Program-made: the position numbers and the translations under genes
The notes under the pieces: model-generated
Database searches by the model: none
Seen by the model: the letters and a program-made list of their open reading frames with translations, nothing else
What the model was told of the DNA's origin: nothing
Part shown: in pieces, positions 1-64,000 of the stretch
How positions within the stretch are numbered: the first letter of the stretch is position 1
How the letters are laid out: the number at the start of each line of letters is the position of its first letter
Assembly: GCA_963745835.1 (NCBI GenBank)
Contig: CAVUZH010000003.1
Coordinates: 1,376,001 to 1,440,000, forward strand
DNA length: 64,000 bases
Reading direction: 5' to 3'
Origin: an uncultured delta proteobacterium
GTDB lineage: Bacteria > Desulfobacterota > Binatia > UBA9968

Positions 1-22
1 GTGGGCTCCCCGGGTCTGAATC

Positions 23-3000
23 CTACTTCTTAAGTGCGATCCAGGCATAGTGCGTGGAGCCGTCTTCCAGCGTGGCTACAATTTTCCAGATGCCCTGGCT
101 GAAACCGGACTTCGTGCTCATGTTGAAGTGCCATTGACCGTCGGTAAGCCGGAATTGATTGCCGGTTGTAGCCGAATCGGTCGCCGACACTACCATGGGA
201 TCCCCCAACGAGTATGTGTCGCTGCTGTATTTAAACGCCTGAATAGTATGGACGCCGGTTAGCCATGGGGTTCCGCCGCCACCATAAGCTATAAACTTCA
301 CGGGAAGCGTACTGCCCAGTTTGACAGTCCGGATCGGGTGGGCAAAGTCTCCGCCGGTCGCATCATCGGCCCCGCCAATTGGAGACAAGAATCCGTCAAA
401 GCCCAAAGGATTGATGGTGTACGAGCCATTCACATTCGTCACCTCGAAATTGGCGAGACCCGTGCCGCTGACTACCGGCTCAATCGTGGTGGTTCCAAAG
501 CCCGGACCCACCGATGCCGGATTGTTGGCGCATGTCAGGTCACCCTTGTAAACGCCTGTCACCAAGCAGGCACTCGGAGACTTCGTCGTGCCGTCATAGG
601 TCGTCGTGCCGCCGCCCGCTGTCGCCGTTACTGGCGCCTTGTTGATGGTGTACGAGCCATTCACATTCGTCACCTCGAAATTGGCGAGACCCGTGCCGCT
701 GACTACCGGCTCAATCGTGGTGGTTCCAAAGCCCGGACCCACCGATGCCGGATTGTTGGCGCATGTCAGGTCACCCTTGTAAACGCCTGTCACCAAGCAG
801 GCACTCGGAGACTTCGTCGTGCCGTCATAGGTCGTCGTGCCGCCGCCCGCTGTCGCCGTTACTGGCGCCTTGTTGATGGTGTACGAGCCATTCACATTCG
901 TCACCTCGAAATTGGCGAGACCCGTGCCGCTGACTACCGGCTCAATCGTGGTGGTTCCAAAGCCCGGACCCACCGATGCCGGATTGTTGGCGCATGTCAG
1001 GTCACCCTTGTAAACGCCTGTCACCAAGCAGGCACTCGGAGACTTCGTCGTGCCGTCATAGGTCGTCGTGCCGCCGCCCGCTGTCGCCGTTACTGGCGCC
1101 TTGTTGATGGTGTACGAGCCATTCACATTCGTCACCTCGAAATTGGCGAGACCCGTGCCGCTGACTACCGGCTCAATCGTGGTGGTTCCAAAGCCCGGAC
1201 CCACCGATGCCGGATTGTTGGCGCATGTCAGGTCACCCTTGTAAACGCCTGTCACCAAGCAGGCACTCGGAGACTTCGTCGTGCCGTCATAGGTCGTCGT
1301 GCCGCCGCCCGCTGTCGCCGTTACTGGCGCCTTGTTGATGGTGTACGAGCCATTCACATTCGTCACCTCGAAATTGGCGAGACCCGTGCCGCTGACTACC
1401 GGCTCAATCGTGGTGGTTCCAAAGCCCGGACCCACCGATGCCGGATTGTTGGCGCATGTCAGGTCACCCTTGTAAACGCCTGTCACCAAGCAGGCACTCG
1501 GAGACTTCGTCGTGCCGTCATAGGTCGTCGTGCCGCCGCCCGCTGTCGCCGTTACTGGCGCCTTGTTGATGGTGTACGAGCCATTCACATTCGTCACCTC
1601 GAAATTGGCGAGACCCGTGCCGCTGACTACCGGCTCAATCGTGGTGGTTCCAAAGCCCGGACCCACCGATGCCGGATTGTTGGCGCATGTCAGGTCACCC
1701 TTGTAAACGCCTGTCACCAAGCAGGCACTCGGAGACTTCGTCGTGCCGTCATAGGTCGTCGTGCCGCCGCCCGCTGTCGCCGTTACTGGCGCCTTGGCAA
1801 TAGTCACACTCTGGTCCGCTGAGGCGGCCAGGAAGTTCGTTGTTTCCGCGCCACTGGCCCTCACCACGCATGTACCGGCCCCGCTCGAGCTGAAGATTCC
1901 CGTGTTGGCATTTACCACTGCGCATGGGCCACTCACGTGGCTGTAGGTAAGTGTGGAGCTATCTGTGTTCGTCGTCGATGCGCTCACCGTGAAGTTTCCG
2001 CCGCCAAACGTCGGCGTCGGCGCTGTCCCAAACGTGATCACCGGCGGCGCCTTGGCGGCGGCGTTATAGGTGAAGCAGGGCGAAGCGGTGCATGTGACCG
2101 GGCTCCCGGCACCCTCCCGGACAGTAACAGTCACCGGTCCCGCTACATGGGCAGGAGTTACTGCGGTTAGGTTCCCGCCCACCTTTGCGACTGAAGTAGC
2201 GGAGACGCCGCCAAACAAGACGGTCCATGGGCCATTGCCGATTCCGCTGACAGAGATGGTCACTGACGTGCCGCCGGTTGTCGGACCTGAGTTTGGTGAA
2301 ACGCTAGTAACCGACAACGCATCCTTAAACGCCGTCTGCGCGGTGAATCCGGAAGTCTGGCCTATTGCGGTCAGGGTAAAAATTCTGTCGAGGTCGATTT
2401 GCTGAGGGGCAAACTCAGCGACCACGAAGTTACCCTGCTGATTTGCGACCGCGGAGAGAAAAATATCCGGATACTCTTCAGGGAACTCATGAAAATAGAT
2501 ATATACCTGCTCATTCGCTTGAAAGCCGCTGCCAGTGATTGTGACGATCTGTCCGGGCGCGTAGTCGGTTTTGTCCGTGGTAACGCTCGCTTTAGAGCTA
2601 CTCACCAGCTTGGCGGAATTCAACACCTGGCCCCCGCTATTCACGCCGCCCGCCACTAATGCTTGATTGCGCTCCGGCAATTCTGTAATCGACTGGTCGG
2701 CGCGGTCGAGCAGCGACAATTGTTCAGCTGTCAGAATTCCTTGAAGTAGCGGATCCTGAGAAATTGACGGCGAGAAAAGAGCCGCGCGGCTCTGGGTGCT
2801 CAGCGTCGCGCCGAGCAGATCTGCGTTCGGCGGCAAGAGCGCTTTCGCAATAAAAACCCCATCCCTCGGATCGAAGACTTCCATCGATAACTCAGCGTCG
2901 CCCCCGATAATCTGTACCTTGCCATCCGGCAACAGTTTCAATGTTGCGAAGGCGCGAGCCGTCTGCATATTTGTGGGCGGTAGATAAAAAGTCTGCGAAG

Positions 3001-3673
3001 CGGGATCGAAAACCTCCGCTGTGTTGAGCATCGCCTCTTGCGCATTGACACCACCCACGATCATGACCTGACCGTTTTGTAGCAGGATTGCACTATGGAA
3101 TTTGCGAGGAGTTTTTAAAATCCCCGTTATGAGTGAAAAGCTTTGCGTGACAGGATCGTAGATTTCCGCACTTCCAAAGAGGTCCCCGCCAACGACAAGT
3201 ATTCTATCATTCGCTAAGATCGTGGCGGTATGGCCGCTACGCGCGCGCATCATGGCGGGACCGGCTATGAAAGAAGTAGTAACAGGGTTGTAGAATTCTG
3301 TGGATTGTAATGAGCCGGTCTGATCGCGACCGCCGATCACGAGTACTCTGCCGTCAGAAAGTCTGGTGGCAGAGTGATCGGTTCGTGGTGTTATCAACGC
3401 AGCCACGAGAGCAGAGACCTGCGAGACAGGATCAAAACTCTCCGCCTGGCTCACGATTCCGTTTTGATTATCGCCGCCGACGATCAAAACTTTTCCGTTC
3501 TCCAGCAGAGTAGCAGTATGGCTGCGCCGTTCGACATTCAAGTGACCGGTGCCAAGGATCTGCGCGACAGCCCACGTTGAGTACAACAGAGTCGCCAAAA
3601 GCACACCGAACAAAGTTAACCGCTTCAAAGTTCTGCGGTAATACGTATTGGACAACACTGCATCACTGTTCAT
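23..3673 (-). CDS. Large secreted/surface protein: Kelch/galactose-oxidase-type propeller, IPT/TIG domain, six 77-aa MBG-like repeats, C-terminal PxKF domain
   Basis: Hydrophobic N-terminal leader; repeated RxxHTATLLxxGKVLIVGG motifs; VTSVSPNSGPTTGGTSVTI (IPT); 6x KAPVTATAGGGTTTYDG...GSYTIN; GSTLPVKF near the C-terminus. Start set at ATG 3673 with GGAGGA at 3678-3683. Confidence 0.85.
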   Translation of the reverse strand: MNSDAVLSNTYYRRTLKRLTLFGVLLATLLYSTWAVAQILGTGHLNVERRSHTATLLENGKVLIVGGDNQNGIVSQAESFDPVSQVSALVAALITPRTDHSATRLSDGRVLVIGGRDQTGSLQSTEFYNPVTTSFIAGPAMMRARSGHTATILANDRILVVGGDLFGSAEIYDPVTQSFSLITGILKTPRKFHSAILLQNGQVMIVGGVNAQEAMLNTAEVFDPASQTFYLPPTNMQTARAFATLKLLPDGKVQIIGGDAELSMEVFDPRDGVFIAKALLPPNADLLGATLSTQSRAALFSPSISQDPLLQGILTAEQLSLLDRADQSITELPERNQALVAGGVNSGGQVLNSAKLVSSSKASVTTDKTDYAPGQIVTITGSGFQANEQVYIYFHEFPEEYPDIFLSAVANQQGNFVVAEFAPQQIDLDRIFTLTAIGQTSGFTAQTAFKDALSVTSVSPNSGPTTGGTSVTISVSGIGNGPWTVLFGGVSATSVAKVGGNLTAVTPAHVAGPVTVTVREGAGSPVTCTASPCFTYNAAAKAPPVITFGTAPTPTFGGGNFTVSASTTNTDSSTLTYSHVSGPCAVVNANTGIFSSSGAGTCVVRASGAETTNFLAASADQSVTIAKAPVTATAGGGTTTYDGTTKSPSACLVTGVYKGDLTCANNPASVGPGFGTTTIEPVVSGTGLANFEVTNVNGSYTINKAPVTATAGGGTTTYDGTTKSPSACLVTGVYKGDLTCANNPASVGPGFGTTTIEPVVSGTGLANFEVTNVNGSYTINKAPVTATAGGGTTTYDGTTKSPSACLVTGVYKGDLTCANNPASVGPGFGTTTIEPVVSGTGLANFEVTNVNGSYTINKAPVTATAGGGTTTYDGTTKSPSACLVTGVYKGDLTCANNPASVGPGFGTTTIEPVVSGTGLANFEVTNVNGSYTINKAPVTATAGGGTTTYDGTTKSPSACLVTGVYKGDLTCANNPASVGPGFGTTTIEPVVSGTGLANFEVTNVNGSYTINKAPVTATAGGGTTTYDGTTKSPSACLVTGVYKGDLTCANNPASVGPGFGTTTIEPVVSGTGLANFEVTNVNGSYTINPLGFDGFLSPIGGADDATGGDFAHPIRTVKLGSTLPVKFIAYGGGGTPWLTGVHTIQAFKYSSDTYSLGDPMVVSATDSATTGNQFRLTDGQWHFNMSTKSGFSQGIWKIVATLEDGSTHYAWIALKK
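411..1796. repeat. Six tandem 231-bp repeats (77 codons each), apparently identical
   Basis: Unit ttgatggtgtacgagcc...ctggcgccttg starts at 411, 642, 873, 1104, 1335 and 1566; no differences seen by eye. Confidence 0.95.
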
Positions 3674-3727
3674 CCGATCCTCCAAATAGTCCTTTGCCTA
3701 CAACGCCGCTCCGTACCCGTTTTTGGC

Positions 3728-3763
3728 AAAAAAAAACCGGCACAGAATTTCTGTTGCCGGTTT
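3728..3763 (-). terminator. Intrinsic terminator in the 5' leader (riboswitch expression platform)
   Basis: Minus strand AAACCGGCA-ACAGAAAUUCUG-UGCCGGUUU followed by a U-run, ~55 nt before the start codon. Confidence 0.85.
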
Positions 3764-3823
3764 CACCATTCGCTCCCTGACGCCCGTGGTGACCACGTTG
3801 GGCAATCAGTTCATCGCGTCAAC
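3753..3823 (-). ncRNA. c-di-GMP-II-like riboswitch aptamer
   Basis: Minus strand GUUG-ACGCGAUGAA-CUGAUUGCCC-AACGUGGUCACCAC-GGGCGUCAG-GGAGCGA-AUGGUG-AAACCGG-CAAC: closing GUUG/CAAC stem, GAA/GGAG kink-turn-like element, CACCA/UGGUG pseudoknot and AACC 3' motif as in class II c-di-GMP aptamers. Matched by eye, not by covariance model. Confidence 0.75.
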
Positions 3824-3847
3824 TTTCTTATGATTCTGCGGCGGTAG

Positions 3848-3863
3848 AGCATGCGGTGTGCCA
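3848..3863 (-). promoter_or_regulatory. sigma54 (-24/-12) promoter
   Basis: Minus strand TGGCACACCGCATGCT = GG-N10-GC; predicted start ~3837, just upstream of the riboswitch. Confidence 0.7.
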
Positions 3864-3980
3864 CGAAACCGCGGGCTGAGGAATTCCAACCAGCGTTCAA
3901 TCGATGTCATCCCGGGTCATCTTCTGGCTAGAATGATTTCTTCGGAAAAGGCGAGGTCGTGACGCGATCAAATGGCAAAC

Positions 3981-3996
3981 ATGTCGCAGATGACAT
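3981..3996. promoter_or_regulatory. Possible enhancer-binding-protein site
   Basis: Dyad ATGTC-GCAGAT-GACAT ~120 bp upstream of the sigma54 box. Confidence 0.3.
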
Positions 3997-4438
3997 AACG
4001 GGTGACGCATCGGGCGGAAGACAGCTCGCCGACGCGGCTCGGTGTACGGAGGATCTGCTTTGGTTTTCGATTTAAAGCCTAATCACGGCGGTCCGCATGC
4101 GCGTGAGACGGTGAGCCGAACAAGCGGACTCGGCTTAGTAGCAACTGCGCTTAAGCTGAACAACGCTCCGTTTGACGGGTGATAACCGATCAGGGTGTTG
4201 AGGGACGATCGACGCAGTGATTCATATCATGACCTAAGGGCGGGTATTCTGCGCGATCACGCCAGCCTAGAACATGTGACGACGGAGATTTAGCAATCTA
4301 AGCATCATTCTCAAAGCAGTTTCCACGCAATAACTCTTTGAATGGTTAAAACCCGCTGGAGAATTGGCACAGATCCTCGGCTAGTAATTCAAAAGAAAGC
4401 TCGTATCTTTAGACTTTCTTTCTGGGGAGACGTATAGC

Positions 4439-5491
4439 TCACTTAGTCGCCAGTACTTTCTTGACTCTTTCCAAAACCTCGGGCGGCGACTCGAAGATTT
4501 CTTTTACCAGTGCTTCTAGTTCTTCTCCTGACGTTGGTTCCACATCCATGCGGCTCTTCTTGGCCTCGGCGAGCGCCTCGGGGTCCTTCAATGTCTTTTG
4601 GAATGCCTCTCTCAGGATTTTTATTCTTTCAGGAGGAGTGCCCGGCGTCACCATCATCGGCCGACCAAAATCCCCCGAGGCCAAAATAATCTGCGCAACA
4701 CGCCGGCTATCGCCCGGGACCTTGTGTTGCTCGAACAACTCATTAAGAGTCGGCGCATCGGATGCACGGGAATCTTTCTTGCGCGCAGTCTGAACAATAT
4801 GACGATCAAAGCCGTTCTTGTGCCATGTGTCGAACGGTTCGCGGCCAAAGTGAGCAGCCATACTATGCGCACGGCAAACAACCTCATTTTTTTCCACAGC
4901 AAGGTCAATCTCGGTGCCGCCGGCATAACCGAGTACTGTGTTAAATTTCGCACCAAGCGAATCCTCTAATACTTTCGACAATAGATAATCGCTGCTGGCC
5001 GTGCCGCTGCCGCCGCACTTGGGAGGCTCCTTTGCTTTCATAATATCTGCAATATCCTTATACGGCGCATCGGCACGCATGTAGAAAATAATCGACTCAA
5101 CTGCCGGGGATCCAATCCAATGGAACTTACGGAGATCGAACTGCATCTCCTTACGTCCGACAAGTTGGTCGACGTAGATGCCATTGAGAGGCATTACCAT
5201 GGTTAGACCATCCGGCTTGGCCACATTGAAGACATGATTGACCGCTATCACGGATCCCGCGCCGGTCATGTTTTGCGCAACGATTTCCGGTTGCCCCGGG
5301 ATATATTTCGGCATGTATTTAGCGAACAAGCGAGCCCAACGGTCATAGAATCCTCCCGCTGTTGAACCCACCATGATGCGAACTGTTTTCCCTCTATAAA
5401 ATCCGTCGCCTTGCGCCCTGACTTCAGCTGTAACGCTCGCAAGCATGATTGAACCGAACAAAACTAAAAAACCAAGGTTTCCCTTCTTCAT
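4439..5491 (-). CDS. Tripartite tricarboxylate transporter substrate-binding protein (Bug/TctC family)
   Basis: Signal peptide; VGSTAGGFYDRWAR, QNMTGAGS, AKPDGLT, GYAGG motifs. Confidence 0.9.
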   Translation of the reverse strand: MKKGNLGFLVLFGSIMLASVTAEVRAQGDGFYRGKTVRIMVGSTAGGFYDRWARLFAKYMPKYIPGQPEIVAQNMTGAGSVIAVNHVFNVAKPDGLTMVMPLNGIYVDQLVGRKEMQFDLRKFHWIGSPAVESIIFYMRADAPYKDIADIMKAKEPPKCGGSGTASSDYLLSKVLEDSLGAKFNTVLGYAGGTEIDLAVEKNEVVCRAHSMAAHFGREPFDTWHKNGFDRHIVQTARKKDSRASDAPTLNELFEQHKVPGDSRRVAQIILASGDFGRPMMVTPGTPPERIKILREAFQKTLKDPEALAEAKKSRMDVEPTSGEELEALVKEIFESPPEVLERVKKVLATK

Positions 5492-6343
5492 GACAATTCC
5501 CTCCTATCATACGACGACAAAGTCCGCGTGCTTATGAACGGCAAAAAGGATGATATTTGAGCTGTAACGCTGGACCACAAACGGTCAGTCCAGAGGCCGG
5601 TATGGGGGGCAATAAGGCGAGCCAGAAAATAATCGTGTAGAAAGCCGAGGCGCGTGGGACTCATCTGATATTTCGTGACGGCATCTTTGTTCATTGGACA
5701 CAGAAGATCCGGGCGTTAATGGACGCAGTTCTTATATAACAAGCGGCGCCGCTCGGGAAGGAGTTAGGGAGCGTGATCGAGATTGGCCTCGATGCCGATG
5801 ATAATACAGGCGGCCGAGTTTCAGATGCGTCGTAGTTCCCTACCTAAGCTTAAAGTCGTCGCAATGATTTCAGCGACCTGCGACCGCTCATCTCTCTTCG
5901 GCAAACCCTCTCCCAGGGGAACGCCATTGACCCGTCAATCGCGCCTATGATAAGCGAGGACGTCAAAGAAGCGCCGTAGGGACTGCTGCAATTTCTGGTC
6001 AGTACCACCGCGCGCAGCGGCAGGATGAGTAATATAGAGGAGCTATCAAACTGCTCAACATGGACGCATGTTCAGGCAATCGATGAGTCCGGCAGCAAGC
6101 GCAGCAGTTTTGATTCAGCTCGAACGGCGTCACGGACATGATTCGCCGCAAGAATTTTTTCGTTCATCACGGCATGGACGACCGTTTTAAACTTTGTTAG
6201 ATTGCGCAGCGCTGATGTGTGGAGCCGTGCCGGATGTCGATACGAGTCAAGCATAAAGGAATAGGCAATATCTTACCTATAAAAGAACAGATCATGCGGA
6301 CCGATCGGCTTGGATGGCAACGCTCGGATGGAAGGAGCACCCT

Positions 6344-6832
6344 TTGAAGTTAAGAGGCCCGGCAATATTTAGTTTGTGCGCTTTGATATTCTTTATCGTT
6401 TTCGTTTATCAAGCGCAGGATTGGCGAATGCAGGCCCGGCTCTATCCTTGGGCGATAGGCATACCGATGGTCATTTTAGCCTTAGTTCAGGTCATCCTGG
6501 ATCTAAGGGGTTACAAAGCCAAAGAGACATCGGATGGTGCTCCCGTCGATTTTCAGTTTACTCAAACCATCGAGCCGGCACTGGCAAGAAAACGGGCCAT
6601 TACAATGTTTTCGTGGCTACTCGGTTTCTTTCTGCTGGTATGGCTACTTGGATTCGAATACGGAATTCCCCTCATGGTGTTCAGCTATTTGAAAATCCAA
6701 TCGAATGAATCATGGGTCTTATCCATTATCCTTACAGTCCTGGCTTTTGTATTCTTCTGGCTTCTCTTTGTAAAACTTCTCACCCTGCCGTTCCCACAAG
6801 GTCTGATTTTTACTTGGCTTGGGATAGGATAA
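6344..6832 (+). CDS. Tripartite tricarboxylate transporter small membrane subunit, TctB family
   Basis: About 5 hydrophobic segments, ARLYPW, LLGF and C-terminal LFVKLLTLPFPQG typical of TctB; TTG start after AAGGAG (ORF track start 6314). Confidence 0.8.
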   Translation: MKLRGPAIFSLCALIFFIVFVYQAQDWRMQARLYPWAIGIPMVILALVQVILDLRGYKAKETSDGAPVDFQFTQTIEPALARKRAITMFSWLLGFFLLVWLLGFEYGIPLMVFSYLKIQSNESWVLSIILTVLAFVFFWLLFVKLLTLPFPQGLIFTWLGIG

Positions 6833-6952
6833 GGCTTCAAATCCGGTATAAGGCGATGCTAATATCTGCGCACTAGCCTAACTCTCGATTTTACATACGA
6901 GGCTCGCTGCTTCAGCAAATAGCCTTCACGGCTACGCTTGCCGGAGGTGGAT

Positions 6953-8014
6953 ATGACAATCCCGTTTCGTCTTCTTAGCTATTTCCGAGTTTTTTTGTGC
7001 TCCGCATGCGTGATCGGCTTTTGCAATCAATCCGTCCAGGCGCAAACCGAGACATTTTATCAAAATAAGACGATTCGCGTCATTGTCGGATTTACTCCCG
7101 GCGGATTCTATGATCGTTGGGCTCGTTTGATCGCACGTTACATGCCTAGGTACATACTGGGTAATCCAGAGATGATAGTGCAAAACATGCCAGGCGCAAG
7201 CTCCGTTATTGCGGCCAACTACGTCTACAACGTTGCCAAAGGCGACGGATTAACGATCCTCGCGCCAATCAACAGTTTGTACCTAGACCAAATCGTCGAG
7301 CGTAAAGAGGTGCAATTCGACGTGCGTAAATTCGAATGGATCGGCACACAAGAAAAAACCCCAATCATGCTTTATGTGCGATCTGACGCTCCTTACAAAT
7401 CCATTGCTGACATTATCAAAGCCGCCGATCCTCCTCGATGCGGCTCCACCGGAACAGCCAGCACCGGCTATATTCTCGCTAAAGTGCTAGACGAAACTCT
7501 CAAGGCAAAGATCAATACGGTGACCGGCTATCAAGGTGGCAGTGAAATCGATATTGCGGTGGAGCGCGGTGAAATTCACTGCCGCGGTATGGACATCCCG
7601 CCGCACTTCGGCCGTGAGCCGTTCGATACTTGGCACAAAAAGGGTTTTGATCGACATATTCTCCAAGGCGGGCCAAAGCGCGATCCGCGTTTGGCGGACA
7701 CACCGACGCTTTTTGAATTGATGGATCAACACAAAACCCCGGAGACGGCTCGCCGCCTGGCACGTATCATCTTGGCCGTTGGCGAATTTGGTCGTCCGCT
7801 GGTTGCGCCTCCCGGTATGCCGGCAGAAAGGATCGCAATCTTACGTGACGCTTATTCCAGGGCTATGAATGACGCCGAGCTCGTCGCAGAAGCAAATAAG
7901 GGACGGATGGATATGGATCCGTCCACCGGCCAAGAACTCCAGAAGCTGTTGAAAGATGTGATGGACCAGCCCCGAGAAGTTCTCGAACGGGTGAAAGCGA
8001 TTCTCGCAAATTAG
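6953..8014 (+). CDS. Bug/TctC family substrate-binding protein
   Basis: VGFTPGGFYDRWAR, QNMPGAS, GYQGG motifs; GGAGG before ATG 6953. Confidence 0.9.
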   Translation: MTIPFRLLSYFRVFLCSACVIGFCNQSVQAQTETFYQNKTIRVIVGFTPGGFYDRWARLIARYMPRYILGNPEMIVQNMPGASSVIAANYVYNVAKGDGLTILAPINSLYLDQIVERKEVQFDVRKFEWIGTQEKTPIMLYVRSDAPYKSIADIIKAADPPRCGSTGTASTGYILAKVLDETLKAKINTVTGYQGGSEIDIAVERGEIHCRGMDIPPHFGREPFDTWHKKGFDRHILQGGPKRDPRLADTPTLFELMDQHKTPETARRLARIILAVGEFGRPLVAPPGMPAERIAILRDAYSRAMNDAELVAEANKGRMDMDPSTGQELQKLLKDVMDQPREVLERVKAILAN

Positions 8015-8036
8015 CATCCAGAGAAGGAAGTTTTGA

Positions 8037-8455
8037 ATGGTAATTGGCAAGTTCAAGCTTATCGCATTCGGTCTAGTTGCTTTTACAATCAGTCTCTCCG
8101 CCATCGCCAGCGTTTACGGGCAAAGCGAGTCTTTTTATAAGGGCAAAACCATTCGCATCATCGTCGGCTTTACTCCGGGAGGCTTCTACGATCGTTGGGC
8201 ACGACTATCCTACGCGGCGGCGATTACGGCCAGCCGATCTTTGCCCCGCCCGCAACACCAGCCGATCGCGTAAAAATTTTGCGCGAAGGTTATGCGAGAG
8301 CATTGAAAGACCCCGAACTGATCGCGGAAGCAAAAAAAGCGCGAATGGATATGGAAGCCCGTTTCCGGCGAAGAGCTCCAAACCTTAACCACGCCGCTGA
8401 TGTCAACCAGCCGCAGTCATTCAACAAGCGAAGAAGGTTTTGGAAAATTAGAAAA
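8037..8455 (+). pseudogene. Internally deleted Bug/TctC gene
   Basis: N-terminus (signal, FYKGKTIRIIVGFTPGGFYDRWARL) joins at ~8206, out of frame, to the C-terminal part (ILRGGDYGQPIFAPPATPADRVKILREGY...MDME); about 210 codons missing. Confidence 0.85.
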
Positions 8456-8645
8456 ATGGAAACCGGATATGCTACGTCTAACGTTGTAGGGAAAGAATTA
8501 TGAAGCCCCTATCAGTGTTTTGTCTGCGCTCAGTTGGGAATACACCAGTAATAATCGCCCATGAACACTTCTTCTAAGTGACTACACACAAAAGTGAGAC
8601 TATTCGGCAGACCAACGATACCGGACGATTTCAAAGGAGACTAGT

Positions 8646-9677
8646 ATGCGAGTCTTGATTTTCGCCATCGCGTTATTTCTGCCCATGAGCACTCCGCTCT
8701 ACGCGCAGACCCCCTTTTATCAGGGAAAGCAGATTAAAGTTGTCGTCGGTTTCACCTCCGGCGGTTTTTACGATCGATGGGCTAGGTTGTTATCCCGCTA
8801 CATGCCCAAGCACATTCCGGGATCCCCGGAAATGATCGTGCAGAACATGCCAGGAGCGGGATCGGTGGTGGCCACTAATTTCGTGTACAACGTGGCCAAA
8901 CCTGATGGCTTGACTATCGGTTTTCCCAGTAGCGCAATTTATCTCGATCAACTAATAGGCCGCGCCGAAGCGAAGTTTGATATCCGGAAATTTAGCTGGA
9001 TCGGCTCACCGGTCCAAGAACCGGTGATTTTTTATATCAGAGCCGACAGTCCCTACAAATCGATCTCCGATATCAGAAGCGCCAAAGAGCCGCCCAAGTG
9101 CGGCGCCACAGGTACAGTAAGCACCGATTTCATACTGGCGCGTTTGCTCGAAGATACCATGCCGCCGCTCAAGATCGACACCGTTTTGGGCTATCCTGGA
9201 GGGGCAGAAATCGACCTAGCGGTCGAAAAAAACGAGGTTATCTGTCGAGGGATGACCGCTTCGCCGTTCCACGGCCGTGAACCTTTCATATCATGGCAGA
9301 AGAAAAACTTCGTCCGGGTCCTGCTTTTTACCGGCGAAAAACGCGACGAAAGACTGCCGGATGTTCCGACTCTCGACGAGATCTTCGACAAGGAGAAGGT
9401 CCCCGAAGCCGGACGCCGGGTCGCTGAGGTGATCCTTGCTGCCGAGAAGTTCGGGCGGCCGATCATCGCCGGACCCGGAACCCCGCCGGAGCGGCTAAAT
9501 ATCCTTCGTCAGGCATTCAATCAGGCTATGAAAGATCCTGAGCTGCTTGCCGAGGCCAAGAAAACTAGGATGGATGTCGATCCGACGAGCGGGGAAGTTC
9601 TGGAAAAGCTGGCGAGGCGAGTTTTAGATCAACCCCCCGAAGTCCTTGCCCGAGTAAAAAAGATACTAAGTAACTAA
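8646..9677 (+). CDS. Bug/TctC family substrate-binding protein
   Basis: Same family motifs; AAGGAG RBS. Confidence 0.9.
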   Translation: MRVLIFAIALFLPMSTPLYAQTPFYQGKQIKVVVGFTSGGFYDRWARLLSRYMPKHIPGSPEMIVQNMPGAGSVVATNFVYNVAKPDGLTIGFPSSAIYLDQLIGRAEAKFDIRKFSWIGSPVQEPVIFYIRADSPYKSISDIRSAKEPPKCGATGTVSTDFILARLLEDTMPPLKIDTVLGYPGGAEIDLAVEKNEVICRGMTASPFHGREPFISWQKKNFVRVLLFTGEKRDERLPDVPTLDEIFDKEKVPEAGRRVAEVILAAEKFGRPIIAGPGTPPERLNILRQAFNQAMKDPELLAEAKKTRMDVDPTSGEVLEKLARRVLDQPPEVLARVKKILSN

Positions 9678-9745
9678 CCCCTATCTCTTGCAAGCGCACC
9701 GGATGATGATAAACAAGCAACAATATTCCTAAGGAGGTTCGCTGA

Positions 9746-10777
9746 ATGAAGAAATTCGCGGTAACCTTAGCAATCGTTTTGCTCCTGGTTGCCAGCGCCC
9801 ACGCGCAGGCTCCCTTTTACCAGGGTAAAACCATCACCATCATTGTCGGCACAAAATCCGGCGATGCCTACGATCTTTACCCTCGCATGCTCGCTGAATT
9901 CATGCCCAAGTATATTCCGGGGAATCCGAATATCATTATTCAAAACGTCCCAGGCGCCGCCTCGATGATCGCTGCCAATCAAGTTTATAACGTCGCAAAG
10001 CCCGACGGCTTGACTATCGGCGCCATCTATCCGGCGCTTTATTTCGAGCAGCTCACTAAAAAACCCGAGGTCAAATTCGACTGGACCAAGTTTGGCTGGG
10101 TTGGCAATCCGGTCACCTCAAACCATCTCCTATACATGCGAGCCGATGCTCCGTACAAATCAATGGATGACATTCGCACCGCGTCCTCCGCGCCTAAATG
10201 CGGCTCCAACGGTATCACCTCGACCGGTTATTATTTGCCAAAATTGATGGAAGAAACCCTCGGCACGAAATTCGACATCGTATTGGGTTATCAGTCCGGA
10301 CAAGATGTTGATTTGGCCGTGGAGCGGGGCGAAGTCGTTTGCCGCGCTTTCACGATCACCGCATTCTTTGCTCGCGAGCCCTTCATTTCTTGGCGCAAAC
10401 GAGGCTTCGTCAATGTGCTGATGCAGAGCGGCGCCAAGCGCGACGCTCGCCTCAAAGATGCGACGACGATTTATGAGCTCATGGACAAGTACAAAACCAA
10501 CGAAGCCGGCAGAAGTCTGGCTAAAGTAGTTTTATCGGCCGGTGAGTTCGGGCGCCCTCTGGTTACCCCTCCGGGTGTTCCGGCAGATCGATTGAAGATC
10601 CTGCGCGATGCCTTCGACAAGTCTGTGAGCGACCCCGCCTTGCTGGCTGCCGCGGAGAAGCGAAGGCTTGAAATGGATCCCGCCAGTGGCGCCGAGTTGG
10701 AAACGTTGGCTAAAGAAGTCATGTCGGCAAGTCCAGAGATCGTGGAGCGGATGCAAAAATTGTTAAGCGGTAAATGA
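9746..10777 (+). CDS. Bug/TctC family substrate-binding protein
   Basis: QNVPGAAS, AKPDGLT motifs; AAGGAGG RBS. Confidence 0.9.
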   Translation: MKKFAVTLAIVLLLVASAHAQAPFYQGKTITIIVGTKSGDAYDLYPRMLAEFMPKYIPGNPNIIIQNVPGAASMIAANQVYNVAKPDGLTIGAIYPALYFEQLTKKPEVKFDWTKFGWVGNPVTSNHLLYMRADAPYKSMDDIRTASSAPKCGSNGITSTGYYLPKLMEETLGTKFDIVLGYQSGQDVDLAVERGEVVCRAFTITAFFAREPFISWRKRGFVNVLMQSGAKRDARLKDATTIYELMDKYKTNEAGRSLAKVVLSAGEFGRPLVTPPGVPADRLKILRDAFDKSVSDPALLAAAEKRRLEMDPASGAELETLAKEVMSASPEIVERMQKLLSGK

Positions 10778-10791
10778 TGTCACAATAATAC

Positions 10792-10834
10792 CCGGGGCAT
10801 CTCTAACTTGTTGCTCAGCCGCGAGATGCCCCGG
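10792..10834. repeat. Intergenic inverted repeat (12-bp stem)
   Basis: CCGGGGCATCTC-N19-GAGATGCCCCGG between two tctC-like genes; no U-tract, so possibly an mRNA-stabilising hairpin. Confidence 0.6.
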
Positions 10835-10860
10835 CACACCATTGACGGGAGGGAAATCCA

Positions 10861-11886
10861 ATGATTGTGATTCTCGTCCTAGCTCTCATCATCGGCTGGC
10901 ATTCCGATCTTCTTGCTCAAGCGCCTTTTTACCAGGGTAAAACCATCAGCATTGCCGTCGGCACTAAAGCCGGCGATGTTTACGACTTATATCCCCGACT
11001 TCTTGCCGAGTTCTGGACTAAACACATCCCCGGCAATCCCAACATCATCGTCCAGAACGTGCCGGGAGCGGCCTCGCTCATTGCTGCCAATCAGGTATAT
11101 AACGTAGCCAAACCGGACGGGCTGACCTTGGCGGCGATCTATCCGGCGCTCTATTTCGATCAGCTGATCAAGAAACCGGAAGTGAAGTACGACTGGGCGA
11201 AATGGAATTGGCTCGGCAGTCCGGTAAAGTCCAATCACCTTCTCTATATGCGCGCCGATACGCCGTATAAGACCGTGGATGACGTGCGCAAGGCATCGAC
11301 AGCGCCGAAGTGCGGCGCCACCGGCGTCGCTTCGACCGGTTACTACATGCCCAAGCTCATGGAAGAAGTCCTCGGTTCCAAGTTCGACATCGTCTCGGGT
11401 TATGTATCGGGGCAGGATATCGATCTCGCGGTAGAACGCGGCGAACTGCAATGCCGGGCATTCACAATTACGGCCTACTTCGCCCGCGAACCGTTCATCT
11501 CGTGGCGTAAGAAAAACTTCACTAACGTGTTGATACAAACCGGGAGCCGGCGCGATTCCCGGATCAAGGATTCGCCGACGATTTATGAATTGATGGACAG
11601 GTACAAAACTAGCGACGCGGGGCGTGCGTTAGCCAAGGTAATCCTCGCTTCGGGTGACCTGGGCCGTCCGCTTGTAGCTCCTCCCGGCGTTCCAGCGGAC
11701 AGGATAAAGATTTTGCGCGCCTCATTTGAGAAAACGATTCAGGATCCGGCACTCCTGGCGGAGGCAGAAAGACGAAGATTAGAGATCGATCCGACACCTG
11801 GAGATGAAATGGAAGCTTTGGCGAAGGATGTGATGGCGACTCCGCCCGATGTCGTTGCAAGCATGCGCAAACTCCTCGGCAGCTGA
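10861..11886 (+). CDS. Bug/TctC family substrate-binding protein
   Basis: Close paralogue of 9746..10777. Confidence 0.9.
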   Translation: MIVILVLALIIGWHSDLLAQAPFYQGKTISIAVGTKAGDVYDLYPRLLAEFWTKHIPGNPNIIVQNVPGAASLIAANQVYNVAKPDGLTLAAIYPALYFDQLIKKPEVKYDWAKWNWLGSPVKSNHLLYMRADTPYKTVDDVRKASTAPKCGATGVASTGYYMPKLMEEVLGSKFDIVSGYVSGQDIDLAVERGELQCRAFTITAYFAREPFISWRKKNFTNVLIQTGSRRDSRIKDSPTIYELMDRYKTSDAGRALAKVILASGDLGRPLVAPPGVPADRIKILRASFEKTIQDPALLAEAERRRLEIDPTPGDEMEALAKDVMATPPDVVASMRKLLGS

Positions 11887-11980
11887 CGCGGCGACGTTGA
11901 ATCATAGTAAGGCATCTCGGGCGATTGACACCGCTTGCAGCTTCCATGCTTCGGCCGCCCAGCCAAAACAAAGGACGACA

Positions 11981-13012
11981 ATGATGCTTCGACGGGTTTT
12001 CCCATTTCTATTCGTCCTTTTCTGGAATTATGATCTGCCGGCCCAGACGCCTTACTATCAGGGTAAGACCATAAGGCTCGTGGCGGGGACGCCGGCCGGA
12101 AGTGTTTATGACAGCTATGCGCGCCTAATGGCGCAGTTTCTACCGAGATATATCGCAGGCACGCCCAACATCATCGTCCAAAATATGCCCGGCGTGGCTT
12201 CGATGGTTGCGGCGAATTACATCTACAGCATCGCCAAACCTGATGGTCTGACAATCGGCGCAATTCAGCCTGCCCTCTACTTCGATCAACTAGTCGGACG
12301 CAAGGAGGTCCAGTTTGACTGGCAGAAGTTTAGTTGGATCGGTAACACAACCGTATCGCACCATCTGCTCTATATCAGGGCGGATGCGCCGTATAAAAAC
12401 ATAGAGGAGATCCGCCAGAGCTCGGTGGCGCCCAAGTGCGGTTCGGAAGGGACAGCCTCGTCGGCTTACTACATACCTAAACTACTGGAAGAGACTCTCG
12501 GGGCAAAATTTAACGTTGTCACGGGTTATAACGCGGGAACCGAAGTTGACCTGGCGGTGGAGCGCGGAGAGGTGCAATGCCGCGCCTTCACCATTGCTGC
12601 TTTCTTTGCCCGGGAGCCTTTCCATACCTGGCGTAAGAACGGGTTTGTTCGCGTGCTTATTCAAACCGGAAAGAAGCGCGATGCAAACTTGCCGGACGTG
12701 CCTAGTCTTCATGAGCTCATGGATCGATATAAAACAACCGATTCGTCGCGCCGTTTAGCCGACGTAATCCTGGCTGCCAATGAGATTGGTCGCCCGATTA
12801 TCGGCACGCCGGGTATCCCAACGGAACGTCTAAAAATTCTCCGCGATGCGTTTAGCAAGGCGGTGAATGATCGAGAGCTTCTGGAGGAAGCGAAAAAGAA
12901 ACGCTTGGAATTGGATCCGGTTTCCGGCGAGGAGTTGCAGACTCTCGCCAGCGAGATCATGGCGCAACCGCCGGAAGTCATCGAACGGATGAAAAAACTG
13001 CTGGGATCGTAA
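11981..13012 (+). CDS. Bug/TctC family substrate-binding protein
   Basis: Family motifs; start moved to ATG 11981 after AAGGA (ORF track start 11849). Confidence 0.9.
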   Translation: MMLRRVFPFLFVLFWNYDLPAQTPYYQGKTIRLVAGTPAGSVYDSYARLMAQFLPRYIAGTPNIIVQNMPGVASMVAANYIYSIAKPDGLTIGAIQPALYFDQLVGRKEVQFDWQKFSWIGNTTVSHHLLYIRADAPYKNIEEIRQSSVAPKCGSEGTASSAYYIPKLLEETLGAKFNVVTGYNAGTEVDLAVERGEVQCRAFTIAAFFAREPFHTWRKNGFVRVLIQTGKKRDANLPDVPSLHELMDRYKTTDSSRRLADVILAANEIGRPIIGTPGIPTERLKILRDAFSKAVNDRELLEEAKKKRLELDPVSGEELQTLASEIMAQPPEVIERMKKLLGS

Positions 13013-13052
13013 ACAACAAACGTTAGGATTTGAACAAAAATAGGGGGAGATC

Positions 13053-14081
13053 ATGAGGAGAATCGTTGCCTTTCTTCTTTTATCGGTTACATGGGCTGCC
13101 GCCGCCAGCGCCCAAACGCCCTTTTATCAGGGCAAAACAATCACAATCATAGTTTCGACCAAGGCCGGCGATGTTTACGATCTTTATCCGCGTCTGGTCG
13201 CCGAGTTCATGCCCAAACATATCCCCGGAAGTCCCAACATTATCATTCAAAACGTTCCCGGCGCCGCTGGCCTGATTGGCACCAATCAGATCTACAACGT
13301 CGCGAAGCCGGACGGATTGACCTTCGGCGCAACCTATCCGGCGCTTTATTTCGAGCAATTGGTCAAGCGTCCGGAGGTCAAGTTCGACTGGACGAAGTTT
13401 ATCTGGATTGGCAGCACAATTAATTCGAACAGTCTCATGTACATGCGCGCAGACACGCCGTACAAAACCATCGAAGATGTCCGCACCGCGTCGACCCCGC
13501 CGAAATGCGGTGCTACCGGCGTGACATCGTCCGCATATTACATGCCGAAACTCCTGGAGGAGGCGTTCGGAACAAAGTTTGATGTGGTCTCGGGTTATGT
13601 GGCTGGCCAGGATATTGACCTAGCGGTGGAGCGCGGCGAAGTACAGTGCCGCGCATTTACCATCAATGCCTTCTTTGCGCGCGAGCCGTTTATCACTTGG
13701 CGTAAGAAAAACTTCGTGAACGTACTTTATCAGACTGGAAGCAAGCAGGACGAAAGACTCAAGAACGTGCCATTGTTCAATGACTTAATGGATAAGTACA
13801 AGACGTCGCAAGAAACTAGACAGCTGGCGAAAGTGGTTCTAGCCTCCGACGAGTTCGGCCGACCACTGGTCTTCCCTCCGGGGGTTCCCGCAGACCGTGT
13901 CAAAATCATTCGCGATGCATTTAACAAAACCATCAACGATCCGGCGCTTCTAACCGAAGCAAAACGACGCCAACTCGACATCGATCCCGCGACCGGCGAG
14001 CAGTTGGACTCTCTCGCCAAGGAAGTGATGACAGCGACACCTGAAATAATCGAAAAGGTTAAGAAGCTGATCGGTAAGTAA
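13053..14081 (+). CDS. Bug/TctC family substrate-binding protein
   Basis: Family motifs; GGGGGAG RBS. Confidence 0.9.
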   Translation: MRRIVAFLLLSVTWAAAASAQTPFYQGKTITIIVSTKAGDVYDLYPRLVAEFMPKHIPGSPNIIIQNVPGAAGLIGTNQIYNVAKPDGLTFGATYPALYFEQLVKRPEVKFDWTKFIWIGSTINSNSLMYMRADTPYKTIEDVRTASTPPKCGATGVTSSAYYMPKLLEEAFGTKFDVVSGYVAGQDIDLAVERGEVQCRAFTINAFFAREPFITWRKKNFVNVLYQTGSKQDERLKNVPLFNDLMDKYKTSQETRQLAKVVLASDEFGRPLVFPPGVPADRVKIIRDAFNKTINDPALLTEAKRRQLDIDPATGEQLDSLAKEVMTATPEIIEKVKKLIGK

Positions 14082-14198
14082 AAGATGAATGTTCAGCTCG
14101 CAATCCCATGGCGCTTGGCAAGGCTCCCAACAATCAGTCGCACCGACGTAACTGACGATGCAACGGACTTGAGAGTTAATCGACAAAAAACAAGAGCG

Positions 14199-15233
14199 AT
14201 GCTGGCCGCTTCGCTCTTGTCCTTCGCTCTCATACTTGCCGGCTTAGCCTCTACCTCGCAGGCCCAGACTCCCTACTATCAAGGCAAACAAATCAGGCTC
14301 ATCATCGGCTCAAGTCCGGGCGGCGGCTACGACCTATGGCCGCGCATGATGCTGCGTTATCTGACGAAGCATATCCCCGGCAATCCGGAGATCGTGCCGC
14401 AAAACATGCCCGGCGCCGGCGGCGTCGTGGGCGCGAACTATGTCTATGGGATCGCTAAACCGGACGGGCTCACCATCGGCGCTTTCAATCCAGCGCTTTA
14501 CTTCGATCAATTGATCAAGCGCGAGGAAGTAAAATTCGACTGGTCAAAATTTGCATGGATCGGCTCGCCGGAACAGAATGATATTCTGCACTTCATCCGC
14601 ACCGACGCCCCGTATAAGACTATTGATGACCTGCGTAACGCGAAGGAAGCGCCGAAATGCGGCAGTTCCGGTACCGGCACGACCGGCCACTATATTCCTC
14701 GTCTGCTTGAAGAGGTCCTCGGGATCAAAACTCACATCGTTAGCGGCTATCAGGGCGGCGCTGAGATCGATCTCGCCATTGAAAGAAATGAGGTCGTTTG
14801 TTGGTCTCCGGTAGTGGCTACATACTTCGGCAGAGATCCCTACAAGCGTTGGCACAAAAGTGGATTCACGCGGGTCGTCCTTCAGACTGGTGAGAAGCGC
14901 GACCCGCGCTTGAAAGATGTGCCGAGCATTTGGGAGCTCATGGACCAGTATAAGACCCCGGATTCCGGCAAACGGCTGGCCAAGGTGATCTTAACAGCCG
15001 CCACTCTCGGACGACCGATTACTGCTCCGCCGGGAACGCCTGCCGACAGGGTAAAAATTCTCCGTGACGCCTACGCCAAAGCCCTCAGTGATCCTGATCT
15101 GCTCGGCGAAGCTAGCAAAAGAGATTGGGATGTGGAGCCGGTTAGCGGCGAAGATTTGGAGACACGATCGAAAGAAGTCATCGCACAGCCAGCCGAGGTC
15201 GTCGAACGAATGAAATGGGTTCTCGGAAAGTAA
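14199..15233 (+). CDS. Bug/TctC family substrate-binding protein
   Basis: IGSSPGGGYD, QNMPGAGG motifs; start uncertain (ORF track start 14085). Confidence 0.88.
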   Translation: MLAASLLSFALILAGLASTSQAQTPYYQGKQIRLIIGSSPGGGYDLWPRMMLRYLTKHIPGNPEIVPQNMPGAGGVVGANYVYGIAKPDGLTIGAFNPALYFDQLIKREEVKFDWSKFAWIGSPEQNDILHFIRTDAPYKTIDDLRNAKEAPKCGSSGTGTTGHYIPRLLEEVLGIKTHIVSGYQGGAEIDLAIERNEVVCWSPVVATYFGRDPYKRWHKSGFTRVVLQTGEKRDPRLKDVPSIWELMDQYKTPDSGKRLAKVILTAATLGRPITAPPGTPADRVKILRDAYAKALSDPDLLGEASKRDWDVEPVSGEDLETRSKEVIAQPAEVVERMKWVLGK

Positions 15234-15497
15234 TCCGGGCACCGAGCTGATCACTATCATTCATTCCATGAACGATACCCTCTAGAAGTAATACTCGGTA
15301 CTGCACGCGCTTAGATCCCTTAACTCAGCAATCAATTGTAAGACTTGGAAAGGAGGGTACAAAATTGTAGATCTTTGTCGATTGATGTCTACAGCCGAAG
15401 CCTACCTAGAGCCAGGGTTCGCTAGCTCCGGCGATCAACTCCTCTAAAATATTACATTTCCGTACTCGATATCTCTTCTCCTGGTCTGCATCATACC

Positions 15498-15513
15498 CGG
15501 CACAACCGTTGCT
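15498..15513 (+). promoter_or_regulatory. sigma54 (-24/-12) promoter
   Basis: CGGCACAACCGTTGCT = GG-N10-GC with TTGC; dyad TACAAAATTGTA at 15358-15369 upstream. Confidence 0.65.
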
Positions 15514-15571
15514 ATTTGGGCATTCATTACGATTCGCGGAAACCGATCCATAAGGAGTTAGCCACCCAGCG

Positions 15572-15862
15572 ATGCTGACCTATCTTTCCAAACGTAAGTG
15601 CCCGCGCTGCGCTTTCGACTTTGTCGTCGTTCTGCTGGATTGTCACGCCCGAATGCAATGGATCAACGGCTTTTGCGGAAAATGCGATCACAATATCTCA
15701 TGGAAGTTGTTTCGGAGAAGAGATTATGAACCCGGAAATCATTCTGTGGACTCGAGTACTGTTACAAGCGATATGGGACCTGGCCGGCATACGGGTCAAC
15801 GCCCCACCGAGAGACGTACCCAGGCTCCGGTCGTCCGCCCGAGCTTGGATCTGCTCCGCTGA
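15572..15862 (+). CDS. Small putative Zn-ribbon protein
   Basis: CPRC...CGKC; TAAGGAG upstream; 3' part overlaps the next gene. Confidence 0.45.
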   Translation: MLTYLSKRKCPRCAFDFVVVLLDCHARMQWINGFCGKCDHNISWKLFRRRDYEPGNHSVDSSTVTSDMGPGRHTGQRPTERRTQAPVVRPSLDLLR

Positions 15863-16019
15863 TCATTCGCAGGGAAGCTTTATCTGGACCTGTAATTCTC
15901 TTTCCCTTGATCCCGACACCGTCCGGAAGCGCGTGCTGACCAAGAGCAAAGCTGACTTGAAAGCGATCGCCGAAAAAGAATTTCTCGAGAGCCCACTGCA
16001 ATTGATCAACTCGATGTAA
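15726..16019 (+). CDS. Small hypothetical protein (PExxLW...AI...ARAWI...SFxWxC..L.LDP..VR pattern)
   Basis: GGAG RBS before ATG 15726; protein-like helical pattern; hairpin follows at 16043-16082. Confidence 0.6.
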   Translation: MNPEIILWTRVLLQAIWDLAGIRVNAPPRDVPRLRSSARAWICSADHSQGSFIWTCNSLSLDPDTVRKRVLTKSKADLKAIAEKEFLESPLQLINSM

Positions 16020-16042
16020 TGATGGGATCAAATGTCAAGAGA

Positions 16043-16082
16043 GCGACCGTAGCCCGCGCAATCTCAAGCGGGTTGCGGTTGT
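16043..16082 (+). terminator. Hairpin between convergent genes, possible terminator
   Basis: GCGACCGTAGCCCGC-N10-GCGGGTTGCGGTTGT, 15 pairs including G-U; weak U-tract. Confidence 0.4.
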
Positions 16083-16163
16083 CTTAATCGGACGCTGGAA
16101 ACGCTTGGATGAGTCCCTACTGACCGATGGCCCCGCGCTTCAGCTATCCAGGGATAGCGGAAA

Positions 16164-16613
16164 CTAAGTCTTAACTGCTTCGAGCGCGTCCTCAGCCTCT
16201 TCAGGACGTCGCATAGAGTCGATTCCCTCGAAATCGCCGCGCAAAGCTTTCAAAGCATATTTCTCCCGGTTGATCTCATCGCGAGTTCGAACACCCAGCC
16301 GCCGGAATATCGGCACAGGTGGACACCAACCTTGGATTGCATGTTGAAACAAGAATGGTAAAACCACGCTCGGAACAATTAGCCATTTCCTGTTCCGAGT
16401 TATGCCGAGCACAAGTCCGGTGAACGCAGCGGCGGAGGCGTTAGCCTCCAGCAGCCGCTCCATGTCCCACTCATGATCGAGCTCGTTTATACGCCGAGTA
16501 AGCTCACTCTCACTTCGCAGGGAATACTCCCGAACGCGATTGTCGATCTCGCGATCGATTTTGCGGTTTATCTCTTCAGCCGTGTTGGCGCGTACCCTAT
16601 CTGCCTTCGCCAT
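16164..16613 (-). CDS. DUF2892/YgaP-like membrane protein
   Basis: EWDMERLLE...FLFQHAIQGWCPP...RRLGVRT motif; GGAGG RBS. Confidence 0.8.
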   Translation of the reverse strand: MAKADRVRANTAEEINRKIDREIDNRVREYSLRSESELTRRINELDHEWDMERLLEANASAAAFTGLVLGITRNRKWLIVPSVVLPFLFQHAIQGWCPPVPIFRRLGVRTRDEINREKYALKALRGDFEGIDSMRRPEEAEDALEAVKT

Positions 16614-16764
16614 GTCTATTGACCTCCGGTAATCGAGGCCGGAGCGCTCTCGTGTGCTCAGGTCGCATGATCAAAAAGCTTCTTGATCGTTGCCTTACCA
16701 GATCTGGATCTACTCTAACAGTTACGAAGTGGCGAAAAAATCGGCTGGCGGGAGAAGCAGGCGG

Positions 16765-17109
16765 CTAAAGATCTTTGTCGGCGGTAGCCACCTCCTTAAC
16801 CAGAAACATGCATTGCTGGCATCTTACCTCGGAAACTGTGCCGTTGTTGTATTCGGTTTGCTGAAGCTCTTTTGAACCGCATTCGGGGCACTTTGTTCCT
16901 TGTTCAGTCGCTACGTCATATCCAAGTTTTTCGATCTCTACATGCCCTTTCCTCACCGGAAGCATCTCAATCTCATAATAGAGTTGGCACTGCCGACAGA
17001 TAACACGGCACTCGCGAAATAATCTCGGTCTGTACTCCCTCGGCTTCCACTCGGTTTCAACGACGAAATCCTGCGATTGACAGTTGGGACAGGTCATCTT
17101 TATTTCCAT
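16765..17109 (-). CDS. Hypothetical double Zn-ribbon protein
   Basis: Four CxxC motifs (CPNC, CRQC, CPEC, CQQC); AAGGAGG RBS. Confidence 0.7.
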   Translation of the reverse strand: MEIKMTCPNCQSQDFVVETEWKPREYRPRLFRECRVICRQCQLYYEIEMLPVRKGHVEIEKLGYDVATEQGTKCPECGSKELQQTEYNNGTVSEVRCQQCMFLVKEVATADKDL

Positions 17110-17566
17110 AACCCCTCCTTAGCACTGGAAAGTTTGAGCGGACAGTTCCGCATTACTGGCAAGCACGATGCTTACTTTTGATCGGCAGCCTCCGAACAAA
17201 TGGCGAACATCCCACCAAGGTAAGGCGTGCGTGCTCAATACTTCGGGAACAACCGAGCCTTCGCACTATCGAACATGCTTCAAGCCCCGGTGACCTCAGC
17301 TGGTCTCATAGAATCAACTACTTATGAGTCCCTGTCAATAATAAAGCTAATGGCCTACGGGATGATGTCATGGGTTAACGAAACGCCGGAGTGAGAATTT
17401 AATCGGCTGTGCTTCGACAGCGTGCGAGAGCTTCTTTTTCAAAAGAAGAAAACCGCGCGCCGAATTACAACACGCGGCGCGGAATTTTTAGGTTACCGGC
17501 AGGTTGTGACTTGAACTGAATGATCCCTTCTGTCAATCTTTGGTGAACTCTAATTGTGCCGTTTCA

Positions 17567-18889
17567 ATGACTGAAACAGAACTCCCCCGAGATCAACTCC
17601 TGGCTCTTGCTTCTCATCTAAACAGTCGACGCGACAGCATTCTGGAAAAGTGGCGCGCGGCGGTGAAGCAGGATTCAGCGCTTACCAATGCAACCACGCT
17701 CTCGAGCGCGCAATTCTACGATCACATTCCCAGCGTACTTGATTCGTTTGAAAGGAATCTTTGCGCCCGCAGTCAAGCGGCTGCTGTCGACGCAGCAGAA
17801 GTCCAGAAAGAACTGGCCGCTGACCATGGACTTCATCGCTGGCACCACGGCTACAATCAACAGGAAGTGATGCGCGAGTGGAGTCATTTGCATCTCTGTC
17901 TCGTCGCCGTGCTCGAAGAATACGATGCTGCGCACCCCGAGATTGCCCATGAGGTCATGGCGTTTGCGAGGCTCACACTGGCGCAGTTGTGCAGCGACGG
18001 CGTCAACGAAAGCGCCTCGCGTTATGCTCGTTTGCAACAGGTGGAGGCGGCTGGCCGCCTTCGTGACTTGGAACAGGCGCTGGCGCAGCTAAGAAGTTCG
18101 GAGCGCCAAAGAGCCGATGCCTGGCGCGAAGCAGCCCATGACCTGCGTGGTAAGCTGGGAGTTGTTAAAAATGTCACCGAGATTCTGACCAATGACCGTT
18201 TGCCCGAGTCCGACCGAGGCGAAATTCGCACGATGCTACAGCAGGGCGTTGAGTCGTTGCACGCTCTTCTGGAAGATCTGATCGTGTTATCTCGCTTGGA
18301 TGCCGGCCAGGATCGACGCAACATCACCGGTTTCGACGCCGGGGCTATGCTGCGGGATTTGTGCGTTGCGATGAAACCCGCCGCCACGGAGCGCAATCTG
18401 TTTCTTGAATCCCTGGGTCCGGAACCGTTTATGGTCGAAGGAGATTCGGTCAAAATTCTGCGTATCACTCAAAACTTGCTGCTAAACGCCATCAAGTATA
18501 CCGAACAAGGAGGCGTGAAGGTCGGTTGGTCGGAAGTGGCGCCGCAAACATACGAGCGCTGGATGCTGTATGTACAAGACACCGGTCCGGGCTTTGAAGA
18601 CGGCTCGATCACGCCGCTCGCGCAAGCAATCAAGAAATCCACGGAAGAGGTTCAGGTGGTGGACCAGGAGGCGGAAAAAGCCGGTCAGGATTCAACCTTT
18701 GTCGCCCCCGCGCCCGTGCTTCCTTCGGAGTCAAAGCACCGACCGGACTATCAACCGCCCGGTGAAGGAATCGGCCTATCGATTGTCAAAAAACTCTGCG
18801 AGCTCCTGGACGCCAGCTTGGAATGTGAAACCGAGCGCGGCAAAGGAAGCACCTTTCGGGTTATCCTTCCGCGCCGCTACGAAGCCTAG
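17567..18889 (+). CDS. Cytoplasmic sensor histidine kinase (RsbRD_N-like input, HisKA, HATPase_c)
   Basis: H-box AAHDLR, N-box NLLLNAIKYT, G1 DTGPG, G2 GEGIGL, GKGSTF. Confidence 0.9.
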   Translation: MTETELPRDQLLALASHLNSRRDSILEKWRAAVKQDSALTNATTLSSAQFYDHIPSVLDSFERNLCARSQAAAVDAAEVQKELAADHGLHRWHHGYNQQEVMREWSHLHLCLVAVLEEYDAAHPEIAHEVMAFARLTLAQLCSDGVNESASRYARLQQVEAAGRLRDLEQALAQLRSSERQRADAWREAAHDLRGKLGVVKNVTEILTNDRLPESDRGEIRTMLQQGVESLHALLEDLIVLSRLDAGQDRRNITGFDAGAMLRDLCVAMKPAATERNLFLESLGPEPFMVEGDSVKILRITQNLLLNAIKYTEQGGVKVGWSEVAPQTYERWMLYVQDTGPGFEDGSITPLAQAIKKSTEEVQVVDQEAEKAGQDSTFVAPAPVLPSESKHRPDYQPPGEGIGLSIVKKLCELLDASLECETERGKGSTFRVILPRRYEA

Positions 18890-19150
18890 CGCGCGGAGCT
18901 TGAGAAAGTTCACCAGTCATAGTTCAGCTAGTTTCATAAGCAGAAATAGCTTACTCGCGAGACACCAGTCGTCGGGCTTGCGATTCGAATTTCTTTCGGA
19001 CCTCCGTAGAATCTTTGATTGCCAATTAAACGGGCTTTATCTCGCTCTCTCTTACGTCGGCAATGCGATGTTTGACAGAGATTATTGCATTCATTAGATT
19101 CTGCCCGACAAATATCGATCCAAAACACTCTGCACCGTCAGGGAGGTTTC

Positions 19151-20212
19151 ATGCGCACCAGAATAGAAGGGACATTATCGATTGCCGCAGTTGCGGTTTT
19201 TCTCAGTATCGGCTCGACTGCTGTGAGCCAGACGAAAAAACCGACTACGCTTGCGGAACTAGCAGCCTACACGGGCGCCGACCGTGAACAGCTTTTATTG
19301 GCCGGGGCCAGAGCTGAAGGCAAAGTCGTTTGGTACACGTCATTGGCCGGCGCGTCATTCAAAGAACCCATGAAAGCCTTTGAAGCGAAGTATCCCGGCG
19401 TCAAAGTGGAAGTTTATAGATCTCAGAGCAGCGATCTCGGAAAGAGGATCATGACCGAGAACAAGGCAAAGCGGTTTTATATGGATGCGCTCGAAACCAC
19501 GCTGCCGCTTCAGAAGCTTCTGCATGAAGACAAAATGATGACTCCTTTTACTTCGCCTCACCTCAGCAAGTATCCAGATATAGCAAAACGAAAAGCGGAT
19601 AAGGGGCTGTACTTTTGGGCGGTGGACCGTGAGTCATATTCAGGATTAGCGATCAACAAGACCTCCATCACGGCAGCGAGTGTAAAGAACTACGAAGATC
19701 TCTTGAGGCCCGAGTTCAAGGGCAAATTAGGTTTTGCCATTTCCGAGACCGGACCGAGAGCTATCGGTGCAATGATCACGGCGAAAGGCGAAGAGTTTGT
19801 AAGAAAGCTGAAGTCACAGGAAGTTTCATTGCACGCGGTTTCAGGCCGCGCCGTGGCCGACCTGGTCGCCTCGGGTGAATTGGGTGCATCGCCGACGGTT
19901 TTCCGCAGCCATGCATCGGAGATTGCCGCCAGCGGCGCTCCGGTTACCTGGATTCCAATGGATCTGGTGCCTACTAATGCCGGTGCCGTAAGTCTTCCAA
20001 TCAGCGCGCCGCATCCGCACGCAGCCGTTCTCCTGATAGATTTCATGTTGAGTCCCGAGGTGCAGGCCATCTTCGAGAAGGGTCAACAAGGTAGCCCGGC
20101 TAAGGATTACGGTTTCAAACGGTGGTATCCTGAAGAGGGAATGAATTCCGAGCAATACGATAAGGCGAGCACGCAGTGGGAGAAACTGCTGCGCGAGATC
20201 GGCCGCAACTAA
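19151..20212 (+). CDS. ABC transporter substrate-binding protein (Fe3+/thiamine/polyamine-like class)
   Basis: GARAEGKVVWYTS, FEAKYPGVKV, APHPHAAVLLIDFMLS; GGAGG before ATG 19151. Confidence 0.85.
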   Translation: MRTRIEGTLSIAAVAVFLSIGSTAVSQTKKPTTLAELAAYTGADREQLLLAGARAEGKVVWYTSLAGASFKEPMKAFEAKYPGVKVEVYRSQSSDLGKRIMTENKAKRFYMDALETTLPLQKLLHEDKMMTPFTSPHLSKYPDIAKRKADKGLYFWAVDRESYSGLAINKTSITAASVKNYEDLLRPEFKGKLGFAISETGPRAIGAMITAKGEEFVRKLKSQEVSLHAVSGRAVADLVASGELGASPTVFRSHASEIAASGAPVTWIPMDLVPTNAGAVSLPISAPHPHAAVLLIDFMLSPEVQAIFEKGQQGSPAKDYGFKRWYPEEGMNSEQYDKASTQWEKLLREIGRN

Positions 20213-20246
20213 AATGAAACTCAAGTATCACGGAGGAGAATCAAAA

Positions 20247-21284
20247 GTGCTGACCATCGATGCTGATGCCCACGTAGTTGAGAGTGAACGAACCTGGGAC
20301 TATTTGGAAGGTAGCGACAAACGTTATAGGCCGGTGCCCATTACCGCCGACATGCCTCAGGATAAGAGAAAAAACTTCTGGATTATCGGTGGCCGCCTGA
20401 TTGGAGGGCGCGATAATATCGGCAAGGATACTTCTCAGGAGTCTCGAGAAATGGCCGACATTGAGGCGCGACTAAAGCACATGGACGAGATCGGCACTGG
20501 GATTCAGGTGCTCTACCCTACTCTATTTCTCCGTCCGTGGACGGACCAACCGGAAATCGAGGTAGCACTGAGTCGCTCTTATAATCGTTGGCTCGCGGAC
20601 ATCTGGTATAAAGCCAAGGGTCGATTGCGTTGGGCTGTGCATTTACCTTTGATGACGATGGACAAAGCGCTGGACGAGCTTCGCTGGGCCTCCGGAAACG
20701 GCGCGTGCGCTGTTTTTATGCGCTGTCTGGAAACCACTCATAGGTTGCACGATCCCTACTTCTTTCCCTTATACGAGGAAGCAAGCCGGCTCAACATGCC
20801 CATCGGCATTCACTCAGGGGTGGGAAACTTCGCGGTCTCCGAAGCTTTCGGCGTTGATCCTTTTCGCGAAGCCAAGCTCGGCGTGATTGGCGCTTTTCAC
20901 GCTATGATCATGCGCGGCATCCCGGAACGTTTTCCGCGTCTCCGCATCGGTGCCATCGAAGTTTCCGCACAATGGATTCCGTACGTGGTCCATGACATCA
21001 ACCTGCGTTTGCCGAAGTTTCTCGGCAAAGAGGCCAATCCCGATGTGCTGCGCAACAGCAGTCAATTGTTTGTTGCCTGCCAGACCGATGATGACCTGCC
21101 TTACATACTGAAGTATTCCGGTGAAAATAGCCTGATGATCGGCTCTGATTACGGCCACGCCGATAATGCCAGCGAGTTGCTGGCTTTGACTCGACTTAAA
21201 GCCAAGGGTGAAATCGATCCCCAGGTGATCGATAAAATCCTTTATGACAATCCAGCGCGGTTCTACGGCTTGTCGATTAATTGA
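20247..21284 (+). CDS. Amidohydrolase_2 family protein
   Basis: IDADAHVVE, PIGIH, GSDYGH, KILYDNPARFY; GTG start after GGAGGA. Confidence 0.9.
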   Translation: MLTIDADAHVVESERTWDYLEGSDKRYRPVPITADMPQDKRKNFWIIGGRLIGGRDNIGKDTSQESREMADIEARLKHMDEIGTGIQVLYPTLFLRPWTDQPEIEVALSRSYNRWLADIWYKAKGRLRWAVHLPLMTMDKALDELRWASGNGACAVFMRCLETTHRLHDPYFFPLYEEASRLNMPIGIHSGVGNFAVSEAFGVDPFREAKLGVIGAFHAMIMRGIPERFPRLRIGAIEVSAQWIPYVVHDINLRLPKFLGKEANPDVLRNSSQLFVACQTDDDLPYILKYSGENSLMIGSDYGHADNASELLALTRLKAKGEIDPQVIDKILYDNPARFYGLSIN

Positions 21285-21326
21285 GTTTCCATGTAAGAAA
21301 GACGCTGCGGCCCGCGCGGAGACAAC

Positions 21327-21764
21327 TCACTTCATCGGACGAAACTTCGGCAAGGTATAGCCTTCGTTGTCCTCGTAGACCACTTCCACCGGCATGCCGA
21401 TCTTCACTTGATCGGGCGCGCAATCGATGACGTTGCTGATCAAGCGCGGCCCTTCGTCAAGATCCACCAACGAAACATTGTAAGGCACCTTGTCCTCATA
21501 GGACGGGTGCCAGGCGCGGCAATAGGTGACGAACGAATACACTTTGCCTTTGCCGCTGAGCTGAACCCAGTCGTACTCCGGAGAAAGACAAAGGGGGCAG
21601 GAACCCTGAGGCGGATAGCTAAAAAGTTTGCCGCATACGCGGCAGCGCTGCGCCGTCAATTTGTGCTCACTCAGACTAGCCCAGAACGGCTTGGCTTCCG
21701 GTTCCTGGAGGAACGGTTCTACTTTAGGGACGGCTCGCCCGCGGTGGTCTTTTGTCTCGCTCAT
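21327..21764 (-). CDS. DUF35 Zn-ribbon/OB-fold protein (thiolase partner)
   Basis: PFW, CRVC...CPLC, GKVYSF, VDLDEGPR, IGMPV motifs. Confidence 0.9.
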   Translation of the reverse strand: MSETKDHRGRAVPKVEPFLQEPEAKPFWASLSEHKLTAQRCRVCGKLFSYPPQGSCPLCLSPEYDWVQLSGKGKVYSFVTYCRAWHPSYEDKVPYNVSLVDLDEGPRLISNVIDCAPDQVKIGMPVEVVYEDNEGYTLPKFRPMK

Positions 21765-22915
21765 AATGCCCCCAAAATCAGACTAGCGTGCATGCATAGG
21801 CTGCCGCCATGGCCGCTGACGATACCAAGTTTGGCATCTTTTACCTGACGCTCCGGTTCGACTTCATTGCCGCGAAGCTGTCGCGCCGCTTCGGTGACGT
21901 GCAGCATGCCTTCGATATGCGCCTGCGATAACAGGCCGCCGTGGGTGTTCACCGGAAGCTCGCCGCCGACTTCGATGCGGCCGTTTTTGACAAAGTCCTT
22001 GCCTTCGCCTTTTTTGCAGAAACCATAATCTTCCAGGGTGATCATCGTGGTGATCGTGAAGCAGTCATAGATTTCGGCGAAGTTCATTTCTCCGGGTGTG
22101 AGTCCGGCCATCTTGTACGCCAGTTCGGATGACTTTTTGCCGCCGAGAGTCGTCAAACTGGGAGCATCCATCAGGCTAAAATGTGGATGATGTTGTCCCA
22201 TTCCTAAAATCGCCACCGGCCGTTTGGGATAATCGCGGGCGCGTTCAGCGCTGGTGACCAGAACCGCGCCGCCTCCGTCGGACTCCAGCGCGCAGTCGAA
22301 AAGGCGTAGTGGATCGACGATGTAGCGTGATGCCTGGTGATCGGCGATGGTCATGGCTTTTCTCATCGTTGCGTTTCCGTTCAGACAAGCGTGCTTGCGC
22401 GTTGCCACTGCGACATGGGCGAGATCTTCGCTGGTAGTGCCGAAGTCGTGCATATGGCGCTGCGCGGCAAAGGCGTGATTGGCGACGGCCGAGAAATGGC
22501 CCCAAGGTTCCTCCCAATGTTCGTCGCCGTGGCGAATCGGGTTGCCCGGCGACGGATCGGGAGTGGCGCGTTTACGCGCGTGCACGCACATGACCGTGTT
22601 GGCCATGCCCGCTTCGATTGCCATGACCGCGTTCTGGACCATCGCGATCGGGGTCGCGCCACCAAGAGCCAGGTCGGTGGCATAGGTCGGGCTCATGCGC
22701 GCCATATTCGCCATGCGCACGGCGTAACTACGGTGCGCGTCGTTGAGCGGTTGATTGGTAATGAAGCCGTCGACCTCAGAGGCTTTGATCCCGGCATCGT
22801 CGAGGCAAGCCTTGATGCATTCGAGATGAAGCGAATGCGTGCTCGCCTCCGGTCGCTTACCGACTTTAGTTTCGCCAACCCCGACAATGGCGTACCGGCC
22901 GCTAATATGTCCCAT
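21761..22915 (-). CDS. Thiolase-fold lipid-transfer/SCP-x (Ltp2-like) protein
   Basis: AIVGVGE, LFDCALESDGG, EIYDCF, NTHGGLL; no canonical nucleophile Cys (LGGATP); overlaps the DUF35 gene by 4 nt. Confidence 0.85.
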   Translation of the reverse strand: MGHISGRYAIVGVGETKVGKRPEASTHSLHLECIKACLDDAGIKASEVDGFITNQPLNDAHRSYAVRMANMARMSPTYATDLALGGATPIAMVQNAVMAIEAGMANTVMCVHARKRATPDPSPGNPIRHGDEHWEEPWGHFSAVANHAFAAQRHMHDFGTTSEDLAHVAVATRKHACLNGNATMRKAMTIADHQASRYIVDPLRLFDCALESDGGGAVLVTSAERARDYPKRPVAILGMGQHHPHFSLMDAPSLTTLGGKKSSELAYKMAGLTPGEMNFAEIYDCFTITTMITLEDYGFCKKGEGKDFVKNGRIEVGGELPVNTHGGLLSQAHIEGMLHVTEAARQLRGNEVEPERQVKDAKLGIVSGHGGSLCMHASLILGAL

Positions 22916-23243
22916 GGTTCCTCCGAACAGATGATAGTCAAGACTTACGGGTCGTGAGGCATTGCTCATTGATCCCAGCGCTCCATCACTCCATACTCCA
23001 GCCGGCCAGGATTTCCAACTGATTTACGTAAAATAACGCAATCGTAAAAGGATAGCGTCTCGTGTTCACCACGTTGAAGAGGATTCGGAAAATCATGACT
23101 GACTGCCCGCAATACGCCTTAGATGTGATAGATCGGTAGGTCCAAGTCTCACGACAATTTTGGGACTAGCGCGGGTCTCAGGTTCTTAAGCGGTGCGGGA
23201 CAGCGTCATGGACGTTCTGAGCCGCCAACGGATGACACCTGAA

Positions 23244-23375
23244 TCATTTGGCCGATGGGTGATTCAGCGTTCCTGCTTCCGGAGCCTCTTTCTTTTTCTT
23301 GAAATACTCTCGCTTAGCAAGCCGAGTCGCATGCCGCTTACGGCGTTGCAAGTTGCGTTTAGCATTCTGTTTCAT
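23244..23375 (-). CDS. Small basic protein (43 aa), not in the ORF track
   Basis: MKQNAKRNLQRRKRHATRLAKREYFKKKKEAPEAGTLNHPSAK*; GGAGGT 5 nt upstream. Confidence 0.5.
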   Translation of the reverse strand: MKQNAKRNLQRRKRHATRLAKREYFKKKKEAPEAGTLNHPSAK

Positions 23376-23584
23376 GTCGTACCTCCATCTTCGTGCATCT
23401 TTTATTTATGTGCTATTTACAGTTGGCTCTCGATGGCAGTCAAAGCCGTTGTCACAGAGACGAATTCAGACCAAACAGTTCACACAATAGCCGGTGCAGC
23501 GAGCGGCGGCAACCGAAGCGTTCTGATAACACCGCATAGGATTTGCTGTAGCGTGTGGGAAGACGGTTGGCGACGCAACAACGC

Positions 23585-24277
23585 CTAGACAAGCCGTAAC
23601 TGCGCATCTGAGATCGGATTGATGCAATCCGAGGAGTCGAATTCAGGCTTATTAACCAGCGGCGAAACATCGTGAGACTCCATCAGCTCCGAAGGAAACG
23701 GCGCAAGCACCGCCGCGATATCTGCATCGCGCGTGCTGAGCCGCGGATCCAGCCACTGCCTCGCCTGCAGCGGATCGAAGATCACCGGCATTCGGTTGTG
23801 AATACGGCGCAGCAAGGCATTGGGCGCTGTCGTTATAATTGTGAAGCTGTGGAGTATCTCCCCTTCCACATCCCGCCACACATCCCAAAGGCCGGCGAAC
23901 GCGAACGGCTCTTTTTTCTTCAGATGAAACCAAACAGGCACTTTGCCGCTTCCCTCACGGCGCCACTCGTAAAAGCCGTCCGCGGGGATCAGGCAGCGGC
24001 GGCTTTCGACCAGCCGGCGAAAGCTCGGCTTTTCCGTTAGGCTGTCGGCGCGCGCATTGATCATTCGGTTCGCAATCGATCGATCCGGCGCCCATGACGG
24101 GACCAAACCCCAGCGCATGATCTTGAGTTCGTTCTTGCCCCCGTTCTGAATAATGACAGGCACTTCCTGCGAAGGCGCAATATTATAACGGCGACGAAGC
24201 AGCGGCAGATCACTCTGGAGTTTATAGCGAACTTTGATTTCTCGAAATTCGAAAGAAGCCGTAAAGCGTCCACACAT
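23585..24277 (-). CDS. SOS response-associated peptidase (SRAP/YedK, abasic-site processing)
   Basis: N-terminal MCGRF, YNIAPSQ, INARAD, GFYEW, IHNRMPV. Confidence 0.95.
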   Translation of the reverse strand: MCGRFTASFEFREIKVRYKLQSDLPLLRRRYNIAPSQEVPVIIQNGGKNELKIMRWGLVPSWAPDRSIANRMINARADSLTEKPSFRRLVESRRCLIPADGFYEWRREGSGKVPVWFHLKKKEPFAFAGLWDVWRDVEGEILHSFTIITTAPNALLRRIHNRMPVIFDPLQARQWLDPRLSTRDADIAAVLAPFPSELMESHDVSPLVNKPEFDSSDCINPISDAQLRLV

Positions 24278-24381
24278 AATAGCGGTCATCTATAGCACGC
24301 ATAGCGAGATCTTTCATCAACGCAGGAGATTGTTTAAGCTCTCTACATAGGATCCTAGACGGCAGACAATGGAGAGCTCAC

Positions 24382-24543
24382 ATGGTTACAGCAGATAGTA
24401 AGTGTCCAAAATGCGGGAATGGCATCATGAAACTGTTTCCTGAAACAAAGCCTCTGATTCCGGAACCCGAGCAGAGCGAGCTGCGCGCCCGCTGCACCGT
24501 TTGCAATTACGAGGATACGGTTACGATTCGATCCGACGATTAG
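24382..24543 (+). CDS. Small Zn-ribbon protein (53 aa), not in the ORF track
   Basis: MVTADSKCPKCGNG...RCTVCNYED...*; GGAG RBS. Confidence 0.55.
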   Translation: MVTADSKCPKCGNGIMKLFPETKPLIPEPEQSELRARCTVCNYEDTVTIRSDD

Positions 24544-25484
24544 AAGAGAACCATCTGCCAAATGATTCTTTGCATTCCTACCCAGCCCGCTGCAGCTCGA
24601 CTAAGACGGTGTCCCAAAGGAGTGAAGCTTATACTGGCGAAGAAATGACTTAGATCTTCTAGGCCACGGGTTTTGTCAACTTAGTCAATACGACGCCGCA
24701 CGAGTGGCGAGATCCTGTGGAAGAACTTCCATCTAAGGCTACTTCAGTACAAGAGATGACGGCTTTACCGGCATCATGTTTGCGCCAAAGCTGCTTCAGT
24801 AATAGTGCCTAGAGGAGTGACTTCGATGGAATCGCCGCGACAGAAGAATGGCGGTGTGGGCGATGAAACTATATGCCCCTTCAGCGCTAAGACGGAAGAA
24901 AACCCCAATATGAGGATCTGTGATTTGGAACCCTATATTGAGCAAGAACAGAAAGTCTTTAGAATTAAAGAAACAGCGCGGTCTTGTAATCGGCGGCGCA
25001 TGCTTAGAATTTATCTTCCATCATTACCGCTCAAGTAGATCGATAGTGAATACGACCCCAAATAAGTGGATTGACGAATGTTCAAGCTCCCAGAGTGGCC
25101 CCTTTTTAGAGTCAAATGTTTGCTCTGCCGTCATACAAATTGTCCGGCGTGTCGCGAGGTGTCATTTTCCATATTAGCATGTTGTCAATGCCGAGCTAGA
25201 TTCTTCGAACGTCTTAAAAGATTCATACGAGCACCAAAGCAGCAATGGTAACAAAAAAGATGGATTTACTATGTCGTGGACAGCGAGAAATAAAGCCCCT
25301 ATCGTTGGAGACACGTCGTCGCTATTCCAGGCTGTTTTCGAGTTCGCGTATCGTACTGAATTATTAAAACCGGACTTCCAAAGCGGAACGCCGTGGTTGT
25401 GCAAGAAGGATGTCTTCGAGTTTGAGAGAAGGCTTTCTCTCTTTGCAGCCCTAGGGTCGTGCCGATCCACCTATGCGTGGATCC

Positions 25485-26504
25485 TTACATACCGGACGTT
25501 TTATCTCGCACCAGGCGCTGAACGAAACATTGGCTGTCCCGTGACTCGTGAACACTCTGGCCGCAAGTGACTTTGCCCTTGAGCAAACCCGGTGCGGGGA
25601 ATGCGTCTGCTGTGTTATTCCCCTTATCGGGACAGAAACGTGCCCAATCTGTGATCATCTGGCACTGGTTCAAGTTGCCACCGTTCTTGATTACTGGAAT
25701 TAAGTAGCACCGGTTAGGGTCAGCTTTGAACATAGGCTTTAGGTGCTCATTAAAGATCGTTGCGTTGACACCATTGGCGATATTTCCACAGTAACCGACA
25801 TCGATTGCCGGCTGGCCTGCGCACAGGGGCAACTTCTCAAAAAGGGCCCGGACCTCATCGGTGCTTGCGTTAGTTATCTGGTAAGTTTCCCAGCCGGCAT
25901 TCCCTTTACCTCCGGTACGTAAGTCAAGCGTTGTATCCATACCGCAGATACCTTCCACGACGACTATGGGTAGTGCTGGAAGGGCTTGGTTCACAGCAAC
26001 CGCGCTGACGCTCACATTAGCGGTGCCTTCTGTGGCTTGACCGAACAAATTGAGGAGAGGAGTTAAGAACAGCGGAGACTTCATGGATTCCCCTGCAGAG
26101 CCCCCGTGAGGATTTTTATTCTCTAACGCAACCCGAGCTCCGTTAGCATTGGCGATGTTGACGCCTGAGGTGACAAATTCCCCAGTAGCGTTATCATACT
26201 TCACCAGCGTTACGTTCTGCTGATCAATGCTATTATTGGGACTGTCTAAATAATTGTTCCCGGTACCGGGATTAGTCCCGCCCGGATTAAACTTGGCCGC
26301 CCGGTTCGTGACGGTTGACCAGTTCCCGCTTGGTATTGCAGAAGCCGCCGCCAGAGCCGCCGCATCCACCGCCGGCTGCCCCTGCGATCTGACATAGGCG
26401 AGGTGCCCGGTATCTAACGCCATGCCGACCATGATCAGGAGCAAAACGATCATTACCGTGACGAAAATAAGCGCATAACCTCGTTCATTCGTTACAGCCT
26501 TCAT
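25485..26504 (-). CDS. TadG-like Flp pilus assembly protein
   Basis: ERGYALIF prepilin-like start, TM helix, GMALDTG...QPAVDAAALAAA motif; Cys-rich C-terminus. Confidence 0.85.
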   Translation of the reverse strand: MKAVTNERGYALIFVTVMIVLLLIMVGMALDTGHLAYVRSQGQPAVDAAALAAASAIPSGNWSTVTNRAAKFNPGGTNPGTGNNYLDSPNNSIDQQNVTLVKYDNATGEFVTSGVNIANANGARVALENKNPHGGSAGESMKSPLFLTPLLNLFGQATEGTANVSVSAVAVNQALPALPIVVVEGICGMDTTLDLRTGGKGNAGWETYQITNASTDEVRALFEKLPLCAGQPAIDVGYCGNIANGVNATIFNEHLKPMFKADPNRCYLIPVIKNGGNLNQCQMITDWARFCPDKGNNTADAFPAPGLLKGKVTCGQSVHESRDSQCFVQRLVRDKTSGM

Positions 26505-26519
26505 CGCACCCTCCCCAAT

Positions 26520-27038
26520 TTAGGCAGAATATGGTCCGAACGTGGTGGCATTCGTGCAGTAATTGTTATTCATATAGGGCTGATATTTGTAGTGCATCTG
26601 CGTGGTCCGAGAGATGGTAGCGGAGTCTGGAGCGTTACCGCCAAACAACCTTAATAACTGATACATAAAGAAGTTATACTGACCTTGTGCAGTCACCTCG
26701 AGAAATTCCATACAGCCCGTGCCTTTGTAAAATGTCACCGTCACCGTTTTGTTGGTTAGATATGCCGGCAACCGGCTCAGAACCTCTGTTTTGACGGTAT
26801 TCGCTTCAGCGGAACTGAAGACTAGATTTGTACTCGGCCCACTTTTTTGGAGTCCGCTACCGATTCGAGCCCCCTCCCGAGCCGCAGTCTGAGTAAGATT
26901 TGCTACGAAAAAAGAAACGCCGAAATCAACGGGTATATAAAGTGCGATCAGTATCAGCGGAGTTATGAGCGCGATCTCTACGATACTTTGACCGCTTTCA
27001 TTTTTTTGTTTTACTTTAGTTTCGTCGCCCGAGTTCAT
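26520..27038 (-). CDS. TadE/TadF-like pseudopilin
   Basis: GQSIVEIALITP...DFG...AAREGAR. Confidence 0.9.
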   Translation of the reverse strand: MNSGDETKVKQKNESGQSIVEIALITPLILIALYIPVDFGVSFFVANLTQTAAREGARIGSGLQKSGPSTNLVFSSAEANTVKTEVLSRLPAYLTNKTVTVTFYKGTGCMEFLEVTAQGQYNFFMYQLLRLFGGNAPDSATISRTTQMHYKYQPYMNNNYCTNATTFGPYSA

Positions 27039-27082
27039 TGATTTGCCTCCTATCTGTCAGGACGCTTCGATCGCAACGCAAA

Positions 27083-27586
27083 TTAACACCCCGCCTGACC
27101 CTCCCACCGCATGCGCGTTTCACGAGTTATTGCTGTATTGCTTAGGTCTCCAGAAGCCCCGAACCACCGTAAGAGTTGATAGAAGAAGAAGTTGTAAGTC
27201 CCGGATACCGTGACCGTCACCATTCGGTTGCAGTTTGTGCCGGTATTAGGATCTAAATCCAGGGTGATGGTAGCAGCTGGAAGGAGCGCCGACGAAAGCC
27301 TGGCTGCCGTTTCCTTGAAGATATTTCCCGTACAAGAAGGCATGACGCAGCTAGCTGTTCCGCTTACGAGCGTCGGATCGGCAGCCGCAATTCTGGCTCC
27401 TTCGCGTGCCGCGTTTTGAGCAAGCTGCCCGGTATAGAACGCAAGTCCAAAGTCTGCCGGTATCCAGGCAACGATCAGCAGAATTAGAAATGTGAGCGTG
27501 AACTCAACAGCAGCTTGGCCGGAGGAACGAAGCAATTTAAGTAAAGGATTTCGGCTAACATGCAGCGGGTATAAACCTGATGGCAT
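27083..27586 (-). CDS. TadE/TadF-like pseudopilin
   Basis: GQAAVEFTL...DFG...NAAREGAR; start uncertain (ATG 27586 after GGGAG; ORF track 27661). Confidence 0.88.
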   Translation of the reverse strand: MPSGLYPLHVSRNPLLKLLRSSGQAAVEFTLTFLILLIVAWIPADFGLAFYTGQLAQNAAREGARIAAADPTLVSGTASCVMPSCTGNIFKETAARLSSALLPAATITLDLDPNTGTNCNRMVTVTVSGTYNFFFYQLLRWFGASGDLSNTAITRETRMRWEGQAGC

Positions 27587-28236
27587 CCATCGACTCCCTT
27601 CAGCTTCAAATTTTGCTCTTTGGCCAACTGCAAATGATGCAACGCTGCAAAATTGCGACAATCAATTGCTAGTTTCAGACCATGACAAATCGCTGTCAAA
27701 ACCGGTACTTTGATTGACACTGTTGTCACTGTCGCGTTCCGATTCGCATATAACGAGTAGCAGACGAACAAAATTGGTCGATTGCGCGGATGTGGAACTG
27801 GTGAGAGAACTCTATCGCAACAGCCCACCTGAGTGATGATCGCGTGGATCAGAGATCCGGCACAAATGAGCTGAGACGAAAGCGCAACCAACGGCGTCTT
27901 TTAGTTGTCTGATGCGAAGTGCCTGACGCTTTAACTGCCTCCGGAGAGACCTCGATTTCGTCGCACTAGAAAAAGAGCAGCGAAGCTAAATTCATCAGGC
28001 AGCGCAAGTCAGATGTATTCTGGTGAAAGATTCTCTTGTTGTACATTGCTGGCAGCAGTAGTGTGGTTTTGAGCAGTCCTCAGCGATTGGTGGCTTCTGA
28101 AATCTCGCAATAGACTGCCCTGCATTGCGTTCAGGCTTGCGAAGCATAATCCATGACAGCCAATACATCGCCGCAAGCGCGAGATAGGCACTTTGCCATA
28201 ACGGTAATTCCCGCTAGGCGGGTAATTCTTTTGCGA

Positions 28237-28581
28237 CTAACAGTTCTCGAATCTTACGCTGGAGGTCCACAAGACGGCTTGACAATCCGTTACAGCCTGC
28301 GTCCAACACGACTTGAGATCCTCAGAACGAACCAGTGCGGTCGTTGCCAAGATAGGTATGTCTTTCGTTTCTCGGGAGGCGCGGAGCGCCCTCGCCACTT
28401 CCCAGCCGTCCATCACCGGCATCATCATGTTCATTAAGATCAAGTCTGGCTTATCTTGGTTAGCCTTTTCAACACCGGCTTTGCCGTCACTCGCCAGAAC
28501 AGGAAGGTAGCCGGTTATTTGTACTCTTAGGGCCAATAGATCGCGCATATCCGAGTTATCTTCTACGATCAAAATCTTCAT
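28237..28581 (-). CDS. Single-domain receiver (CheY-like), atypical and 3'-frameshifted
   Basis: KILIVEDN, PDLILMNMMMPVMDG (phospho-Asp replaced by Asn), IPILATTA; the AGCNG..VKP segment is out of frame near 28300. Confidence 0.7.
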   Translation of the reverse strand: MKILIVEDNSDMRDLLALRVQITGYLPVLASDGKAGVEKANQDKPDLILMNMMMPVMDGWEVARALRASRETKDIPILATTALVRSEDLKSCWTQAVTDCQAVLWTSSVRFENC

Positions 28582-28950
28582 TATCCCTCCCCGTATTTCG
28601 AATTTGACTACTTCATTGAAGCAACGCGGCGCCGGAAAGAAGAGAATCCTCATGTAGTTCCAAGCTGCGCTTCTTCGCTGGGCTATTAACGAGAGCCACC
28701 TTTGCCCTCAGTTTCTAGAGGACAGCCAATAACTCTGGAGAAATTCGGCACGGGTGGAGGTCTATCTCTGCGGGCGCGATGGCAACTTTGCCTGTTAACT
28801 CAGAGCGATCTCACTCATCGGGTTTATTCGTAGGCCGTATTGGTGAATCGACGGAACGCTATTAGACAAACATCAACAACGCAACGGGCATGCTCAGTGC
28901 TCTAATGAATCGAATGGCAACAAAGATAATGCTCAGATAGGAGATACATA

Positions 28951-29307
28951 ATGAATATCATCTCAAAAGTCTCGATGGGCAAGGCGAGTTTGTTCACGAC
29001 CTACTGGTTTATCTTCTTTCCGATTGCCTTTGTGATCAAACTCGCTGACAAAGCCGGAGCCGGAGGCGAGCAGCTGCTCATCATTCTGCTGATCCCTTTC
29101 CTTTGGTCGCTATATGGCGTCTGGAGATGTGCCTTCAATGTCCGACATTCGATGTGGGGTTATATCGCCAGAGGGTTAATGGTCGTCAACGTTCTAATCT
29201 TCTTTGGGGTTTTCTTTGCCAGCATGGCTAATGAGATCCGCAAGCCGCAGCCGGCAAAGGCCGAGGACTTACGGCAGCGCGACTATATCATAGGAACGTC
29301 CTTGTGA
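28951..29307 (+). CDS. Hypothetical membrane protein (3 TM)
   Basis: Three hydrophobic segments, WSLYGVWRCA..WGYIAR; AGGAG RBS. Confidence 0.7.
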   Translation: MNIISKVSMGKASLFTTYWFIFFPIAFVIKLADKAGAGGEQLLIILLIPFLWSLYGVWRCAFNVRHSMWGYIARGLMVVNVLIFFGVFFASMANEIRKPQPAKAEDLRQRDYIIGTSL

Positions 29308-29521
29308 CTTCATGGAGATGGACGGCGCCATTTAAACTCCGGTTACAGTCCCATTCTCAGGGAACTCAAACACGTACTCCTAGATCTCGGAAGATCGTCC
29401 ATTCCTCACCTAAGCTTAGCGCTTGTCGCCCACGGCGCGTATTGTACGTTGAAATCCCCGGCTGATTGCAAAAGCCTCAATCAATTCTGGATTTTGAATT
29501 TTCGTTTTTAAATTTGGTCGA

Positions 29522-30559
29522 TCACCGGATTACCTTATCTGCTCTTGCGAGAACCTCCGGCGGGATGATCACGCCGATCTGCTTCGCGGTCTTTAGATTA
29601 ACGACGAGTTCGAACTTCGTCGGCTGCTCGACCGGCAGCTCGGCCGGTTTGGCACCCTTGAGTATTTTGTCAATCATCGCCGCGACACGCTTGAAGGCTT
29701 CGGTCTCATCGGCCCCGTAGGACATCAACCCACCGTTGTCCACAAAGTCCTCGCGATAATAGATTGCCGGCAGACGATACTTTGCTGCCAGGTCGATGAT
29801 CCGTTTTTGGATGGCGCTTGTTTGAGACAAGCGGTGCCGGGTTACTGAAAGAGCCGTGCTTCCCGCTTTGACCGCCTCTTTGAAGCCGCTCTCGTAGTTT
29901 TCGCTGCTGCCAATCTCCATTGAATGAATTTGCAGCCCAAGTTGCCGCGCAGCTCGCTGGCTTTCGGCCCACTGAGGCTCGCTACTTCCAGAGCTTGGGT
30001 ACCATAAGACAGCGACGCGCGAGAGTTTGGCTATGGATTCCTTGAGTGCTTCCACTCGTTTCCCTGCCAAGACATCCGCCAGGGAATAAAATCCCGTCGT
30101 GTTTCCTCCCGGCCGCGCCACACTGGCAACCAAGCCGCGTGCAACTGGATCGAAAGGAGTATCAGTAAAGACAATCGGGATTGTTTTTGTAGCCTTCTTG
30201 GCGGCCAGACCGTCATTTGGACCGCCCGCAACGATGACATCGACTTTAAGGCGCACCAGCTCATCCGCCAAACCAGGAAGCCGCTCGGGCTTCTCTTCCG
30301 CATAGCGGCGCTCGAAGACAATGTTCTTACCCTCTACGTAACCGAGTTCCCGCAGTTCCCGTCGTAGTGCCTCGATGCCGAATGTACTGGAAGATGATCC
30401 CCCGCTGAGTCTTCCTATACGATAAATTTTTCCCTCTTGCTGCGCGTTCGCATAAGGGCATAGCACAAAGAGCAAACCCATCAGTGCCAGACAATAAACT
30501 TCTCGCCTTTGTGATCTTTCGATCCAGAATCGACAATCCAAAATCGAAAATCGCTTCAC
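29522..30559 (-). CDS. ABC transporter substrate-binding protein (ABC_sub_bind/COG2984), array member 21
   Basis: LGYVEGKN, ARPGGNx[17 protein letters not shown]...[19 protein letters not shown]. Confidence 0.9.
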   Translation of the reverse strand: MKRFSILDCRFWIERSQRREVYCLALMGLLFVLCPYANAQQEGKIYRIGRLSGGSSSSTFGIEALRRELRELGYVEGKNIVFERRYAEEKPERLPGLADELVRLKVDVIVAGGPNDGLAAKKATKTIPIVFTDTPFDPVARGLVASVARPGGNTTGFYSLADVLAGKRVEALKESIAKLSRVAVLWYPSSGSSEPQWAESQRAARQLGLQIHSMEIGSSENYESGFKEAVKAGSTALSVTRHRLSQTSAIQKRIIDLAAKYRLPAIYYREDFVDNGGLMSYGADETEAFKRVAAMIDKILKGAKPAELPVEQPTKFELVVNLKTAKQIGVIIPPEVLARADKVIR

Positions 30560-31560
30560 TTGATCACCTTGTCCGCCCGCGCCAATACGCTAGGCGGAAT
30601 CATCAAACCAATCTGCTTCGCGGTTTTTAAGTTGATCACAAGCTCGAACTTCGTCGGCTGCTCCACGGGAATATCGGCGGGCTTCGCTCCTTTGAGAATT
30701 TTGTCGACGTAAGTGGCGGCGCGTCGATAGAGTTCAGGTACATTCACTCCGTAGGACATCAATCCACCGGAATTTACGAACGCATCCGTCCAATAGATCG
30801 CAGGCGTTTTGGTTGCGATCGCCATTGAAACTAACTGCATCCGGTGACCAGCGAAAAACTGACTCGATATCAGGGTCATGGCGTCTAGGCGCTTTTTCAT
30901 GAGAATCGTGGGCAGTTCTTGGACATCCTTAAGCTCGCGCGCGTTAAGAATTTCCACCTTCACCCTTCTGCCGTGCGTCACTCGCTCGACCTCCTTTAAT
31001 TGCGGAGCGCTAATCGGATCAGACGGGTTAGTAAGCACCCCGATCAGCTTCGCCGAGGGGAAAGTTTCCATTAGAAGTTCTGTGCGCTTGCCGCTCAGCT
31101 CGACATTCATGTTGGTGAGGCCCGTCAGATTTCCGCCGGGATTGGCGAGGCTCGCCACCATTCCGGCACCTAGAGGATCAGCAACTAAGGCAAAAACGAT
31201 CGGCGTTGTCGGCATCGACTTCTTGGCAGCCAGTGCCGCGGGCGTAGAGGATGCTAGAACTACATCCGGTTTGAAGCGATCGATCTCTTCGGCCAGCTCG
31301 GCAAGCCTGCCTGCGCGGCCCTCAGCGTTCCAGAGCTCGATTGTAGCGTTTTGGCCGGCGACGTAGCCGAGACGATTCAGCTCTTCGAAAAAAGACTCCA
31401 TATTCGCGCGTTGTTGATCATAGGCGAAAACTGCTATGCGCAAGATTTTGCCTGGCGCCTGCGCCTGAGCGTAAGCACAAAGGGCAAAGAGCAGAGCGCT
31501 CAGGCAGGTAAGCGCAAAGAACAAAGCCCGAAGCCGAAAAGAAATAATGTCTCTGTTCAT
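30556..31560 (-). CDS. ABC_sub_bind protein, member 20
   Basis: Same motifs, intact. Confidence 0.9.
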   Translation of the reverse strand: MNRDIISFRLRALFFALTCLSALLFALCAYAQAQAPGKILRIAVFAYDQQRANMESFFEELNRLGYVAGQNATIELWNAEGRAGRLAELAEEIDRFKPDVVLASSTPAALAAKKSMPTTPIVFALVADPLGAGMVASLANPGGNLTGLTNMNVELSGKRTELLMETFPSAKLIGVLTNPSDPISAPQLKEVERVTHGRRVKVEILNARELKDVQELPTILMKKRLDAMTLISSQFFAGHRMQLVSMAIATKTPAIYWTDAFVNSGGLMSYGVNVPELYRRAATYVDKILKGAKPADIPVEQPTKFELVINLKTAKQIGLMIPPSVLARADKVIK

Positions 31561-31602
31561 GATCCTTTTACTATGCTGTTGCCTAATGGCTATTACCTGC
31601 TG

Positions 31603-32616
31603 TTATCGAATCACCTTATCCGCTCTGGCCAACACATTCGGCGGAATCGCCAGGCCAACCTGCTTGGCGGCATTTAAGTTTATCGCCAGCTCAAACTTTG
31701 CCGGTTGTTCGACCGGTAAGTCGCCCGGCTTCGCGCCTTTTAAAATCTTGTCGACATAAATAGAGAGGCGCCTGAAAACCTCGAGATCATCGGTTGCATA
31801 CGACATCACGCATCCGGCATCTACGTACTGCCGGGCCTCGCACATCGAAGGCAGTCGATTCTTTATGGCCAGATCTGAAATTTGCCTCATATGCGGCCCG
31901 AGCACGGCATGACTCACCGTAATTAGCGCCTGTACTTTTCTCTGAATCGCTTCTCGAATTGCGCCTGCCAAGTCAGGATTCGGACGGGTCACCTGCAGCG
32001 ATTGGAGCTGTATCTTCAACGCTTCGGCAGTAGGCTCGTAGCTTTGGAACGCGGTTCCTATACCTAGTGCAGTCGGGCGGACCCAAAGAACGCCGACGCG
32101 AGAAATCGATGGGATGATCTCCTTGAGTATCTCCAACCTCTTTCCACTCAGGTCGCGAGTGAGGCGCGCAATCCCGGTGACGTTTCCGCTCGGACGCGCT
32201 AGGTCGTCAACTAAACCGGTGGCGACCGGGTCCTGATTGGTCACCATAACAATCGGGACGTTCTTAGTGGCCTGCTTGGCAGCACGGACTGAGGTTGGAT
32301 CTACGGCTATGAGAATATCGACCTTCAGTTGCAGAAGTTCCTTAACCAGATCGGTAGGCTCGAATTTCCCATCGGAGTGGCGGGACTCGATCACGATGTT
32401 TTTTCCTTCAACGTACCCGAGATCTCGCAACCCATCCTGCAGTGCTTTGAACTGCCGCGGTATGGGGGCGCCGGCGCTTGGCAGATAACCAATCCTTGGA
32501 ATTCTCTCCGGCTGCTGCGCTTCGCTAAACGAGCAAAGCGCAAACAGCATAGTGGCAAGAGTAAAACAAAAAACTTTCTTGTTCTTCGCAAAATCCAAAA
32601 ACGAAAATTGAATCAC
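31603..32616 (-). CDS. ABC_sub_bind protein, member 19
   Basis: Same motifs, intact. Confidence 0.9.
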   Translation of the reverse strand: MIQFSFLDFAKNKKVFCFTLATMLFALCSFSEAQQPERIPRIGYLPSAGAPIPRQFKALQDGLRDLGYVEGKNIVIESRHSDGKFEPTDLVKELLQLKVDILIAVDPTSVRAAKQATKNVPIVMVTNQDPVATGLVDDLARPSGNVTGIARLTRDLSGKRLEILKEIIPSISRVGVLWVRPTALGIGTAFQSYEPTAEALKIQLQSLQVTRPNPDLAGAIREAIQRKVQALITVSHAVLGPHMRQISDLAIKNRLPSMCEARQYVDAGCVMSYATDDLEVFRRLSIYVDKILKGAKPGDLPVEQPAKFELAINLNAAKQVGLAIPPNVLARADKVIR

Positions 32617-33605
32617 TTGATCACCTTGTCCGCTCTCGCCAGCACACGCTGCGGAATAGTCACGCCTATTTGCTTCGCAGTTTTAAGATTAATCGCCAAT
32701 TCAAACTTGCTCGGCTGCTCTATGGGAAGGTCGGCAGGCAGGGCGCCTTTCAGAATCTTATCCACATAGACGGCTACACGACGGTAGCTGTCCGCGAGGT
32801 CTCCCCCGTAATATATCAGCCCGCCGGCCTCTACCGCTTCTCTGTTGTTGTAAATCGATGGCAACCGTCTTCTTATTGCGTAACCGGCGATCCGTTCATA
32901 GTTACCAGAGATTCGCGTCCCGGAGAGTACATAAAGAGCATCCGTGCGCTCCTTGTTAGACGTACCGAATGCTCGCTCGAAACCGTCTGCGTCTGGTACC
33001 TCCCAAGGCTGAACAGTTAATTTCAGCACCCGTGCTGTCTCTGGGAGGATCTCTTTCACCTCGCGTACCTGGGACGTATTGGCCGGATCGTAGAGAACCG
33101 CGACACGGGCAATCTTCGGAACCACTTCTTTGAGTAGCTCCAGACGCTTACCGCCCAGTTCTCTGGCAAAGTTTGTAAGGCCGGTGACGTTCCCACCGGG
33201 TCGGGCAAGGCTTTTAACCAGCCCTGCCTCAACGGGATCGGACCCGCCCATCATAACGATGGGAATGGTATTGGTCGCATTCTTGAGCGCCCGCGCGGGA
33301 TTGTTTCCTCCATCTACTATAACGATATCAACCTTCAGACGCACCAGCTCGGCCGCAAGCTCAGGAAACCGATCGCGCTTCCCCTCCGCGTACCGGTATT
33401 CGAACGCGATGTTCTGTCCTTCTATGTAGCCTAACTCGCGCAGCGCGAGCCGAATTCCCTCAGAATCGGCGGATTCACTATTGGGGGTGCCCGGCATTAA
33501 ATATCCTACTCGGTGAACTTTCTTTGGCTGCTGCGCATCGGCAACATGGACACTGTTCATGGTAAAGACAATCACCAGAAGAACAGTTGCGGAGTTCTTT
33601 TTCAC
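32613..33605 (-). CDS. ABC_sub_bind protein, member 18
   Basis: Same motifs; GTG start overlaps the TGA of an orphan stub. Confidence 0.9.
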   Translation of the reverse strand: MKKNSATVLLVIVFTMNSVHVADAQQPKKVHRVGYLMPGTPNSESADSEGIRLALRELGYIEGQNIAFEYRYAEGKRDRFPELAAELVRLKVDIVIVDGGNNPARALKNATNTIPIVMMGGSDPVEAGLVKSLARPGGNVTGLTNFARELGGKRLELLKEVVPKIARVAVLYDPANTSQVREVKEILPETARVLKLTVQPWEVPDADGFERAFGTSNKERTDALYVLSGTRISGNYERIAGYAIRRRLPSIYNNREAVEAGGLIYYGGDLADSYRRVAVYVDKILKGALPADLPIEQPSKFELAINLKTAKQIGVTIPQRVLARADKVIK

Positions 33606-33696
33606 TTGATCACCTTGTCCGCCCGCACCAGTACGTTCGGCGGAATCGCCGTACGACTTTAGATTTTGGATTTTCGATTTTGGATTGTTCGATCAT
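33602..33696 (-). repeat. 91-bp gene-less unit (heptamer tract plus SBP 3'-end stub)
   Basis: ATGATCGAACAATCCAAAATCGAAAATCCAAAATCTAAAGTCGTACGGCG + ATTCCGCCGAACGTACTGGTGCGGGCGGACAAGGTGATCAAGTGA; near-identical to 52136-52231. Confidence 0.9.
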
Positions 33697-34745
33697 CGGA
33701 TTACCTTATCTGCTCTGGCTAATACAGCTGGTGGGATCGTCACGCCGATCTGTTTGGCAGTTTTTAAGTTGATCACGAGCTCGAATTTAGTGGGCTGTTC
33801 GACCGGGAGATCGGCCGGCTTGGCGCCCTTGAGGATTTTGTCTATGTAAATAGCCGCCCGGCGTTGCAGATCGCCAAGGTTAACACCGTAGCTCATCAGG
33901 CCACCTGCGTTGACAAAGCCTTGTCTTACAAACACTGCCGGCAGCCGGCTTTTTGCGGCGTGATCTGCAACCGATTTCGGATCAACGTTGAATATGGGGC
34001 CGCCGAGCACGAGGATCGCATCAGCTCGAGCGCTACGCGCGTCTCGAAACGCGCGGTCGACTTCTTTCGGATGGCGCACGTCTACATACTGAAGTTGTAC
34101 TCTGAGTGCGGCGGCGGCGCGTTCTGTCTCCTTAAGTCCTTCAGCATCGCCCGGATTGTTTGAAGAACCTAGGACTGCGACATGAGATAGGCCAGGAAGG
34201 ATCTCCTTCAGAAGCTCCAGCCTTTTTCCGCTTACCTCGGGGCGGACTGTGGACAACCCAGTAATATTTCCGCCGGGTCGTGCTAGGCTTGCGATGAAGC
34301 TGCTGGCGACAGGATCGTTATCCTGGAGCATAACAATCGGAATCCTAGTCGTAGCCGCCTTGGCAGCGCGGGTTGCCGTTGAACCGCCGCTTAGAATAAC
34401 GTCGACCTTCATACGAACCAGCTCGGCAGCCATTAGAGATAGCTGATCCGGCTTCCCCTCCGCATGCCGGTACTCAAATGCGATATTCTGCCCTTCGATG
34501 TAGCCTAGCTCACGTAAACCTTCTTTAATCTGCGCAAGACCGCCACCTGTTAAGGAAACGGTACTCGCATACAGGAACCCCAATTGTGGGATTTTTTCCG
34601 CTTGTTGCGCCTGAAGCGGAAGGCAAATCGTCAAGAGCAAACCGCTCAATAAAAGATAAAATACATTGTGCCGTCTTGTTCCAATCCACAATCCAAAGCA
34701 TGTCCTGAGCCATGCCGAAGGATCAAAAATCCAAAATGGGATCAT
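33693..34745 (-). CDS. ABC_sub_bind protein, member 17
   Basis: Intact; leader contains the DPSAWLRTCF insert. Confidence 0.9.
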   Translation of the reverse strand: MIPFWIFDPSAWLRTCFGLWIGTRRHNVFYLLLSGLLLTICLPLQAQQAEKIPQLGFLYASTVSLTGGGLAQIKEGLRELGYIEGQNIAFEYRHAEGKPDQLSLMAAELVRMKVDVILSGGSTATRAAKAATTRIPIVMLQDNDPVASSFIASLARPGGNITGLSTVRPEVSGKRLELLKEILPGLSHVAVLGSSNNPGDAEGLKETERAAAALRVQLQYVDVRHPKEVDRAFRDARSARADAILVLGGPIFNVDPKSVADHAAKSRLPAVFVRQGFVNAGGLMSYGVNLGDLQRRAAIYIDKILKGAKPADLPVEQPTKFELVINLKTAKQIGVTIPPAVLARADKVIR

Positions 34746-34872
34746 TTGATCACCTTATCGGCCCGTGCCAAGACGCTAGGCGGAATCATCAGATCAATTT
34801 GCTTGGCGGCTTTGAGATTGATCACCAGCTCAAATTAGTTGGCTGCTCGACCGGCAAGTCGGCAGGCTTGGA
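34742..34872 (-). pseudogene. Orphan 3' end of an ABC_sub_bind gene
   Basis: [41 protein letters not shown] with no gene body; abuts the hicB upstream region. Confidence 0.9.
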
Positions 34873-34953
34873 CCGGATTACTCCCGTTCTCATTTCACCA
34901 CAGCTTGTGATCACAGGAGCGGCTGATATAGCAATTGTAGCTCTGGAGGAATC

Positions 34954-35199
34954 ATGATGCGTTACTCGGTGCTTCTTGAACCCATAAACGAACCAGAGTT
35001 TCAGGGCTACTACTACGCTCATATTCCGACTCTCGACCTGACCACCCATGGCATGGGAATCGAAGGCGCCCTTGGCGCTGCCCAACAGTTGGTCGAGGCC
35101 TGGGTTGAAGAGAAAAGGTCACGTGGCGAAACCGTTCCTGTCGAAGCGAAATCCTTGATTGCACACGTCGAAATTCCGGATGCCGTACTCCGCCCGTGA
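34954..35199 (+). CDS. hicB: HicB-family antitoxin (short form)
   Basis: YSVLLEP...[27 protein letters not shown]....GETVP pattern; GGAGG RBS. Confidence 0.85.
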
Positions 35200-35386
35200 A
35201 GTCCTCGCAAAATTGATTCGCGCCGGCTTTATAGAAGTAAGACAGAGCGGTAGCCATAAAGTCCTGCGGCATCCAGATGGCCGACAGACTTACGTAGCAA
35301 TGCATCCAGGAACGCTGCCAACAGGAACCTTTCGCAAGATTCTTAAGCAAGCCGGCCTGACTGAAGAACAATTTCGGTCGTTGTGA
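35180..35386 (+). CDS. hicA: HicA-family mRNA interferase toxin
   Basis: REVLAKL.RAGF...RQSGSH..LRHPDGR...V.MH...L..GT...ILKQAG. Confidence 0.9.
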
Positions 35387-35423
35387 ATTATCCCATTGTA
35401 AGTAAATTTGGCTGTGCCTCTTC

Positions 35424-35565
35424 TCATCTGATCACCTTATCCGCTCGCGCCAACACATTCGGTGGAATCGCCATCCGATTTTAGATTTTGGATTTTGGAT
35501 CCTTCTACGGAGTTTATTCTGAGAGAGCCGAAGGGCTCAGGAAAGATTTTAGATTGTTCGATCAT
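35424..35565 (-). repeat. Gene-less unit plus stub carrying a ~47-bp palindromic insert
   Basis: Same unit as 33602-33696 with CCTTCTACGGAGTTTATTCTGAGAGAGCCGAAGGGCTCAGGAAAG inserted at GAT^TTT. Confidence 0.85.
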
Positions 35566-36641
35566 CGGATCACCTTGTCCGCTCTTGCGAGCACGTTCGG
35601 CGGGATCGTGAGACCGATCTGCTTCGCGGCGTTAAGATTGATCACCAGCTCGAACTTCGTCGGCTGTTCCACCGGGAGTCGGCAGGCTTTGCGCCTTTCA
35701 GAATCTTATCGACATACGTGGCAGCGCGGCGGTATAAGTCAGGCGATGTTCGCCCCGTAATACATAAGGCCACCCGTGTCTGTCCACTGGACGTTTGGGT
35801 ATATGGCTGGCATACGCGTCTGTTCCACCAGCTCCAAAATCGTTTTTCGGTGAGGAGTTAAACCAAGGTTACCTAAACCGGTAATGAGACCGCCAACACG
35901 CTCCTTAACCATGAGGCGGAATGCGCCCTCAAGATCCGGATTGGGAGTTTTTACCTCTACAAGTTGAAGCCTGACTCCTAAGGCCTGGGCCGTTACCTCC
36001 GCAGCCTGGAATCCGGCTCTATTCGGCGAACTGAGCGGTTCATTAAGGAAGACAAAGCGCGCGATCTTCGGCACCGCCTCTTTCAAGAGTTCCAGTCGCT
36101 TTCCAAGCACCTCCGGGGTGAGGTTTGTCAAACCCGTGACGTTTCCCCCCGGACGGGCCAGACTGGCGACGAGGCCGGTCTCAACAGGGTCAGCACCGCT
36201 TGCCATAATAATCGGAATCGTAGTGGTTACCTTCTTGGCGTGACTGGCCGCCGAGTATGACTCCGCAACAATGATTTCAACCGGGAGTCGAACGAGTTCC
36301 TCAGCCAATGCGGGCAGTCGTTCGAGTCTACCGTCAGCGTACCTGTATTCGATGGTGATGTTTTTCCCCTCGATGTAGCCCAATTCCCGCAAACCTCGAT
36401 GGAAAGCCTCAAGGTTCCGCGGCGCAGGTGCACGGGAATCTGACGGATGAAGATCGCGCGACAGAAAGCCTATCCTGAAAGTATTTTTCGGCTGCTGCGC
36501 CATCGCGGACGGACATTGCGCGAAAAGCATCGCGCTAACCGTTAAACAAAAGGCGCTCAATGGGGCTACGTACCAAAGAATACCACTGATCGTGGAAGGA
36601 TCACTTTGCGTTTCACGCGGCTTGCCTTTCGCCTTCTTCAC
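35562..36641 (-). pseudogene. ABC_sub_bind protein, member 16 (frameshifts near 35742 and 35678; may be sequencing errors)
   Basis: ORF 35739..36641 continues in other frames to ARADKVIR*. Confidence 0.75.
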
Positions 36642-37681
36642 TTGATCACCTTGTCCGCCCGCGCCAACACGTTGGGCGGGACAATCAGACCGATTTGCTT
36701 TGCCGTTTTAAGATTGATCACCAGCTCAAACTTCGTCGGCTGTTCGATGGGCAGATTGGCGGGCTTCGTGCCCTTTAAAATCTTATCTACATAAACGGCG
36801 GCGCGCCGGAAACTCTCCGCATCGTTAGCCGCATACGATACGAGACCACCGCTTTCTACAAAATCCGCTCCCGCTGACATTAAAGGTAGCCGGTGCTTTA
36901 TGGCAAGATCCGCAATTTGGGCTCGATAGTTTACGAGCAGCGAAGTCCTAACTGCAATAATCGCGTTCGCGCGCCGTTTGGCCACTGTTTGAAAAGTATC
37001 CTTGAGATTAGAGCTCGCACCGCGTACTTCCAAGGATTCAAGCGCAATTTTCAGTGCATTGGCCGCGTTTTGATAATTCTCCACCGGTGAAGCCGTATCC
37101 GCTTCCCAAAGAAGTCCGACTCGAGAGATACCAGGGACTACCTCCTTCAGCAGCTCAAGCCGTTTTTCACTTAGATCTCGGGTGAGCCGAGTGAGCCCAG
37201 TAATATTTCCACCCGGTCGGGCCAAGCTATCGACCAGCCCAGTTCTCACTGGATCTTCCGTAATTGCCATGACAATGGGAATTGTCCTGGTCGCTCGCTT
37301 GGCCTCGCGGACAACTCGGAAAGTCGGCGAAACAAGGACATCAATATTGCGCTGGACAAGTTCGGCCACGACGCTAGGGATATTGTCGTCCTTCCATTCT
37401 GCGTGGCGATAATCAATGACGATGTTTTTTCCGTCGATGTACCCGAGATTTTGCATCGCGTGACGGAAAGCTGCAAAATTCGGCGAGGAGGTGGAAGGCT
37501 CGCCACCTCCTGTAACATATCCAATCCGTACGTCTTTTGACTGCTGCGCCTCAACGGAAACATCGGTAGGCAGAAAGAAAGCAAGCAGCAAGCAGTTAAA
37601 GACAAATCTTATCGTCTGTGTTAGAAGTTTCGCTACGCTTGTCTTACTGTCAGCTGCTCTCTGCTCACGACCCGTTGTCAT
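36638..37681 (-). CDS. ABC_sub_bind protein, member 15
   Basis: Intact. Confidence 0.9.
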   Translation of the reverse strand: MTTGREQRAADSKTSVAKLLTQTIRFVFNCLLLAFFLPTDVSVEAQQSKDVRIGYVTGGGEPSTSSPNFAAFRHAMQNLGYIDGKNIVIDYRHAEWKDDNIPSVVAELVQRNIDVLVSPTFRVVREAKRATRTIPIVMAITEDPVRTGLVDSLARPGGNITGLTRLTRDLSEKRLELLKEVVPGISRVGLLWEADTASPVENYQNAANALKIALESLEVRGASSNLKDTFQTVAKRRANAIIAVRTSLLVNYRAQIADLAIKHRLPLMSAGADFVESGGLVSYAANDAESFRRAAVYVDKILKGTKPANLPIEQPTKFELVINLKTAKQIGLIVPPNVLARADKVIK

Positions 37682-38682
37682 CGAATCACCTTATCCGCTC
37701 TTGCGAGCACGTTCGGCGGGATCGTGAGACCGATTTGCTTCGCGGCTTTGAGATTAATTCCTAAATCAAACTTATTCGGTCGCTCCACAGGCAGATCCGC
37801 AGGCTTTGAGCCCTTAAGAATCTTGTCGACGTAAGTCGCCGCGCGCCGGTGTAAGTCGGGGACATTGGCGCCGTAGTACATAAGGCCGCCTGCGTCTATC
37901 CATGATGGGGTTGGATATATGGCTGGTATGCGCGTCTGTTCGACCCATTGCAGAATCTTTTTACGGTGACGAGTTACATTGAGAAGACCTGCGCCTGTAA
38001 TGAGAGCGCCAACACGCTCCTTGGCCATGGTTCGGAATGCGCCGTCGATATCCGGATTCGCGGCTTTTACTTCCACCAATTCAAGTGTAACCCCTAATAC
38101 CTGGGCAGCGGCCTGCGCATCCTTAACATTGGACCTGTTGAACGTAGAGTCATCGTCATCGAGGAATGCAAAGCGGGAGACTTTGGGGACGAGTTCTTTC
38201 AATAATTCAAGTCGCTTTCCAAGCAATTCCCCGGAATAGTTCGTCAAGCCTGTGACATTTCCGCCAGGCCGCGGGAGACTGGCGACAAGTCCGCTTTGAA
38301 TTGGATCGCTGCCGCTCCCTATAACAATAGGAATCGTCGAAGTTGCACTTCGGGCGGCTCGGGCTGCTGTGGAATTTGTTGCGAAGATAATGTCAACTTT
38401 GAAACGAACTAGTTCTTCTGCGAGCTCCGGCAGTCTTTCAAACTTTCCTTCGGCGTGTCGGTATTCGATGTAGATGTTTTTCCCCTCCTGGTAGCCTAAC
38501 TGCAGCAAACCTTGACGAAAGGCCTCAAGGTTACGCTGCGCAGGCACAGCGGAGTTCGGCGAAGAAAGTTCATGAGACAAATATCCTAGGGTTGGAACGT
38601 TTCTCGTCTGTTGCGCCACAGTCGTCGAAGTAGTAGCAAGAAGAGAAACTGCAAGTAGCCAAACCGTCCGTAGTCTCCTCAT
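37678..38682 (-). CDS. ABC_sub_bind protein, member 14
   Basis: Intact. Confidence 0.9.
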   Translation of the reverse strand: MRRLRTVWLLAVSLLATTSTTVAQQTRNVPTLGYLSHELSSPNSAVPAQRNLEAFRQGLLQLGYQEGKNIYIEYRHAEGKFERLPELAEELVRFKVDIIFATNSTAARAARSATSTIPIVIGSGSDPIQSGLVASLPRPGGNVTGLTNYSGELLGKRLELLKELVPKVSRFAFLDDDDSTFNRSNVKDAQAAAQVLGVTLELVEVKAANPDIDGAFRTMAKERVGALITGAGLLNVTRHRKKILQWVEQTRIPAIYPTPSWIDAGGLMYYGANVPDLHRRAATYVDKILKGSKPADLPVERPNKFDLGINLKAAKQIGLTIPPNVLARADKVIR

Positions 38683-38723
38683 CTGGTTCTCCCATGCCTG
38701 TGCCGATTAACGTCTGACCATTG

Positions 38724-39758
38724 CTATTTAATGACCTTATCCGCTCTCGCGAGCACCTGCGGTGGAATGATCACGCCGATTTGCTTTGCCGCTTTGAGAT
38801 TGACGACTAACTCGAACTTAGTCGGCTGCTCCACCGGAATTTCGGCGGGTTTGGCGCCTTTCAGAATTTTGTCGACCATCGACGCTCCACGCCTGTAGGG
38901 CTCGACGCGGTCATGGCCGTAGGACATCATGCCACCGCTGGCGGCATAGTCTCCGCGAGGGTATATCGCCGGCAGCCCACTTTTCGCTGCTAAATCAGCC
39001 ATATGTTTTTGGTTGGAAGCCGCTAACGGGTACTGCGCGACGGTAACAGCTGTGGCTTGCGCCCTGATTGCCTCTTTGAACGCGCTGTCGAATTGCTCGG
39101 CGCTCCTTACCTCCATCGAATGAAGTTGCAGGCCGAGTTCTCTCGCCGGCAGTTGGCTCTCTTTCCATGCTTGCGTTGAACCTGAATCATTTGGATTCCA
39201 CAGCACCGCAACGCGCGACAGCTTGGGAATGATTTCCTTGAGTAACTCCAATCGCTTGCCGGCCAAGACCGACGAAATGATGCTGAAGCCCGTGATGTTT
39301 CCGCCAGGCCGGGGCAGGCTGTCAACCAGCCCAATTGCAACGGGATCACTCACGCTCAGGAAAACGACGGGTATTGTTCTCGTTGCGTTCTTGAGAACCC
39401 GGGCAACACTCCCCGAGGCCGTAACGAGTACGTCAACTTTGAGTTTGATCAGCTCATCCGCCAGGGCGGGAAGTCGATCAGATCTACCCTCGCTGTATCG
39501 ATACTCGATGGTTAAGTTTTTGCCCTCAAGATAGCCGAGGTCAGCCAGAGCCTGCCGGAAGAACTCGCGCCCGGAGCCTGCGCCACCTTCTCCCAGCCAG
39601 CCGATTTTAGCTACTTTGGTCGGCTGCGCGTTGCCAATCGAGCAAAGCGCAAAGAACAAAGTGCAAAGAGTCAAGCCAAACGACTTGCTTTCTCCTGATT
39701 CTATTAGCCAAAATTCAAAGCCTCGTGCCTGAGCCATGCCGAAGGATCGGAAATCCAA
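38724..39758 (-). CDS. ABC_sub_bind protein, member 13
   Basis: Intact body; likely natural start GTG 39769 with an indel in the leader insert. Confidence 0.85.
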   Translation of the reverse strand: MDFRSFGMAQARGFEFWLIESGESKSFGLTLCTLFFALCSIGNAQPTKVAKIGWLGEGGAGSGREFFRQALADLGYLEGKNLTIEYRYSEGRSDRLPALADELIKLKVDVLVTASGSVARVLKNATRTIPVVFLSVSDPVAIGLVDSLPRPGGNITGFSIISSVLAGKRLELLKEIIPKLSRVAVLWNPNDSGSTQAWKESQLPARELGLQLHSMEVRSAEQFDSAFKEAIRAQATAVTVAQYPLAASNQKHMADLAAKSGLPAIYPRGDYAASGGMMSYGHDRVEPYRRGASMVDKILKGAKPAEIPVEQPTKFELVVNLKAAKQIGVIIPPQVLARADKVIK

Positions 39759-39765
39759 AATCGAC

Positions 39766-40821
39766 TCACTTGATCACATTGTCCGCCCGTGCCAGCACGT
39801 TCGGCGGAATCGTCAAGGCCGATTTGCTTCGCGGTATTGAGATTGATCACAAGCTGAAATTTCGTCGGTTGCTCGACGGGAATGTTAGCAGGGTTTGAGC
39901 CTTTGAGAATCTTGTCGACCATGAACGCTAAACGTCCGTAGGGTTCAGCCCGCTGAGGTCCGTACGACATCAAGCCACCACTCCTTCGACGTAATCTTCC
40001 CGGGGATAAACAGCTGGTAAGCGATTTTTTGCCGCGAGGTCCACAATCTGCTTTCGATTAGAAGAGGCCAACGGACTCGACGCCATGATCAGAGCAGCGC
40101 TACGCACCTTCATTGCTTCCTTGAAGGCACTCTCGTATTTCTCCGCGCTGCTTACCTCCATGGAATGAAGTTGCAGCCCCAGTTCTCGTGCCGCAAGTTG
40201 GCTTTCTCTCCATAGCTGCACATTGCCCTCATTCTTTGGATCCCACAGCACCGCAACACGGGAAAGCTTGGGAATCATTTCCTTCAGTAACTCGAGTCGT
40301 TTGCCAGCCAATATCGGCGCAATGGTAGTGAACCCGGTCATGTTCCCGCCGGGCCGAGCTAGACTGTCAACTAACCCTAGCGCAACAGGGTCGCCTGAGC
40401 TTAAAAAAACAATCGGGATGGTTCTGGTAGCATTCTTGGCAGCGATAGCAGCAGCAGTCGCAGACGTAACAAGTACATCCACTTTTAAGCGGAGGAGTTC
40501 ATCAGCCACGGCTGACAGACGCTCCAATTTGTTCTCAACTGATCTATACTCAAAGACTAGGTTTTTGCCCTCAATATAGCCGAGTTCAGCGAGACCGCGC
40601 CGGAACAACTCACGGCCGGAGCCTGGACTCTCGGCTGAACGTGAACCGAGCCAGCCGATCTTGGCTACTTTCTGCTGCTGGGCGTTAGCTGGGAAGCAAA
40701 ACGAAAAGAGCAAAACGAACAGCGTTAGACAAAAACTTGTCTTTCTCTTTATTCTTCCAATCCAAAATCTAAAGCATGTCCTGAGCCATGCCGAAGGATC
40801 TAAAATCCGAAGTGAGATCAT
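39766..40821 (-). pseudogene. ABC_sub_bind protein, member 12 (frameshifts near 39982 and 39817; may be sequencing errors)
   Basis: ORFs 39970..40821 and 39704..39973 together give a full paralogue ending ARADNVIK*. Confidence 0.75.
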
Positions 40822-41846
40822 TTGATCACCCTATCCGCTCTTGCCAGTACGCTCGGCGGAATCTTGATTCCGATCTGCTTGGCCGTGTTTAGATTGATCA
40901 CCAGCTCAAACTTAGTCGGCTGTTCAATGGGAATATCAGCGGGTTTTGCTCCTTTGAGGATCTTGTCAACAATAATTGCGCCGCGTCTGTAGGGCTCAGC
41001 CTGGTCGGCTCCGTAGGACATTAAGCCGCCGTTGGCGACATAATCGCCGCGCGGGAATATCGCCGGGAGCCGACTCTTCATTGCCAGGGCAACGACCCGC
41101 TTTTGATTCGTCGAAGAGATTAGTGGGTTCTGCGTTACAGCAATAGCGGCGCTTCCCGCCTTGATTGCTTCTTTAAACGCACTTTCGAATTTATCTGCAC
41201 TGGTGACCTCCATCGAATGGAGTTGCAGACCAAGTTCTCGAGCCGCCAGTTGGCTCTCCTTCCACGATTCACCAGACATTTTTGGATTCCACATCACCGC
41301 AACACGGGCGAGCGTGGGAATGGTTTCCTTAAGTAGCTCAAGCCGTTTCCCGCTCAACTCCGTCGCAATGGTGGTGATTCCCGTGATGTTGCCCCCGGGC
41401 CGCGCCAGGCTTTCGACCAGTCCTGATGCAGCAGGATCACTTTGGGCAAAAAACACGATAGGGATCGTTTTGGTGGCGTTTTTAGCGGCGAGCGTTTCAT
41501 CGGGCGACGTAGTGAGAAATACGTCAACTTTAAGACGGACCAACTCCTCAGCTAACGCAGAAAAGCGATCAAGATTACCCTCCGCAGAACGAGTCTCGTA
41601 TATGACGTTCTTTCCCTCGATGTAGCCGAGCTCACGGAGCGATTGCCGAAACAACTTGCGTCCGGTGCCCAAAGTGGTATCGCCCTGCAAGTGGAATTCG
41701 CCAATTTTAGCTATCTTCTCCCGTTGCTGGGCTCCGACAGGACCGCTAAGCGTCAATAGCAGAGCGCCAAGAGCAAAACGAAAAACTTGCTTTCTCCTGG
41801 TCGCGCTAATCCACAATCTAAAATCGGCAATCGAAAGTCGATTCAC
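40818..41846 (-). CDS. ABC_sub_bind protein, member 11
   Basis: Intact. Confidence 0.9.
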   Translation of the reverse strand: MNRLSIADFRLWISATRRKQVFRFALGALLLTLSGPVGAQQREKIAKIGEFHLQGDTTLGTGRKLFRQSLRELGYIEGKNVIYETRSAEGNLDRFSALAEELVRLKVDVFLTTSPDETLAAKNATKTIPIVFFAQSDPAASGLVESLARPGGNITGITTIATELSGKRLELLKETIPTLARVAVMWNPKMSGESWKESQLAARELGLQLHSMEVTSADKFESAFKEAIKAGSAAIAVTQNPLISSTNQKRVVALAMKSRLPAIFPRGDYVANGGLMSYGADQAEPYRRGAIIVDKILKGAKPADIPIEQPTKFELVINLNTAKQIGIKIPPSVLARADRVIK

Positions 41847-42899
41847 TTGATCACTCGATCCGCTCTGGCCAGCACGTTGGGTGGAATCGTGAGGCCGATC
41901 TGCTTGGCGGTTTTAAGATTGACCGCTAGTTCGAACTTAGTCGGTTGCTCCACCGGCAGCTCGGCAGGCTTCGTGCCTTTCAAGATCTTGTCGACGTACC
42001 AGGCGGCTCGCCTGTAACTGTTCAAGTCATTGGCTGCATAGGAGATGAGTCCACCGGCCTCTGTGTAGTCGATTCTCTCGCCGATGGAAGGCAGCCGTTG
42101 CTTTATGGCCAAGATCGCGATCTGCTTTTGATAAGGACTGATCACGATGTGCGTTACCGTGATGAGAGCCTTAATGCCATCCTTTGCCGCAATGCGAAAT
42201 GCGCCCTCCAAATCCGGCTTTGAACCTCGGACGGCAAGAGATTCAATCGTTATTTTCATAGCCCGCGCGGCCGCCTCATACCGTTTGAAAGCATTGCCGA
42301 AACCAGCTCCCGACCCATCCGCGTTCCAAATGAGTCCAACGCGCGATATTGACGGAACCATTTCGGTAAGCAACTCCAGTCTTTTCTCACTTAGGTCCGG
42401 ATGAGGTTGGTGAGCCCGGTAATATTTCCACCTGGCCGGGCGAGACTATCGACATAGCCCGCTCCACCGGGTCCTGGTTTGTCACCATGCCACAATAGGG
42501 ATCGTCTTGGTTTGTTGTTTCGCTGCGCGGATCGCTGGCGGCGCTCCAGTCGATGAGCACATTGCATTTAGATCGCACGAGTTCGGCCACGAGGTCAGGG
42601 ATAGCGATCGCTTACTTCGCCTCAGTACCGATACTCAAGCCGAATGTTCTTTCCTTCGATATAACCGAGATCACGTAGCCCTTGCCGGAATCGTTCGAGC
42701 TGAGTACCTCCTGAGGACCATTGATCGCGACCCGATAATCAACTATCGGAGGAATCTTCTTCGGCTGCTGCGGGCGACTGGAAGAGCGCAGGCAAAAGGA
42801 CAGCAAGCAGTAAGCAGAAACAATCCACGATGATGAAATCCTCTTGTGCTCGTTTCGCTTCTCTAATTACTCGAACTGAAGAATCCGGTACAATCTCAC
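41843..42899 (-). pseudogene. ABC_sub_bind protein, member 10 (several frameshifts in the 5' half)
   Basis: Fragments QQPKKIP, FRQGLRDLGYIEGKN, AELVR and VTNQDPV lie in different frames; intact 3' half 41843..42373. Confidence 0.8.
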
Positions 42900-43846
42900 T
42901 TGATCACCCTATCCGCCCGCGCGAGCACCTGCGGCGGAATCGTCACGCCAATCTGTTTCGCTGTCTTAAGGTTGATTGCCAGTTCAAACTTCGTGGGTTG
43001 CTCGACCGGGAGTTCGGCGGGTTTCGCGCCTTTCAGGATTCTATCAACGTAAGTGGCGGCGCGTTGGAACATATCACGATTATTCACCCCGTAGGAGATA
43101 AGACCGCCTGCGTCTACGTAGTCCGCCAACGGATATATTGCCGGCAAACGGTTCTTTGCCGCGAGTGCGACGACTTGTTGCCGATTTGCAAACAATGTTG
43201 GTTGACCCGGAAAGACGATGAAAGCGTCGGAGCGCTCTTTGATCATGCTTTTGAAAACACCTGCTAAATCGGAGGAACTTCCCACATTGAAAGATTGAGT
43301 CCTTAGTTGCAGAGAGCGAGCGGCCAACTCCGTATCTTTTAGATCGATGGTGTTTCCTCGGACATTTGGACTCGTGAGCAGCGCCACTTGCGATAGCTTC
43401 GGAATCGTTTCTTTGAAAATCTCCAGCCGTTTTCCATTGAGTTCTGGAGAATAAGCGCTCAACCCTGTTATGTTTCCCCCTGGTCGCGCCAGACTGGCGA
43501 CGAAACCCACACCAACGGGATCAGATCCGATCGGCATGACGATCGGAATCGTCTGGGTCGCGTGCTTGAGAGCGTCGATCGCGGGGTTGGGAATAGCGAC
43601 AATGACATCAACTTTGAGACGAACCAATTCGGCAGCCAGGATAGGAAGCCGTTCGGCCTGTGCTTCAGCGTAGCGGAGTTCTAACAGGACGTTCTGTCCG
43701 TCCACATAGCCGTGGTCTCGCAGACCCTGCTTAAACGCATTGATAAGGTGCGGTAGTGAGTCAGGGAAGCCAGTCGTAAGAAGCCCTATACGATGCAGCT
43801 TTTTTTGCTGCTGCGCCTCGGCGGGCAACGAAAGTGCAAACAACAT
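42896..43846 (-). CDS. ABC_sub_bind protein, member 9
   Basis: Intact body; coupled ATG at 43931 is in frame if two T are restored to T-runs in the leader. Confidence 0.88.
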   Translation of the reverse strand: MLFALSLPAEAQQQKKLHRIGLLTTGFPDSLPHLINAFKQGLRDHGYVDGQNVLLELRYAEAQAERLPILAAELVRLKVDVIVAIPNPAIDALKHATQTIPIVMPIGSDPVGVGFVASLARPGGNITGLSAYSPELNGKRLEIFKETIPKLSQVALLTSPNVRGNTIDLKDTELAARSLQLRTQSFNVGSSSDLAGVFKSMIKERSDAFIVFPGQPTLFANRQQVVALAAKNRLPAIYPLADYVDAGGLISYGVNNRDMFQRAATYVDRILKGAKPAELPVEQPTKFELAINLKTAKQIGVTIPPQVLARADRVIK

Positions 43847-43927
43847 GGCGGAAAGAGCAAAACGAAAACTCGCTTTCTGCTCTTAGTTCTCCTAATCCAA
43901 ATCCAAAATCGAAAATCCAAAATGGGA

Positions 43928-44935
43928 TCATTTGATCACTCTGTCCGCCCGCGCGAGCACATTCGGCGGAATCATCAGCCCGATCTGCTTGGCGGTTTTC
44001 AAATTAATCACCAGTTCAAACTCCGTGGGCTGCTCGACCGGTAAGTCTGCCGGCTTGGCGCCTTTAAGAATTTTATCAACGTAAACAGCGACCTTTTGGA
44101 ACCGCCCCTCGGTCTGCGCGCCGTACATCATAAGGCCGCCAAGATCCATAAACGTTCGTTCTAGATAAATCGCAGGTAAACGATTCTTTGCGGCTAGATC
44201 GACGAGCTGCTTACGACGAGGGAGAGGAGCAACTGATGGGATGCGTGCGATAAGGGCATGAACCCGTTCTTTGGCGGCGAGTTGAAAAACGGATTCAATA
44301 TCCTCGTCTCTGCGAACGGGAGAACGGATCAACTGAACTTTCAAGGAGCGGGCGGGCTTCTCTGTTTCCTTCATAAACAAGTCTTCCGATGGAGTTCCGG
44401 GCGCTGGTCCGGGTACAATCACACGCGAGAGCCCGGGAACTATTTCCTTTAGTAGCTCCAAAAGTTTTCCTCCCAAATCTCCGCTAACGCTCGTTAGCCC
44501 CGTTACATTCCCGTCTGGACGCGCAAGACTGGCGACGAGCCCTGTTCTTACCGGGTCGGTGCTGCTCGTCATAACGATCGGGATTACGGTCGTTGCCTTT
44601 TTCGCAGCCAGGGCCGGAGCCGTTCCATCGGCGACGATGACATCTACGTTCAATCGGACCAGATCGGCTGTGAGATCGGTGTACCGCTCGGGTTTGCCTT
44701 CTGTACTCCGAAATTCGAGCGTGACGTTTTTCCCTTCGAAATATCCTAGCTCGTGCAAAGCTTGTAAGAACGCTGGAGAAACAGACGACGCTCCTCCAGC
44801 AAGGTAACCGATGCGATAAAGCTTCCCCGGCTGCTGCCCTTCGATAGACCCGCAGAAGGCAAAGAGCATAGCGCAAAGGGTAAAGCAGAAGACGCTCTTG
44901 CGGACCGTTAAAGACAGACTACTAACCACGTTCAT
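43928..44935 (-). CDS. ABC_sub_bind protein, member 8
   Basis: Start ATG 44935 (MNVVSS) overlaps the upstream TGA; the ORF-track extension to 45133 is an out-of-frame reading of the upstream gene tail. Confidence 0.9.
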
Positions 44936-46028
44936 CGAATTACCTTGTCGGCCCGCGCCAGCATACTTGGCGGAATTGTCACCCCAATTTGGTTGGCCGT
45001 CATCAGATTGATTGCCAACTCGAATTTGGCGGCTTGCTCGACGGGAAAATCGGCTGGCTTGGCGCCTCTTAGGATTTATCGACGTAGAGTGCCGCGCGTT
45101 TGTAACTCTCGGCATCATTGGATGAATACGCAATCAGGCCGCCGGGTTCTATCCATAAGCCCGAGTCATACATCGACGGCAGTTTATATTTGATAGCATA
45201 GTTCACGATTTGCTTTCGGTGACGATTCAGAAGGGAATTACCTATTGTGATCAGAGCTTTCGCTCGTGTTTGGGCAGCAGATTCAAATGCGGCATCCAGA
45301 TTAGGGTCAGGGCCTCGCACCTCTAGAGACTGCAATTGAATTCTTAACGCCTGAGCCGCAGCCTGGTACTCCCGAAAACTTATTTTTGGTCCCTCCGCGC
45401 TTGAATCCCAAAGGATGGCGACGCGCGCAATCCCGGGAATTAGCTCTGTTAGTAACTCCAGCCGTTTCCCTCCTAACTCCCGGGTGAGGCGGCTAACCCC
45501 AGTGACATTCCCCCCCGGGCGAGCCAAGCTATCGACAATCCCCGTCGCGACTGGATCCTGATTGATGACCATGACGATGGGAATTGTCTTGGTCGCCTGC
45601 TTGGCGCTGCGGATCGCGGGGTCGTCGCCAGAGATAAGCACATCGACTTTGAGTTGCACGAGTTCCGCCACGAGGTTTGGAATCCGGTCGCGCTTGCCCT
45701 CGGCATAGCGAAACTCGATCAGAATATTTTTACCCTCAACGTAACCTAGATCTTCTAGGCCTTGGCGAAACGCCTCGACATTAGGGCCCGGAGGAGAAGG
45801 AACGCCAACCACTCTCAGATAGCCTATCCGTGGAACTTTCGTTGGCTGCTGCGCCTGAGCCACAGCCCCACAAAGGTTAGATGCGAAAACGACTGCGAAG
45901 ATCGCCACCCATCTTAGATTTTGGATTTTAGATTTTGGATTGTTGGCAGAAAGAGATTCGGAGCGGATTAGTTTCGTAACGTCTTTTCTGCGCATTCCAA
46001 AATCCAAAATCGTAAATCCAAAATTCAC
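44932..46028 (-). pseudogene. ABC_sub_bind protein, member 7 (one A missing in an A-run at ~45075; probably a sequencing error)
   Basis: YVDK then ILRGAKP...ARADKVIR* in the next frame. Confidence 0.75.
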
Positions 46029-47054
46029 TTGATCACCTTGTCCGCTCGTGCCAGCAAGTTCGGCGGAATCGTAAGGCTGATCTGCTTGGCGGCTTTGAGA
46101 TTGACCACTAGTTCAACGTCGCCGGCTGCTCTACTGGTAGATCAGCCGGCTTCGCTCCTTTGAGGATTTTGTCGACATAGGTTGCAGCGCGGCGTTGTAA
46201 ATCGGCAAGACTAACCCCATAGCTCATCAGCCCGCCTGCATTCACAAAATTTTCCCTGACATAGACCACTGGCAGCCGGCTTTTTGCTGTGCTGCAAGTT
46301 CTTTTGGCTTGACGTTGAATATCGGACCTCCTAACACAAGAACTGCCTCCGCCCGCTCCGCGCGCGCTTCTCGAAACGCTGCCTCAATATCTTTCACACC
46401 ATGCACGTCCAGATATTGAATCTGCAGTTTGAGTGCGCCGGCAGCGAGTTGTGTCTCCTTGAGTCCTTCGGCGTTGCCGGGGTTGTTCGATGAGCCGAGG
46501 ACCGCTACTCGGGAGAGCCCGGGGACGATTTCTTTCAAAAGTTCCAGCCGCTTTCCGCTTATTTCTGGTCGTAGCGTCGATAAGCCGGTAATGTTTCCGC
46601 CCGGCCGTGCTAGGCTGGCGATAAACCCGCTTCTGACAGGATCGTTATCCTGGAGCATGACAATCGGGATGGTGCTGGTGGCCTCCTTGGCAGCACGAGT
46701 CGCCGTAGAGCCGGCCGTAAGAATAACGTCAACTTTTAGCCGGACCAGCTCATCAGCGAAGGTAGCTAAACGATCTAAGTTTCCGCCCGCCTGTCGCCAC
46801 TCGATGACGATGTTCTTTCCTTCCACATAGTCTAATTCGGCCAAACCTTCTTTGACCGCCGCAGGTCTGCCGCTTTCTCCCGGCCCGGTACTTGCCGCGA
46901 GAAAGCCCACTTTAGGGATTCTTGCGGATTGCTGAGCCTGCGCGATCGTGCAAACACCAAAGAGCAGAAGTGCAAAACAGCAAAGCGCGAAGAGCATAAA
47001 ACGACGCAGAGTGTTCTTGCCGACTTTTGATCTCTGACATTGGATCTGTGTCAC
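46025..47054 (-). pseudogene. ABC_sub_bind protein, member 6 (frameshifts near 46290 and 46115)
   Basis: Close paralogue of member 17; tail KSRLPVVYVRENFVNAGGLMSYG...ARADKVIK* is out of frame. Confidence 0.75.
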
Positions 47055-48046
47055 CTGATCACCCTGTCGGCTCTTGCCAGTACGTTCGGTGGAATTATCA
47101 CGCCAATCTGTTTTGCTGTTTTCAGATTGATCACTAGCTCGAACTTCGTCGGCTGCTCCACCGGTAGCTCGGCAGGCTTTGCGCCTTTGAGAATTTTATC
47201 TACGAAAACTGCAGCACGGGCAGCAAGGACTCGATCGTCCGGCGAATAGGAGATTAGGCTGCCTTCCTCTACATACAGATTGGTCTCGCCCATTGAAGGG
47301 AGCTTGTTCTTGATGGCCAGTTCGGCAATTCGCTTTGTGTAAGGATCGAGCACGATATTCGAAAGAGAGATGAGCGCATCAACACGCTCCTTGGTCGCAG
47401 CCCGAAACGCGCCGTCGAGATCCGGGATGGGTCCTCGTACCGGCAAGGATGCAAGCTTTATCTTCAAAGACGGGGCTGCAGCCTCGTACCGCTTAAAACC
47501 CACAGCGAACCCAGCATCCGACCCGTCCGCATTCCAGAGAAGGCCCACGCGCGACACCGCCGAAATCACTTCTTTGAGCAGTTCTAAACGTTTTTCGCTC
47601 AAGTCTCGGGTCATTCTCGTCAATCCAGTGATATTCCCACCGGGTCGCGCAAGACTATCCACATATCCCGCGGCAACAGGATCCTGAGTTGTCACCATCA
47701 CAATGGGAACTGTCTTCGTGGCCTGCTTGAGCGCTCGCATGACTGGGGGAGTTCCAGAGATTATTACATCGACCTTTAGCTGTATTAGCTCAGACACAAC
47801 ACTCGGAATCCGCGCGCGGTCGCCATGAAGATAGCGGTACTCGACGAGAATGTTTTTCCCCTCGGTGTATCCAAGATCGTGCAGGCTCTGCCGAAATGCC
47901 TCAATGCGAGAGCCGGGATTCTTCGGATCACCGATAGACACATACCCTAACAGCGGAACTCTCTGCGGCTGTTGTGCCGCGGCGGAAAACGTGAGCGACA
48001 ACAGCACTGCAGCCAAGCCGAACTGAATGACTCTGCTCGGTCTCAC
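47051..48046 (-). CDS. ABC_sub_bind protein, member 5
   Basis: Intact. Confidence 0.9.
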   Translation of the reverse strand: MRPSRVIQFGLAAVLLSLTFSAAAQQPQRVPLLGYVSIGDPKNPGSRIEAFRQSLHDLGYTEGKNILVEYRYLHGDRARIPSVVSELIQLKVDVIISGTPPVMRALKQATKTVPIVMVTTQDPVAAGYVDSLARPGGNITGLTRMTRDLSEKRLELLKEVISAVSRVGLLWNADGSDAGFAVGFKRYEAAAPSLKIKLASLPVRGPIPDLDGAFRAATKERVDALISLSNIVLDPYTKRIAELAIKNKLPSMGETNLYVEEGSLISYSPDDRVLAARAAVFVDKILKGAKPAELPVEQPTKFELVINLKTAKQIGVIIPPNVLARADRVIR

Positions 48047-49009
48047 TTGATTACCCGATCGGCTCTGGCTAATACATGTGGTGGGATCGTCAGGCCGATC
48101 TGTTTCGCAGTCTTCAGATTGATCGCCAACTCGAACTTACTCGCCTGCTCGACCGGCAGGTCGGCCGGGTTTGCGCCTTTCAGAATCTTATCGACATAAA
48201 ACGCAGCGCGCCGGTAAATTTCGTCTCGATGAGCATCATAGGATGCGAGGCCGCCATCTTCGACAACTGTCACGCTCTCCGACATCAACGGCAGTCGATG
48301 TTGTAGCGCAAGATCGGCGATTTGCTTTCGGTGAACTGAGAGCGAAGGAACACTAGTTGTGATGATTGCGCTGACCCGCTCCTTTACGGCAACTTGGAAA
48401 AGCTTAGGCAAGTCGGCAGTTGGCGCTTGCACTTCGAGGATTTGAAGCGGCACCTTGAGACTCCGCGCCGCATCCTCATAATCTTTAAATGCCCCAAAGC
48501 CCGAAAGAATTCCGACCCGCGAGAGCCGCGGAATCATCGCGGTCAGTAGTTCCAGCCGTTTGCCGCTCAGGTCTCGGGTAGCTGACGTAAACCCGGTGAT
48601 ATTTCCTCCCGGATGCGCCAGACTATTAACCAGACCAGATGCTACCGGATCCGGAGTAATCGCCATGACAATGGGAATCGTTTTGGTCGCCTGCTTGGCT
48701 TCGCGGATGACGATCGCCTGTGTGGAGAAAATGAATATCGACCTTGAGGCGCACGAGTTCGGCGACAATTCCCGGGACGCGAGACCTATCTCCCTCGTTG
48801 TTGCGATATTCAAACAAAATATTTTTCCCCTCAAAGTAACCGAGCTCTTGCAGCTCTTGCCGGAATATTTTGATTCTCGAACTAGGGTCGGTGGCAATGC
48901 CTGTGACGATTCCTATGCGCGGGATTTTCGTAACCTGCTGCGCCTGAACTGTGGAGCACGTGGCAAAAAACAGAGAGCATAGAGTAAGCGAAATAGTTTT
49001 TTTAGTCAT
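48043..49009 (-). pseudogene. ABC_sub_bind protein, member 4 (+1 frameshift at ~48735; may be a sequencing error)
   Basis: ORFs 48626..49009 and 48043..48897 join at LKVDI/IFSTQ. Confidence 0.75.
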
Positions 49010-49056
49010 ACTCGGCTTCCTGTTTCCGATCTCGGACGTCTGACTTCTGGTCCCTG

Positions 49057-50097
49057 TTATCTAATCACCCTATCCGCCCTTGCCAGGATATGCGGCGAAA
49101 TGGTAGCGCCGATCTGTTTTGCAGTCTTTAAATTGATCACCATTTCGAATTTGGTTGGCTGCTCGACCGGAATGTCGGCTGGTTTGGAGCCTTTCAAGAT
49201 CCTGGCCAGGTAGCGCGCGCCATCAAAACCTTCAATGCTGTAGCCCGGTCCATAAGCCATGAGATTGCCGTTATCAGCGTAATCTGCTCGCGCACATATC
49301 GATACCCAGCGGTAACGCATCGCCAGATCGGCGATCCTCTTCTGATTCGAGTTGGCTAACGGGTTTAACGTCACGGCAAGAGCGCCGCTGTGCGCCTTGG
49401 CTGCTTCTTTGAACGCCTCCTCATACTTATCGGCGCTGCTTACCTGCATTGAATGTAGCTGCAGGCCAAGCTCTCGTGCCGGCACTTGGCTGTCTTGCCA
49501 CTGCGGCGCGGAGCCGGGAGCTTGAGGGTCCCATAGCACGGCAACACGGGAGAGCTTCGGAACGATTTCCTTTAGCAGCTCCAGTCGTTTGCCTGCTAAA
49601 ATGGCCGCCATGTTGGTGATCCCCGTGCTATTCCCTCCGGGTCGCGGCAGGCTATCGACCAGTCCCGCGGTAACAGGATCAGTCACGCCCATGAAAACGT
49701 GCGGAATAGTCTTGCTAACACTGCGAGCGGCTTGAGCGGCATTGGTCGTGACGGTTACAAAAACGTCAGTCTTAAGCCGGACAAGTTCGGCTGCAAGCTC
49801 CGGAAGGCGGTCAAAGTTCCGGTCCTCATGGCGATACTCGATAAAAATGTTCTGCCCCTCGATATAGCCGAAATCCCGTAGCGCCTGCCGGAATGCCTCT
49901 TTGCGCGGGGCATCAGCGGCCGGTGATACCGCGGCCAGATAACCGATGCGCGGAACTTTTTTCGGTTGCTGCGCCTCGGCTTCCGTCCAGCACAGCACGA
50001 ATATGACAACTAGGGCGAGCATCCCTGCCAATTTTGGATTTTGGATTGCCGATTTTCGATTGTCGGAAACAGACTCCGAAGGAACCGCGTTCATCAC
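49057..50097 (-). CDS. ABC_sub_bind protein, member 3
   Basis: Intact; leader SDNRKSAIQNPKL is a translated heptamer tract. Confidence 0.9.
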   Translation of the reverse strand: MMNAVPSESVSDNRKSAIQNPKLAGMLALVVIFVLCWTEAEAQQPKKVPRIGYLAAVSPAADAPRKEAFRQALRDFGYIEGQNIFIEYRHEDRNFDRLPELAAELVRLKTDVFVTVTTNAAQAARSVSKTIPHVFMGVTDPVTAGLVDSLPRPGGNSTGITNMAAILAGKRLELLKEIVPKLSRVAVLWDPQAPGSAPQWQDSQVPARELGLQLHSMQVSSADKYEEAFKEAAKAHSGALAVTLNPLANSNQKRIADLAMRYRWVSICARADYADNGNLMAYGPGYSIEGFDGARYLARILKGSKPADIPVEQPTKFEMVINLKTAKQIGATISPHILARADRVIR

Positions 50098-50149
50098 TTT
50101 GTTCTCCTGCTTTCAACCCAAAAGTCTAAATTCGAAATCCAGAATCGGA

Positions 50150-50190
50150 TTACTTGATTACTCTATCGGCTCTTGCCAGCAGGTTGGCTG
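50150..50190 (-). repeat. Orphan SBP 3'-end stub downstream of the nuclease
   Basis: GCCAACCTGCTGGCAAGAGCCGATAGAGTAATCAAGTAA = [12 protein letters not shown], followed by a heptamer tract. Confidence 0.85.
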
Positions 50191-50250
50191 CAACGTCGAC
50201 GTTTGCTTCGCAATCCTTCGCGCTCCAGCAATAGCTTTGCCGTAGCCACA

Positions 50251-51024
50251 TTACTTGAAAATATTATTCAGCAACCACTCCAGCCTCATTCCCGCCTGAG
50301 CCAGCCGTCGTCTGACTATCATGAGAGCGGTTGCCACGTATTCGTCTGACAATTCCATGGATTCTCCAACGGTATAGGCATCGGACCTCGATAAACGAAA
50401 TGATTCGTCAGTCCACGTTTTCGGCTCGCCAGACTGCCATTCAGAGCGTTGCTTCGGTGTAATGCTCTGGTCCAATTTCTTGGCTAGTTCCTCGGCGTTG
50501 CCTTCTTCCATGTCGACGACGTTGAAATCCCAGAACAGATGGAGGTTCTTCGTCTGTCCTCTATAACTCACGGTAATTTCGGTTCCACCTCTATCTTCTC
50601 GCCTACCTGCATGTAGAGGCTGATGCATATCATTTACTAGATGGGCCACGTACCGGAGAGCAATCAGTCGCACATTGATCGGCACCTTAACGTCAGCGAT
50701 AATCGAGGTAAACCAATTTAAAGCCTCAACCATGCAATTTCTTGCTTTACAGTCTCGTTCTTGATCGTAGCCGGCGGCATCATCGGGAATGCTGACGTGA
50801 TGCAGCCGATCGAACTCTGTTATTCGCCTACCTTCCCTGTCAGGCCACACAGCTGCATCGGCCAGTGTCGTGCCATCAGGAAGAAGCTTCCTCACCTCTT
50901 CTCGTGCCTGCTCCGTGAGCTGCGTATCGGCTAAGATAGCTACAATTCGATGGCCCTTGTCGCCCCAGCCGTAGGCTACGTCGCGCAATGGAAGCATGAA
51001 CGCGAATGCAGCAGTAGCCGACAA
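50251..51024 (-). CDS. S1/P1 nuclease
   Basis: Signal then WGDKGH, AVWPD, HLVNDMHQPLH, DRGG and NLHLFWD Zn-binding motifs. Confidence 0.92.
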   Translation of the reverse strand: MSATAAFAFMLPLRDVAYGWGDKGHRIVAILADTQLTEQAREEVRKLLPDGTTLADAAVWPDREGRRITEFDRLHHVSIPDDAAGYDQERDCKARNCMVEALNWFTSIIADVKVPINVRLIALRYVAHLVNDMHQPLHAGRREDRGGTEITVSYRGQTKNLHLFWDFNVVDMEEGNAEELAKKLDQSITPKQRSEWQSGEPKTWTDESFRLSRSDAYTVGESMELSDEYVATALMIVRRRLAQAGMRLEWLLNNIFK

Positions 51025-51047
51025 GGATCAGCTTGTAGATAAACAGC

Positions 51048-51119
51048 TCACCTTGGGCGGAGAATCGCCGTACGACTTTCAGTAGATTTTGCGATTTTTG
51101 ATTTTGGATGGCAGATCAT
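51048..51119 (-). repeat. Degenerate gene-less unit with a truncated stub
   Basis: ATGATCTGCCATCCAAAATCAAAAATCGCAAAATC...GTCGTACGGCGATTCTCCGCCCAAGGTGA. Confidence 0.7.
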
Positions 51120-52083
51120 CGGATTACTTTATCTGCTCTCGCCAGCACATTCGGCGGTATCGTCACGCCGATCTGCTTTGCCGTCTTTAAGTTGATCACT
51201 ATCTCGAACTTCGTCGGTTGTTCCACTGGCATTTCGCTCGGTTTAGCGCCTCTTAGAATCTTGTCTACGTAGACAGCAGCGCGTCTAAAGAGCGCCGGAT
51301 CATCAGCTGAATACGAGATGAGCCCTCCCGCCTCTACGCGAGCGGCCACTTCATGCATAGTCGGCAGTCGGTTTTTGATGGCAAATTGTAGGATCTGCTT
51401 CGTGAAAGGGTTCAGTGTGCGACTTGCAACCGGCATAAGCCCGTTCACTCGTGCTCTCACAGCAGCTCGAAATGCGCCCTCCAGATCGGGTTTAGAACCG
51501 TTTACCTCGATGGATTCGAGCGAAATCTTCAGCAAGCGTGCCGCAGTCTAATAGTCTCGGAAACTCGATGACCCGCGGACCGCAATGATTCCTAAATGTG
51601 ACAGGCTCGGAACCGCCTCCTTGAAAATTCCAGTCGTTTTCCACTTAACTCATGGGTAAGTCTGGCGAGTCCCGTGATATTTCCGCCTGGGCGTGCGAAA
51701 CTATCGATTATGCCTTTCTCCACCGGATCAAAAGAAGCCACCATAACTATGGGGATCGTTTTCGTTGCTTTCTTGGCTTCAACGATTGCTCCTGCACTCG
51801 AACTAACCAGCACATCGACATTAAGTTTTATGAGTTCCTCGACGAAGCCCGAGACTCGATCCGGATTTGTCCCGGGATAGCGATATTCAACGTGGATGTT
51901 TTCTCCTTCGATGTAGCCTAAATCTCGGAGCCCGCGCCGGAAGGACTCGACGAACACGCCGGGATTATTGATGCTGCCACTGCTCGCCGCATATCCAACT
52001 CGTGGTATTCTCGCTTGCTGCTCGGCGTTGAGAAGAGAAACATTGGTCAGAAAAAGGAACCAGAAAACAATCTTGCTAATCAT
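51116..52083 (-). pseudogene. ABC_sub_bind protein, member 2 (frameshift at ~51626 plus in-frame TAG at 51548-51550)
   Basis: ORFs 51592..52083 and 51116..51535; the nonsense codon suggests real decay. Confidence 0.8.
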
Positions 52084-52135
52084 TGCTTCCGTTCCATTTA
52101 AGCTGGTCAGTACTTACCATTACGCTGCTCGACCA

Positions 52136-52231
52136 TTATTTGATCACCTTATCCGCACGTCGCCAGCACATTCGGCGGAATCGCCGTACGATTTTAGATT
52201 TTGGATTTTCGATTTTGGATTGTTCGATCAT
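52136..52231 (-). repeat. 92-bp gene-less unit plus stub
   Basis: Translates as MIEQSKIENPKSKIVRRFRRMCWRRADKVIK*; near-identical to 33602-33696. Confidence 0.9.
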
Positions 52232-53209
52232 CGGATTACTTTGTCAGCTCTACCCAAAACATTGGGCGGAATGGCTACGCCGATCTGCTTGGCCGCTTTC
52301 AGATTAATCAGTAGTTCGAATCTCATGGGAAGTTCCACGGGTAAGTCTGCAGGCTTGGCTCCTTTAATAATCTTGTCGACATAAATTCCCGCACGACGGT
52401 AGAGGTCGCCGTAATTAACCCCATAGCCCATCAGCCCGCCGTCTTCGATAAACTGCCCCGTTTGATACATCGCCGGCAACCGAAGATTTGGTGGCGAGAT
52501 CGACGATTCGTTTTGAATTCAACGTCATCAGCGCGCCCCCCGGTATAACTAGAGCGTCCGGCTGAAGTTGCTTTAAGACGTTCGCGGCGCCCTCGATATC
52601 TCCTGTGCTTCTGACCTCGTGAGGCCGGAGCTGTAGCCCAAGAGCCTTGGCGCCCTTTTTTGCTCCGTCGAGAACCTGCGCTGCAAGCTGGCCAGCTTCG
52701 GGATTCCACAGCATCGCGACCATGGTGATTTTCGGGAACGCCTCCTTGAGCAGATCCAAACGCTTACCCATCATTTCAGGGCCAGCGCTGCTTGATAGTC
52801 CGGTAACGTTTCCGCCTGGGTATGCCAGGCTCTTGACCAAGCCGGTGGCAACAGGATCAAATCCGATGCCTACGATAGGCGTTCGGCTATTTGCCTGAAG
52901 AACAGCGCGAGTGGCGGCAGGCGTAGTTGTAAGAATAACATCAAGATTGAGCGCGACGAGTTCCGTCGCAAGCATCGCCAGTCTGTCCGAACTCCGCTCG
53001 GCATAGCGGTACTCGATAGAAATGTTCTTGCCGTCAACGTAGCCTAAATCTCGCAATCCCTGGTGAAATGATTCCAGATGAGGTTGATCCCTCGACCCGA
53101 AGAACAGAAATCCCAAGCGAGGAATCTTCGCCGGATGCTGCGCCTGGGCCACCTCCCCCCAGGCCGTCAATGTCAGAACGACTGCAAGGAGGCCGACAAT
53201 GTGTTTCAT
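52228..53209 (-). pseudogene. ABC_sub_bind protein, member 1 (+1 frameshift at ~52486; may be a sequencing error)
   Basis: ORFs 52415..53209 and 52228..52479; AGGAGG RBS. Confidence 0.75.
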
Positions 53210-53774
53210 GCCCCTCCTATTTTAGATTTTCGATTTTAGATTGCCGATGGGACGGAAAACTTCCATTTCGCTTCTGATGAGTCTTATACAAGTTCAATGA
53301 ACCGTAATGCCACTAGTTTAGTGCGTTGTTTGAATAAGATTTCGTCCGGCGTGTTCCCGATCTAAACTCGGCAATCGAAAAATTGAAAATTGCTTGATCA
53401 TGGCCATTGCCCCTACCGCAACGGATATGCCACAAAACAAACTCTATGAAAATAATAATTTAGGAACCGCCGAAGTGGTGAGAGGTGGCCGTTTGACTAC
53501 AGGGGAGTATCAGATTTGCTGCGCTACAAGGATCACATCCTCGAGACTGCCTGTCGAGACTGCCTGTGGTCCGATGGAGTGCTCCAACCTTATGAAACAC
53601 GGTCGCGAGATGGCCATGGTCTTAGTCGATCACGCAGCTTGCCTACAGGGCACTCTCACTCCTCACAAAACCCCCTCATAGAATTAAGGCCAGCCGTCGG
53701 GAAACGTTTCTGATGCCGCGGTAAAATCTTGAGGTATCTAGTTATGTGCCGTGCGCCGGCGACGTTGTTGCCTT

Positions 53775-54371
53775 TCATTTCCTGGGGCGTTGGCACCACC
53801 CCAGAGCTTCTTCCAACCGATCATTTCCCCAGAACAATTCCTCGTCGGCAATGAAGCTAGGTGCCCCGAAGATGCCGAGATCCACTGCTCGGTCGGTCTG
53901 TGCCCTAAGCATGATCTTTGTCTCGGCGGAACCAACGGCCTCGAGGACAGTGTCTGTATTCTGATTCACCGAACTCAAGCAGGCGGCGATCACGCGGCGG
54001 TCGGCAATGTCTTGATCTTCGGCGAAGTTAGCGTGATAGATCGCTCGAACAAAAGCGGGCGTCCACGCTTCACTTGAGAAACGGCAGGCGATTCGCGCGG
54101 CCACTAACCCGTTGCGCGGGAACTGCGATGGACGGCGGAATGGCAGGCGTTGCGCTTCGCAGATGCGCTCCAGATCGCGCCACATGTAACGCCCCTTTAC
54201 CGGGTACAAGTTGAATGGCGAGTCGTTCCACCCCTGCGCCCGGAACATTCGGCTGAGCAAAAAAGCGTTCCACGACAGCGGCACGCCGCGCTCCCGCGCG
54301 AGTTGTTCGATTCGCATCGCAGTGGGATATGAGTACGTGCTCGCAAAATCGAACCAGAAGGAAAGTGTCAT
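53775..54371 (-). CDS. 2-hydroxychromene-2-carboxylate isomerase / DsbA (GST-kappa) family protein
   Basis: FWFDFASTYSY, KGRYMWRDLER, GIFGAPSF, LFWGNDRL. Confidence 0.9.
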   Translation of the reverse strand: MTLSFWFDFASTYSYPTAMRIEQLARERGVPLSWNAFLLSRMFRAQGWNDSPFNLYPVKGRYMWRDLERICEAQRLPFRRPSQFPRNGLVAARIACRFSSEAWTPAFVRAIYHANFAEDQDIADRRVIAACLSSVNQNTDTVLEAVGSAETKIMLRAQTDRAVDLGIFGAPSFIADEELFWGNDRLEEALGWCQRPRK

Positions 54372-54487
54372 GCCTGTACCATGAGCCTAAGCTTTGGCTA
54401 CTCTTGAACACCGACGCCCAGTGAGGGTATTCAGTGGTTAGTTTTAGATGATGTGAGATCGCATTCTGATCCGACCTCCGATCACGA

Positions 54488-55240
54488 TCATCGTGCACCG
54501 GCCTGCCGCAGCAGCTTCACCATTGCTTCATATCCGCGCGCGCGTGCGAGCGAGAGCGGCGTTTGCCCGTTTCGATCCGCCAAGTTCACCTTTGCTCCCG
54601 CCTCAAGCAATACTCTCAAGGTCTCGGTGTGACGTGAACCGCCGTCGCCAAGCACAATCGATTCGATTAGCGCCGTCCAACCAAGATTATTGATGTGGTC
54701 CAACGGCGCACCGGCGCGGATGAGTGTCCGTACGACGTCCGCATGCCCCAGATGCGCCGCAGCGATCAAAGCGGTGCCGTCGTAGCGGCTGGTGATATTC
54801 TTTGCGCTCGCCCCTAGTGCGAGCGCCACTTTCAACGTTGGAACATCATTGGCAACAGAGGCAATAGTGACAATGTCGTATCGATCGTTTTCCAATACGT
54901 TTGGGTTTGCGCCCGCGCCGACGAGTACGCGCATGGCTTGATGCTTGCCGTCATAAGCCGCGACGTGCAACGGAGTACGACCATGGGCATCCCGAACGTC
55001 TGGTTCCTCGCCTTTAGCTATCAGGGCCTTTATTTGCGTCGAGTCACCTCGCACGGCAGCGGCCAGAAGTCCGGTGTAGCTAGATTTTTCTGCTGCCGAC
55101 GGCGGCACCTGCGCGTGCAGCGCGCAGGTACAACAGGCAATGAGCAAGAGGCTGAGGCTACTGCTATGGCTCAGGAGCAAATAAACTCCTATGATCGTGA
55201 GCACGAGTGTGGCCACGTGAAACCAGCCGTCCCAGGTCAT
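54488..55240 (-). CDS. Ankyrin repeat protein (N-terminus is a DUF2243 remnant)
   Basis: GRTPLHVAA, GTALIAAAHLGH, GWTALIE, GQTPL repeats. Confidence 0.88.
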   Translation of the reverse strand: MTWDGWFHVATLVLTIIGVYLLLSHSSSLSLLLIACCTCALHAQVPPSAAEKSSYTGLLAAAVRGDSTQIKALIAKGEEPDVRDAHGRTPLHVAAYDGKHQAMRVLVGAGANPNVLENDRYDIVTIASVANDVPTLKVALALGASAKNITSRYDGTALIAAAHLGHADVVRTLIRAGAPLDHINNLGWTALIESIVLGDGGSRHTETLRVLLEAGAKVNLADRNGQTPLSLARARGYEAMVKLLRQAGAR

Positions 55241-55362
55241 GTTTATGTCATCGTCTCCATCGTATCGACGGTATCTTGGCCGAACCCGTGTTATGCCATT
55301 AGCGCAATCTGGTGTAGCGCAATTCCATCTACGAAACCACCAATGCCAAGCCCCAACACTGC
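55170..55362 (-). pseudogene. DUF2243 membrane protein remnant
   Basis: VLGLGIGGFVDGIALHQIA/WHN...MTWDGWFH spread across frames. Confidence 0.7.
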
Positions 55363-55801
55363 GCTGATTGAGCGGGTTGTTTGCATCCGAGTGGCTGATC
55401 GATATTGCAACCGGCTAAGACCATTGCCGCCTTGTGCCTTGCGCTGCCGTTTTTTTCGTATGACGATTCGCGCCTAAGCCCCTGCAGATACTGCTCCCCA
55501 TAGAAACGATCGCAACGCGTTTTCGGCCAGCCGCTTGTCAAAGCGAGTTTTGCAGTTGCGAGATTCTACCGCAAGCGACTATCTCCGCGGCCATCACCCG
55601 TCGTTGCTGAAACGATAAAGGACCAGGCAACTTGATTATCCTTGCCGGTCCGCAGAAAAAATCATATTTTGGCCCAATCTAAATTTTTGTCGCTTGCACG
55701 TATCGATGAAGACCGCCCGCGAGTGGAGCTGATACATTCAACACCGACAGCAAAAATCCAGGTTAGATTGATGGCTCACTAACCAAGAAAGAGGGACAAC
55801 G

Positions 55802-56881
55802 ATGAAACCGAAGAAGACAGCTAGGTTTGTGCTTTTCGTTGCAATTGTTAGCGCCGTCTGGGTGAATCTTACTTTTTCAGCCGAGACGCCTTTCTATCGG
55901 GGCAAAACGTTGACCGTCCTAATCAATTTCGCCTCCGGCGGGCCAACCGACATCGAAGGAAGACTGGTGGCGCGCTTCTTGGGAAAACACGTCCCAGGCC
56001 AGCCGACGATCGTGGTTCAGAACATGCCCGGAGCGGGCGGCGTCACCGGCACCAATTACCTCGGCGAGATTGCCAAACCGGACGGATTGATGCTCGGATA
56101 TTTCACCTCGCAGTTTTTCAATATCTTGACTGCCGATCCCAACCTGCGAGTCGATCTGGCAAAGTTCGCATACATCGCAAGTATCGAGGGTGTCGCCGTG
56201 GCGTATGCACGTAAGGATTTCCCGCCCGGCATTCAGGAAGCCAAAGACATCATCAAAGCCAAGGGTTTAAAGGCGGGTGGCTTGAGTCTCAACAGCGCCA
56301 AGGATGTCCGTTTCCGCCTGCAGCTCGATATATTAGGTGTTCCTCACCAATACGTTACCGGATACAACTCAAACTCGGATGCGCGCTTGGCGGTGGAGCG
56401 AAACGAGATTCAATTCTTTACCGAAGGGACGCCGGGCTATCGCTCGCAGGTCCAACCCCGGATGGTGAAAGAGGGCCTCGTCATCCCGCTGTATGCGGAC
56501 GAGCTTGTGACCGTGGATGGGGAATTCCGCCCTAGCGCTGAGGTGCCCGACATACCTTCTTTCTCGCAACTCCATCAACAGATATTCGGCAAGCTCGGTT
56601 CGGGCGTGTTGTGGGAGGCCCTGAAAACCATCAATCTTACACACGCAATGCAGCGCATCGCCAAGGTTGCTCCGAACACGCCGCCGGAAGCGGTTGCGGC
56701 GCTGCGACAGGGATTTTCCCAAATGCTCAAGGATCAGGAATTCATCCAGGAATTCAAAAGAGTCACTCGTTCCGATCCGCACTTCCAAGTCGGCGGTGAA
56801 GCGGACAAGTTGATAAGCAAGCTGGTTCAAGCGCCGCCGGAGGTCAAGAATACAATTCGAAAATACACCGAGAGCAAGTGA
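55802..56881 (+). CDS. Bug/TctC family substrate-binding protein (divergent clade)
   Basis: INFASGGPTDIEGR, QNMPGAGG, AKPDGL, VTGY. Confidence 0.88.
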   Translation: MKPKKTARFVLFVAIVSAVWVNLTFSAETPFYRGKTLTVLINFASGGPTDIEGRLVARFLGKHVPGQPTIVVQNMPGAGGVTGTNYLGEIAKPDGLMLGYFTSQFFNILTADPNLRVDLAKFAYIASIEGVAVAYARKDFPPGIQEAKDIIKAKGLKAGGLSLNSAKDVRFRLQLDILGVPHQYVTGYNSNSDARLAVERNEIQFFTEGTPGYRSQVQPRMVKEGLVIPLYADELVTVDGEFRPSAEVPDIPSFSQLHQQIFGKLGSGVLWEALKTINLTHAMQRIAKVAPNTPPEAVAALRQGFSQMLKDQEFIQEFKRVTRSDPHFQVGGEADKLISKLVQAPPEVKNTIRKYTESK

Positions 56882-57202
56882 TTTGAGAACGTTCTGTAGA
56901 GCTGGCTTACTCGGCCCCGGGTAAAGTAGTTGTCTGTCGCATCCAATCACGTTCGCTGATCCAGAGCTTGCATTCACCGCCTTGGCAAAGCCGTTCGTAT
57001 TCTCACGTCAGCGTAGGCATTGCCTCGGCTCTCTCACTCACGATTTGACGGAAGCTGACAGGCAATGGTCATCGAGCGCCATTGGTGAAGCGTCCCCGGC
57101 TGTCACCTGCAATGCACGAGTTTAGATTCAATCACCGCAAGTCCCGGCGGAGAATCGCAATCTCCTCACCATGGTATACCCATATAGATCGCGCTTGCTC
57201 TA

Positions 57203-57514
57203 TCAGCTGTACTTCTTAGCGGCCGCCTCGATGGCGCCACCGGCCCTGGCGAGATCATCGGGTATCATCACAGGATGGATCTCGATACTCGCATTCAACG
57301 CCAGGAACCACGGCTCGGCAATAGCGGGGATCTGTGAAGCGTCGTTCATCTCAACGAAAAGAAACGCTGTCCGTTGGCCATTGTCGTCAGTGAAATACAC
57401 CGCCTCGGGCTTCAAATCCGCCAGTATGGATTGGATGGTTGCGCCGAGTTTGCCGGCTCTTGCGGCCTGATTGCCAGCTTCGACTGGAATGTTTACCTTG
57501 ACTAAAAATCGCAT
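57203..57514 (-). CDS. Small conserved protein (DUF3303-like)
   Basis: MRFLVKV.IPVEAGN...LKPEAVYF...GQRTAF...IPAIAEPWF..LNA.IE.HPVM..DDL; AAGGAG RBS. Confidence 0.75.
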   Translation of the reverse strand: MRFLVKVNIPVEAGNQAARAGKLGATIQSILADLKPEAVYFTDDNGQRTAFLFVEMNDASQIPAIAEPWFLALNASIEIHPVMIPDDLARAGGAIEAAAKKYS

Positions 57515-57556
57515 AGATCATCTCCTTCGAATCAACAGGTTTAAAACGAATGGTCG

Positions 57557-58312
57557 CTAATTTAGAAATCTTTGGAGCGTCGCCTGTAAATCGGGGGCAT
57601 CGGATCCTCTGAGCGTGTATGGGTGTATGCGGTGTTTTGCGATGGCGCGGAAATAGCGCTCGACTTGTTGATCTTGAGAGATCAGCAAAACGTTGCGTCC
57701 AAGCGTATGCGCTATTCCGAGTTCAAGCACGACGTTGGCATTTAATCCGGTGAGATCAACCACGACATGGGTGGCACGGCAAATTTCATCCCAGATCGAA
57801 CGCAGAATGTCCGGAGCCAAGACTCCATCGCCGCGGATATATTCAATCTGCGAACCGCACGCATCTCCGACCAGGCGCCTCGTGCTGTTCGCCCATGTCG
57901 GGCCAAAGGCGGTCACGTGAAAGCAACGTCTATTAGACGCGTCTGGATACTGACCCGGCCAGGCCGGCAGCAGGATCTGCAAAGCTTCGGCGCCGAGAAA
58001 GCCGCATGTCGAGGTGATGAGATATCGCGCTTTGATCGGATCGGCCGTGGCCTCGTCATCCAGCGTCTCAAGGGACATGCGCACGTGAGCACTCGGGTGC
58101 CCGGCAAATCGATCACGCAAATACTTTACCGACGACTTCACCGAGCTGCCGGCGGCGCCTCTCTGCAACCCGTACAGCGCCCGGTCGAAGGCGGCAGACA
58201 TCATTGCAACATCGCTATCATCGTTCTTAAGACACACGGGTTCGATGTCGAGATCGAACGGCAAGCTCTTGACCATCGATTGCGACCACGACTGCGGCGC
58301 GTCCGAGCGCAA
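57557..58312 (-). CDS. NDT/TIR-like (nucleoside 2-deoxyribosyltransferase-like) domain; probably the C-terminal part of a frameshifted 57557..59691 gene
   Basis: IWDEICRATHVVVDLTGLNANVVLELGIAHTLGRNVLLI; joins the upstream ORF at GQE/LPFDLD (~58265). Confidence 0.7.
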   Translation of the reverse strand: MRSDAPQSWSQSMVKSLPFDLDIEPVCLKNDDSDVAMMSAAFDRALYGLQRGAAGSSVKSSVKYLRDRFAGHPSAHVRMSLETLDDEATADPIKARYLITSTCGFLGAEALQILLPAWPGQYPDASNRRCFHVTAFGPTWANSTRRLVGDACGSQIEYIRGDGVLAPDILRSIWDEICRATHVVVDLTGLNANVVLELGIAHTLGRNVLLISQDQQVERYFRAIAKHRIHPYTLRGSDAPDLQATLQRFLN

Positions 58313-59075
58313 GAGCGATGCCCAGCTCGTAGGCTACTGCCGCAATCGGGCTGGCTTCTTCCAGAGAGGCGGCACGTTTGTAGCCAGTAAAATCAAAAAC
58401 TGCCACGGCTGATTCGCGCAATTGATCCCAACGCAGCGATGCTGGTTCTCGATCGGCTTGCGGCACAAGACAGCGGAGCTCGCGGCTGGCGCAAACCTGC
58501 GCGACCAAGGCGCCGACATGCGAACCGCCGGAATAGAACAAAGCATTGCCATGTTGCCCGACCGCTCGCGAAGGCCACACGGGTTGGGCGAGGGTCAGAT
58601 GATGGCGCAAGGAAAAGTTTCGAATCTCTAACGCCAGCGGCCGCAATACTTCGGTTTCTACTTTCACCGAGTCTGCGCTGGCGGGTAGATTTGCGAGAGC
58701 CTCGCGACTACCCCTGAGCCGTCCCATCAAAGCCATCAAGGCTTTGCCTTCTTCGCCGGTCAAGAGCCCCGCCGCCGTCTCGGTCATGACATAGCGATGG
58801 AGATTCGCGTGCAGTTCACTAAGGGCCGCCCGGCTCGAGCCGGCTACAGGTTCTTCCACTGGTTGTGCTCTACTCGGATGCAGAAGCGCTTCGGACATTT
58901 GCGAAAGCAACTGCTGGACGCGGGTCGCTCTGATCTGTTTGTCGGCGAGCCCCGGCGCCGGGCTGCCAAGGATCTCCTCGAGCTCTGCGAGAATCGCGGT
59001 CAAGAAAGTTTGGCGCTCCGAACCAATTTGGCCGCTGGCAATGAAACCCTGGTACATCTGACGGAGAACGCCCAT
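58227..59075 (-). CDS. Helical region plus first NDT-like domain; middle part of the frameshifted gene
   Basis: RWDQLRESAVAVFDFTG...AAVAYELGIALALGRAAVVVA. Confidence 0.65.
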   Translation of the reverse strand: MGVLRQMYQGFIASGQIGSERQTFLTAILAELEEILGSPAPGLADKQIRATRVQQLLSQMSEALLHPSRAQPVEEPVAGSSRAALSELHANLHRYVMTETAAGLLTGEEGKALMALMGRLRGSREALANLPASADSVKVETEVLRPLALEIRNFSLRHHLTLAQPVWPSRAVGQHGNALFYSGGSHVGALVAQVCASRELRCLVPQADREPASLRWDQLRESAVAVFDFTGYKRAASLEEASPIAAVAYELGIALALGRAAVVVAIDGQELAVRSRHRTRVS

Positions 59076-59097
59076 CTGCTGCCGCCAGTCGGAGGTG

Positions 59098-59691
59098 TCA
59101 TCGTCCGGACCGGATACTGGTAGTCACGTCAGGTTCGGAACTTCCGGCGCGTCGTTCGGCCCTGGCGAGCAGTTCTTCGATAGCTCGGTCATCGGATATA
59201 AGCTCCTCGAGCTCTTTCCGCGCCCCATCACCGTTGGTTGAAGAGACTTCGTCTTGATCAATATTCTGATCGGCAAAGTAAGAGGCGCACAATCCACAGC
59301 GGCCGCAGCTATGCAATGGCGCGCGATAACGCTCGCTATACTCCCAGATTCCCCATTGATGTTCGATGCGGTTTTCGTCGCCCCACTCAGCGCAACGCTG
59401 ACAGCGTTTGCTCTGATCGCAAAAACCATCCTGTCGATACGCCCAGGCATCCCAGTTATGTTCAATACGCTTTTCCGACTCAGCGCAGCGGCTGCAACTG
59501 CGCAACAGCTCGCAAGATTGCGCGGCGGCGTGATTCCAATCGGACCAACTGTGCTCTACTCGTTGATTGACAGTAGCGCAGCGCTCGCAAGTTTGAATCA
59601 AGACGCAGCGCGCCGGGAATTCGGGCCGCCAATCTCCCTGATGAAAACCGAGCAGGCACTTTCCGGTATCGAGCCAATCCTTCACTGCCAT
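59098..59691 (-). CDS. Cys/His repeat (putative Zn-binding) protein, four H-x-W...C-x5-CxRC-type units; likely N-terminal part of the NDT gene
   Basis: Start MAVKDWLDTGKCLLGFH; one indel near 59115 would fuse it to the 59075 frame. Confidence 0.7.
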   Translation of the reverse strand: MAVKDWLDTGKCLLGFHQGDWRPEFPARCVLIQTCERCATVNQRVEHSWSDWNHAAAQSCELLRSCSRCAESEKRIEHNWDAWAYRQDGFCDQSKRCQRCAEWGDENRIEHQWGIWEYSERYRAPLHSCGRCGLCASYFADQNIDQDEVSSTNGDGARKELEELISDDRAIEELLARAERRAGSSEPDVTTSIRSGR

Positions 59692-59710
59692 AAGTTTGCC
59701 GCAGTCGAAT

Positions 59711-60878
59711 TCACGAAATCCGTTCCCATATCCGGTAGCGCCCGTCGCCCGGCCAGAACATCGTGGCATCTTTGAGAGCGACTTCGCGCGCGAGACTAGT
59801 TCCGTCATCAAAATTGAGGTGCAGCGTATTGCCTGACGCCGACCAAGTGCCATTTTCGGGTCCAGAGGTACTGGGCCCGAAACTGCTCATCGATTTGCTC
59901 CACCACTCGAACCGACCGCCGGGATCTAAAACGCAGTGGGTGTCGATCGTCATGCTGAATCCGCCTGATGACCGCGGTTCGGTATGACGCCAGTGGCCGA
60001 AGAGCCGCATGTTCTTTTCCCCGGCCGGCGCTGTCGATGGCATAGGTCCCGGGGCTTGCGCTCGATGGTGGCGGAACATAAGCGGAGTCCTGTGATGCGG
60101 CCGGCGCGAAAACCGTTTCGATCCCTTCCCTGCGGCATCGCTCGATCAAACCGGCGAGCTGACGAAAAGTATTCTTGGCACTTTCATCCGGCGCCCGCTG
60201 GTCGATAACGAATTTAAAATACTTCTCAGCAACCGGGTTGAATAATACTTTCTTATTCTGCGACAGACGGTCACGCACGCCGGCGCTATCTGTCGCTTCC
60301 ATGACGTTCCAAACCGCCCGGTCAATCATTTGCAAAGAGACTTGATCTGTCTCGCCGCCTCCATGATCAGACTTGAAAACCATCTCCGCGCAGCGACGGC
60401 ACACGCGCACCGGCGTCTCATAGAATTGGCTGGAATGCCAGGAACCCCAATCGTGGACTATGCGTCTTTCGTGTCCGGGCTCACCGCAGCGCGAGCAGGT
60501 CACGAGTTGCGCGCAATTATCTGCCGCCTCGTAACTCCAGGATTGGTAAACGTGAGCGTTGCCGGCCGGCGTTGTCTCCTTGCAGCGCGAGCACGGGCGA
60601 ACCAGCTCGCACGAGTGCTCCGATGCATAGATAGGTGAAGCCCAAACATGCTCGACCTTGGTTTCGGTTTCTGCGCAGCGGCCGCATCGTCGAGCCATGC
60701 GGCAGGAATCCGGGGTTTCATAGTCCCAGGTTTGCCAGGGATGAACTAGCTGCTGGCTTGCAACTTGGCAGCGCGAGCAGATACGCGTCTGTTGGCATGA
60801 TCGATCCTGTAGATAGCGCCAGTCGCCACTGTGAAATCCGAGGGCGCACTTTCCTTTATCGAACAGATCTTTGAGCAT
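59711..60878 (-). CDS. Cys/His repeat protein (five units) with a C-terminal lipocalin-like beta-barrel; frameshift at ~60050
   Basis: MLKDLFDKGKCALGFH repeats in ORF 59808..60878; LFGHW...GGRF...ENGTWSASGNTLHL in ORF 59711..60079. Confidence 0.65.
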
Positions 60879-61064
60879 ACCAGGAAAATCTCGACGGGAG
60901 TCTCCGCCCGTTGCGGCAAAATGTCACAATATCGCAGCGGCTTACATCGGTCTGCGATCTCCAGTGCTGCAGCGGACTCTGGGAATTGCCAACCCTGGGC
61001 GAAGCACCTCAGTGGGCATGAAAACAGTACACTTCTATGCCCTCGTTCGTAACACCACCTGCGG

Positions 61065-61838
61065 TCATCCCTTTGGCACCAATGCGCTGCGAATCTCTCG
61101 CAGCTTCGCCTTTATTTTAACGGCATTCTCGTGGCCTATCCGCACGAGAATCTTTTGGCCCGCCGAGAGTTCCTCTAGTTTCGGATCAGCGAACTCGTAC
61201 AGCACTTTGGGTTGAATCAGCAACACCGGCGCTTGAACTTCCGGCGTGTTCAATAGATGGTCGATCACTTGCACCACGCGATCATTGAAGTATCTGCCTG
61301 GATAACCCAGTTGCTCGTAGTCTTGTTGTAGCAACGGATAAACCTGCACATAGGCGGCTACTAGCGCTCCGGTGGGCACCGCCTCAGCCAACCGCACATA
61401 GGCGTCATAGCGCGCGGCATTCGCCGCACCGAGGGTCAGGCTGCTGCCCTGGCCTACCGTAATGACAGGCCCCGTCACCGGTTTTACCGGCAGCAATTGG
61501 ATCGGCAGGTTCTCGCGCGGCAAATTGTCCAAAGTGGCGACGGCGCGGCGGATGATGTTCTGAAGATTGAAAAGCTTTTCCGGTTTACGGCCGAAAAGCT
61601 GTGCCAGCATATCCTGCATCAGGCTGTCGCTTTCATCCAGCGACGGCAGCGGTTTCGCCGGCGCAGGCGGCTCGTCCGCTAAACTGGCTTCGTCGATCGG
61701 ATAGCGTATCAGCGGCTCCGCTGGCGACTCGAGCGGTGCGGCAACCTGCGGCTTGGACTTTTCCCCGTTGCTCCAGAAGTACAAGGCAGCGGCGCCGGCG
61801 ATCAGAATCAAGACTAAAATCGTTTTTTTACCAGTCAT
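61065..61838 (-). CDS. DUF3014 domain protein
   Basis: N-terminal TM, LPSLDESD, ARYDAYV, YPLLQQDYEQLGYP, YEFADPKLEELSAGQKILVRIG. Confidence 0.88.
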   Translation of the reverse strand: MTGKKTILVLILIAGAAALYFWSNGEKSKPQVAAPLESPAEPLIRYPIDEASLADEPPAPAKPLPSLDESDSLMQDMLAQLFGRKPEKLFNLQNIIRRAVATLDNLPRENLPIQLLPVKPVTGPVITVGQGSSLTLGAANAARYDAYVRLAEAVPTGALVAAYVQVYPLLQQDYEQLGYPGRYFNDRVVQVIDHLLNTPEVQAPVLLIQPKVLYEFADPKLEELSAGQKILVRIGHENAVKIKAKLREIRSALVPKG

Positions 61839-62239
61839 AACTCCTCCTAAATTCTGAGATCGTGATTCAAACCTGACAGCGCCAAAGCTAGGTTGCTATA
61901 ACAAACCAATACAAAGTATCCATAAAAAACCGCAGAAACTGAAAACGACCGGCGCACGATTGAGTGTCGTGGCGATCACCTTGAGTTTGAAGTTTAGAGT
62001 TGTTTGCCCGGAAAACTATCAAAGCAGAAAGACTGTTGCGGTGTTTGCCGATGGACATTCATCTCTGTTCCGGTAGCCCCTAGAGTCGACAAGTACTTTA
62101 GTAGAATTGTTACAACAGTGTATGGAAAAATTCCGCTGCGACATTTGACTTTCCCCCACCAAATACGTCCCAAGAAACTGTGATCATGTCGGCAGAAAAT
62201 TAGCGGCGCGAATATTTCGTGCCAGGGGATTACCGGGAG

Positions 62240-63048
62240 AAATGGGGTCAGAGAGCGTTTTCAATCGGCGTCACCGTCCCTTTCCTAGGTCGACCCCGGG
62301 CTTTGCCCACTAAACGCCGTCCAATCATTGCTTCGACCTGTTTCTGAAACGTTTCTTTCCCGATCAAGCGACCGCGTTTAGTGGCCTGTCGGATTTCATC
62401 CCATTCTTTTTGATTGATTTGTGAGTCGATCCACTGTCGATATTCTTGTTGTCTCTCTTGTTCAGTCGTTCCTAAACCTGTGTACCACGGATCCTCATCC
62501 AGTAAACGATCCGACATGCCCAATCCTCGGCGCTGGTAGCTACTCCAACGATAATCCTTCGGATGCTCTACTAACCCTGCTCTCATAGGATTTAGCTCGA
62601 TATACCGGCTGCACGCTATCAAGTATTCATCTCGACTTACCGCGGCACTTTTAAATCTTCCCTCCCACAATGTGCCCGATCGGTCGTAGGTCTCATTGAT
62701 GTATCGAACATATCTTCGTCCCACACTTTGCATGAACCGACTCAGATCTCCGACCTCAGCCGGTTCCACCAAGAGATGGAAATGATTGGTCATCAACACG
62801 TACGCGTATATCCTGCATCGGCATTTTATTTTGGCCTGGCGAAGACATTCCAAAAAGAACCGGTAATCATCGACGGCAAAGAAAGTAGCAGCGCGATTAT
62901 TTCCGCGCTGAATAATGTGATGAGGATAAGCAGGAATTGTGATTCGCGGCGATCGTGCCATTCGCTATCTTGTGCCAGCAGTTATCGTCAGGCAGCCTAT
63001 CGCCGGATTAGTACATCCGTCAAGGAAAAAAGTTCTCTGACCCCATTT
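62240..63048. mobile_element. RAYT unit bounded by 15-bp inverted repeats
   Basis: AAATGGGGTCAGAGA at 62240-62254 and TCTCTGACCCCATTT at 63034-63048. Confidence 0.75.
62248..62961 (-). CDS. REP-associated tyrosine transposase (Y1 HUH, RAYT)
   Basis: HHIIQRGNNR, YVLMTNHFHLL (HUH), LWEGRFKS, YIELNP (catalytic Tyr), YRWSSY. Confidence 0.92.
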   Translation of the reverse strand: MARSPRITIPAYPHHIIQRGNNRAATFFAVDDYRFFLECLRQAKIKCRCRIYAYVLMTNHFHLLVEPAEVGDLSRFMQSVGRRYVRYINETYDRSGTLWEGRFKSAAVSRDEYLIACSRYIELNPMRAGLVEHPKDYRWSSYQRRGLGMSDRLLDEDPWYTGLGTTEQERQQEYRQWIDSQINQKEWDEIRQATKRGRLIGKETFQKQVEAMIGRRLVGKARGRPRKGTVTPIENAL

Positions 63049-63058
63049 TCTGTTTGCT

Positions 63059-63979
63059 TTACCTGTAGCCGGTGGCATCCGCTGGTTTGCCGGCATCCTG
63101 GACCTCAACAACATAGCGCCAAGCATCGGGCTGCGAACCGTCGAGATCGGTAAAGCCATAGACCTTGGCGAGCTGGCCACTCGAAAGCGATTGGCCGCTC
63201 CAACGCTCAACGTCCCGATCTGCAGCAAGGTGGGCGACCGCGCGGCCGACGTAACGCGGCGTTTCGGTGATGACGAAATGCGGTTGCTTGGCGATGGCAT
63301 CACGCCAATTTGCCTCGCTGACACCGTAGTTGTCCAGCATCTGCTCGGAACGAAGCCAGCCGGGAGTCAGGGCAACTGCGGTGCAATGATACGGCCGAAG
63401 CTCTTTCGCCAGCGACGAGGCAATGCGCATGACAGAGGTCTTGGTGAGATCGTAGAAAAGCGACAACCGGTAATTCGCGTTGTTGTATTCGGCGGTGCCG
63501 TCGGTCATCTCGACCACCAGTCCGCCCGGATTCTTGATCAACAGAGGCAGCGCAAAGTGGCTGGTGATGATATGCGTATCGATAGCGAGCCGTAGCATGC
63601 GCAGGCCGTTTTTCAACGAGTGTTTCCACACCGGCACATTCCACTCGATCAAAAAGTCCGCTCCCCACACGTCGTTGACCAGAATATCCAGGCGGCCTTG
63701 CTCACGCTCGATTCGCGCCACGAGCGCTTGCACTTGAGCCGGGTCCAAGTGATCGACTTGCACGGCGATGCCATGGCCCCCGGCGTGCTGCACCAGCTCG
63801 GCGGTCTCTTCAATAGTTTCGGTTCGGTTAAGCTCCGAAGCTTGCGTGCGCGTGCTTCGCCCGGTGCAGTACACGGTGGCTCCCGCTACGCCCAATTCGA
63901 CAGCGATGCCGCGGCCGGCGCCGCGCGTTGCCCCTGCCACCAACGCCACTTTACCTTGGAGTACTTGACTCATCATCAA
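63059..63979 (-). CDS. SDR family oxidoreductase
   Basis: AGATRGAGRG glycine-rich loop, LDILVND, YDLTK (YxxxK), TPGWLRSE. Confidence 0.92.
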   Translation of the reverse strand: MMMSQVLQGKVALVAGATRGAGRGIAVELGVAGATVYCTGRSTRTQASELNRTETIEETAELVQHAGGHGIAVQVDHLDPAQVQALVARIEREQGRLDILVNDVWGADFLIEWNVPVWKHSLKNGLRMLRLAIDTHIITSHFALPLLIKNPGGLVVEMTDGTAEYNNANYRLSLFYDLTKTSVMRIASSLAKELRPYHCTAVALTPGWLRSEQMLDNYGVSEANWRDAIAKQPHFVITETPRYVGRAVAHLAADRDVERWSGQSLSSGQLAKVYGFTDLDGSQPDAWRYVVEVQDAGKPADATGYR

Positions 63980-64000
63980 CTCTCTTTGAATCGTTTACAC

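Follow-up and report, generated by a model that had tools for sequence, protein, structure and literature searches.

The binding-protein genes of the PF04392 family are usually found in operons with permease and ATPase genes. In CDI/Rhs orphan modules and in homology-facilitated illegitimate recombination, a short conserved coding stretch provides the homology by which variable or foreign DNA is swapped. Expansions of orphan TTT/Bug binding proteins have been described in Rhodoplanes, Bordetella, and Cupriavidus, partly as tandem arrays, with dozens to hundreds of paralogues and very few membrane components (PMC5994714). There, the pattern was attributed to duplication and some horizontal transfer, and many binding proteins were proposed to share one transporter or to act as sensors (PMC5994714).

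We analysed a stretch of 64,000 nucleotides (the window) from an uncultured delta proteobacterium, in which an initial annotation had noticed 21 tandem binding-protein genes and had proposed a new integron-like cassette system. The array was confirmed to be real, and it is most likely the outcome of an ordinary gene-family process, not a new integron-like cassette machine. It probably represents a lineage-specific expansion of orphan binding proteins under birth-and-death evolution, in which unequal homologous recombination resolves at a shared 3' block.

Organization and gene content of the array

As shown in Table 1, the minus strand from 29522 to 53209 holds 21 PF04392 binding-protein genes, 13 intact and 8 broken. 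A profile built from 12 intact copies located 21 gene bodies, every one of them on the minus strand and within 29525-53200, in agreement with the co-oriented, diverged paralogues first annotated. Thirteen genes were single open frames covering the whole profile, and the intact paralogues were 42-57% identical to the first one. The other eight were split over at least two frames or pieces (35565-36557, 39766-40755, 41846-42717, 44935-45932, 46028-47003, 48046-49012, 51119-52071, and 52231-53200). The genes were packed head to tail, and 11 gene starts in the array overlapped the preceding stop as RTGA. Five gene-less tail pieces and one truncated piece were also present. The non-family content was a HicA toxin pair on the opposite strand and an S1/P1 nuclease gene; Pfam identified this unrelated cargo as PF02265 (nuclease) and PF07927 (HicA, E 4.1e-18), and the 81-aa HicB-like ORF, which overlaps upstream of HicA, had no Pfam match at E <=0.01.

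Table 1. Features of the array, listed from its first gene to its end
Feature	Positions	Strand	Remarks
A-rich heptamer leader with AGGAGG, immediately before gene 1 ATG	53210..53250	-	heptamer match C3:1429218
Binding-protein gene 1, first of array	52228..53209	-	1-nt insertion near 52489 breaks frame; profile pieces 52478-53200 and 52231-52485; G004 orthologue intact, 326 aa
Heptamer spacer 52182-52227, then tail-only relic 52136-52181 with 1-nt insertion	52136..52227	-	R1 positions 14-62
Binding-protein gene 2	51116..52083	-	broken: 1-nt deletion and TAG nonsense codon vs G004 (orthologue intact, 322 aa)
Heptamer spacer, then truncated tail piece 51048-51065	51048..51115	-	read in sequence
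S1/P1 nuclease gene, unrelated cargo	50251..51024	-	PF02265, E 2.4e-57
Decayed tail relic downstream of nuclease gene	50150..50212	-	R1 positions 26-62
Binding-protein gene 3, intact	49057..50097	-	profile
Binding-protein gene 4, frameshift near 48734	48043..49009	-	profile
Binding-protein gene 5, intact	47051..48046	-	profile
Binding-protein gene 6, three pieces	46025..47054	-	profile
Inverted heptamer-repeat arm pair, genes 6/7 junction	45911..46024	.	arms 24-32 nt, 81-92% complementary (I1, I3)
Binding-protein gene 7, frameshifted	44932..46028	-	profile
Binding-protein gene 8, intact	43928..44914	-	profile
Binding-protein gene 9, intact	42896..43876	-	profile
Binding-protein gene 10, 5' part decayed	41843..42717	-	profile
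Binding-protein gene 11, intact; served as search query	40818..41846	-	profile
Binding-protein gene 12, frameshift at 39815, tail present	39766..40821	-	profile; R1 match 39766-39829
Binding-protein gene 13, intact	38724..39758	-	profile
Binding-protein gene 14, intact	37678..38682	-	profile
Binding-protein gene 15, intact	36638..37681	-	profile
Binding-protein gene 16, three pieces	35562..36641	-	profile
Heptamer spacer, then 45-nt tail-only relic 35424-35468	35424..35561	-	R1
HicB-like ORF 34954-35199 and HicA toxin 35159-35386, inverted vs array	34954..35386	+	
Binding-protein gene 3' fragment, ~129 nt, 1-nt deletion	34742..34870	-	profile and R1
Binding-protein gene 17, intact	33693..34745	-	profile
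Heptamer spacer, then 45-nt tail-only relic 33602-33646	33602..33692	-	R1; relic stop overlaps GTG start of gene 18
Binding-protein gene 18, intact	32613..33605	-	profile
Binding-protein gene 19, intact	31603..32616	-	profile
Binding-protein gene 20, intact	30556..31560	-	profile
Binding-protein gene 21, last of array, intact	29522..30559	-	profile
Heptamer-like A-rich stretch after last stop, array end	29462..29521	-	conserved in G004 and G001

Two intact copies matched PF04392 with 154.8 and 169.3 bits (cut-off, 25.9). With the gene 11 protein as the query, the solved structure 3LKV was matched with E 3.1e-32 over residues 45-338. The similarity to 3LKV, 3LFT, and 6HNI was full-length (E 3e-32 to 1.5e-24) and included the C-terminal IPxxVLARA segment. 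The N-termini had hydrophobic stretches ending in A-Q-Q, which may be signal peptides. In the 7.28-Mb genome, PF04392 gave 133 matches, mostly in arrays on C3, C19, C22, C24, and C14. The PF02653 permease gave nine, none of them in the window, as first noted, and the nearest was ~81 kb away. Only two of the nine (C23:3337-4203 and C3:1294024-1295728) were near any PF04392 gene and none was near an array; for the permease, the canonical importer operon layout was not seen. Moreover, PF04392 matches at E <=1e-30 were present in all 12 same-family genomes searched (G012 is unpublished), with 1 to 68 in each, and co-oriented arrays spaced by ~1 kb occurred in many MAG loci, with up to 14 tails per locus. 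The features of a lineage-specific orphan binding-protein expansion were all found, namely many paralogues, few membrane partners, tandem arrays, and occurrence in relatives.

The genome has a completeness of 97.1% and a contamination of 9.33%, and three frameshifts, in genes 1, 4, and 12, are each due to one extra base that only this assembly has and that is absent from contigs of three metagenome runs. These points would fit an assembly artefact, in which paralogues scattered over the genome were merged or wrongly strung together within the MAG. However, chaining by error is unlikely, because the paralogues are too diverged at such identities. Short contigs from other studies bridged 34939-35664, 47211-48168, 48380-49132, and 50040-50424, and the junction between gene 16 and its adjoining relic was bridged in contigs from two other metagenome studies. 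Furthermore, the related genome G004 and this genome (G000) were collinear over 52231-53798, both had the nuclease with its relic, and similar arrays were found in dozens of independent assemblies. An artefact of this kind is hardly credible.

Conservation of the shared 3' tail

A protein-motif scan of the window found 22 tails, all on the minus strand. R1, a 63-nt sequence-only model of the tail, gave 26 matches in the array, 21 at gene tails and 5 without a gene body (33602, 34742, 35424, 50151, and 52137). All five gene-less tails of the initial annotation were thereby recovered, and its truncated tail at 51048 was visible in the sequence, though missed by R1. Genome-wide, 116 of 116 R1 matches at E <1e-4 were inside PF04392 clusters or fragments, and the tail pattern is therefore far beyond chance.

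The tail had been regarded as a recombination anchor. However, no third position was conserved at >=90% among the 20 sense codons of the tail or across the last 49 codons, a result that the initial annotation had itself named as contrary to its proposal. The Arg codons varied among AGA, CGG, CGA, and AGG and the Leu codons among CTC, TTG, CTG, and TTA. Conservation was found at the protein level: of the 42 columns invariant among the 13 intact paralogues, 25 were in the last 50 residues, and the last 45 residues were 67-84% identical across 14 loci of many phylum labels (Binatia, Variovorax, Rokubacteria, Acidobacteria, Myxococcaceae, Alphaproteobacteria, Verrucomicrobiia, and others). The tail also aligned to 3LKV. 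These alignments indicate that the shared tail is the family-wide conserved C-terminus of the protein. Owing to the RTGA-overlap packing, the last codons (GAT AAG GTG ATC AAR TGA) also contain AAGGTGA, which resembles a Shine-Dalgarno sequence, as well as the start codon of the gene that follows, and the tail may thus play a role in the translation start of that gene.

Between this genome and G004, gene 1 was ~94% identical, but relic 52136 had 11 differences in 46 nt. The relic after the nuclease gene was ~2/3 identical to G004, and the nuclease frame was roughly 90% identical by a rough count. The tail-only pieces therefore diverge faster than the neighbouring genes, as relics would and maintained sites would not, and this divergence marks the gene-less tails as decaying relics.

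Gene turnover and breakpoints among relatives

Same-genus genomes had different gene content and order between the same flanks, and the variability first postulated for the locus was thus seen. G004, with flanks 91-95% identical, had a different left-end gene and two extra genes before the nuclease, whose orthologue sits in the G004 array. The genes of G001 differed again and included one for a PIN toxin, and G006 had the homologous left flank with no array beside it. At the C22 locus, the same flanks enclosed 8 genes in G006 versus ~30 kb of array in G000. Other paralogues matched G004 contigs only over ~150-215 nt, with 75-86% identity and always at 3' ends, and some G004-contig genes had no G000 match above ~72-78%.

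Five alignments placed a breakpoint near the 3' end of a binding-protein gene, within its last ~24 to ~150 nt, at about -24 (two alignments), -45, -133, and about -150 nt from the stop codon; one breakpoint was outside any tail, and one more alignment gave no placeable breakpoint. For gene 2, identity to G004 broke within the tail, 24 nt before the stop, and for gene 19 it fell from ~97% up to ~133 nt before the stop to ~77% beyond. For gene 21, flank orthology with G004 and G001 extended ~24 nt into the tail. The G001 orthologue of gene 13 had another 3' end and another neighbour. The five breakpoints within the last ~150 nt suggest that the 3' end behaves as a recombination hot spot. The compared genomes were mostly fragmented short-read MAGs, with long contigs on both sides only in the G000/G006 comparison, and contigs mis-joined at a conserved tail would mimic tail breakpoints. 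Of the proposed recombination anchor, the clustering of breakpoints at the 3' end was borne out, but the dedicated cassette system was not, the tail being a protein C-terminus. The breakpoints are also in line with the RecA-dependent alternative that had been offered; RecA dependence itself we infer.

In the birth-and-death expansion that we favour, the locus belongs to a set of five or more tandem arrays of expanded PF04392 periplasmic type I binding proteins without transporter genes of their own, and the array proteins may share the canonical PF04392-linked importers, one or two in number, that the genome encodes at other loci. The C-terminal ~50 residues are the most conserved part of the protein family-wide, and selection on them would leave similarity over the 3' 150-210 nt as a by-product. 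Exchange would resolve at the 3' end because it is the sole block common to all copies. Whether it takes place between copies or between strains, unequal homologous recombination or gene conversion would tend to end there, and whole genes would come, go, or replace one another as units. 3' relics would be left behind by deletions and by insertions, such as those of the HicAB pair and the nuclease gene; the relics may persist for a while, perhaps because they hold the ribosome-binding site for the gene that follows, before they decay. Several observations, among them the breakpoint outside any tail, count against this explanation. Paralogous tails are only ~80% identical, with runs of ~40 nt common to only some pairs, and should therefore be poor RecA substrates. 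In addition, the boundaries keep falling at two points, the beginning of IPP (-45) and the Ala/Arg junction (-24), a regularity beyond that expected from simple homologous exchange.

Search for integron components

A dedicated site-specific system analogous to integrons, in which the tail would serve as the target of a recombinase whose gene is at another locus and units of gene plus tail would be excised and inserted, would account for the 21 co-oriented genes, the gene-less units, the inverted toxin-antitoxin genes, and the content variable between relatives. However, a genome search for the integron integrase TIGR02249 gave no match over the cut-off (best, 86 bits vs 265). The window contained no tyrosine recombinase (PF00589); the nearest of 13 genome matches was ~140 kb from the array, and none was on C19 or C22. 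Among 23 inverted pairs in 24 kb, the inverted-repeat search found no attC-like palindrome recurring at boundaries; inverted repeats with heptamer arms were seen between one pair of genes and in the leader upstream of the array. Furthermore, every synonymous tail site varied, the breakpoints were spread from -24 to -150 nt with no single crossover point, and all cassettes but two were from one family. A dedicated system is therefore very doubtful, and the integron-like candidate first proposed was not sustained.

The A-rich heptamer and the tail/spacer/tail module

A module of a tail, an A-rich heptamer spacer, and a second tail occurred in at least 10 places in this genome and also in Binatia, delta-, and betaproteobacterial MAG loci. 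Heptamer-repeat matches were in or beside PF04392 arrays in 36 of 48 cases genome-wide, compared to 4 matches for a control pattern. Tail-only copies started at or just before IPP in at least seven places (R1 start positions 14-19), and toxin-antitoxin genes directly followed such a module in two genomes. The recurrence of the module across phyla cannot be derived from the birth-and-death recombination model and counts against it.

These observations would agree with an anchor-mediated cassette pool without an integrase, in which the 3' coding end and the heptamer form a junction module for genes and cargo, and which may work by template switching or homology-facilitated illegitimate recombination, perhaps via a CCGCC/GGCGG hairpin. 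Exchange at the module would take place inside one genome as well as from genome to genome, and the arrays would serve a whole population as a store of interchangeable binding-protein genes. The module is common to phylum-level labels, tail pieces flank the cargo, some G004-contig genes are without a close G000 match, and the breakpoints recur just 5' of the first hairpin arm (-45) and in the loop, just 5' of the second arm (-24). Nevertheless, the hairpin was without covariation support (covariation term 0.35), no Rfam match was found, and no tyrosine recombinase was near the array. Relics and one spacer diverged faster than the surrounding genes, and the heptamer stretch before gene 1, with 2 differences from G004 in ~47 positions (alignment columns 555-603), resembled a conserved 5' leader, not a junction. 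The breakpoints are few and mostly MAG-derived. We consider such a pool unlikely. It is likewise a tentative and rather improbable idea that soil bacteria from several phyla draw, through their PF04392 arrays, on one shared exchangeable gene pool, with the 3' coding end and its hairpin plus the heptamer as a protein-coding counterpart of attC and no dedicated integrase; capture, loss, and reordering of genes and foreign cargo would then proceed by template switching or by homologous anchoring on one side. The module and the array-specific heptamer element, the latter as either a conserved mRNA leader of the gene family or a recombination junction, merit a focused study.

Discussion

If birth-and-death expansion is the true explanation, the locus illustrates a general process clearly and on an unusually large scale: a repertoire of ~70 or more orphan binding proteins is built up and renewed in a soil bacterium, and selection on the protein C-terminus incidentally creates a recombination site for gene-sized units. 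This would bear on the evolution of nutrient-sensing and uptake breadth in uncultivated soil lineages. For genome scans, a repeated 3' motif together with co-oriented genes, relics, and toxin-antitoxin inserts may mimic an integron.

Integron cassette arrays resemble this locus in their co-oriented genes, a repeated 3'-boundary element, toxin-antitoxin genes inside, and content differing between close relatives. However, integrons have IntI and attC, neither of which was found here, and, unlike attC, the repeated element here is coding sequence conserved at the protein level only. The units also differ from integron cassettes, being nearly all of one family, with their own candidate signal peptides. 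In CDI/Rhs modules and illegitimate recombination, one homologous and one illegitimate side would fit the nuclease insertion; here, however, the conserved stretch, known from sequence alone, is the 3' end of complete genes, with no toxin-immunity logic. The array proteins are alike over their full length to the solved binding proteins of the PF04392/TrpX type, but the usual form of that family is the permease/ATPase operon, and the array genes have no PF02653 permease nearby.

The shared-transporter or sensor proposal made for TTT/Bug proteins may, by analogy, also apply to the PF04392 array. TTT/Bug proteins belong to PF03401 and the array proteins to PF04392, and the largest TTT/Bug array given is of nine (PMC5994714), compared to 21 genes here and more on C19. 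As against the TTT/Bug expansions described there, the present array adds breakpoint evidence at 3' ends, relics, and an associated heptamer repeat.

Gene content of the array

Every long open frame between 29.5 and 53.2 kb was found on the minus strand. When a profile made from 12 intact copies was used to search every stop-to-stop frame in the genome, 21 binding-protein gene bodies were mapped in the window, 13 of which are complete single frames and 8 of which are split over frames or pieces. By Pfam, these genes belong to PF04392 (ABC_sub_bind). A sequence-only model of their conserved 3' coding end (R1, the last 60 nt and the stop codon; the "tail") gave 26 matches in the array, of which 21 are gene tails and five lack a gene body. 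The positions of these and other features are given in the table. The initial annotation had described the array accurately in every detail checked. In 11 ORFs, the start lies in an RTGA shared with the tail or body-less tail just upstream, and the end of the tail, GATAAGGTGATCAARTGA, includes a Shine-Dalgarno-like AAGGTGA.

Positions of the features discussed in the text (plain coordinates refer to the window)
Feature	Position	Remark
Body-less tails	33602, 34742, 35424, 50151, 52137	R1 matches
Truncated tail piece (sixth without a body)	51048	Read directly in the sequence
S1/P1 nuclease gene	Inside the array	Pfam
HicA toxin gene and overlapping upstream ORF	34954-35386	Strand opposite to the array
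PIN toxin gene of G001	L083 1186-1572	Fetched locus
Heptamer stretches	33647-33692, 35469-35561, 45911-46024, 51066-51115, 52182-52227, 53210-53250
Tail/heptamer spacer/tail modules aligned	33602-33745, 35424-35610, 52136-52275; loci L004, L019, L043, L048, L063, L080, L083
Repeated left-edge gene	28237-28653	PF00072
PF04392 arrays	C3 (window array); C19 380-426 kb; C22 230-252 kb; C24; C14	Co-oriented
Two-domain PF04392 frame	C23:3337-7328	663 aa, outside the window
Second repeated stretch	About 14260-15230	Three further copies at about 9800-13400
TctC-like ORF	55802-56881	359 aa, right of the array
Loss of orthology, terminal gene	24 nt before stop	Alignment
Loss of orthology, gene 2	24 nt before stop	Alignment with G004
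Loss of orthology, gene 19	About 133 nt before stop	Alignment; identity from ~97% to ~77%
Loss of orthology, gene 13	About 150 nt before stop	Alignment; less sharp
Loss of orthology, C22	About 45 nt before a stop	Alignment

The tail is conserved as a part of the protein

We consider it probable that the array is a lineage-specific expansion of orphan PF04392 binding proteins, in which the 3' end recombines as a conserved part of the protein and not as a dedicated site. Codons of the tail were counted by hand on two alignments (A1 and A9). Among the 20 sense codons of the 21 gene tails, no third position was conserved at 90% or more, and all invariant columns were first or second positions. The same count over the last 49 codons, relics (tails without a gene body) included, was 0/49, and nearly all possible synonymous codons occur in the tails. 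These counts reveal no excess nucleotide conservation in the tail, an outcome that the initial annotation had itself named as refuting its anchor proposal. At the protein level, the 13 intact paralogues share 42-57% identity with the first of them, and their last 50 residues held 25 of the 42 invariant columns. Moreover, the last 45 residues were 67-84% identical among 14 loci from very different lineages, and the tail segment can be aligned to the C-terminal end of 3LKV, a Vibrio protein of solved structure. A docking surface for a shared transporter is a plausible reason for the strong C-terminal conservation.

Gene-less tails and the heptamer module

The relics at 33602, 35424, 51048 and 52136 each follow a complete gene tail and an A-rich spacer of 45-90 nt made of AAAATCN heptamers. 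The piece at 34742 is a 3' fragment of 129 nt carrying a 1-nt deletion, with a putative HicAB pair in place of the rest of the gene, and the nuclease gene has the truncated piece on one side and a decayed relic on the other. The gene-less tails are relics. G004, the closest relative, carries the 52136 relic at the corresponding position with 11 of 46 nt different, while the adjacent gene is ~94% identical; the relic that follows the nuclease gene has an identity of about two-thirds, compared with roughly 90% for the nuclease frame (a rough count). Tails kept as recombination sites would not change faster than the sequence around them. The relics may persist through starting the translation of the next gene, because the tail end holds the Shine-Dalgarno-like motif.

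A module in which a heptamer spacer separates two tails was located by R1 in no fewer than 10 places of the genome. It aligns with similar modules in MAG loci labelled as Binatia, delta- and betaproteobacteria, and its two tails differ in codon choice. In its first tail, arginine is always AGA and the end is ATC or ATT followed by CGN TGA (ATCCGATGA in 6/10), while in the second tail arginine is CGR in 9/10 copies. In six of the 10, the IPP of the second tail is preceded at a distance of 0-2 codons by an ATG or GTG, which makes a mini-ORF of 15-16 codons possible.

Triple heptamers were found 48 times genome-wide compared to 4 times for a control pattern, 36 of the 48 being in or beside PF04392 arrays. 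The heptamer repeats occur in both orientations; over-extended ORFs read them as ILDFRFWI-like on one strand and NPKSKIQN-like on the other. They flank tails in 10 of the 86 fetched loci, and the labels of these 10 include Binatia, delta, Blastocatellia and Verrucomicrobia. The heptamer stretch before gene 1, the rightmost gene of the array, lies directly 5' of AGGAGG and ATG and hardly differs in G004, which suggests that the element is a 5' leader; a junction role is the alternative. The tail/heptamer/tail module is the residue that the preferred reading leaves unexplained, and it is what an integrase-free junction module would draw on. We regard such a junction module as unlikely.

Toxin-antitoxin-type genes differ between two genomes of the genus, PIN in G001 and HicA in the window. 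Both are inverted with respect to the array, and both lie directly after a tail/spacer/tail module.

Gene turnover between relatives

In the preferred reading, the 3' end owes its role as a recombination hot spot to its conservation within the protein. The flanks of the array are 91-95% identical in G004. At the right end, genes 1 and 2 are collinear and intact in G004, and two additional binding-protein genes stand between them and the nuclease gene; at the left end, the terminal gene of G004 is a different one, with the gene 19 orthologue next to it. In G001, the terminal gene differs again, and a PIN toxin gene and the gene 13 orthologue are present. G006 has a homologous left flank without an array beside it. 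The array on contig C22, with the same flanks, is about 30 kb in the source genome (G000) compared with about 11.5 kb (8 genes) in G006, on long contigs in both assemblies, and the orthologous block is only 4.4 kb.

Five breakpoints placed by alignment fall in 3' ends and one lies outside any tail, upstream of the nuclease gene. The tally omits boundary 2 of the G000/G006 block, which was not placeable, and breakpoints known from BLAST coordinates alone, because local alignments run on through the conserved 3' block. When G004 array contigs were compared with G000 by BLAST, the matches between unrelated paralogues were confined to 3' ends, with a length of 150-215 nt and an identity of 75-86%. 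The 3' block is the sole stretch of homology that all copies share, and resolution of exchanges would be expected there. The initial interpretation is partly supported: the 3' end as a recombination hot spot is retained, and a dedicated cassette site is not supported. The comparisons were made mostly on fragmented MAGs, where contigs wrongly joined at the conserved tail could pass for breakpoints, and the counts are small.

Search for a dedicated recombination system

No integron integrase was found in the genome, the best match having 86 bits against a cut-off of 265. Tyrosine recombinases gave 13 matches in the genome, none of them in the window or on contigs C19 and C22; one lies about 3 kb from the small C14 cluster. 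No recurring palindrome was found at the gene boundaries of the array, an Rfam search of 29000-54000 gave no match at E 1 or better, and the consensus fold of the tail/spacer/tail module was only a 9-pair hairpin without covariation support. A true site-specific recombination system is very improbable, and the cassette system proposed at first is not upheld.

The left-edge genes of the array encode a receiver-domain protein and TadE-like proteins. The repeated left-edge gene, which has paralogues near other arrays, is a response-regulator receiver domain and no recombinase. The heptamer spacer with the second tail was also rejected as a genome-wide mobile element; the junction pattern was found four times, all within binding-protein arrays.

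Test of the assembly

Three studies of rhizosphere and soil metagenomes yielded short contigs that resemble parts of the array at 95-99% and bridge several of its junctions, including HicA/relic/spacer/gene-16-tail and nuclease/relic/gene-3. The chimeric assembly that the initial annotation had allowed for is at odds with these contigs. Three frameshifts of the window, at 39815, 48734 and 52489, each consist of one extra base that the contigs of other metagenomes lack. They are private to the G000 assembly, being errors or else mutations of recent date, and its pseudogene count may be too high. Gene 2 also carries a nonsense codon relative to G004. Public-run contigs contained many joints between distant places of the array, with sides of 20-29 nt and one exception of 92 nt (42698->42894), which are what cross-matching paralogues would give. 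These joints carry no information on circular units, and neither do the parts of the array without coverage. That the array is an assembly artefact is the least credible explanation, with hardly any weight.

Distribution of the family and comparison with known systems

The window corresponds to C3:1376001-1440000 in a 7.28-Mb genome of 25 contigs (completeness 97.1%, contamination 9.33%), which holds 133 PF04392 matches, mostly in co-oriented arrays. A PF04392 gene is paired with a PF02653 permease at just two places, on C23 and at 1.29 Mb of C3; the array genes are therefore orphans. The open frame on C23 has two PF04392 domains and adjoins the permease. It is likely to be the family's canonical transporter, and the orphan binding proteins may have it as a common partner.

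In the same taxonomic family, 12 of 12 genomes have PF04392 at E 1e-30 or better, with 1-68 matches each (one genome, G012, is unpublished), compared with 0 of 4 genomes in a different family of the same order (f3). Relatives at 46-64% identity were found in Variovorax isolates and in MAGs labelled Binatia, Rokubacteria, Delta-/Betaproteobacteria, Acidobacteria and others. By a degenerate tail pattern, many of the relatives' loci are co-oriented arrays with a spacing of ~1 kb and a maximum of 14 tails per locus, and the Variovorax isolates have single copies.

Elsewhere in the window, the stretch at about 14260-15230 matches dozens of places in the genome and its relatives at 64-68% identity, and with its three further copies it looks, from sequence similarity, like a second expanded tandem gene family. 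The 359-aa ORF to the right of the array is weakly similar to TctC, a tripartite tricarboxylate receptor (E 8.3e-4, 19.4 bits, below the Pfam cut-off of 27), and may be a member of another orphan binding-protein family.

Among the papers listed for PF04392/ABC_sub_bind, judged by titles and abstract openings, and for binding-protein expansion in Binatia, no description of such arrays was found. Lineage-specific expansions of orphan binding proteins are known, and the array is best placed with them (PMC5994714). The present case involves PF04392, in arrays of unusual length.

Follow-up and report, generated by a model that had tools for sequence, protein, structure and literature searches.

Gene ends of a substrate-binding-protein paralog array are associated with the unit that follows them, in a pattern suggestive of gene conversion of junction modules

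The window analysed here is a stretch of 64,000 nucleotides from an uncultured delta proteobacterium (GCA_963745835.1 CAVUZH010000003.1:1376001-1440000), probably a Candidatus Binatia soil bacterium. It contains 21 head-to-tail paralogs of a PF04392 substrate-binding protein (SBP), all in the same orientation (Table 1). These copies, full or broken, were mapped with a protein profile made from 13 array members, and the five members scored against PF04392 reached 91.8-169.3 bits (cut-off 25.9). Member 17 is a relative rather than an equivalog of TrpX, the SBP of a tryptophan ABC transporter, scoring 139.7 bits against the equivalog model NCBIfam NF041285, whose cut-off is 390. The array is one of at least four in the 7.3 Mb genome, in which 107 PF04392 SBP 3′ ends were found on contigs C3, C19, C22, C24, C14, C13 and C16. 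Moreover, PF04392 proteins were present in all 18 other genomes of the host family that were searched. With bodies that are ~50% identical, the paralogs are old. The last 50 codons of the genes, hereafter the anchor, are more conserved, with 74-83% amino-acid identity compared with 37-59% before them. Silent sites in the anchor are near saturation (identical-codon share 0.47 versus 0.41 expected; 0.37 versus 0.315 in the body). A TctC array, also in the window, is without the heptamer spacers of the SBP array.

Table 1. Features of the SBP array and its surroundings, in the 5′ to 3′ order of the minus strand, with the transposase gene first.
Feature	Position	Strand	Basis or size
REP-associated transposase (RAYT)	62248-62961		NF047646, 82.2 bits (cut-off 80)
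First-gene leader: forward heptamer element 53385-53360, 116-nt gap, reversed element 53243-53217, AGGAGGGG, ATG 53209	53210..53400	(-)	
Tandem array of 21 PF04392 (ABC_sub_bind) SBP paralogs	29525..53197	(-)	Protein-profile map and Pfam
Gene-less unit 1: ATCCGATGA as end of member 1, then reversed heptamers and a stub that closes with ATCAAATAA at 52136	52136..52243	(-)	92 nt stop-to-stop
Gene-less-unit remnant after member 2, ATCCGATGA|TCTGCCATCCAAAATC...GTCGTACGGCGATTC, truncated before the S1/P1 nuclease gene	51040..51130	(-)	
S1/P1 nuclease gene within the array, with an SBP 3′ stub after it (end 50150)	50251..51024	(-)	Pfam PF02265, 195 bits
Leader after member 11, sister copy of the leader after the 34742 stub, ATCAAATGA|TCTCACTTCGGATTTTAGATCC...	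40743..40832	(-)	
Gene-less unit after member 16: 50-nt insert within the reversed heptamers, stub ending at 35424	35424..35576	(-)	138 nt stop-to-stop
Forward heptamer leader with hairpin insert GATCCTTCGGCATGGCTCAGGACATGC after the 34742 stub; translated as the member 17 N-terminus	34667..34756	(-)	
Gene-less unit after member 17; GTGA of the stub is the source of the member 18 GTG start	33602..33707	(-)	
Array 3′ end ATCCGGTGA|TCGACCAAATTTAAAAACGAAAATTCAAAATCC: degenerate reversed-heptamer tract without stub	29450..29536	(-)	

Some junctions of the array hold a gene-less unit, which consists of reversed (NAAAATC)n heptamers and a 24-45-nt relic of an SBP 3′ end. The initial annotation had noted that the five genes ending ATCCG(A/G)TGA|TC (members 1, 2, 16, 17 and 21) are followed by such a unit or its remnant, and this was so in 5/5 cases. 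The minus-strand ends at 52229, 51116, 35562 and 33693 read ATCCGATGA|TC, that at 29522 reads ATCCGGTGA|TC, and reversed heptamers come next at all five. Beyond 52229, 35562 and 33693 an SBP 3′ stub terminates after 91-138 nt; the ends at 51116 and 29522 have a remnant only. Genes upstream of these units belong to different subfamilies, as had also been observed. The trait needs 9 changes on the SBP tree, and forcing this genome's 10 such genes (a group named after the first tree had been seen) into one clade is rejected at a cost of 453 lnL units (AU p = 6e-95). When nine gene-less units were folded, z scores ranged from -1.9 to +1.6 on either strand, none better than shuffles, and the sole consensus pairing was a CCGCC/GGCGG stem within the stub. 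No gene-less unit was among 28 terminator-like sites (antisense reading; G+C stem and T run). These sites were not in excess over the 29 expected (17 versus 15.4 and 11 versus 13.6 in shuffles), nor were promoter-like sites (13 versus 16.8 expected). The heptamer element occurs forward as well as reversed, and its internal insert is the same in the two orientations.

Across junctions, 7-nt periodicity in the first 28 nt past the stop was seen at 114/283, compared with 1/283 shuffles. At least nine heptamer types occur (GATTTTN, GTCAGAG, GGCAACA, CAGTGAG, GCGTGAG, GGAGCAA, GGCAAAA, CTGAGGA and GGAGTAA). The last 7 nt of a gene match the heptamer of their own spacer in register at 2.54 positions, versus 2.11 for other spacers (permutation p = 0.0005), a modest effect of ~0.4 of 7 positions. 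For the stretch -14 to -8 there was no register match with the own spacer (p = 0.58). With respect to phase variation, the heptamer units are imperfect and one T insertion in the 43900 leader was found in one contig of one public run, bearing in mind that contigs cannot show rare variants.

It had been claimed from the window that the last ~10 nt of each gene correlate with the downstream unit. This was followed up in a larger set of 286 junctions (283 in some tests) from this genome and from loci of other genomes. These junctions are related to each other, and the Fisher and chi-square p values therefore overstate independence. Within the window, where junctions were read by regular expression, the last codon was CGN in 4/4 reversed-heptamer junctions versus 4/22 others (Fisher p = 0.0047); this count is without the 29522 end, which has degenerated too far for the expression to match. 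The association persisted in the larger set, with CGN as last codon before 8/8 reversed-heptamer units of this genome (background 17/95, p = 4.5e-6) and before 9/10 in the loci of other genomes (background 23/173, p = 4.8e-7). A looser junction set gave 8/8 and 13/14 gene-less units, respectively. Moreover, ATC rather than ATT was present at -7 in 15/18 gene-less-unit junctions, compared with 10/40 other CGN ends (p = 4e-5). Overlap with the next start codon explains neither this nor the choice of K or R(CGN) at -6/-5.

Within this genome (87 junctions), columns -6 (z = 5.4), -5 (z = 7.7) and -2 (z = 3.6) were associated with downstream-leader similarity, and -7 (z = 1.6), -10 (z = 0.2) and -13 (z = 0.4) were not. 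The correlated stretch is therefore, in general, the last codon plus the stop, and it is longer only before the gene-less unit. Mantel tests revealed that leader similarity tracks the downstream body (r = 0.15, p = 0.002) and does not track the upstream body (r = 0.03, p = 0.27). The data thus support a separation, inside the conserved 3′ end, between the history of the gene body and that of the sequence that follows it. The proposal that the two histories switch inside the anchor is borne out by the Mantel tests, by the last codon going with the leader and by patches linking unrelated paralogs (see below).

Before the gene-less unit the association is real, but instead of being confined to the last ~10 nt it fades gradually from -6 to ~-50. 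All sites of this signature are silent. Non-standard bases are in excess by 0.77 at -6, ~0.6 from -13 to -30, ~0.4 at -31 and -40, 0.25 at -46 and -49, and nil beyond -55. Per-site chi-square tests of 18 gene-less-unit versus 265 other junctions were strong at -6, -5, -10, -13, -19, -22, -25 and -30, weaker at -24, -31, -40, -43 and -49, and gave nothing beyond -52; the picture was the same when the 8 junctions of this genome and the 10 of other genomes were taken apart. Reach differs between copies, from -24 in some to -52 in others.

A closer look at individual junctions revealed near-identical patches that start inside one 3′ end, end inside the next stub and join paralogs of unrelated subfamilies. 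On C19, an exact repeat (92/92 nt) runs from -39 of one anchor (to +53) to -34 of the next stub; identity drops to 74% and 53% in its flanks and is 49% between the two gene bodies, which come from different clades. The units at 52229 and 33693 share 68/70 nt (97%) from -12 to +58, with flanks of 24-75% identity. For the pairs 51116/33693 and 33693/29522 (33693 being the end of member 17 and 29522 the array 3′ end), the last 24 nt are identical at 23/24 positions (96%), versus 74-77% upstream. With patch limits at -12, -24 and -39 and a gradually decaying signature, the fixed unit boundary at A(A/G)GT^RATC put forward in the initial annotation is not upheld. The same source had taken a sharp switch as support for site-specific recombination and a gradual one as support for homologous recombination. 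By that reasoning the gradual switch before gene-less units points to homologous recombination. For spacer classes in general the association with the downstream unit seems to stop sharply at about -7, which is equally expected from silent-site saturation. One pair does fit the original placement: member 16 (35562) and its sister member 14 share their anchor to ~-8 and match exactly over 41 nt (-57 to -16), which puts the exchange limit within the last 7 nt. Member 14 also ends CGATGA, yet an ordinary spacer follows.

Rules noted for other gene ends were partly local. Ends in ATCAAATGA (43928, 40818 and 34742) each precede a TC(C/T)CA..GGATTTT leader, which holds for 3/3 in the window; with 3/9 in the genome and 0/17 in other genomes (3/26 overall), the rule is not general. 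Ends in ATCAAGTGA had been noted to supply GTG starts. By reading, 7/9 in the window give the GTG of an open reading frame entering the next SBP gene (exceptions 42896 and 39766), compared with 14/27 genome-wide. The leaders after 34742 and 40818 are 83% identical over +1 to +75, with unrelated flanks on both sides. At the 5′ edge of the array, TGATCAAG is present and TTTCGATTGCCGAGTTTAGAT equals the member 10/11 leader at 20/21 positions, with a local score of 37 (200 shuffles: maximum 31, mean 22). No SBP 3′ end lies upstream of 53400, as the protein-profile map begins at 53197 and a nucleotide-profile search gave no match there. The described resemblance of 53361-53400 to the member 10/11 junction, with no SBP sequence before it, is therefore genuine. 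Its reading as an array entry site is not sustained: a copy of the heptamer leader lies ahead of the ribosome-binding site of the first gene, no attachment-site mark was seen, and the edge is only the leader of that gene.

Our preferred explanation, which we regard as reasonably probable, is an old paralog array in which two ordinary processes act, heptamer register and the copying of junction modules by homologous gene conversion in the conserved 3′ end. The heptamer tract would continue in register into the last codon and stop and, because neither the last residue (K or R) nor the stop codon is constrained, the last 6-7 nt could evolve with the spacer. Junction modules would be copied as blocks from one array position to another, through homologous gene conversion or unequal exchange; each comprises an anchor end and a spacer, in some cases with the opening bases of the following anchor relic. 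The conserved anchor would supply the homology, with tract limits at any point of its last ~50 nt. One such module would be the gene-less unit, with its reversed GATTTTN heptamers and anchor relic; it nearly always carries its own ATC CGA TGA because the left tract limit would usually lie upstream of the last codon. The patches presumably arose by gene conversion, and the shared register may reflect slippage or concerted evolution of the repeat tract. As anchor silent sites are near saturation, conversion would be sporadic, not pervasive. Gene conversion among paralogs via conserved flanks is known from pilin pilS/pilE and Borrelia vls cassettes, where short mosaic patches are likewise bounded by conserved sequence with no dedicated site. 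In contrast to those systems, the SBP array lacks an expression site and shows no sign of switching, whether programmed or frequent, and its near-saturated silent sites indicate that events are rare.

Some observations speak against this explanation. The exact motif ATCCGATGA-N5-CAATCYAAAAYC, a 26-nt junction, was found in 30/90 family genomes and 13/23 genera (backwards control, 0), and neutral hitch-hiking from old events should be erased across genera. The persistence of the signature across genera must have another cause, be it selection or a spread that still goes on from conserved copies. Several silent sites share no single codon in the signature, only the avoidance of G (GTA/GTT/GTC; GCC/GCT/GCA), which looks more like selection on composition than descent. 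An unlikely alternative is that expression signals are selected with no sequence transfer, the last ~13-50 nt being tuned to what follows. AAG GTG ATC would act as a ribosome-binding site where the next gene overlaps at ATGA/GTGA, and before the gene-less unit that site would be counter-selected and the mRNA kept A/U-rich and unstructured. The 16S rRNA ends GGATCACCTCCTTTCT, so GGTGATC is complementary to its 3′ end, and GGTGAT occupies -13 to -8 at 33/58 overlapping-start, 59/145 spacer and 33/65 no-gene-called junctions, compared with 1/18 before gene-less units. The three different codons at -15 to -13, all ending in A, fit this account too, as does the recurrence of the signature in other genera despite silent sites that are otherwise saturated; with the signature, the anchor also loses the CCGCC/GGCGG stem that is possible in its standard form. 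However, GGTGAT is nearly as frequent without an overlapping start (41-51%) as with one (57%), and is thus mostly codon preference. Tuning also leaves the -6/-5 and -7 differences unaccounted for by start overlap, is not matched by an excess of promoter-like or terminator-like sites, and is at odds with exact shared tracts of 92 nt and 47 nt, which denote transfer rather than convergence.

Transfer could instead be the work of a small non-autonomous element targeting SBP 3′ ends, much as integrative elements act at tRNA gene ends. It would bring its own last ~15 codons and push the original end downstream as the stub. At silent sites the left anchor copy does form a lineage of its own, with standard codons retained in the stub, and the forward leader, too, is a patch without relation to either flanking gene; the wide conservation of the gene-less junction and the occurrence of the heptamer element in both orientations with one insert agree with this. 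We nevertheless judge it rather improbable, as only 40-90 nt lie between anchor copies, with no gene, terminal inverted repeats or fold. Moreover, in 6 units the left copy was 0.49-0.80 identical to its own stub, a range that spans, rather than falls consistently below, the average of 0.73 for ordinary anchor pairs. The nearby RAYT does not point to a REP/REPIN: its 22-nt flanking inverted repeat is without the GATTTTN unit, and the core occurs 3 times in the genome. Least probable, in our view, is that leader plus gene form a mobile cassette moved by a recombinase at a fixed A(A/G)GT^RATC or CGATGA site, with 53400 as attachment site. As in integron arrays, many units face one direction with a conserved element at the 3′ side of each, and CG(N)-stop precedes every gene-less unit. 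A cassette would also suit the sharp stop at about -7, the limit in the member 16/14 pair, the junction motif kept across genera and an array edge that opens with ATGATC and a leader with no anchor in front. The sharp stop, however, has the alternative cause given above, the variable patch limits and the decay to -50 speak against a fixed site, and the age of the paralogs does not fit an actively shuffling array. Neither the window nor the contigs of three other arrays (C19, C22 and C24) had a tyrosine recombinase gene; the genome has 13 PF00589 matches, the nearest on C3 at 1265887, 110 kb from the window. Among 35 flanking open reading frames scanned with Pfam, the only recombinase was a HUH transposase 9 kb away. 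The array thus differs from integrons in having no adjacent IntI-type integrase, no attC-like fold (no consensus stem outside the stub in the nine units) and, in place of unrelated promoter-less cassettes, uniformly oriented paralogs of a single family.

Both the spacers and the SBP expansion have partial counterparts elsewhere. TAACTGA heptamer repeats are intergenic and tandem in Beggiatoaceae, Cyanobacteria and Bacteroidetes (PMC4679880), and Geobacter metallireducens has four-heptamer elements (PMC2700814). Like those elements, as far as excerpts of the two papers describe them, the SBP spacers are 2-6 tandem 7-nt units just upstream of start codons; they differ in their many unit types, in being linked to one gene family, in starting in register with the preceding stop and in being translated in some cases as N-terminal extensions. 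Rhodoplanes sp. Z2-YC6860 carries 434 TTT-family SBPs, a lineage-specific expansion of orphan solute-binding proteins (PMC5994714). Judged by an excerpt of that report, the two cases are alike in having dozens to >100 SBP paralogs per genome without matching adjacent membrane components, and differ in that the proteins here are PF04392 and not TctC and their genes form long head-to-tail arrays in which stop and start codons overlap and heptamers make up the spacers.

The minus strand of the window carries, between 53197 and 29525, 21 head-to-tail substrate-binding-protein (SBP) paralogs of PF04392 (ABC_sub_bind). Five of these members were tested against PF04392 and scored 92-169 bits (cut-off 25.9), and all array copies were mapped with a profile made from 13 members. 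In the assembly, 13 copies are intact and 8 are broken by frameshifts or truncation, whilst five short 3′ stubs, comprising the last 15-43 codons, lie between the genes. Hereafter, the conserved SBP 3′ end is called the anchor, and reversed (NAAAATC)n heptamers with a relic or stub of the anchor are called a gene-less unit. The one foreign gene of the array sits between a gene-less unit that is cut short and an isolated SBP 3′ stub (50176-50150). Elsewhere, ~550 nt of non-SBP sequence separates two stubs (34872-35424, minus strand); an ORF of 139 aa within it (34952-35371) has no Pfam or NCBIfam match. The remaining features are collected in the table.

Features of the window, with GATTTTN inverted pairs of contigs C19 and C24 of the same genome
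Feature	Position	Strand	Remark
c-di-GMP-II-GAG riboswitch aptamer	3746-3830	-	Rfam RF03169, 45.5 bits, gathering score 40
TctC-family copy	4439-5491	-	outside the TctC-family array
TctB gene	6314-6832		adjoins the TctC-family array
TctC-family (PF03401) array	6938-15233	+	7 consecutive paralogs; second SBP array of the window
S1/P1 nuclease gene	50251-51024	-	PF02265, 195 bits; sole foreign gene inside the SBP array
TctC-family copy	55802-56881	+	outside the TctC-family array
REP-associated tyrosine transposase	62248-62961	-	NF047646, 82.2 bits, cut-off 80
22-nt inverted repeat	62240-62261, 63027-63048		flanks the transposase
GATTTTN inverted pairs, window	46025-45915, 53385-53217		
GATTTTN inverted pair, C24	391824-391934		
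GATTTTN inverted pairs, C19	401390-401484, 410128-410215, 417530-417642		

The 7.28 Mb genome contains 107 SBP 3′ ends, chiefly in arrays on contigs C19, C3 (which includes the window, at 1376001-1440000), C22 and C24. A search of 18 further genomes from this taxonomic family, the unpublished G012 and G018 among them, showed the SBP family to be expanded in every one. No orthologous array of useful identity turned up in genomes of the same genus; the top match outside this genome covers one gene only (79-82%, in 7 genomes, mostly fragmented), and the closest loci come mostly from 'Candidatus Binatia bacterium' MAGs of soil and groundwater. Uncultured soil lineages commonly carry large orphan SBP families, whose growth is poorly understood; the array is a readable record of it. 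Literature searches on Binatota/Binatia SBPs, SBP family expansion and PF04392/ABC_sub_bind turned up no account of such arrays in the portions available to us. The TTT SBP expansion of Rhodoplanes serves as a comparator for the family, and the TAACTGA heptamer repeats and Geobacter heptamer elements for the spacers.

The initial annotation reported that the last nucleotides of each gene correlate with the unit downstream, and all four parts of that observation are present in the sequence. The ends at 52229, 51116, 35562, 33693 and 29522 read ATCCG(A/G)TGA|TC and continue into reversed heptamers, and three of the gene-less units are closed 91-138 nt on by a stub ATTCCGCCG...GTGATCAA(A/G)T(A/G)A. 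Ends in ATCAAATGA (43928, 40818 and 34742) are followed by TC(C/T)CA...GGATTTT leaders in the window, but this does not hold as a general rule: of the 9 such ends in this genome, only the three in the window have a TCYCA leader behind them, as do 0 of 17 in other genomes. The three leaders are simply related copies of one leader. Ends in ATCAAGTGA, reported in the initial annotation to supply GTG starts, provide the GTG of an ORF running into the next SBP gene in 7 of 9 cases and fail to in the other 2. Lastly, the edge at 53400, suggested as an array entry site, carries TGATCAAG with no anchor in front and matches the leader between members 10 and 11 at 20/21 positions (score 37; maximum 31 in 200 shuffles).

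For a larger comparison, the 107 junctions of this genome, located by a nucleotide profile built on the final 48 nt, were combined with 198 junctions from other genomes (59 of 81 loci fetched); 286 remained once ends lacking a stop codon or followed by less than 300 nt had been dropped. A CGN last codon stands ahead of reversed-heptamer units in 8/8 junctions of this genome vs 17/95 of its other junctions (Fisher p 4.5e-6), and in 9/10 vs 23/173 junctions of other genomes (Fisher p 4.8e-7; 13/14 ahead of the unit in a looser set from other genomes). The converse rule fails, as a gene-less unit follows 12 of the 20 exact ATCCGRTGA ends and is missing after 8.

How far this association reaches into the gene distinguishes between mechanisms. 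A unit boundary near A(A/G)GT^RATC had been proposed, with a sharp switch there supporting site-specific recombination and a gradual one homologous recombination. Over 87 junctions, pairwise similarity of leaders in general is tied to positions -6, -5 and -2 relative to the stop (z 5.4, 7.7 and 3.6) and not to columns -7, -10 or -13, whilst little signal of the upstream body is found in any anchor column. The 18 gene-less junctions differ from 265 others strongly at -6, -5, -10, -13, -19, -22, -25 and -30, more weakly at -24, -31, -40, -43 and -49, and not at all beyond -52; the signature is also seen separately in the 8 junctions of this genome and the 10 of other genomes. All of the differences are silent (TTG/TTA for CTG, GCC/GCT/GCA for GCG, AGA for CGG, AAA/CGA for AAG, GTA/GTT/GTC for GTG), and what is shared is 'anything but G' rather than one codon. 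The excess of non-standard bases falls from 0.77 at -6 to ~0.6 between -13 and -30, ~0.4 at -31 and -40, 0.25 at -46 and -49, and nil beyond -55. Its depth varies by copy, reaching only ~-24 in member 16 and in L018, a locus from another genome, and -52 in several others. Other spacer classes show nothing beyond an effect of the last codon or the stop codon. In the gene-less class the switch is gradual, which by the proposed test favours homologous recombination. At least one limit nevertheless sits where the boundary had been placed, since the anchor of member 16 is the same as that of its sister, member 14, up to ~-8.

The spacers bear on the short-range part of the association. A 7-nt periodicity was found in the first 28 nt past the stop in 114 of 283 junctions (40%), vs 1/283 shuffles; the units are of at least nine types across this genome and others (GATTTTN, GTCAGAG, GGCAACA, CAGTGAG, GCGTGAG, GGAGCAA, GGCAAAA, CTGAGGA and GGAGTAA). 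Aligned in register, the last 7 nt of a gene match the consensus heptamer of their own spacer at 2.54/7 positions and those of other spacers at 2.11/7 (permutation p 0.0005); with the GATTTTN classes removed the values are 2.84 vs 2.35 (permutation p 0.0005). No agreement of this kind with the gene's own spacer is seen at -14..-8 or -21..-15. A typical case is ...C AGA TGA | CAGAGAT CAGAGGT CAGATGT. Since neither the last residue (K or R) nor the stop codon is constrained, both can drift with the repeat tract, and the register match accounts for a short-range tie of the last codon and stop to the class of spacer. Heptamer repeats are absent from the spacers of the window's TctC-family array.

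The GATTTTN element exists in a forward and a reversed form, each the true reverse complement of the other down to an internal insert (GTCCTGAGC...GCCGAAGGATC). Inverted pairs of the two, 50-120 nt apart, bracket the SBP ribosome-binding site and start codon within hairpin-like leaders; in some other genomes the start codon lies at the centre of the palindrome (e.g. TTGAATTATGAATTCAA in locus L014).

Longer patches are direct evidence for transfer between paralogs. An exact-word scan of all the genome's junction windows found a longest repeat of 92 nt, on C19, which runs from -39 of one anchor, through the unit, to -34 of the stub; identity falls to 74% and 53% in its flanks, and the two gene bodies are 49% identical and belong to different clades. 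Likewise, the units after members 1 and 17 are identical at 68/70 positions from -12 to +58 (flanks 24-75%), and members 2, 17 and 21 share 23/24 of their last bases vs 74-77% upstream. The forward leaders after 40818 and 34742 are 83% identical over 75 nt with both flanks unrelated, which makes leaders patches with respect also to the gene that follows them. The ten genes with a gene-less unit behind them in this genome, a group chosen after inspecting a first tree, do not form a clade (ΔlnL 453, AU p 6e-95, 9 changes). Leader similarity is weakly linked to the body downstream (Mantel r 0.15, p 0.002) and shows no association with the upstream body (r 0.03, p 0.27). Joints between paralog ends in public contigs (e.g. 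30579 to 37706, both ~25 nt from a stop) were not counted as evidence; their shorter side spans 20-33 nt in soil metagenomes, where such sequence often stems from other organisms or repeats.

The anchor, formed by the last 50 codons of a gene, is 74-83% identical in protein among 59 intact paralogs, vs 37-59% for preceding stretches. Where two paralogs have the same amino acid, they also use the same codon at a frequency of 0.47 in the anchor (0.41 predicted by codon usage there) and of 0.37 in the body (0.315 expected). Protein-level selection therefore keeps the anchor. Its silent sites are close to saturation, so there is no wholesale homogenisation, and pervasive concerted evolution was ruled out, the silent-site excess over expectation being alike in anchor and body. 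The simplest account combines two processes. Spacers would arise as heptamer tracts that share register with the last codon and stop, and the protein-conserved 3′ end would also serve as homology for occasional, patch-wise conversion or unequal exchange. Tract limits could fall anywhere within the last ~50 nt of the anchor, so that markers near the stop would nearly always accompany the downstream module.

Several other explanations were weighed against this account. Site-specific recombination finds no enzyme nearby: tyrosine recombinase genes are absent from the window and from C19, C22 and C24 (13 matches genome-wide), and the sole recombinase that Pfam scans of 35 flanking ORFs returned was an HUH transposase at a distance of 9 kb. 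This is the REP-associated transposase of the table; a link of the array to it and its repeats was ruled out, as the repeat core occurs three times in the genome and is unrelated to the heptamers. Translation initiation was also considered: the 16S 3′ end is canonical, and GGTGATC in ...AAG GTG ATC... is therefore complementary to it. GGTGAT occurs in 57% of junctions with overlapping starts; it is nearly as common without one (41-51%), so a ribosome-binding site fails as the full explanation. The outlier is the gene-less class alone (1/18). The association is therefore not a product of start-codon overlap, which the initial annotation had named as a ground for refuting it. A structured RNA was ruled out for the gene-less unit (z -1.9 to +1.6, no fold beating shuffles), internal promoter-like and terminator-like sites, antisense terminators included, were not above shuffles, and the idea that a unit's two anchor copies avoid homology to each other was dropped because their identities (0.49-0.80 vs 0.73 background) were not consistent with it. 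The only consensus pairing found lies in the anchor, where the standard codons CCG CCG ... CGG GCG G can form a 5-bp CCGCC/GGCGG stem between -42..-38 and -22..-18 of most SBP genes (e.g. stub 33602-33649). Its partner bases are fixed codon positions, and the silent changes ahead of gene-less units abolish it.

Two observations do not fit neatly into the simplest account: the conservation of the gene-less junction across genera despite saturated silent sites, and the 'anything but G' composition of the signature upstream of it. The sequence ATCCGATGA-N5-CAATCYAAAAYC was found in 30/90 family genomes and 13/23 genera (27/87 genomes excluding the unpublished G012, G018 and G065), with no match to a backwards control. 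Either selection on the composition or structure of mRNA ends or the continuing spread of a conserved module must be added. We think it unlikely, taken as a whole, that gene-less units constitute a separate small element conserved in the SBP arrays of Binatia. Such an element would be a ~90-190-nt module with its own copy of the last ~15 SBP codons, bearing a separate silent-site lineage, followed by an invariant junction, ATCCGATGA-YCGAACAATC, then by reversed heptamers and the gene's original end, now displaced. With no dedicated enzyme, it would pass from paralog to paralog through anchor-templated conversion ('homing by homology'), or else it would be kept as punctuation for the translation or processing of very long SBP operon transcripts. 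In a broader form, heptamer spacers and conserved 3′ ends would act as a recombinase-free cassette system reshuffling leaders and SBP bodies. A spacer type with a relic gene end is conserved in at least 13 genera, and should this module turn out to be self-propagating or regulatory, it would represent a new kind of small element linked to one gene family. The result cautions against calling an array integron-like because its paralogs face one way and have conserved ends.

Broken full-length copies number 34/98 in this genome vs 26/161 in other genomes, where they make up 15/35 copies in MFD-tagged loci and 11/126 copies in the rest; we infer from contig sizes that the MFD assemblies are long-read. 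Contigs from independent public runs differ from the window by single-base indels at three of its frame breaks, 48734 (3 runs), 39814/39815 (3) and 34834 (2), which makes assembly error the probable cause of many 'broken' genes. The pseudogenisation suggested by the 34 broken copies is in part probably of this kind, and a third of 'pseudogenes' here may be such errors. Frame-break indels in SBP genes are also listed at 42312-42572 and 48989-49052. The leader of member 9 (43846-43927, minus strand) and its gene are in different reading frames, with an in-frame TAA removing the N-terminal part; an extra T at 43900, within the heptamer tract (one contig, one public run), could be a sequencing error or a repeat-length polymorphism. 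An Rfam scan of the window gave the riboswitch as its sole match, with none in the SBP array; the aptamer lies upstream of the gene (23-3685) for a 1220-aa Kelch/TIG-repeat protein.

Follow-up and report, generated by a model that had tools for sequence, protein, structure and literature searches.

We describe here a repeated unit of about 90 nt, devoid of a gene of its own, which follows the stop codons of ABC_sub_bind (PF04392) genes, hereafter SBP genes, in large tandem arrays. The unit is most probably the remnant of an SBP gene, copied and kept alike by ordinary homologous recombination and gene conversion, and not a new mobile element; we put the probability of this reading at about two in three. 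The assignment is based on the composition of the unit, both halves of which derive from SBP genes, on its invariable position, on the patchy identity between its copies and on comparison of the arrays between related genomes.

Results

The SBP array and the copies of the unit

The window, the whole stretch of 64,000 nt that was analysed, corresponds to positions 1376001-1440000 of contig C3 of a metagenome bin (G000) of 7.28 Mb in 25 contigs, with 53.8% GC and a contamination of 9.3%. All the genomes compared are metagenome bins, in which repeated arrays are prone to misassembly and frameshifts are possibly assembly errors. SBP genes stand in tandem on the minus strand from ~29.5 to 53.2 kb of the window, and further SBP arrays are located on contigs C19, C22, C24 and C14; a profile built on their terminal 48 nt detects 114 gene ends in this genome. 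The neighbouring ORFs scanned include neither an ABC permease nor an ATPase. Rfam 15 assigned a single element in the window, a c-di-GMP-II riboswitch at 3746-3830. Among named records, the nearest SBP loci belong mostly to Candidatus Binatia or "Deltaproteobacteria bacterium" MAGs, and a full-text literature search yielded no description of such arrays or of this unit. The copies of the unit, and the genes around copy A, are the following:

33602..33696, minus strand: unit A, with the head at 33647-33696 and an orphan SBP tail at 33602-33646 reading IPPNVLVRADKVIK and a stop
33693..34745, minus strand: SBP gene upstream of unit A (PF04392, 350 aa), with the C-terminus ...ARADKVIR and a stop, end block ATCCGATGA
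32613..33605, minus strand: SBP gene downstream of unit A (PF04392, 330 aa), whose GTG start overlaps the orphan-tail stop
34742..34872, minus strand: SBP 3' relic of another shape, a fragment of ~130 nt severed by a hicAB insertion
52136..52231, minus strand: unit B, with a head identical to that of A at 58/59 nt and a tail with a 1-nt insertion
35424..35565, minus strand: unit C, with the head split by a 47-nt insert (35498-35544) and the tail at 35424-35468
51047..51119, minus strand: copy D, a head with an internally deleted tail, abutting an S1/P1 nuclease gene
29484..29525, minus strand: copy E, a degenerate head alone, after the last gene at the 3' end of the array
Contig C19, tail pairs 398091/398181, 400299/400388, 406459/406546 and 413380/413468: units F, G, H and I

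In unit A the ATG overlaps the upstream TGA and its own TGA overlaps the GTG of the next gene, and the two flanking SBP genes are in the same frame, separated by 90 nt. A sequence-only reading of this DNA had placed the unit behind the stops of three array genes, and this is borne out for A, B and C, which all lie on the minus strand directly after an ABC_sub_bind stop, together with stop-to-stop spacings of 91 nt (A), 92 nt (B) and 138 nt (C, with its 47-nt insert). The two degenerate copies which it had listed, D and E, proved to be real, the former as a head with a deleted tail and the latter as a head. It had overlooked the copies on contig C19, where a second SBP array carries four more of ~90 nt (F to I) and a 199-nt variant. 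Units A and B are 92.4% identical over 92 nt (blastn-short, E 6.5e-28), and the final 13 nt of B agree with its ortholog B' in another genome of the genus, G004. The insert of unit C contains a CCTGAGC...GAAGGATC motif that is found in the opposite orientation in ordinary spacers, and the head of copy E is better preserved in its G001 and G004 orthologs than in G000. The size of the unit is 87-92 nt, compared with ~1000 nt for a full SBP gene, and the body of the gene is absent. Relics of other shapes also occur in this genome, namely eight orphan tails with unrelated sequence upstream and one 322-nt stub.

The joints of A are crossed by two public DNA contigs that agree with it fully (X1, 293 nt, covering 33395-33687, and X8, 57 nt, covering 33662-33718); these contigs are short, none covers the whole unit A stretch, and X1 may come from the source sample. 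Public RNA contigs match the conserved tail-like parts only, with 3-4 differences.

The unit joins the two ends of an SBP gene

The unit is a composite of a 5' head of ~50 nt and a 3' tail of 45 nt. The tail corresponds to the final 15 SBP codons (IPPNVLxRADKVIK and a stop) and aligns with the end of every array gene, so that the unit re-creates the conserved SBP gene end, in agreement with the earlier suggestion that it restores an anchor. The head begins with the ATG overlapping the upstream TGA and continues with AAAATC-type octamers, repeats that code for the Lys-rich N-terminal part of the signal peptide in full-length SBP paralogs. Two such genes lie in the window:

45069..46028, minus strand: full-length SBP gene with octamers, signal-peptide start NNPKSKIQNLR/WVAIF..., identical to the head core of A at 30/31 nt
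49057..50097, minus strand: second full-length SBP gene with reverse-arm octamers, N-terminal coding region SDNRKSAIQNPK/LAGML...

The match of the head core to the first of these genes scores 57, compared with a best score of 29 among 500 shuffled targets, and two other real SBP genes agree with it at 26-27 of the 31 nt. Since the tail matches SBP 3' ends and the head matches SBP N-terminal coding sequence, the unit represents the two ends of an SBP gene minus the body; as a PF04392 gene remnant it thus has parts homologous to the gene and a missing body. In unit A the frame of the ATG differs from the SBP frame of the tail, and no family-frame ORF runs through the unit. We also considered the head as derived from the coding stretch just before the tail, which would make the unit a tandem copy of the last ~28 codons, and rejected this because the 30/31 signal-peptide match is far stronger. 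Searches with nhmmer extend ordinary SBP gene ends into the head.

In the orientation of the unit, octamers follow 7 of the 114 SBP tails, all seven belonging to the unit family (six units and D); in the opposite orientation they occur at 11 of the 114, at ordinary junctions, between the stop and the next ribosome-binding site. Several octamer-bearing SBP genes combine a forward arm upstream with a reverse arm downstream, forming a long hairpin that encloses the AUG (-44.7 kcal/mol, z -4.67, 0/200 shuffles as good). This is the case for gene 45069..46028, where the upstream forward arm pairs with its octamers around the AUG. About 15 inverted-arm sites were counted in G000, and the unit holds the reverse arm alone.

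Both joints are stereotyped. The upstream joint falls within the last codons of the preceding gene, where ATCCGATGA is common to 12/12 aligned units and 37 of 39 upstream genes read ...VIR or VFR and a stop in the slice taken, and the joint between head and tail always lies immediately before ATTCC. GGCGAT is common to the start of the hydrophobic core in gene 45069..46028 (GTGGCGATCTTC) and to the start of the orphan tail ((A)CGGCGATTCCG), which makes it a plausible deletion joint between head and tail. At the upstream side, K-L-I-R-S in the N-terminal extension of the same gene may be likened to the K-V-I-R-stop end; both microhomologies (K[VL]IR and GGCGAT) are candidates read from a few sequences. 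The variable positions of the head are the 7th and 8th base of each octamer and do not follow codon phase. Across an alignment of 12 units from several genera the mean column identity is ~81% and both joints are kept.

Distribution in relatives

With a 131-nt probe the whole unit was found in other genera of the same family. A model built from the sequences of the 12-unit alignment, without structure, was searched against 121 genomes of the order and gave matches in 78 of the 87 family genomes, many of them ordinary gene ends, and in none of the genomes of two sister families (0/5 and 0/28). Among the 150 matches listed, beside 1016 further rows, at least 64 outside G000 span the full unit (model position 11 or lower to 96 or higher), and these come from 29 genomes and 14 genera, the six weakest (42-46 bits) being counted without inspection. 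The unpublished genomes G018 and G106 contribute 14 of the 64, and minus these there are 50 matches, 27 genomes and 13 genera; one row of the alignment (L002) is also from G018, and L011 (from G012) and L114 (from G106) are among the units inspected below.

Thirty-nine units were inspected (nhmmer score of at least 45, deduplicated), six from G000 and 33 from loci of relatives. To the question raised by the sequence-only reading, whether the unit is always directly 3' of an SBP stop, the answer is positive, with SBP homology immediately upstream in 39/39, and its image of a gene-less empty cassette is apt. Neither in G000 nor in the relatives did a copy turn up elsewhere than at the end of an SBP gene. 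Downstream the situation is more varied: an SBP match starts within ~160 nt in 18 units and lies further in for two, and behind the remaining 19 stand other genes, a lone tail fragment, a further unit or too short a flank. The non-SBP genes after units, named by eye, are PIN-like, S1/P1 nuclease, AAA-type and group-II-intron-RT-like. The stub may have spread within this Binatia-like family.

Relationships between copies

The near identity of copies amid diverged neighbours, which had first drawn attention to the unit, holds for A and B and also for H and I. Sliding identity between A and B is 92-98% from -25 to +75 around the upstream stop only and 34-74% elsewhere; H and I, on contig C19, reach 98-100% within the unit and 24-80% in the flanks. 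Units F and G were assigned to co-duplication because the genes upstream of them are themselves ~80% alike.

A contig of G004 (L100, same genus) is orthologous to positions 51116-53798 of the window, with 91.5% identity over 2703 nt, and allowed B to be compared with its ortholog. Identity is 94.6% in the flanking genes, whose third positions diverge at 32/305 (10.5%) and 35/317 (11.0%), whereas it falls to 84% at the end of the upstream gene, to 76% in the tail of B and to 68% in its head. Of 120 aligned positions, A and B share 105, B and B' 91, and A and B' 89. Since within this short tract the paralog is closer than the ortholog, the pattern of A and B points to gene conversion, in which either copy may have been the donor, in either lineage; a short, sharp-edged tract over which paralogs resemble each other more than orthologs do is what is expected of concerted evolution.

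The tails carry a further trace of their source. In the 21 intact orphan tails (18 of the 39 units failed the strict filter, several with indels, as B, F, L006 and L128) variation by codon position of the SBP frame is 0.10 / 0.06 / 0.29, and in 92 real SBP tails it is 0.13 / 0.11 / 0.36, with a Spearman correlation of 0.86 between the two sets over 42 columns. This reads as though orphan tails were repeatedly imported from working genes and then decayed, and recurrent independent deletion at the same short homologies would produce the same picture.

Orthology was established for two loci of the window, B/D and E. At locus D, two extra SBP genes and a unit with an insert lie in G004 between the gene upstream of D and the S1/P1 nuclease gene, and in G000 the tail of the D-upstream gene changes to the unit-type end inside the tail; the difference may have arisen by loss in G000 or by gain in G004. 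At locus E orthology between both genomes (85.6%) covers the outer flank, the head and ~150 nt at the end of the gene and not the gene body, and G004 is without one gene present in G000. These rearrangements at D and E thus mark the conserved gene end as a site where the arrays break and rejoin.

Simple co-duplication with the upstream gene, which the sequence-only reading had named as an outcome that would speak against it, does not appear to explain the unit. On a quick ML tree of 70 SBP C-terminal parts, the six unit-bearing genes need 6 changes compared with a shuffled mean of 5.9; the tree is weakly resolved, with 39 of 67 forks open, and 36 of 106 genes had been dropped for having fewer than 200 stop-free codons, including those upstream of B, C, D and G, so that 4 of 10 unit-bearing genes were lost as frameshifted. 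As for empty and filled alleles of A, a 1-kb probe found no ortholog spanning the junction in 7 other genomes of the genus, its best matches covering the downstream gene only at ~80%, the same level as paralogs.

Translation, structure and mobility

The end of the SBP gene carries AGGTGATC, which is complementary over 8 nt to the 3' end of the 16S rRNA (GGATCACCTCCTTTCT, contig C1), and 78 of the 114 gene ends form (A/G)TGA. The ATGA and GTGA overlaps together with AGGTGATC provide the stop/start overlap and the SD-like upstream sequence of a coupling joint. Because the stub retains a start codon in its head and a stop/start joint in its tail, both inherited from gene ends, a relay or insulator mini-cistron may be envisaged, in which ribosomes would restart at the overlapping ATG, read an ORF of 22-31 codons, be released at the tail and be loaded by AGGTGATC onto the next gene; the stub would then be selected to preserve coupling where a gene was lost. 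Its persistence across the family, the overlapping ATG in at least 35 of 39 units, the frames of the tail, two of which stop within 10 nt of its end with the third being that of an overlapping downstream start, and the GTG that overlaps the TGA of A all agree with such a function. The short ORF overlapping the stop as ATGA, as claimed before, was found with 28 aa in A, 31 aa in B and 42 aa in C. The relay to the next gene suggested with it is possible by sequence in A and does not extend to the units in general: among the 18 units followed within ~160 nt by the start of an SBP match, A is the one where this start coincides with the unit end (+2), the others being 30-154 nt off behind other spacers, and about 19 of 39 precede non-SBP genes, tail fragments or too little flank. 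Moreover, lengths and frames of the units vary, B has diverged faster than its neighbouring genes, and every feature in favour is inherited from ordinary gene ends. A role of the unit in translational coupling is possible, and a dedicated relay seems to us rather unlikely. A small basic peptide (MxEQSKIxNxKSKIVRRFRRTCWRGRTR) is a much weaker candidate. Every unit has a short open frame, and about 20 of 39 share one (...KSKIVRRFRRTCW...), in which the tail is read outside the SBP frame and which could reflect shared descent or weak selection. In about 8 others the ATG frame coincides with the SBP frame of the tail, and the remaining units run in the third frame or terminate early (classes by eye), so that no peptide frame is conserved across the 39 inspected units, which vary in both length and frame; the tail varies at third positions of the SBP frame and not of the peptide frame, and the octamer-bound variation of the head is not that of codons either. 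A structured or regulatory RNA, which we judge, like the peptide, very unlikely, finds no counterpart in the folding data: Rfam 15 gave nothing at gathering score at the unit, the fold of A is ordinary (z = 0.16 vs shuffles) and the consensus fold of 12 units (-8.8 kcal/mol, covariation term -0.12) shows no covariation and no structure beyond chance. The CGGCG/CGCCG hairpin pointed out earlier is present in A and B but is not conserved, with 75.5% paired over 12 units vs 73.9% in shuffles, 153/500 shuffles as high and 0 compensatory changes. No promoter- or terminator-like sites fall in units A or C in a scan of 29000-36500, where overall counts are at shuffle level.

The near-identical copies amid diverged genes, the stereotyped position after a stop codon and the many copies per genome and across genera would also be expected of a minimal mobile element, as the sequence-only reading had proposed, in the strict sense of a non-autonomous element placed at SBP stops by a dedicated transposase, integrase or site-specific recombinase, and a gene for an IS200-like Y1 transposase (Y1_Tnp) is indeed located at 62248-62961 of the window. 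As for a possible REP/REPIN-RAYT association, no octamers were seen beside this gene, and the unit is without a hairpin. Its ends are not inverted, no target-site duplication is seen except the homologous gene end itself, and all copies follow SBP stops, so that neither a MITE nor another non-autonomous transposon is recognised. Likewise, the absence of an attC-like structure and of IntI does not fit an integron cassette; no integrase or recombinase was found beside the array by a Pfam scan of 31 non-SBP window ORFs, small or unlisted ORFs lying outside the scan. As both halves are SBP gene sequence, autonomous or site-specific mobility is left unsupported, and we regard it as highly improbable. 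A further alternative takes the stub as a positively maintained, integrase-free blank cassette, bracketed by two copies of the end block and serving as a landing pad where SBP or foreign genes are swapped by homologous recombination, or as a mini-cistron for ribosome flow. The frequent position beside non-SBP insertions (hicAB, PIN-like, nuclease, group-II-intron-like RT) would then reflect its role, and the stub would represent a functional operon spacer of a new kind. We hold this to be improbable. Against the gene-remnant reading it may be said that the joints and the ~81% identity persist more than junk should, unless conversion is frequent.

Discussion

In the gene-remnant reading that we favour, what is left of an SBP gene in the stub is its start codon with ~14 initial codons, the Lys-rich part that opens the signal peptide, fused to 15-17 codons from the end of the gene. 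The ~45-nt end block common to the SBP genes of these arrays would play a dual role, as a coupling joint and as a homology patch for unequal crossing-over and conversion. Because one end block lies on each side of it, the stub could be handled like a full cassette, that is duplicated, moved, overwritten or deleted, and the cell's own homologous recombination would suffice for its duplication, movement and deletion, the stub probably having no function of its own. The stereotyped joints may go back to one founding event or to deletions that recurred at identical short homologies, with as candidates K[VL]IR upstream and GGCGAT between head and tail. Intact copies look recently copied from working genes, and others would be decaying.

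A striking repeat is thus explained without a new mobile element, and light is shed on the turnover of very large SBP paralog arrays, with 114 gene ends in G000, in an uncultured soil lineage. The 45-nt gene end appears to be both a translational joint and a recombination handle, at which genes, foreign inserts and stubs are shuffled, overwritten or lost, and the SBP arrays may serve as a natural case for homology-driven cassette exchange.

Silent pilS and vls cassettes are gene remnants in tandem multigene families that are kept alike by gene conversion. The unit resembles such remnants under concerted evolution in being a truncated family gene within an array, with patchy identity between paralogs that exceeds that between orthologs and with flanking blocks as recombination substrates. 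It differs in that it is just ~95 nt long and made of the two extreme gene ends, with the same joints across many genera, and, unlike silent cassettes, it gives no sign of donating to an expression locus or of driving variation. With integron cassettes the arrays share similar-sized units with a conserved end, some of them gene-less, and an order and content that differ between close relatives. However, the conserved element is here a coding 3' end and not an attC hairpin, no IntI was found, the "cassettes" are all paralogs of one family and the breakpoints lie in homologous sequence. The likeness to REP/REPIN sequences and MITEs resides in the octamer arms of the head, a dispersed repeat in both orientations with ~15 inverted pairs in G000, whereas the unit, with a single arm and without a hairpin, occurs at SBP gene ends only. 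Finally, the stub keeps both attributes of translationally coupled ATGA/GTGA genes, the (A/G)TGA end seen at 78/114 SBP ends and the SD-like last codons; coupling through a gene-less mini-ORF would be peculiar to the present case, and most stubs are not directly joined to the next gene.

Inverted octamer repeats around SBP start codons

A subset of the SBP genes (ABC_sub_bind, PF04392) carries a long inverted repeat, in which a forward arm of GATTTT octamers sits 3' of the previous stop codon and a reverse arm of AAAATC octamers sits about 15 codons inside the gene, with the SD sequence and the AUG enclosed between both arms. Such sites lie in the window and on three other contigs of the source genome bin (G000):

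Window 45890-46030, minus strand, inverted-arm site at SBP gene 45069..46028
Window 50005-50152, minus strand, inverted-arm site at SBP gene 49057..50097
C19:401390-401484, 410128-410215 and 417530-417649, inverted-arm sites
C22:240988-241103, inverted-arm site
C24:391824-391934, inverted-arm site

About 15 inverted-arm sites were found in G000 in total, part of them away from SBP genes. The arms at gene 45069..46028 fold with -44.7 kcal/mol (z -4.67), and those at gene 49057..50097 fold no better than shuffles (z 0.25). The hairpin around the SBP start may represent a translational control element.

The SBP intergenic spacers across G000 are rich in further short tandem repeats, 6-8 nt in period and of the types TCAGAGN, GGCGTGAG, GGAGCAAG and AAAAGC, placed between the SBP stop and the next ribosome-binding site, as at window 49000-49057.

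Stubs, embedded genes and broken frames

Besides the unit, the SBP gene stub of about 91 nt, stubs of two other shapes occur between SBP tails:

C19:381684-381883, 199-nt stub
C19:389416-389738, 322-nt stub

In the shorter one, an inverted repeat of the GAAATYCG type with its two arms precedes an orphan tail; the longer one still has its start, its signal peptide and roughly 60 codons ahead of the tail.

Non-SBP genes are also found inside the window SBP array:

34954-35386, plus strand (opposite to the SBP array), hicAB-like pair
35159-35386, plus strand, HicA_toxin (PF07927, Pfam)
50251-51024, minus strand, S1/P1 nuclease gene

The 81-aa ORF preceding the HicA_toxin gene gave no Pfam match. 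The pair is flanked by unit copy C and a 130-nt orphan SBP 3' fragment (34742-34872). Between the nuclease and the gene upstream of unit copy D, the sister genome G004 has two extra SBP genes and one unit; in the related genome G005 (locus L105) a homologous nuclease is also located 3' of a unit.

Over all SBP arrays of G000, an upstream run of 200 stop-free codons is missing at 36 of the 106 SBP gene ends, reflecting either many pseudogene paralogs or indel errors in the bin. Both genes flanking unit copy B show one gap column each when aligned with their intact G004 orthologs.

Other features of the window

3746-3830, minus strand, c-di-GMP-II riboswitch (RF03169, 45.5 bits)
4439-15233, second paralog array, eight TctC genes (PF03401, tripartite tricarboxylate receptor) and one TctB gene
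62248-62961, minus strand, IS200-like Y1 transposase (PF01797)

No link was seen between the octamer repeats and this transposase. Downstream of the riboswitch is an ORF of 1220 aa with Kelch/TIG domains (23-3685).
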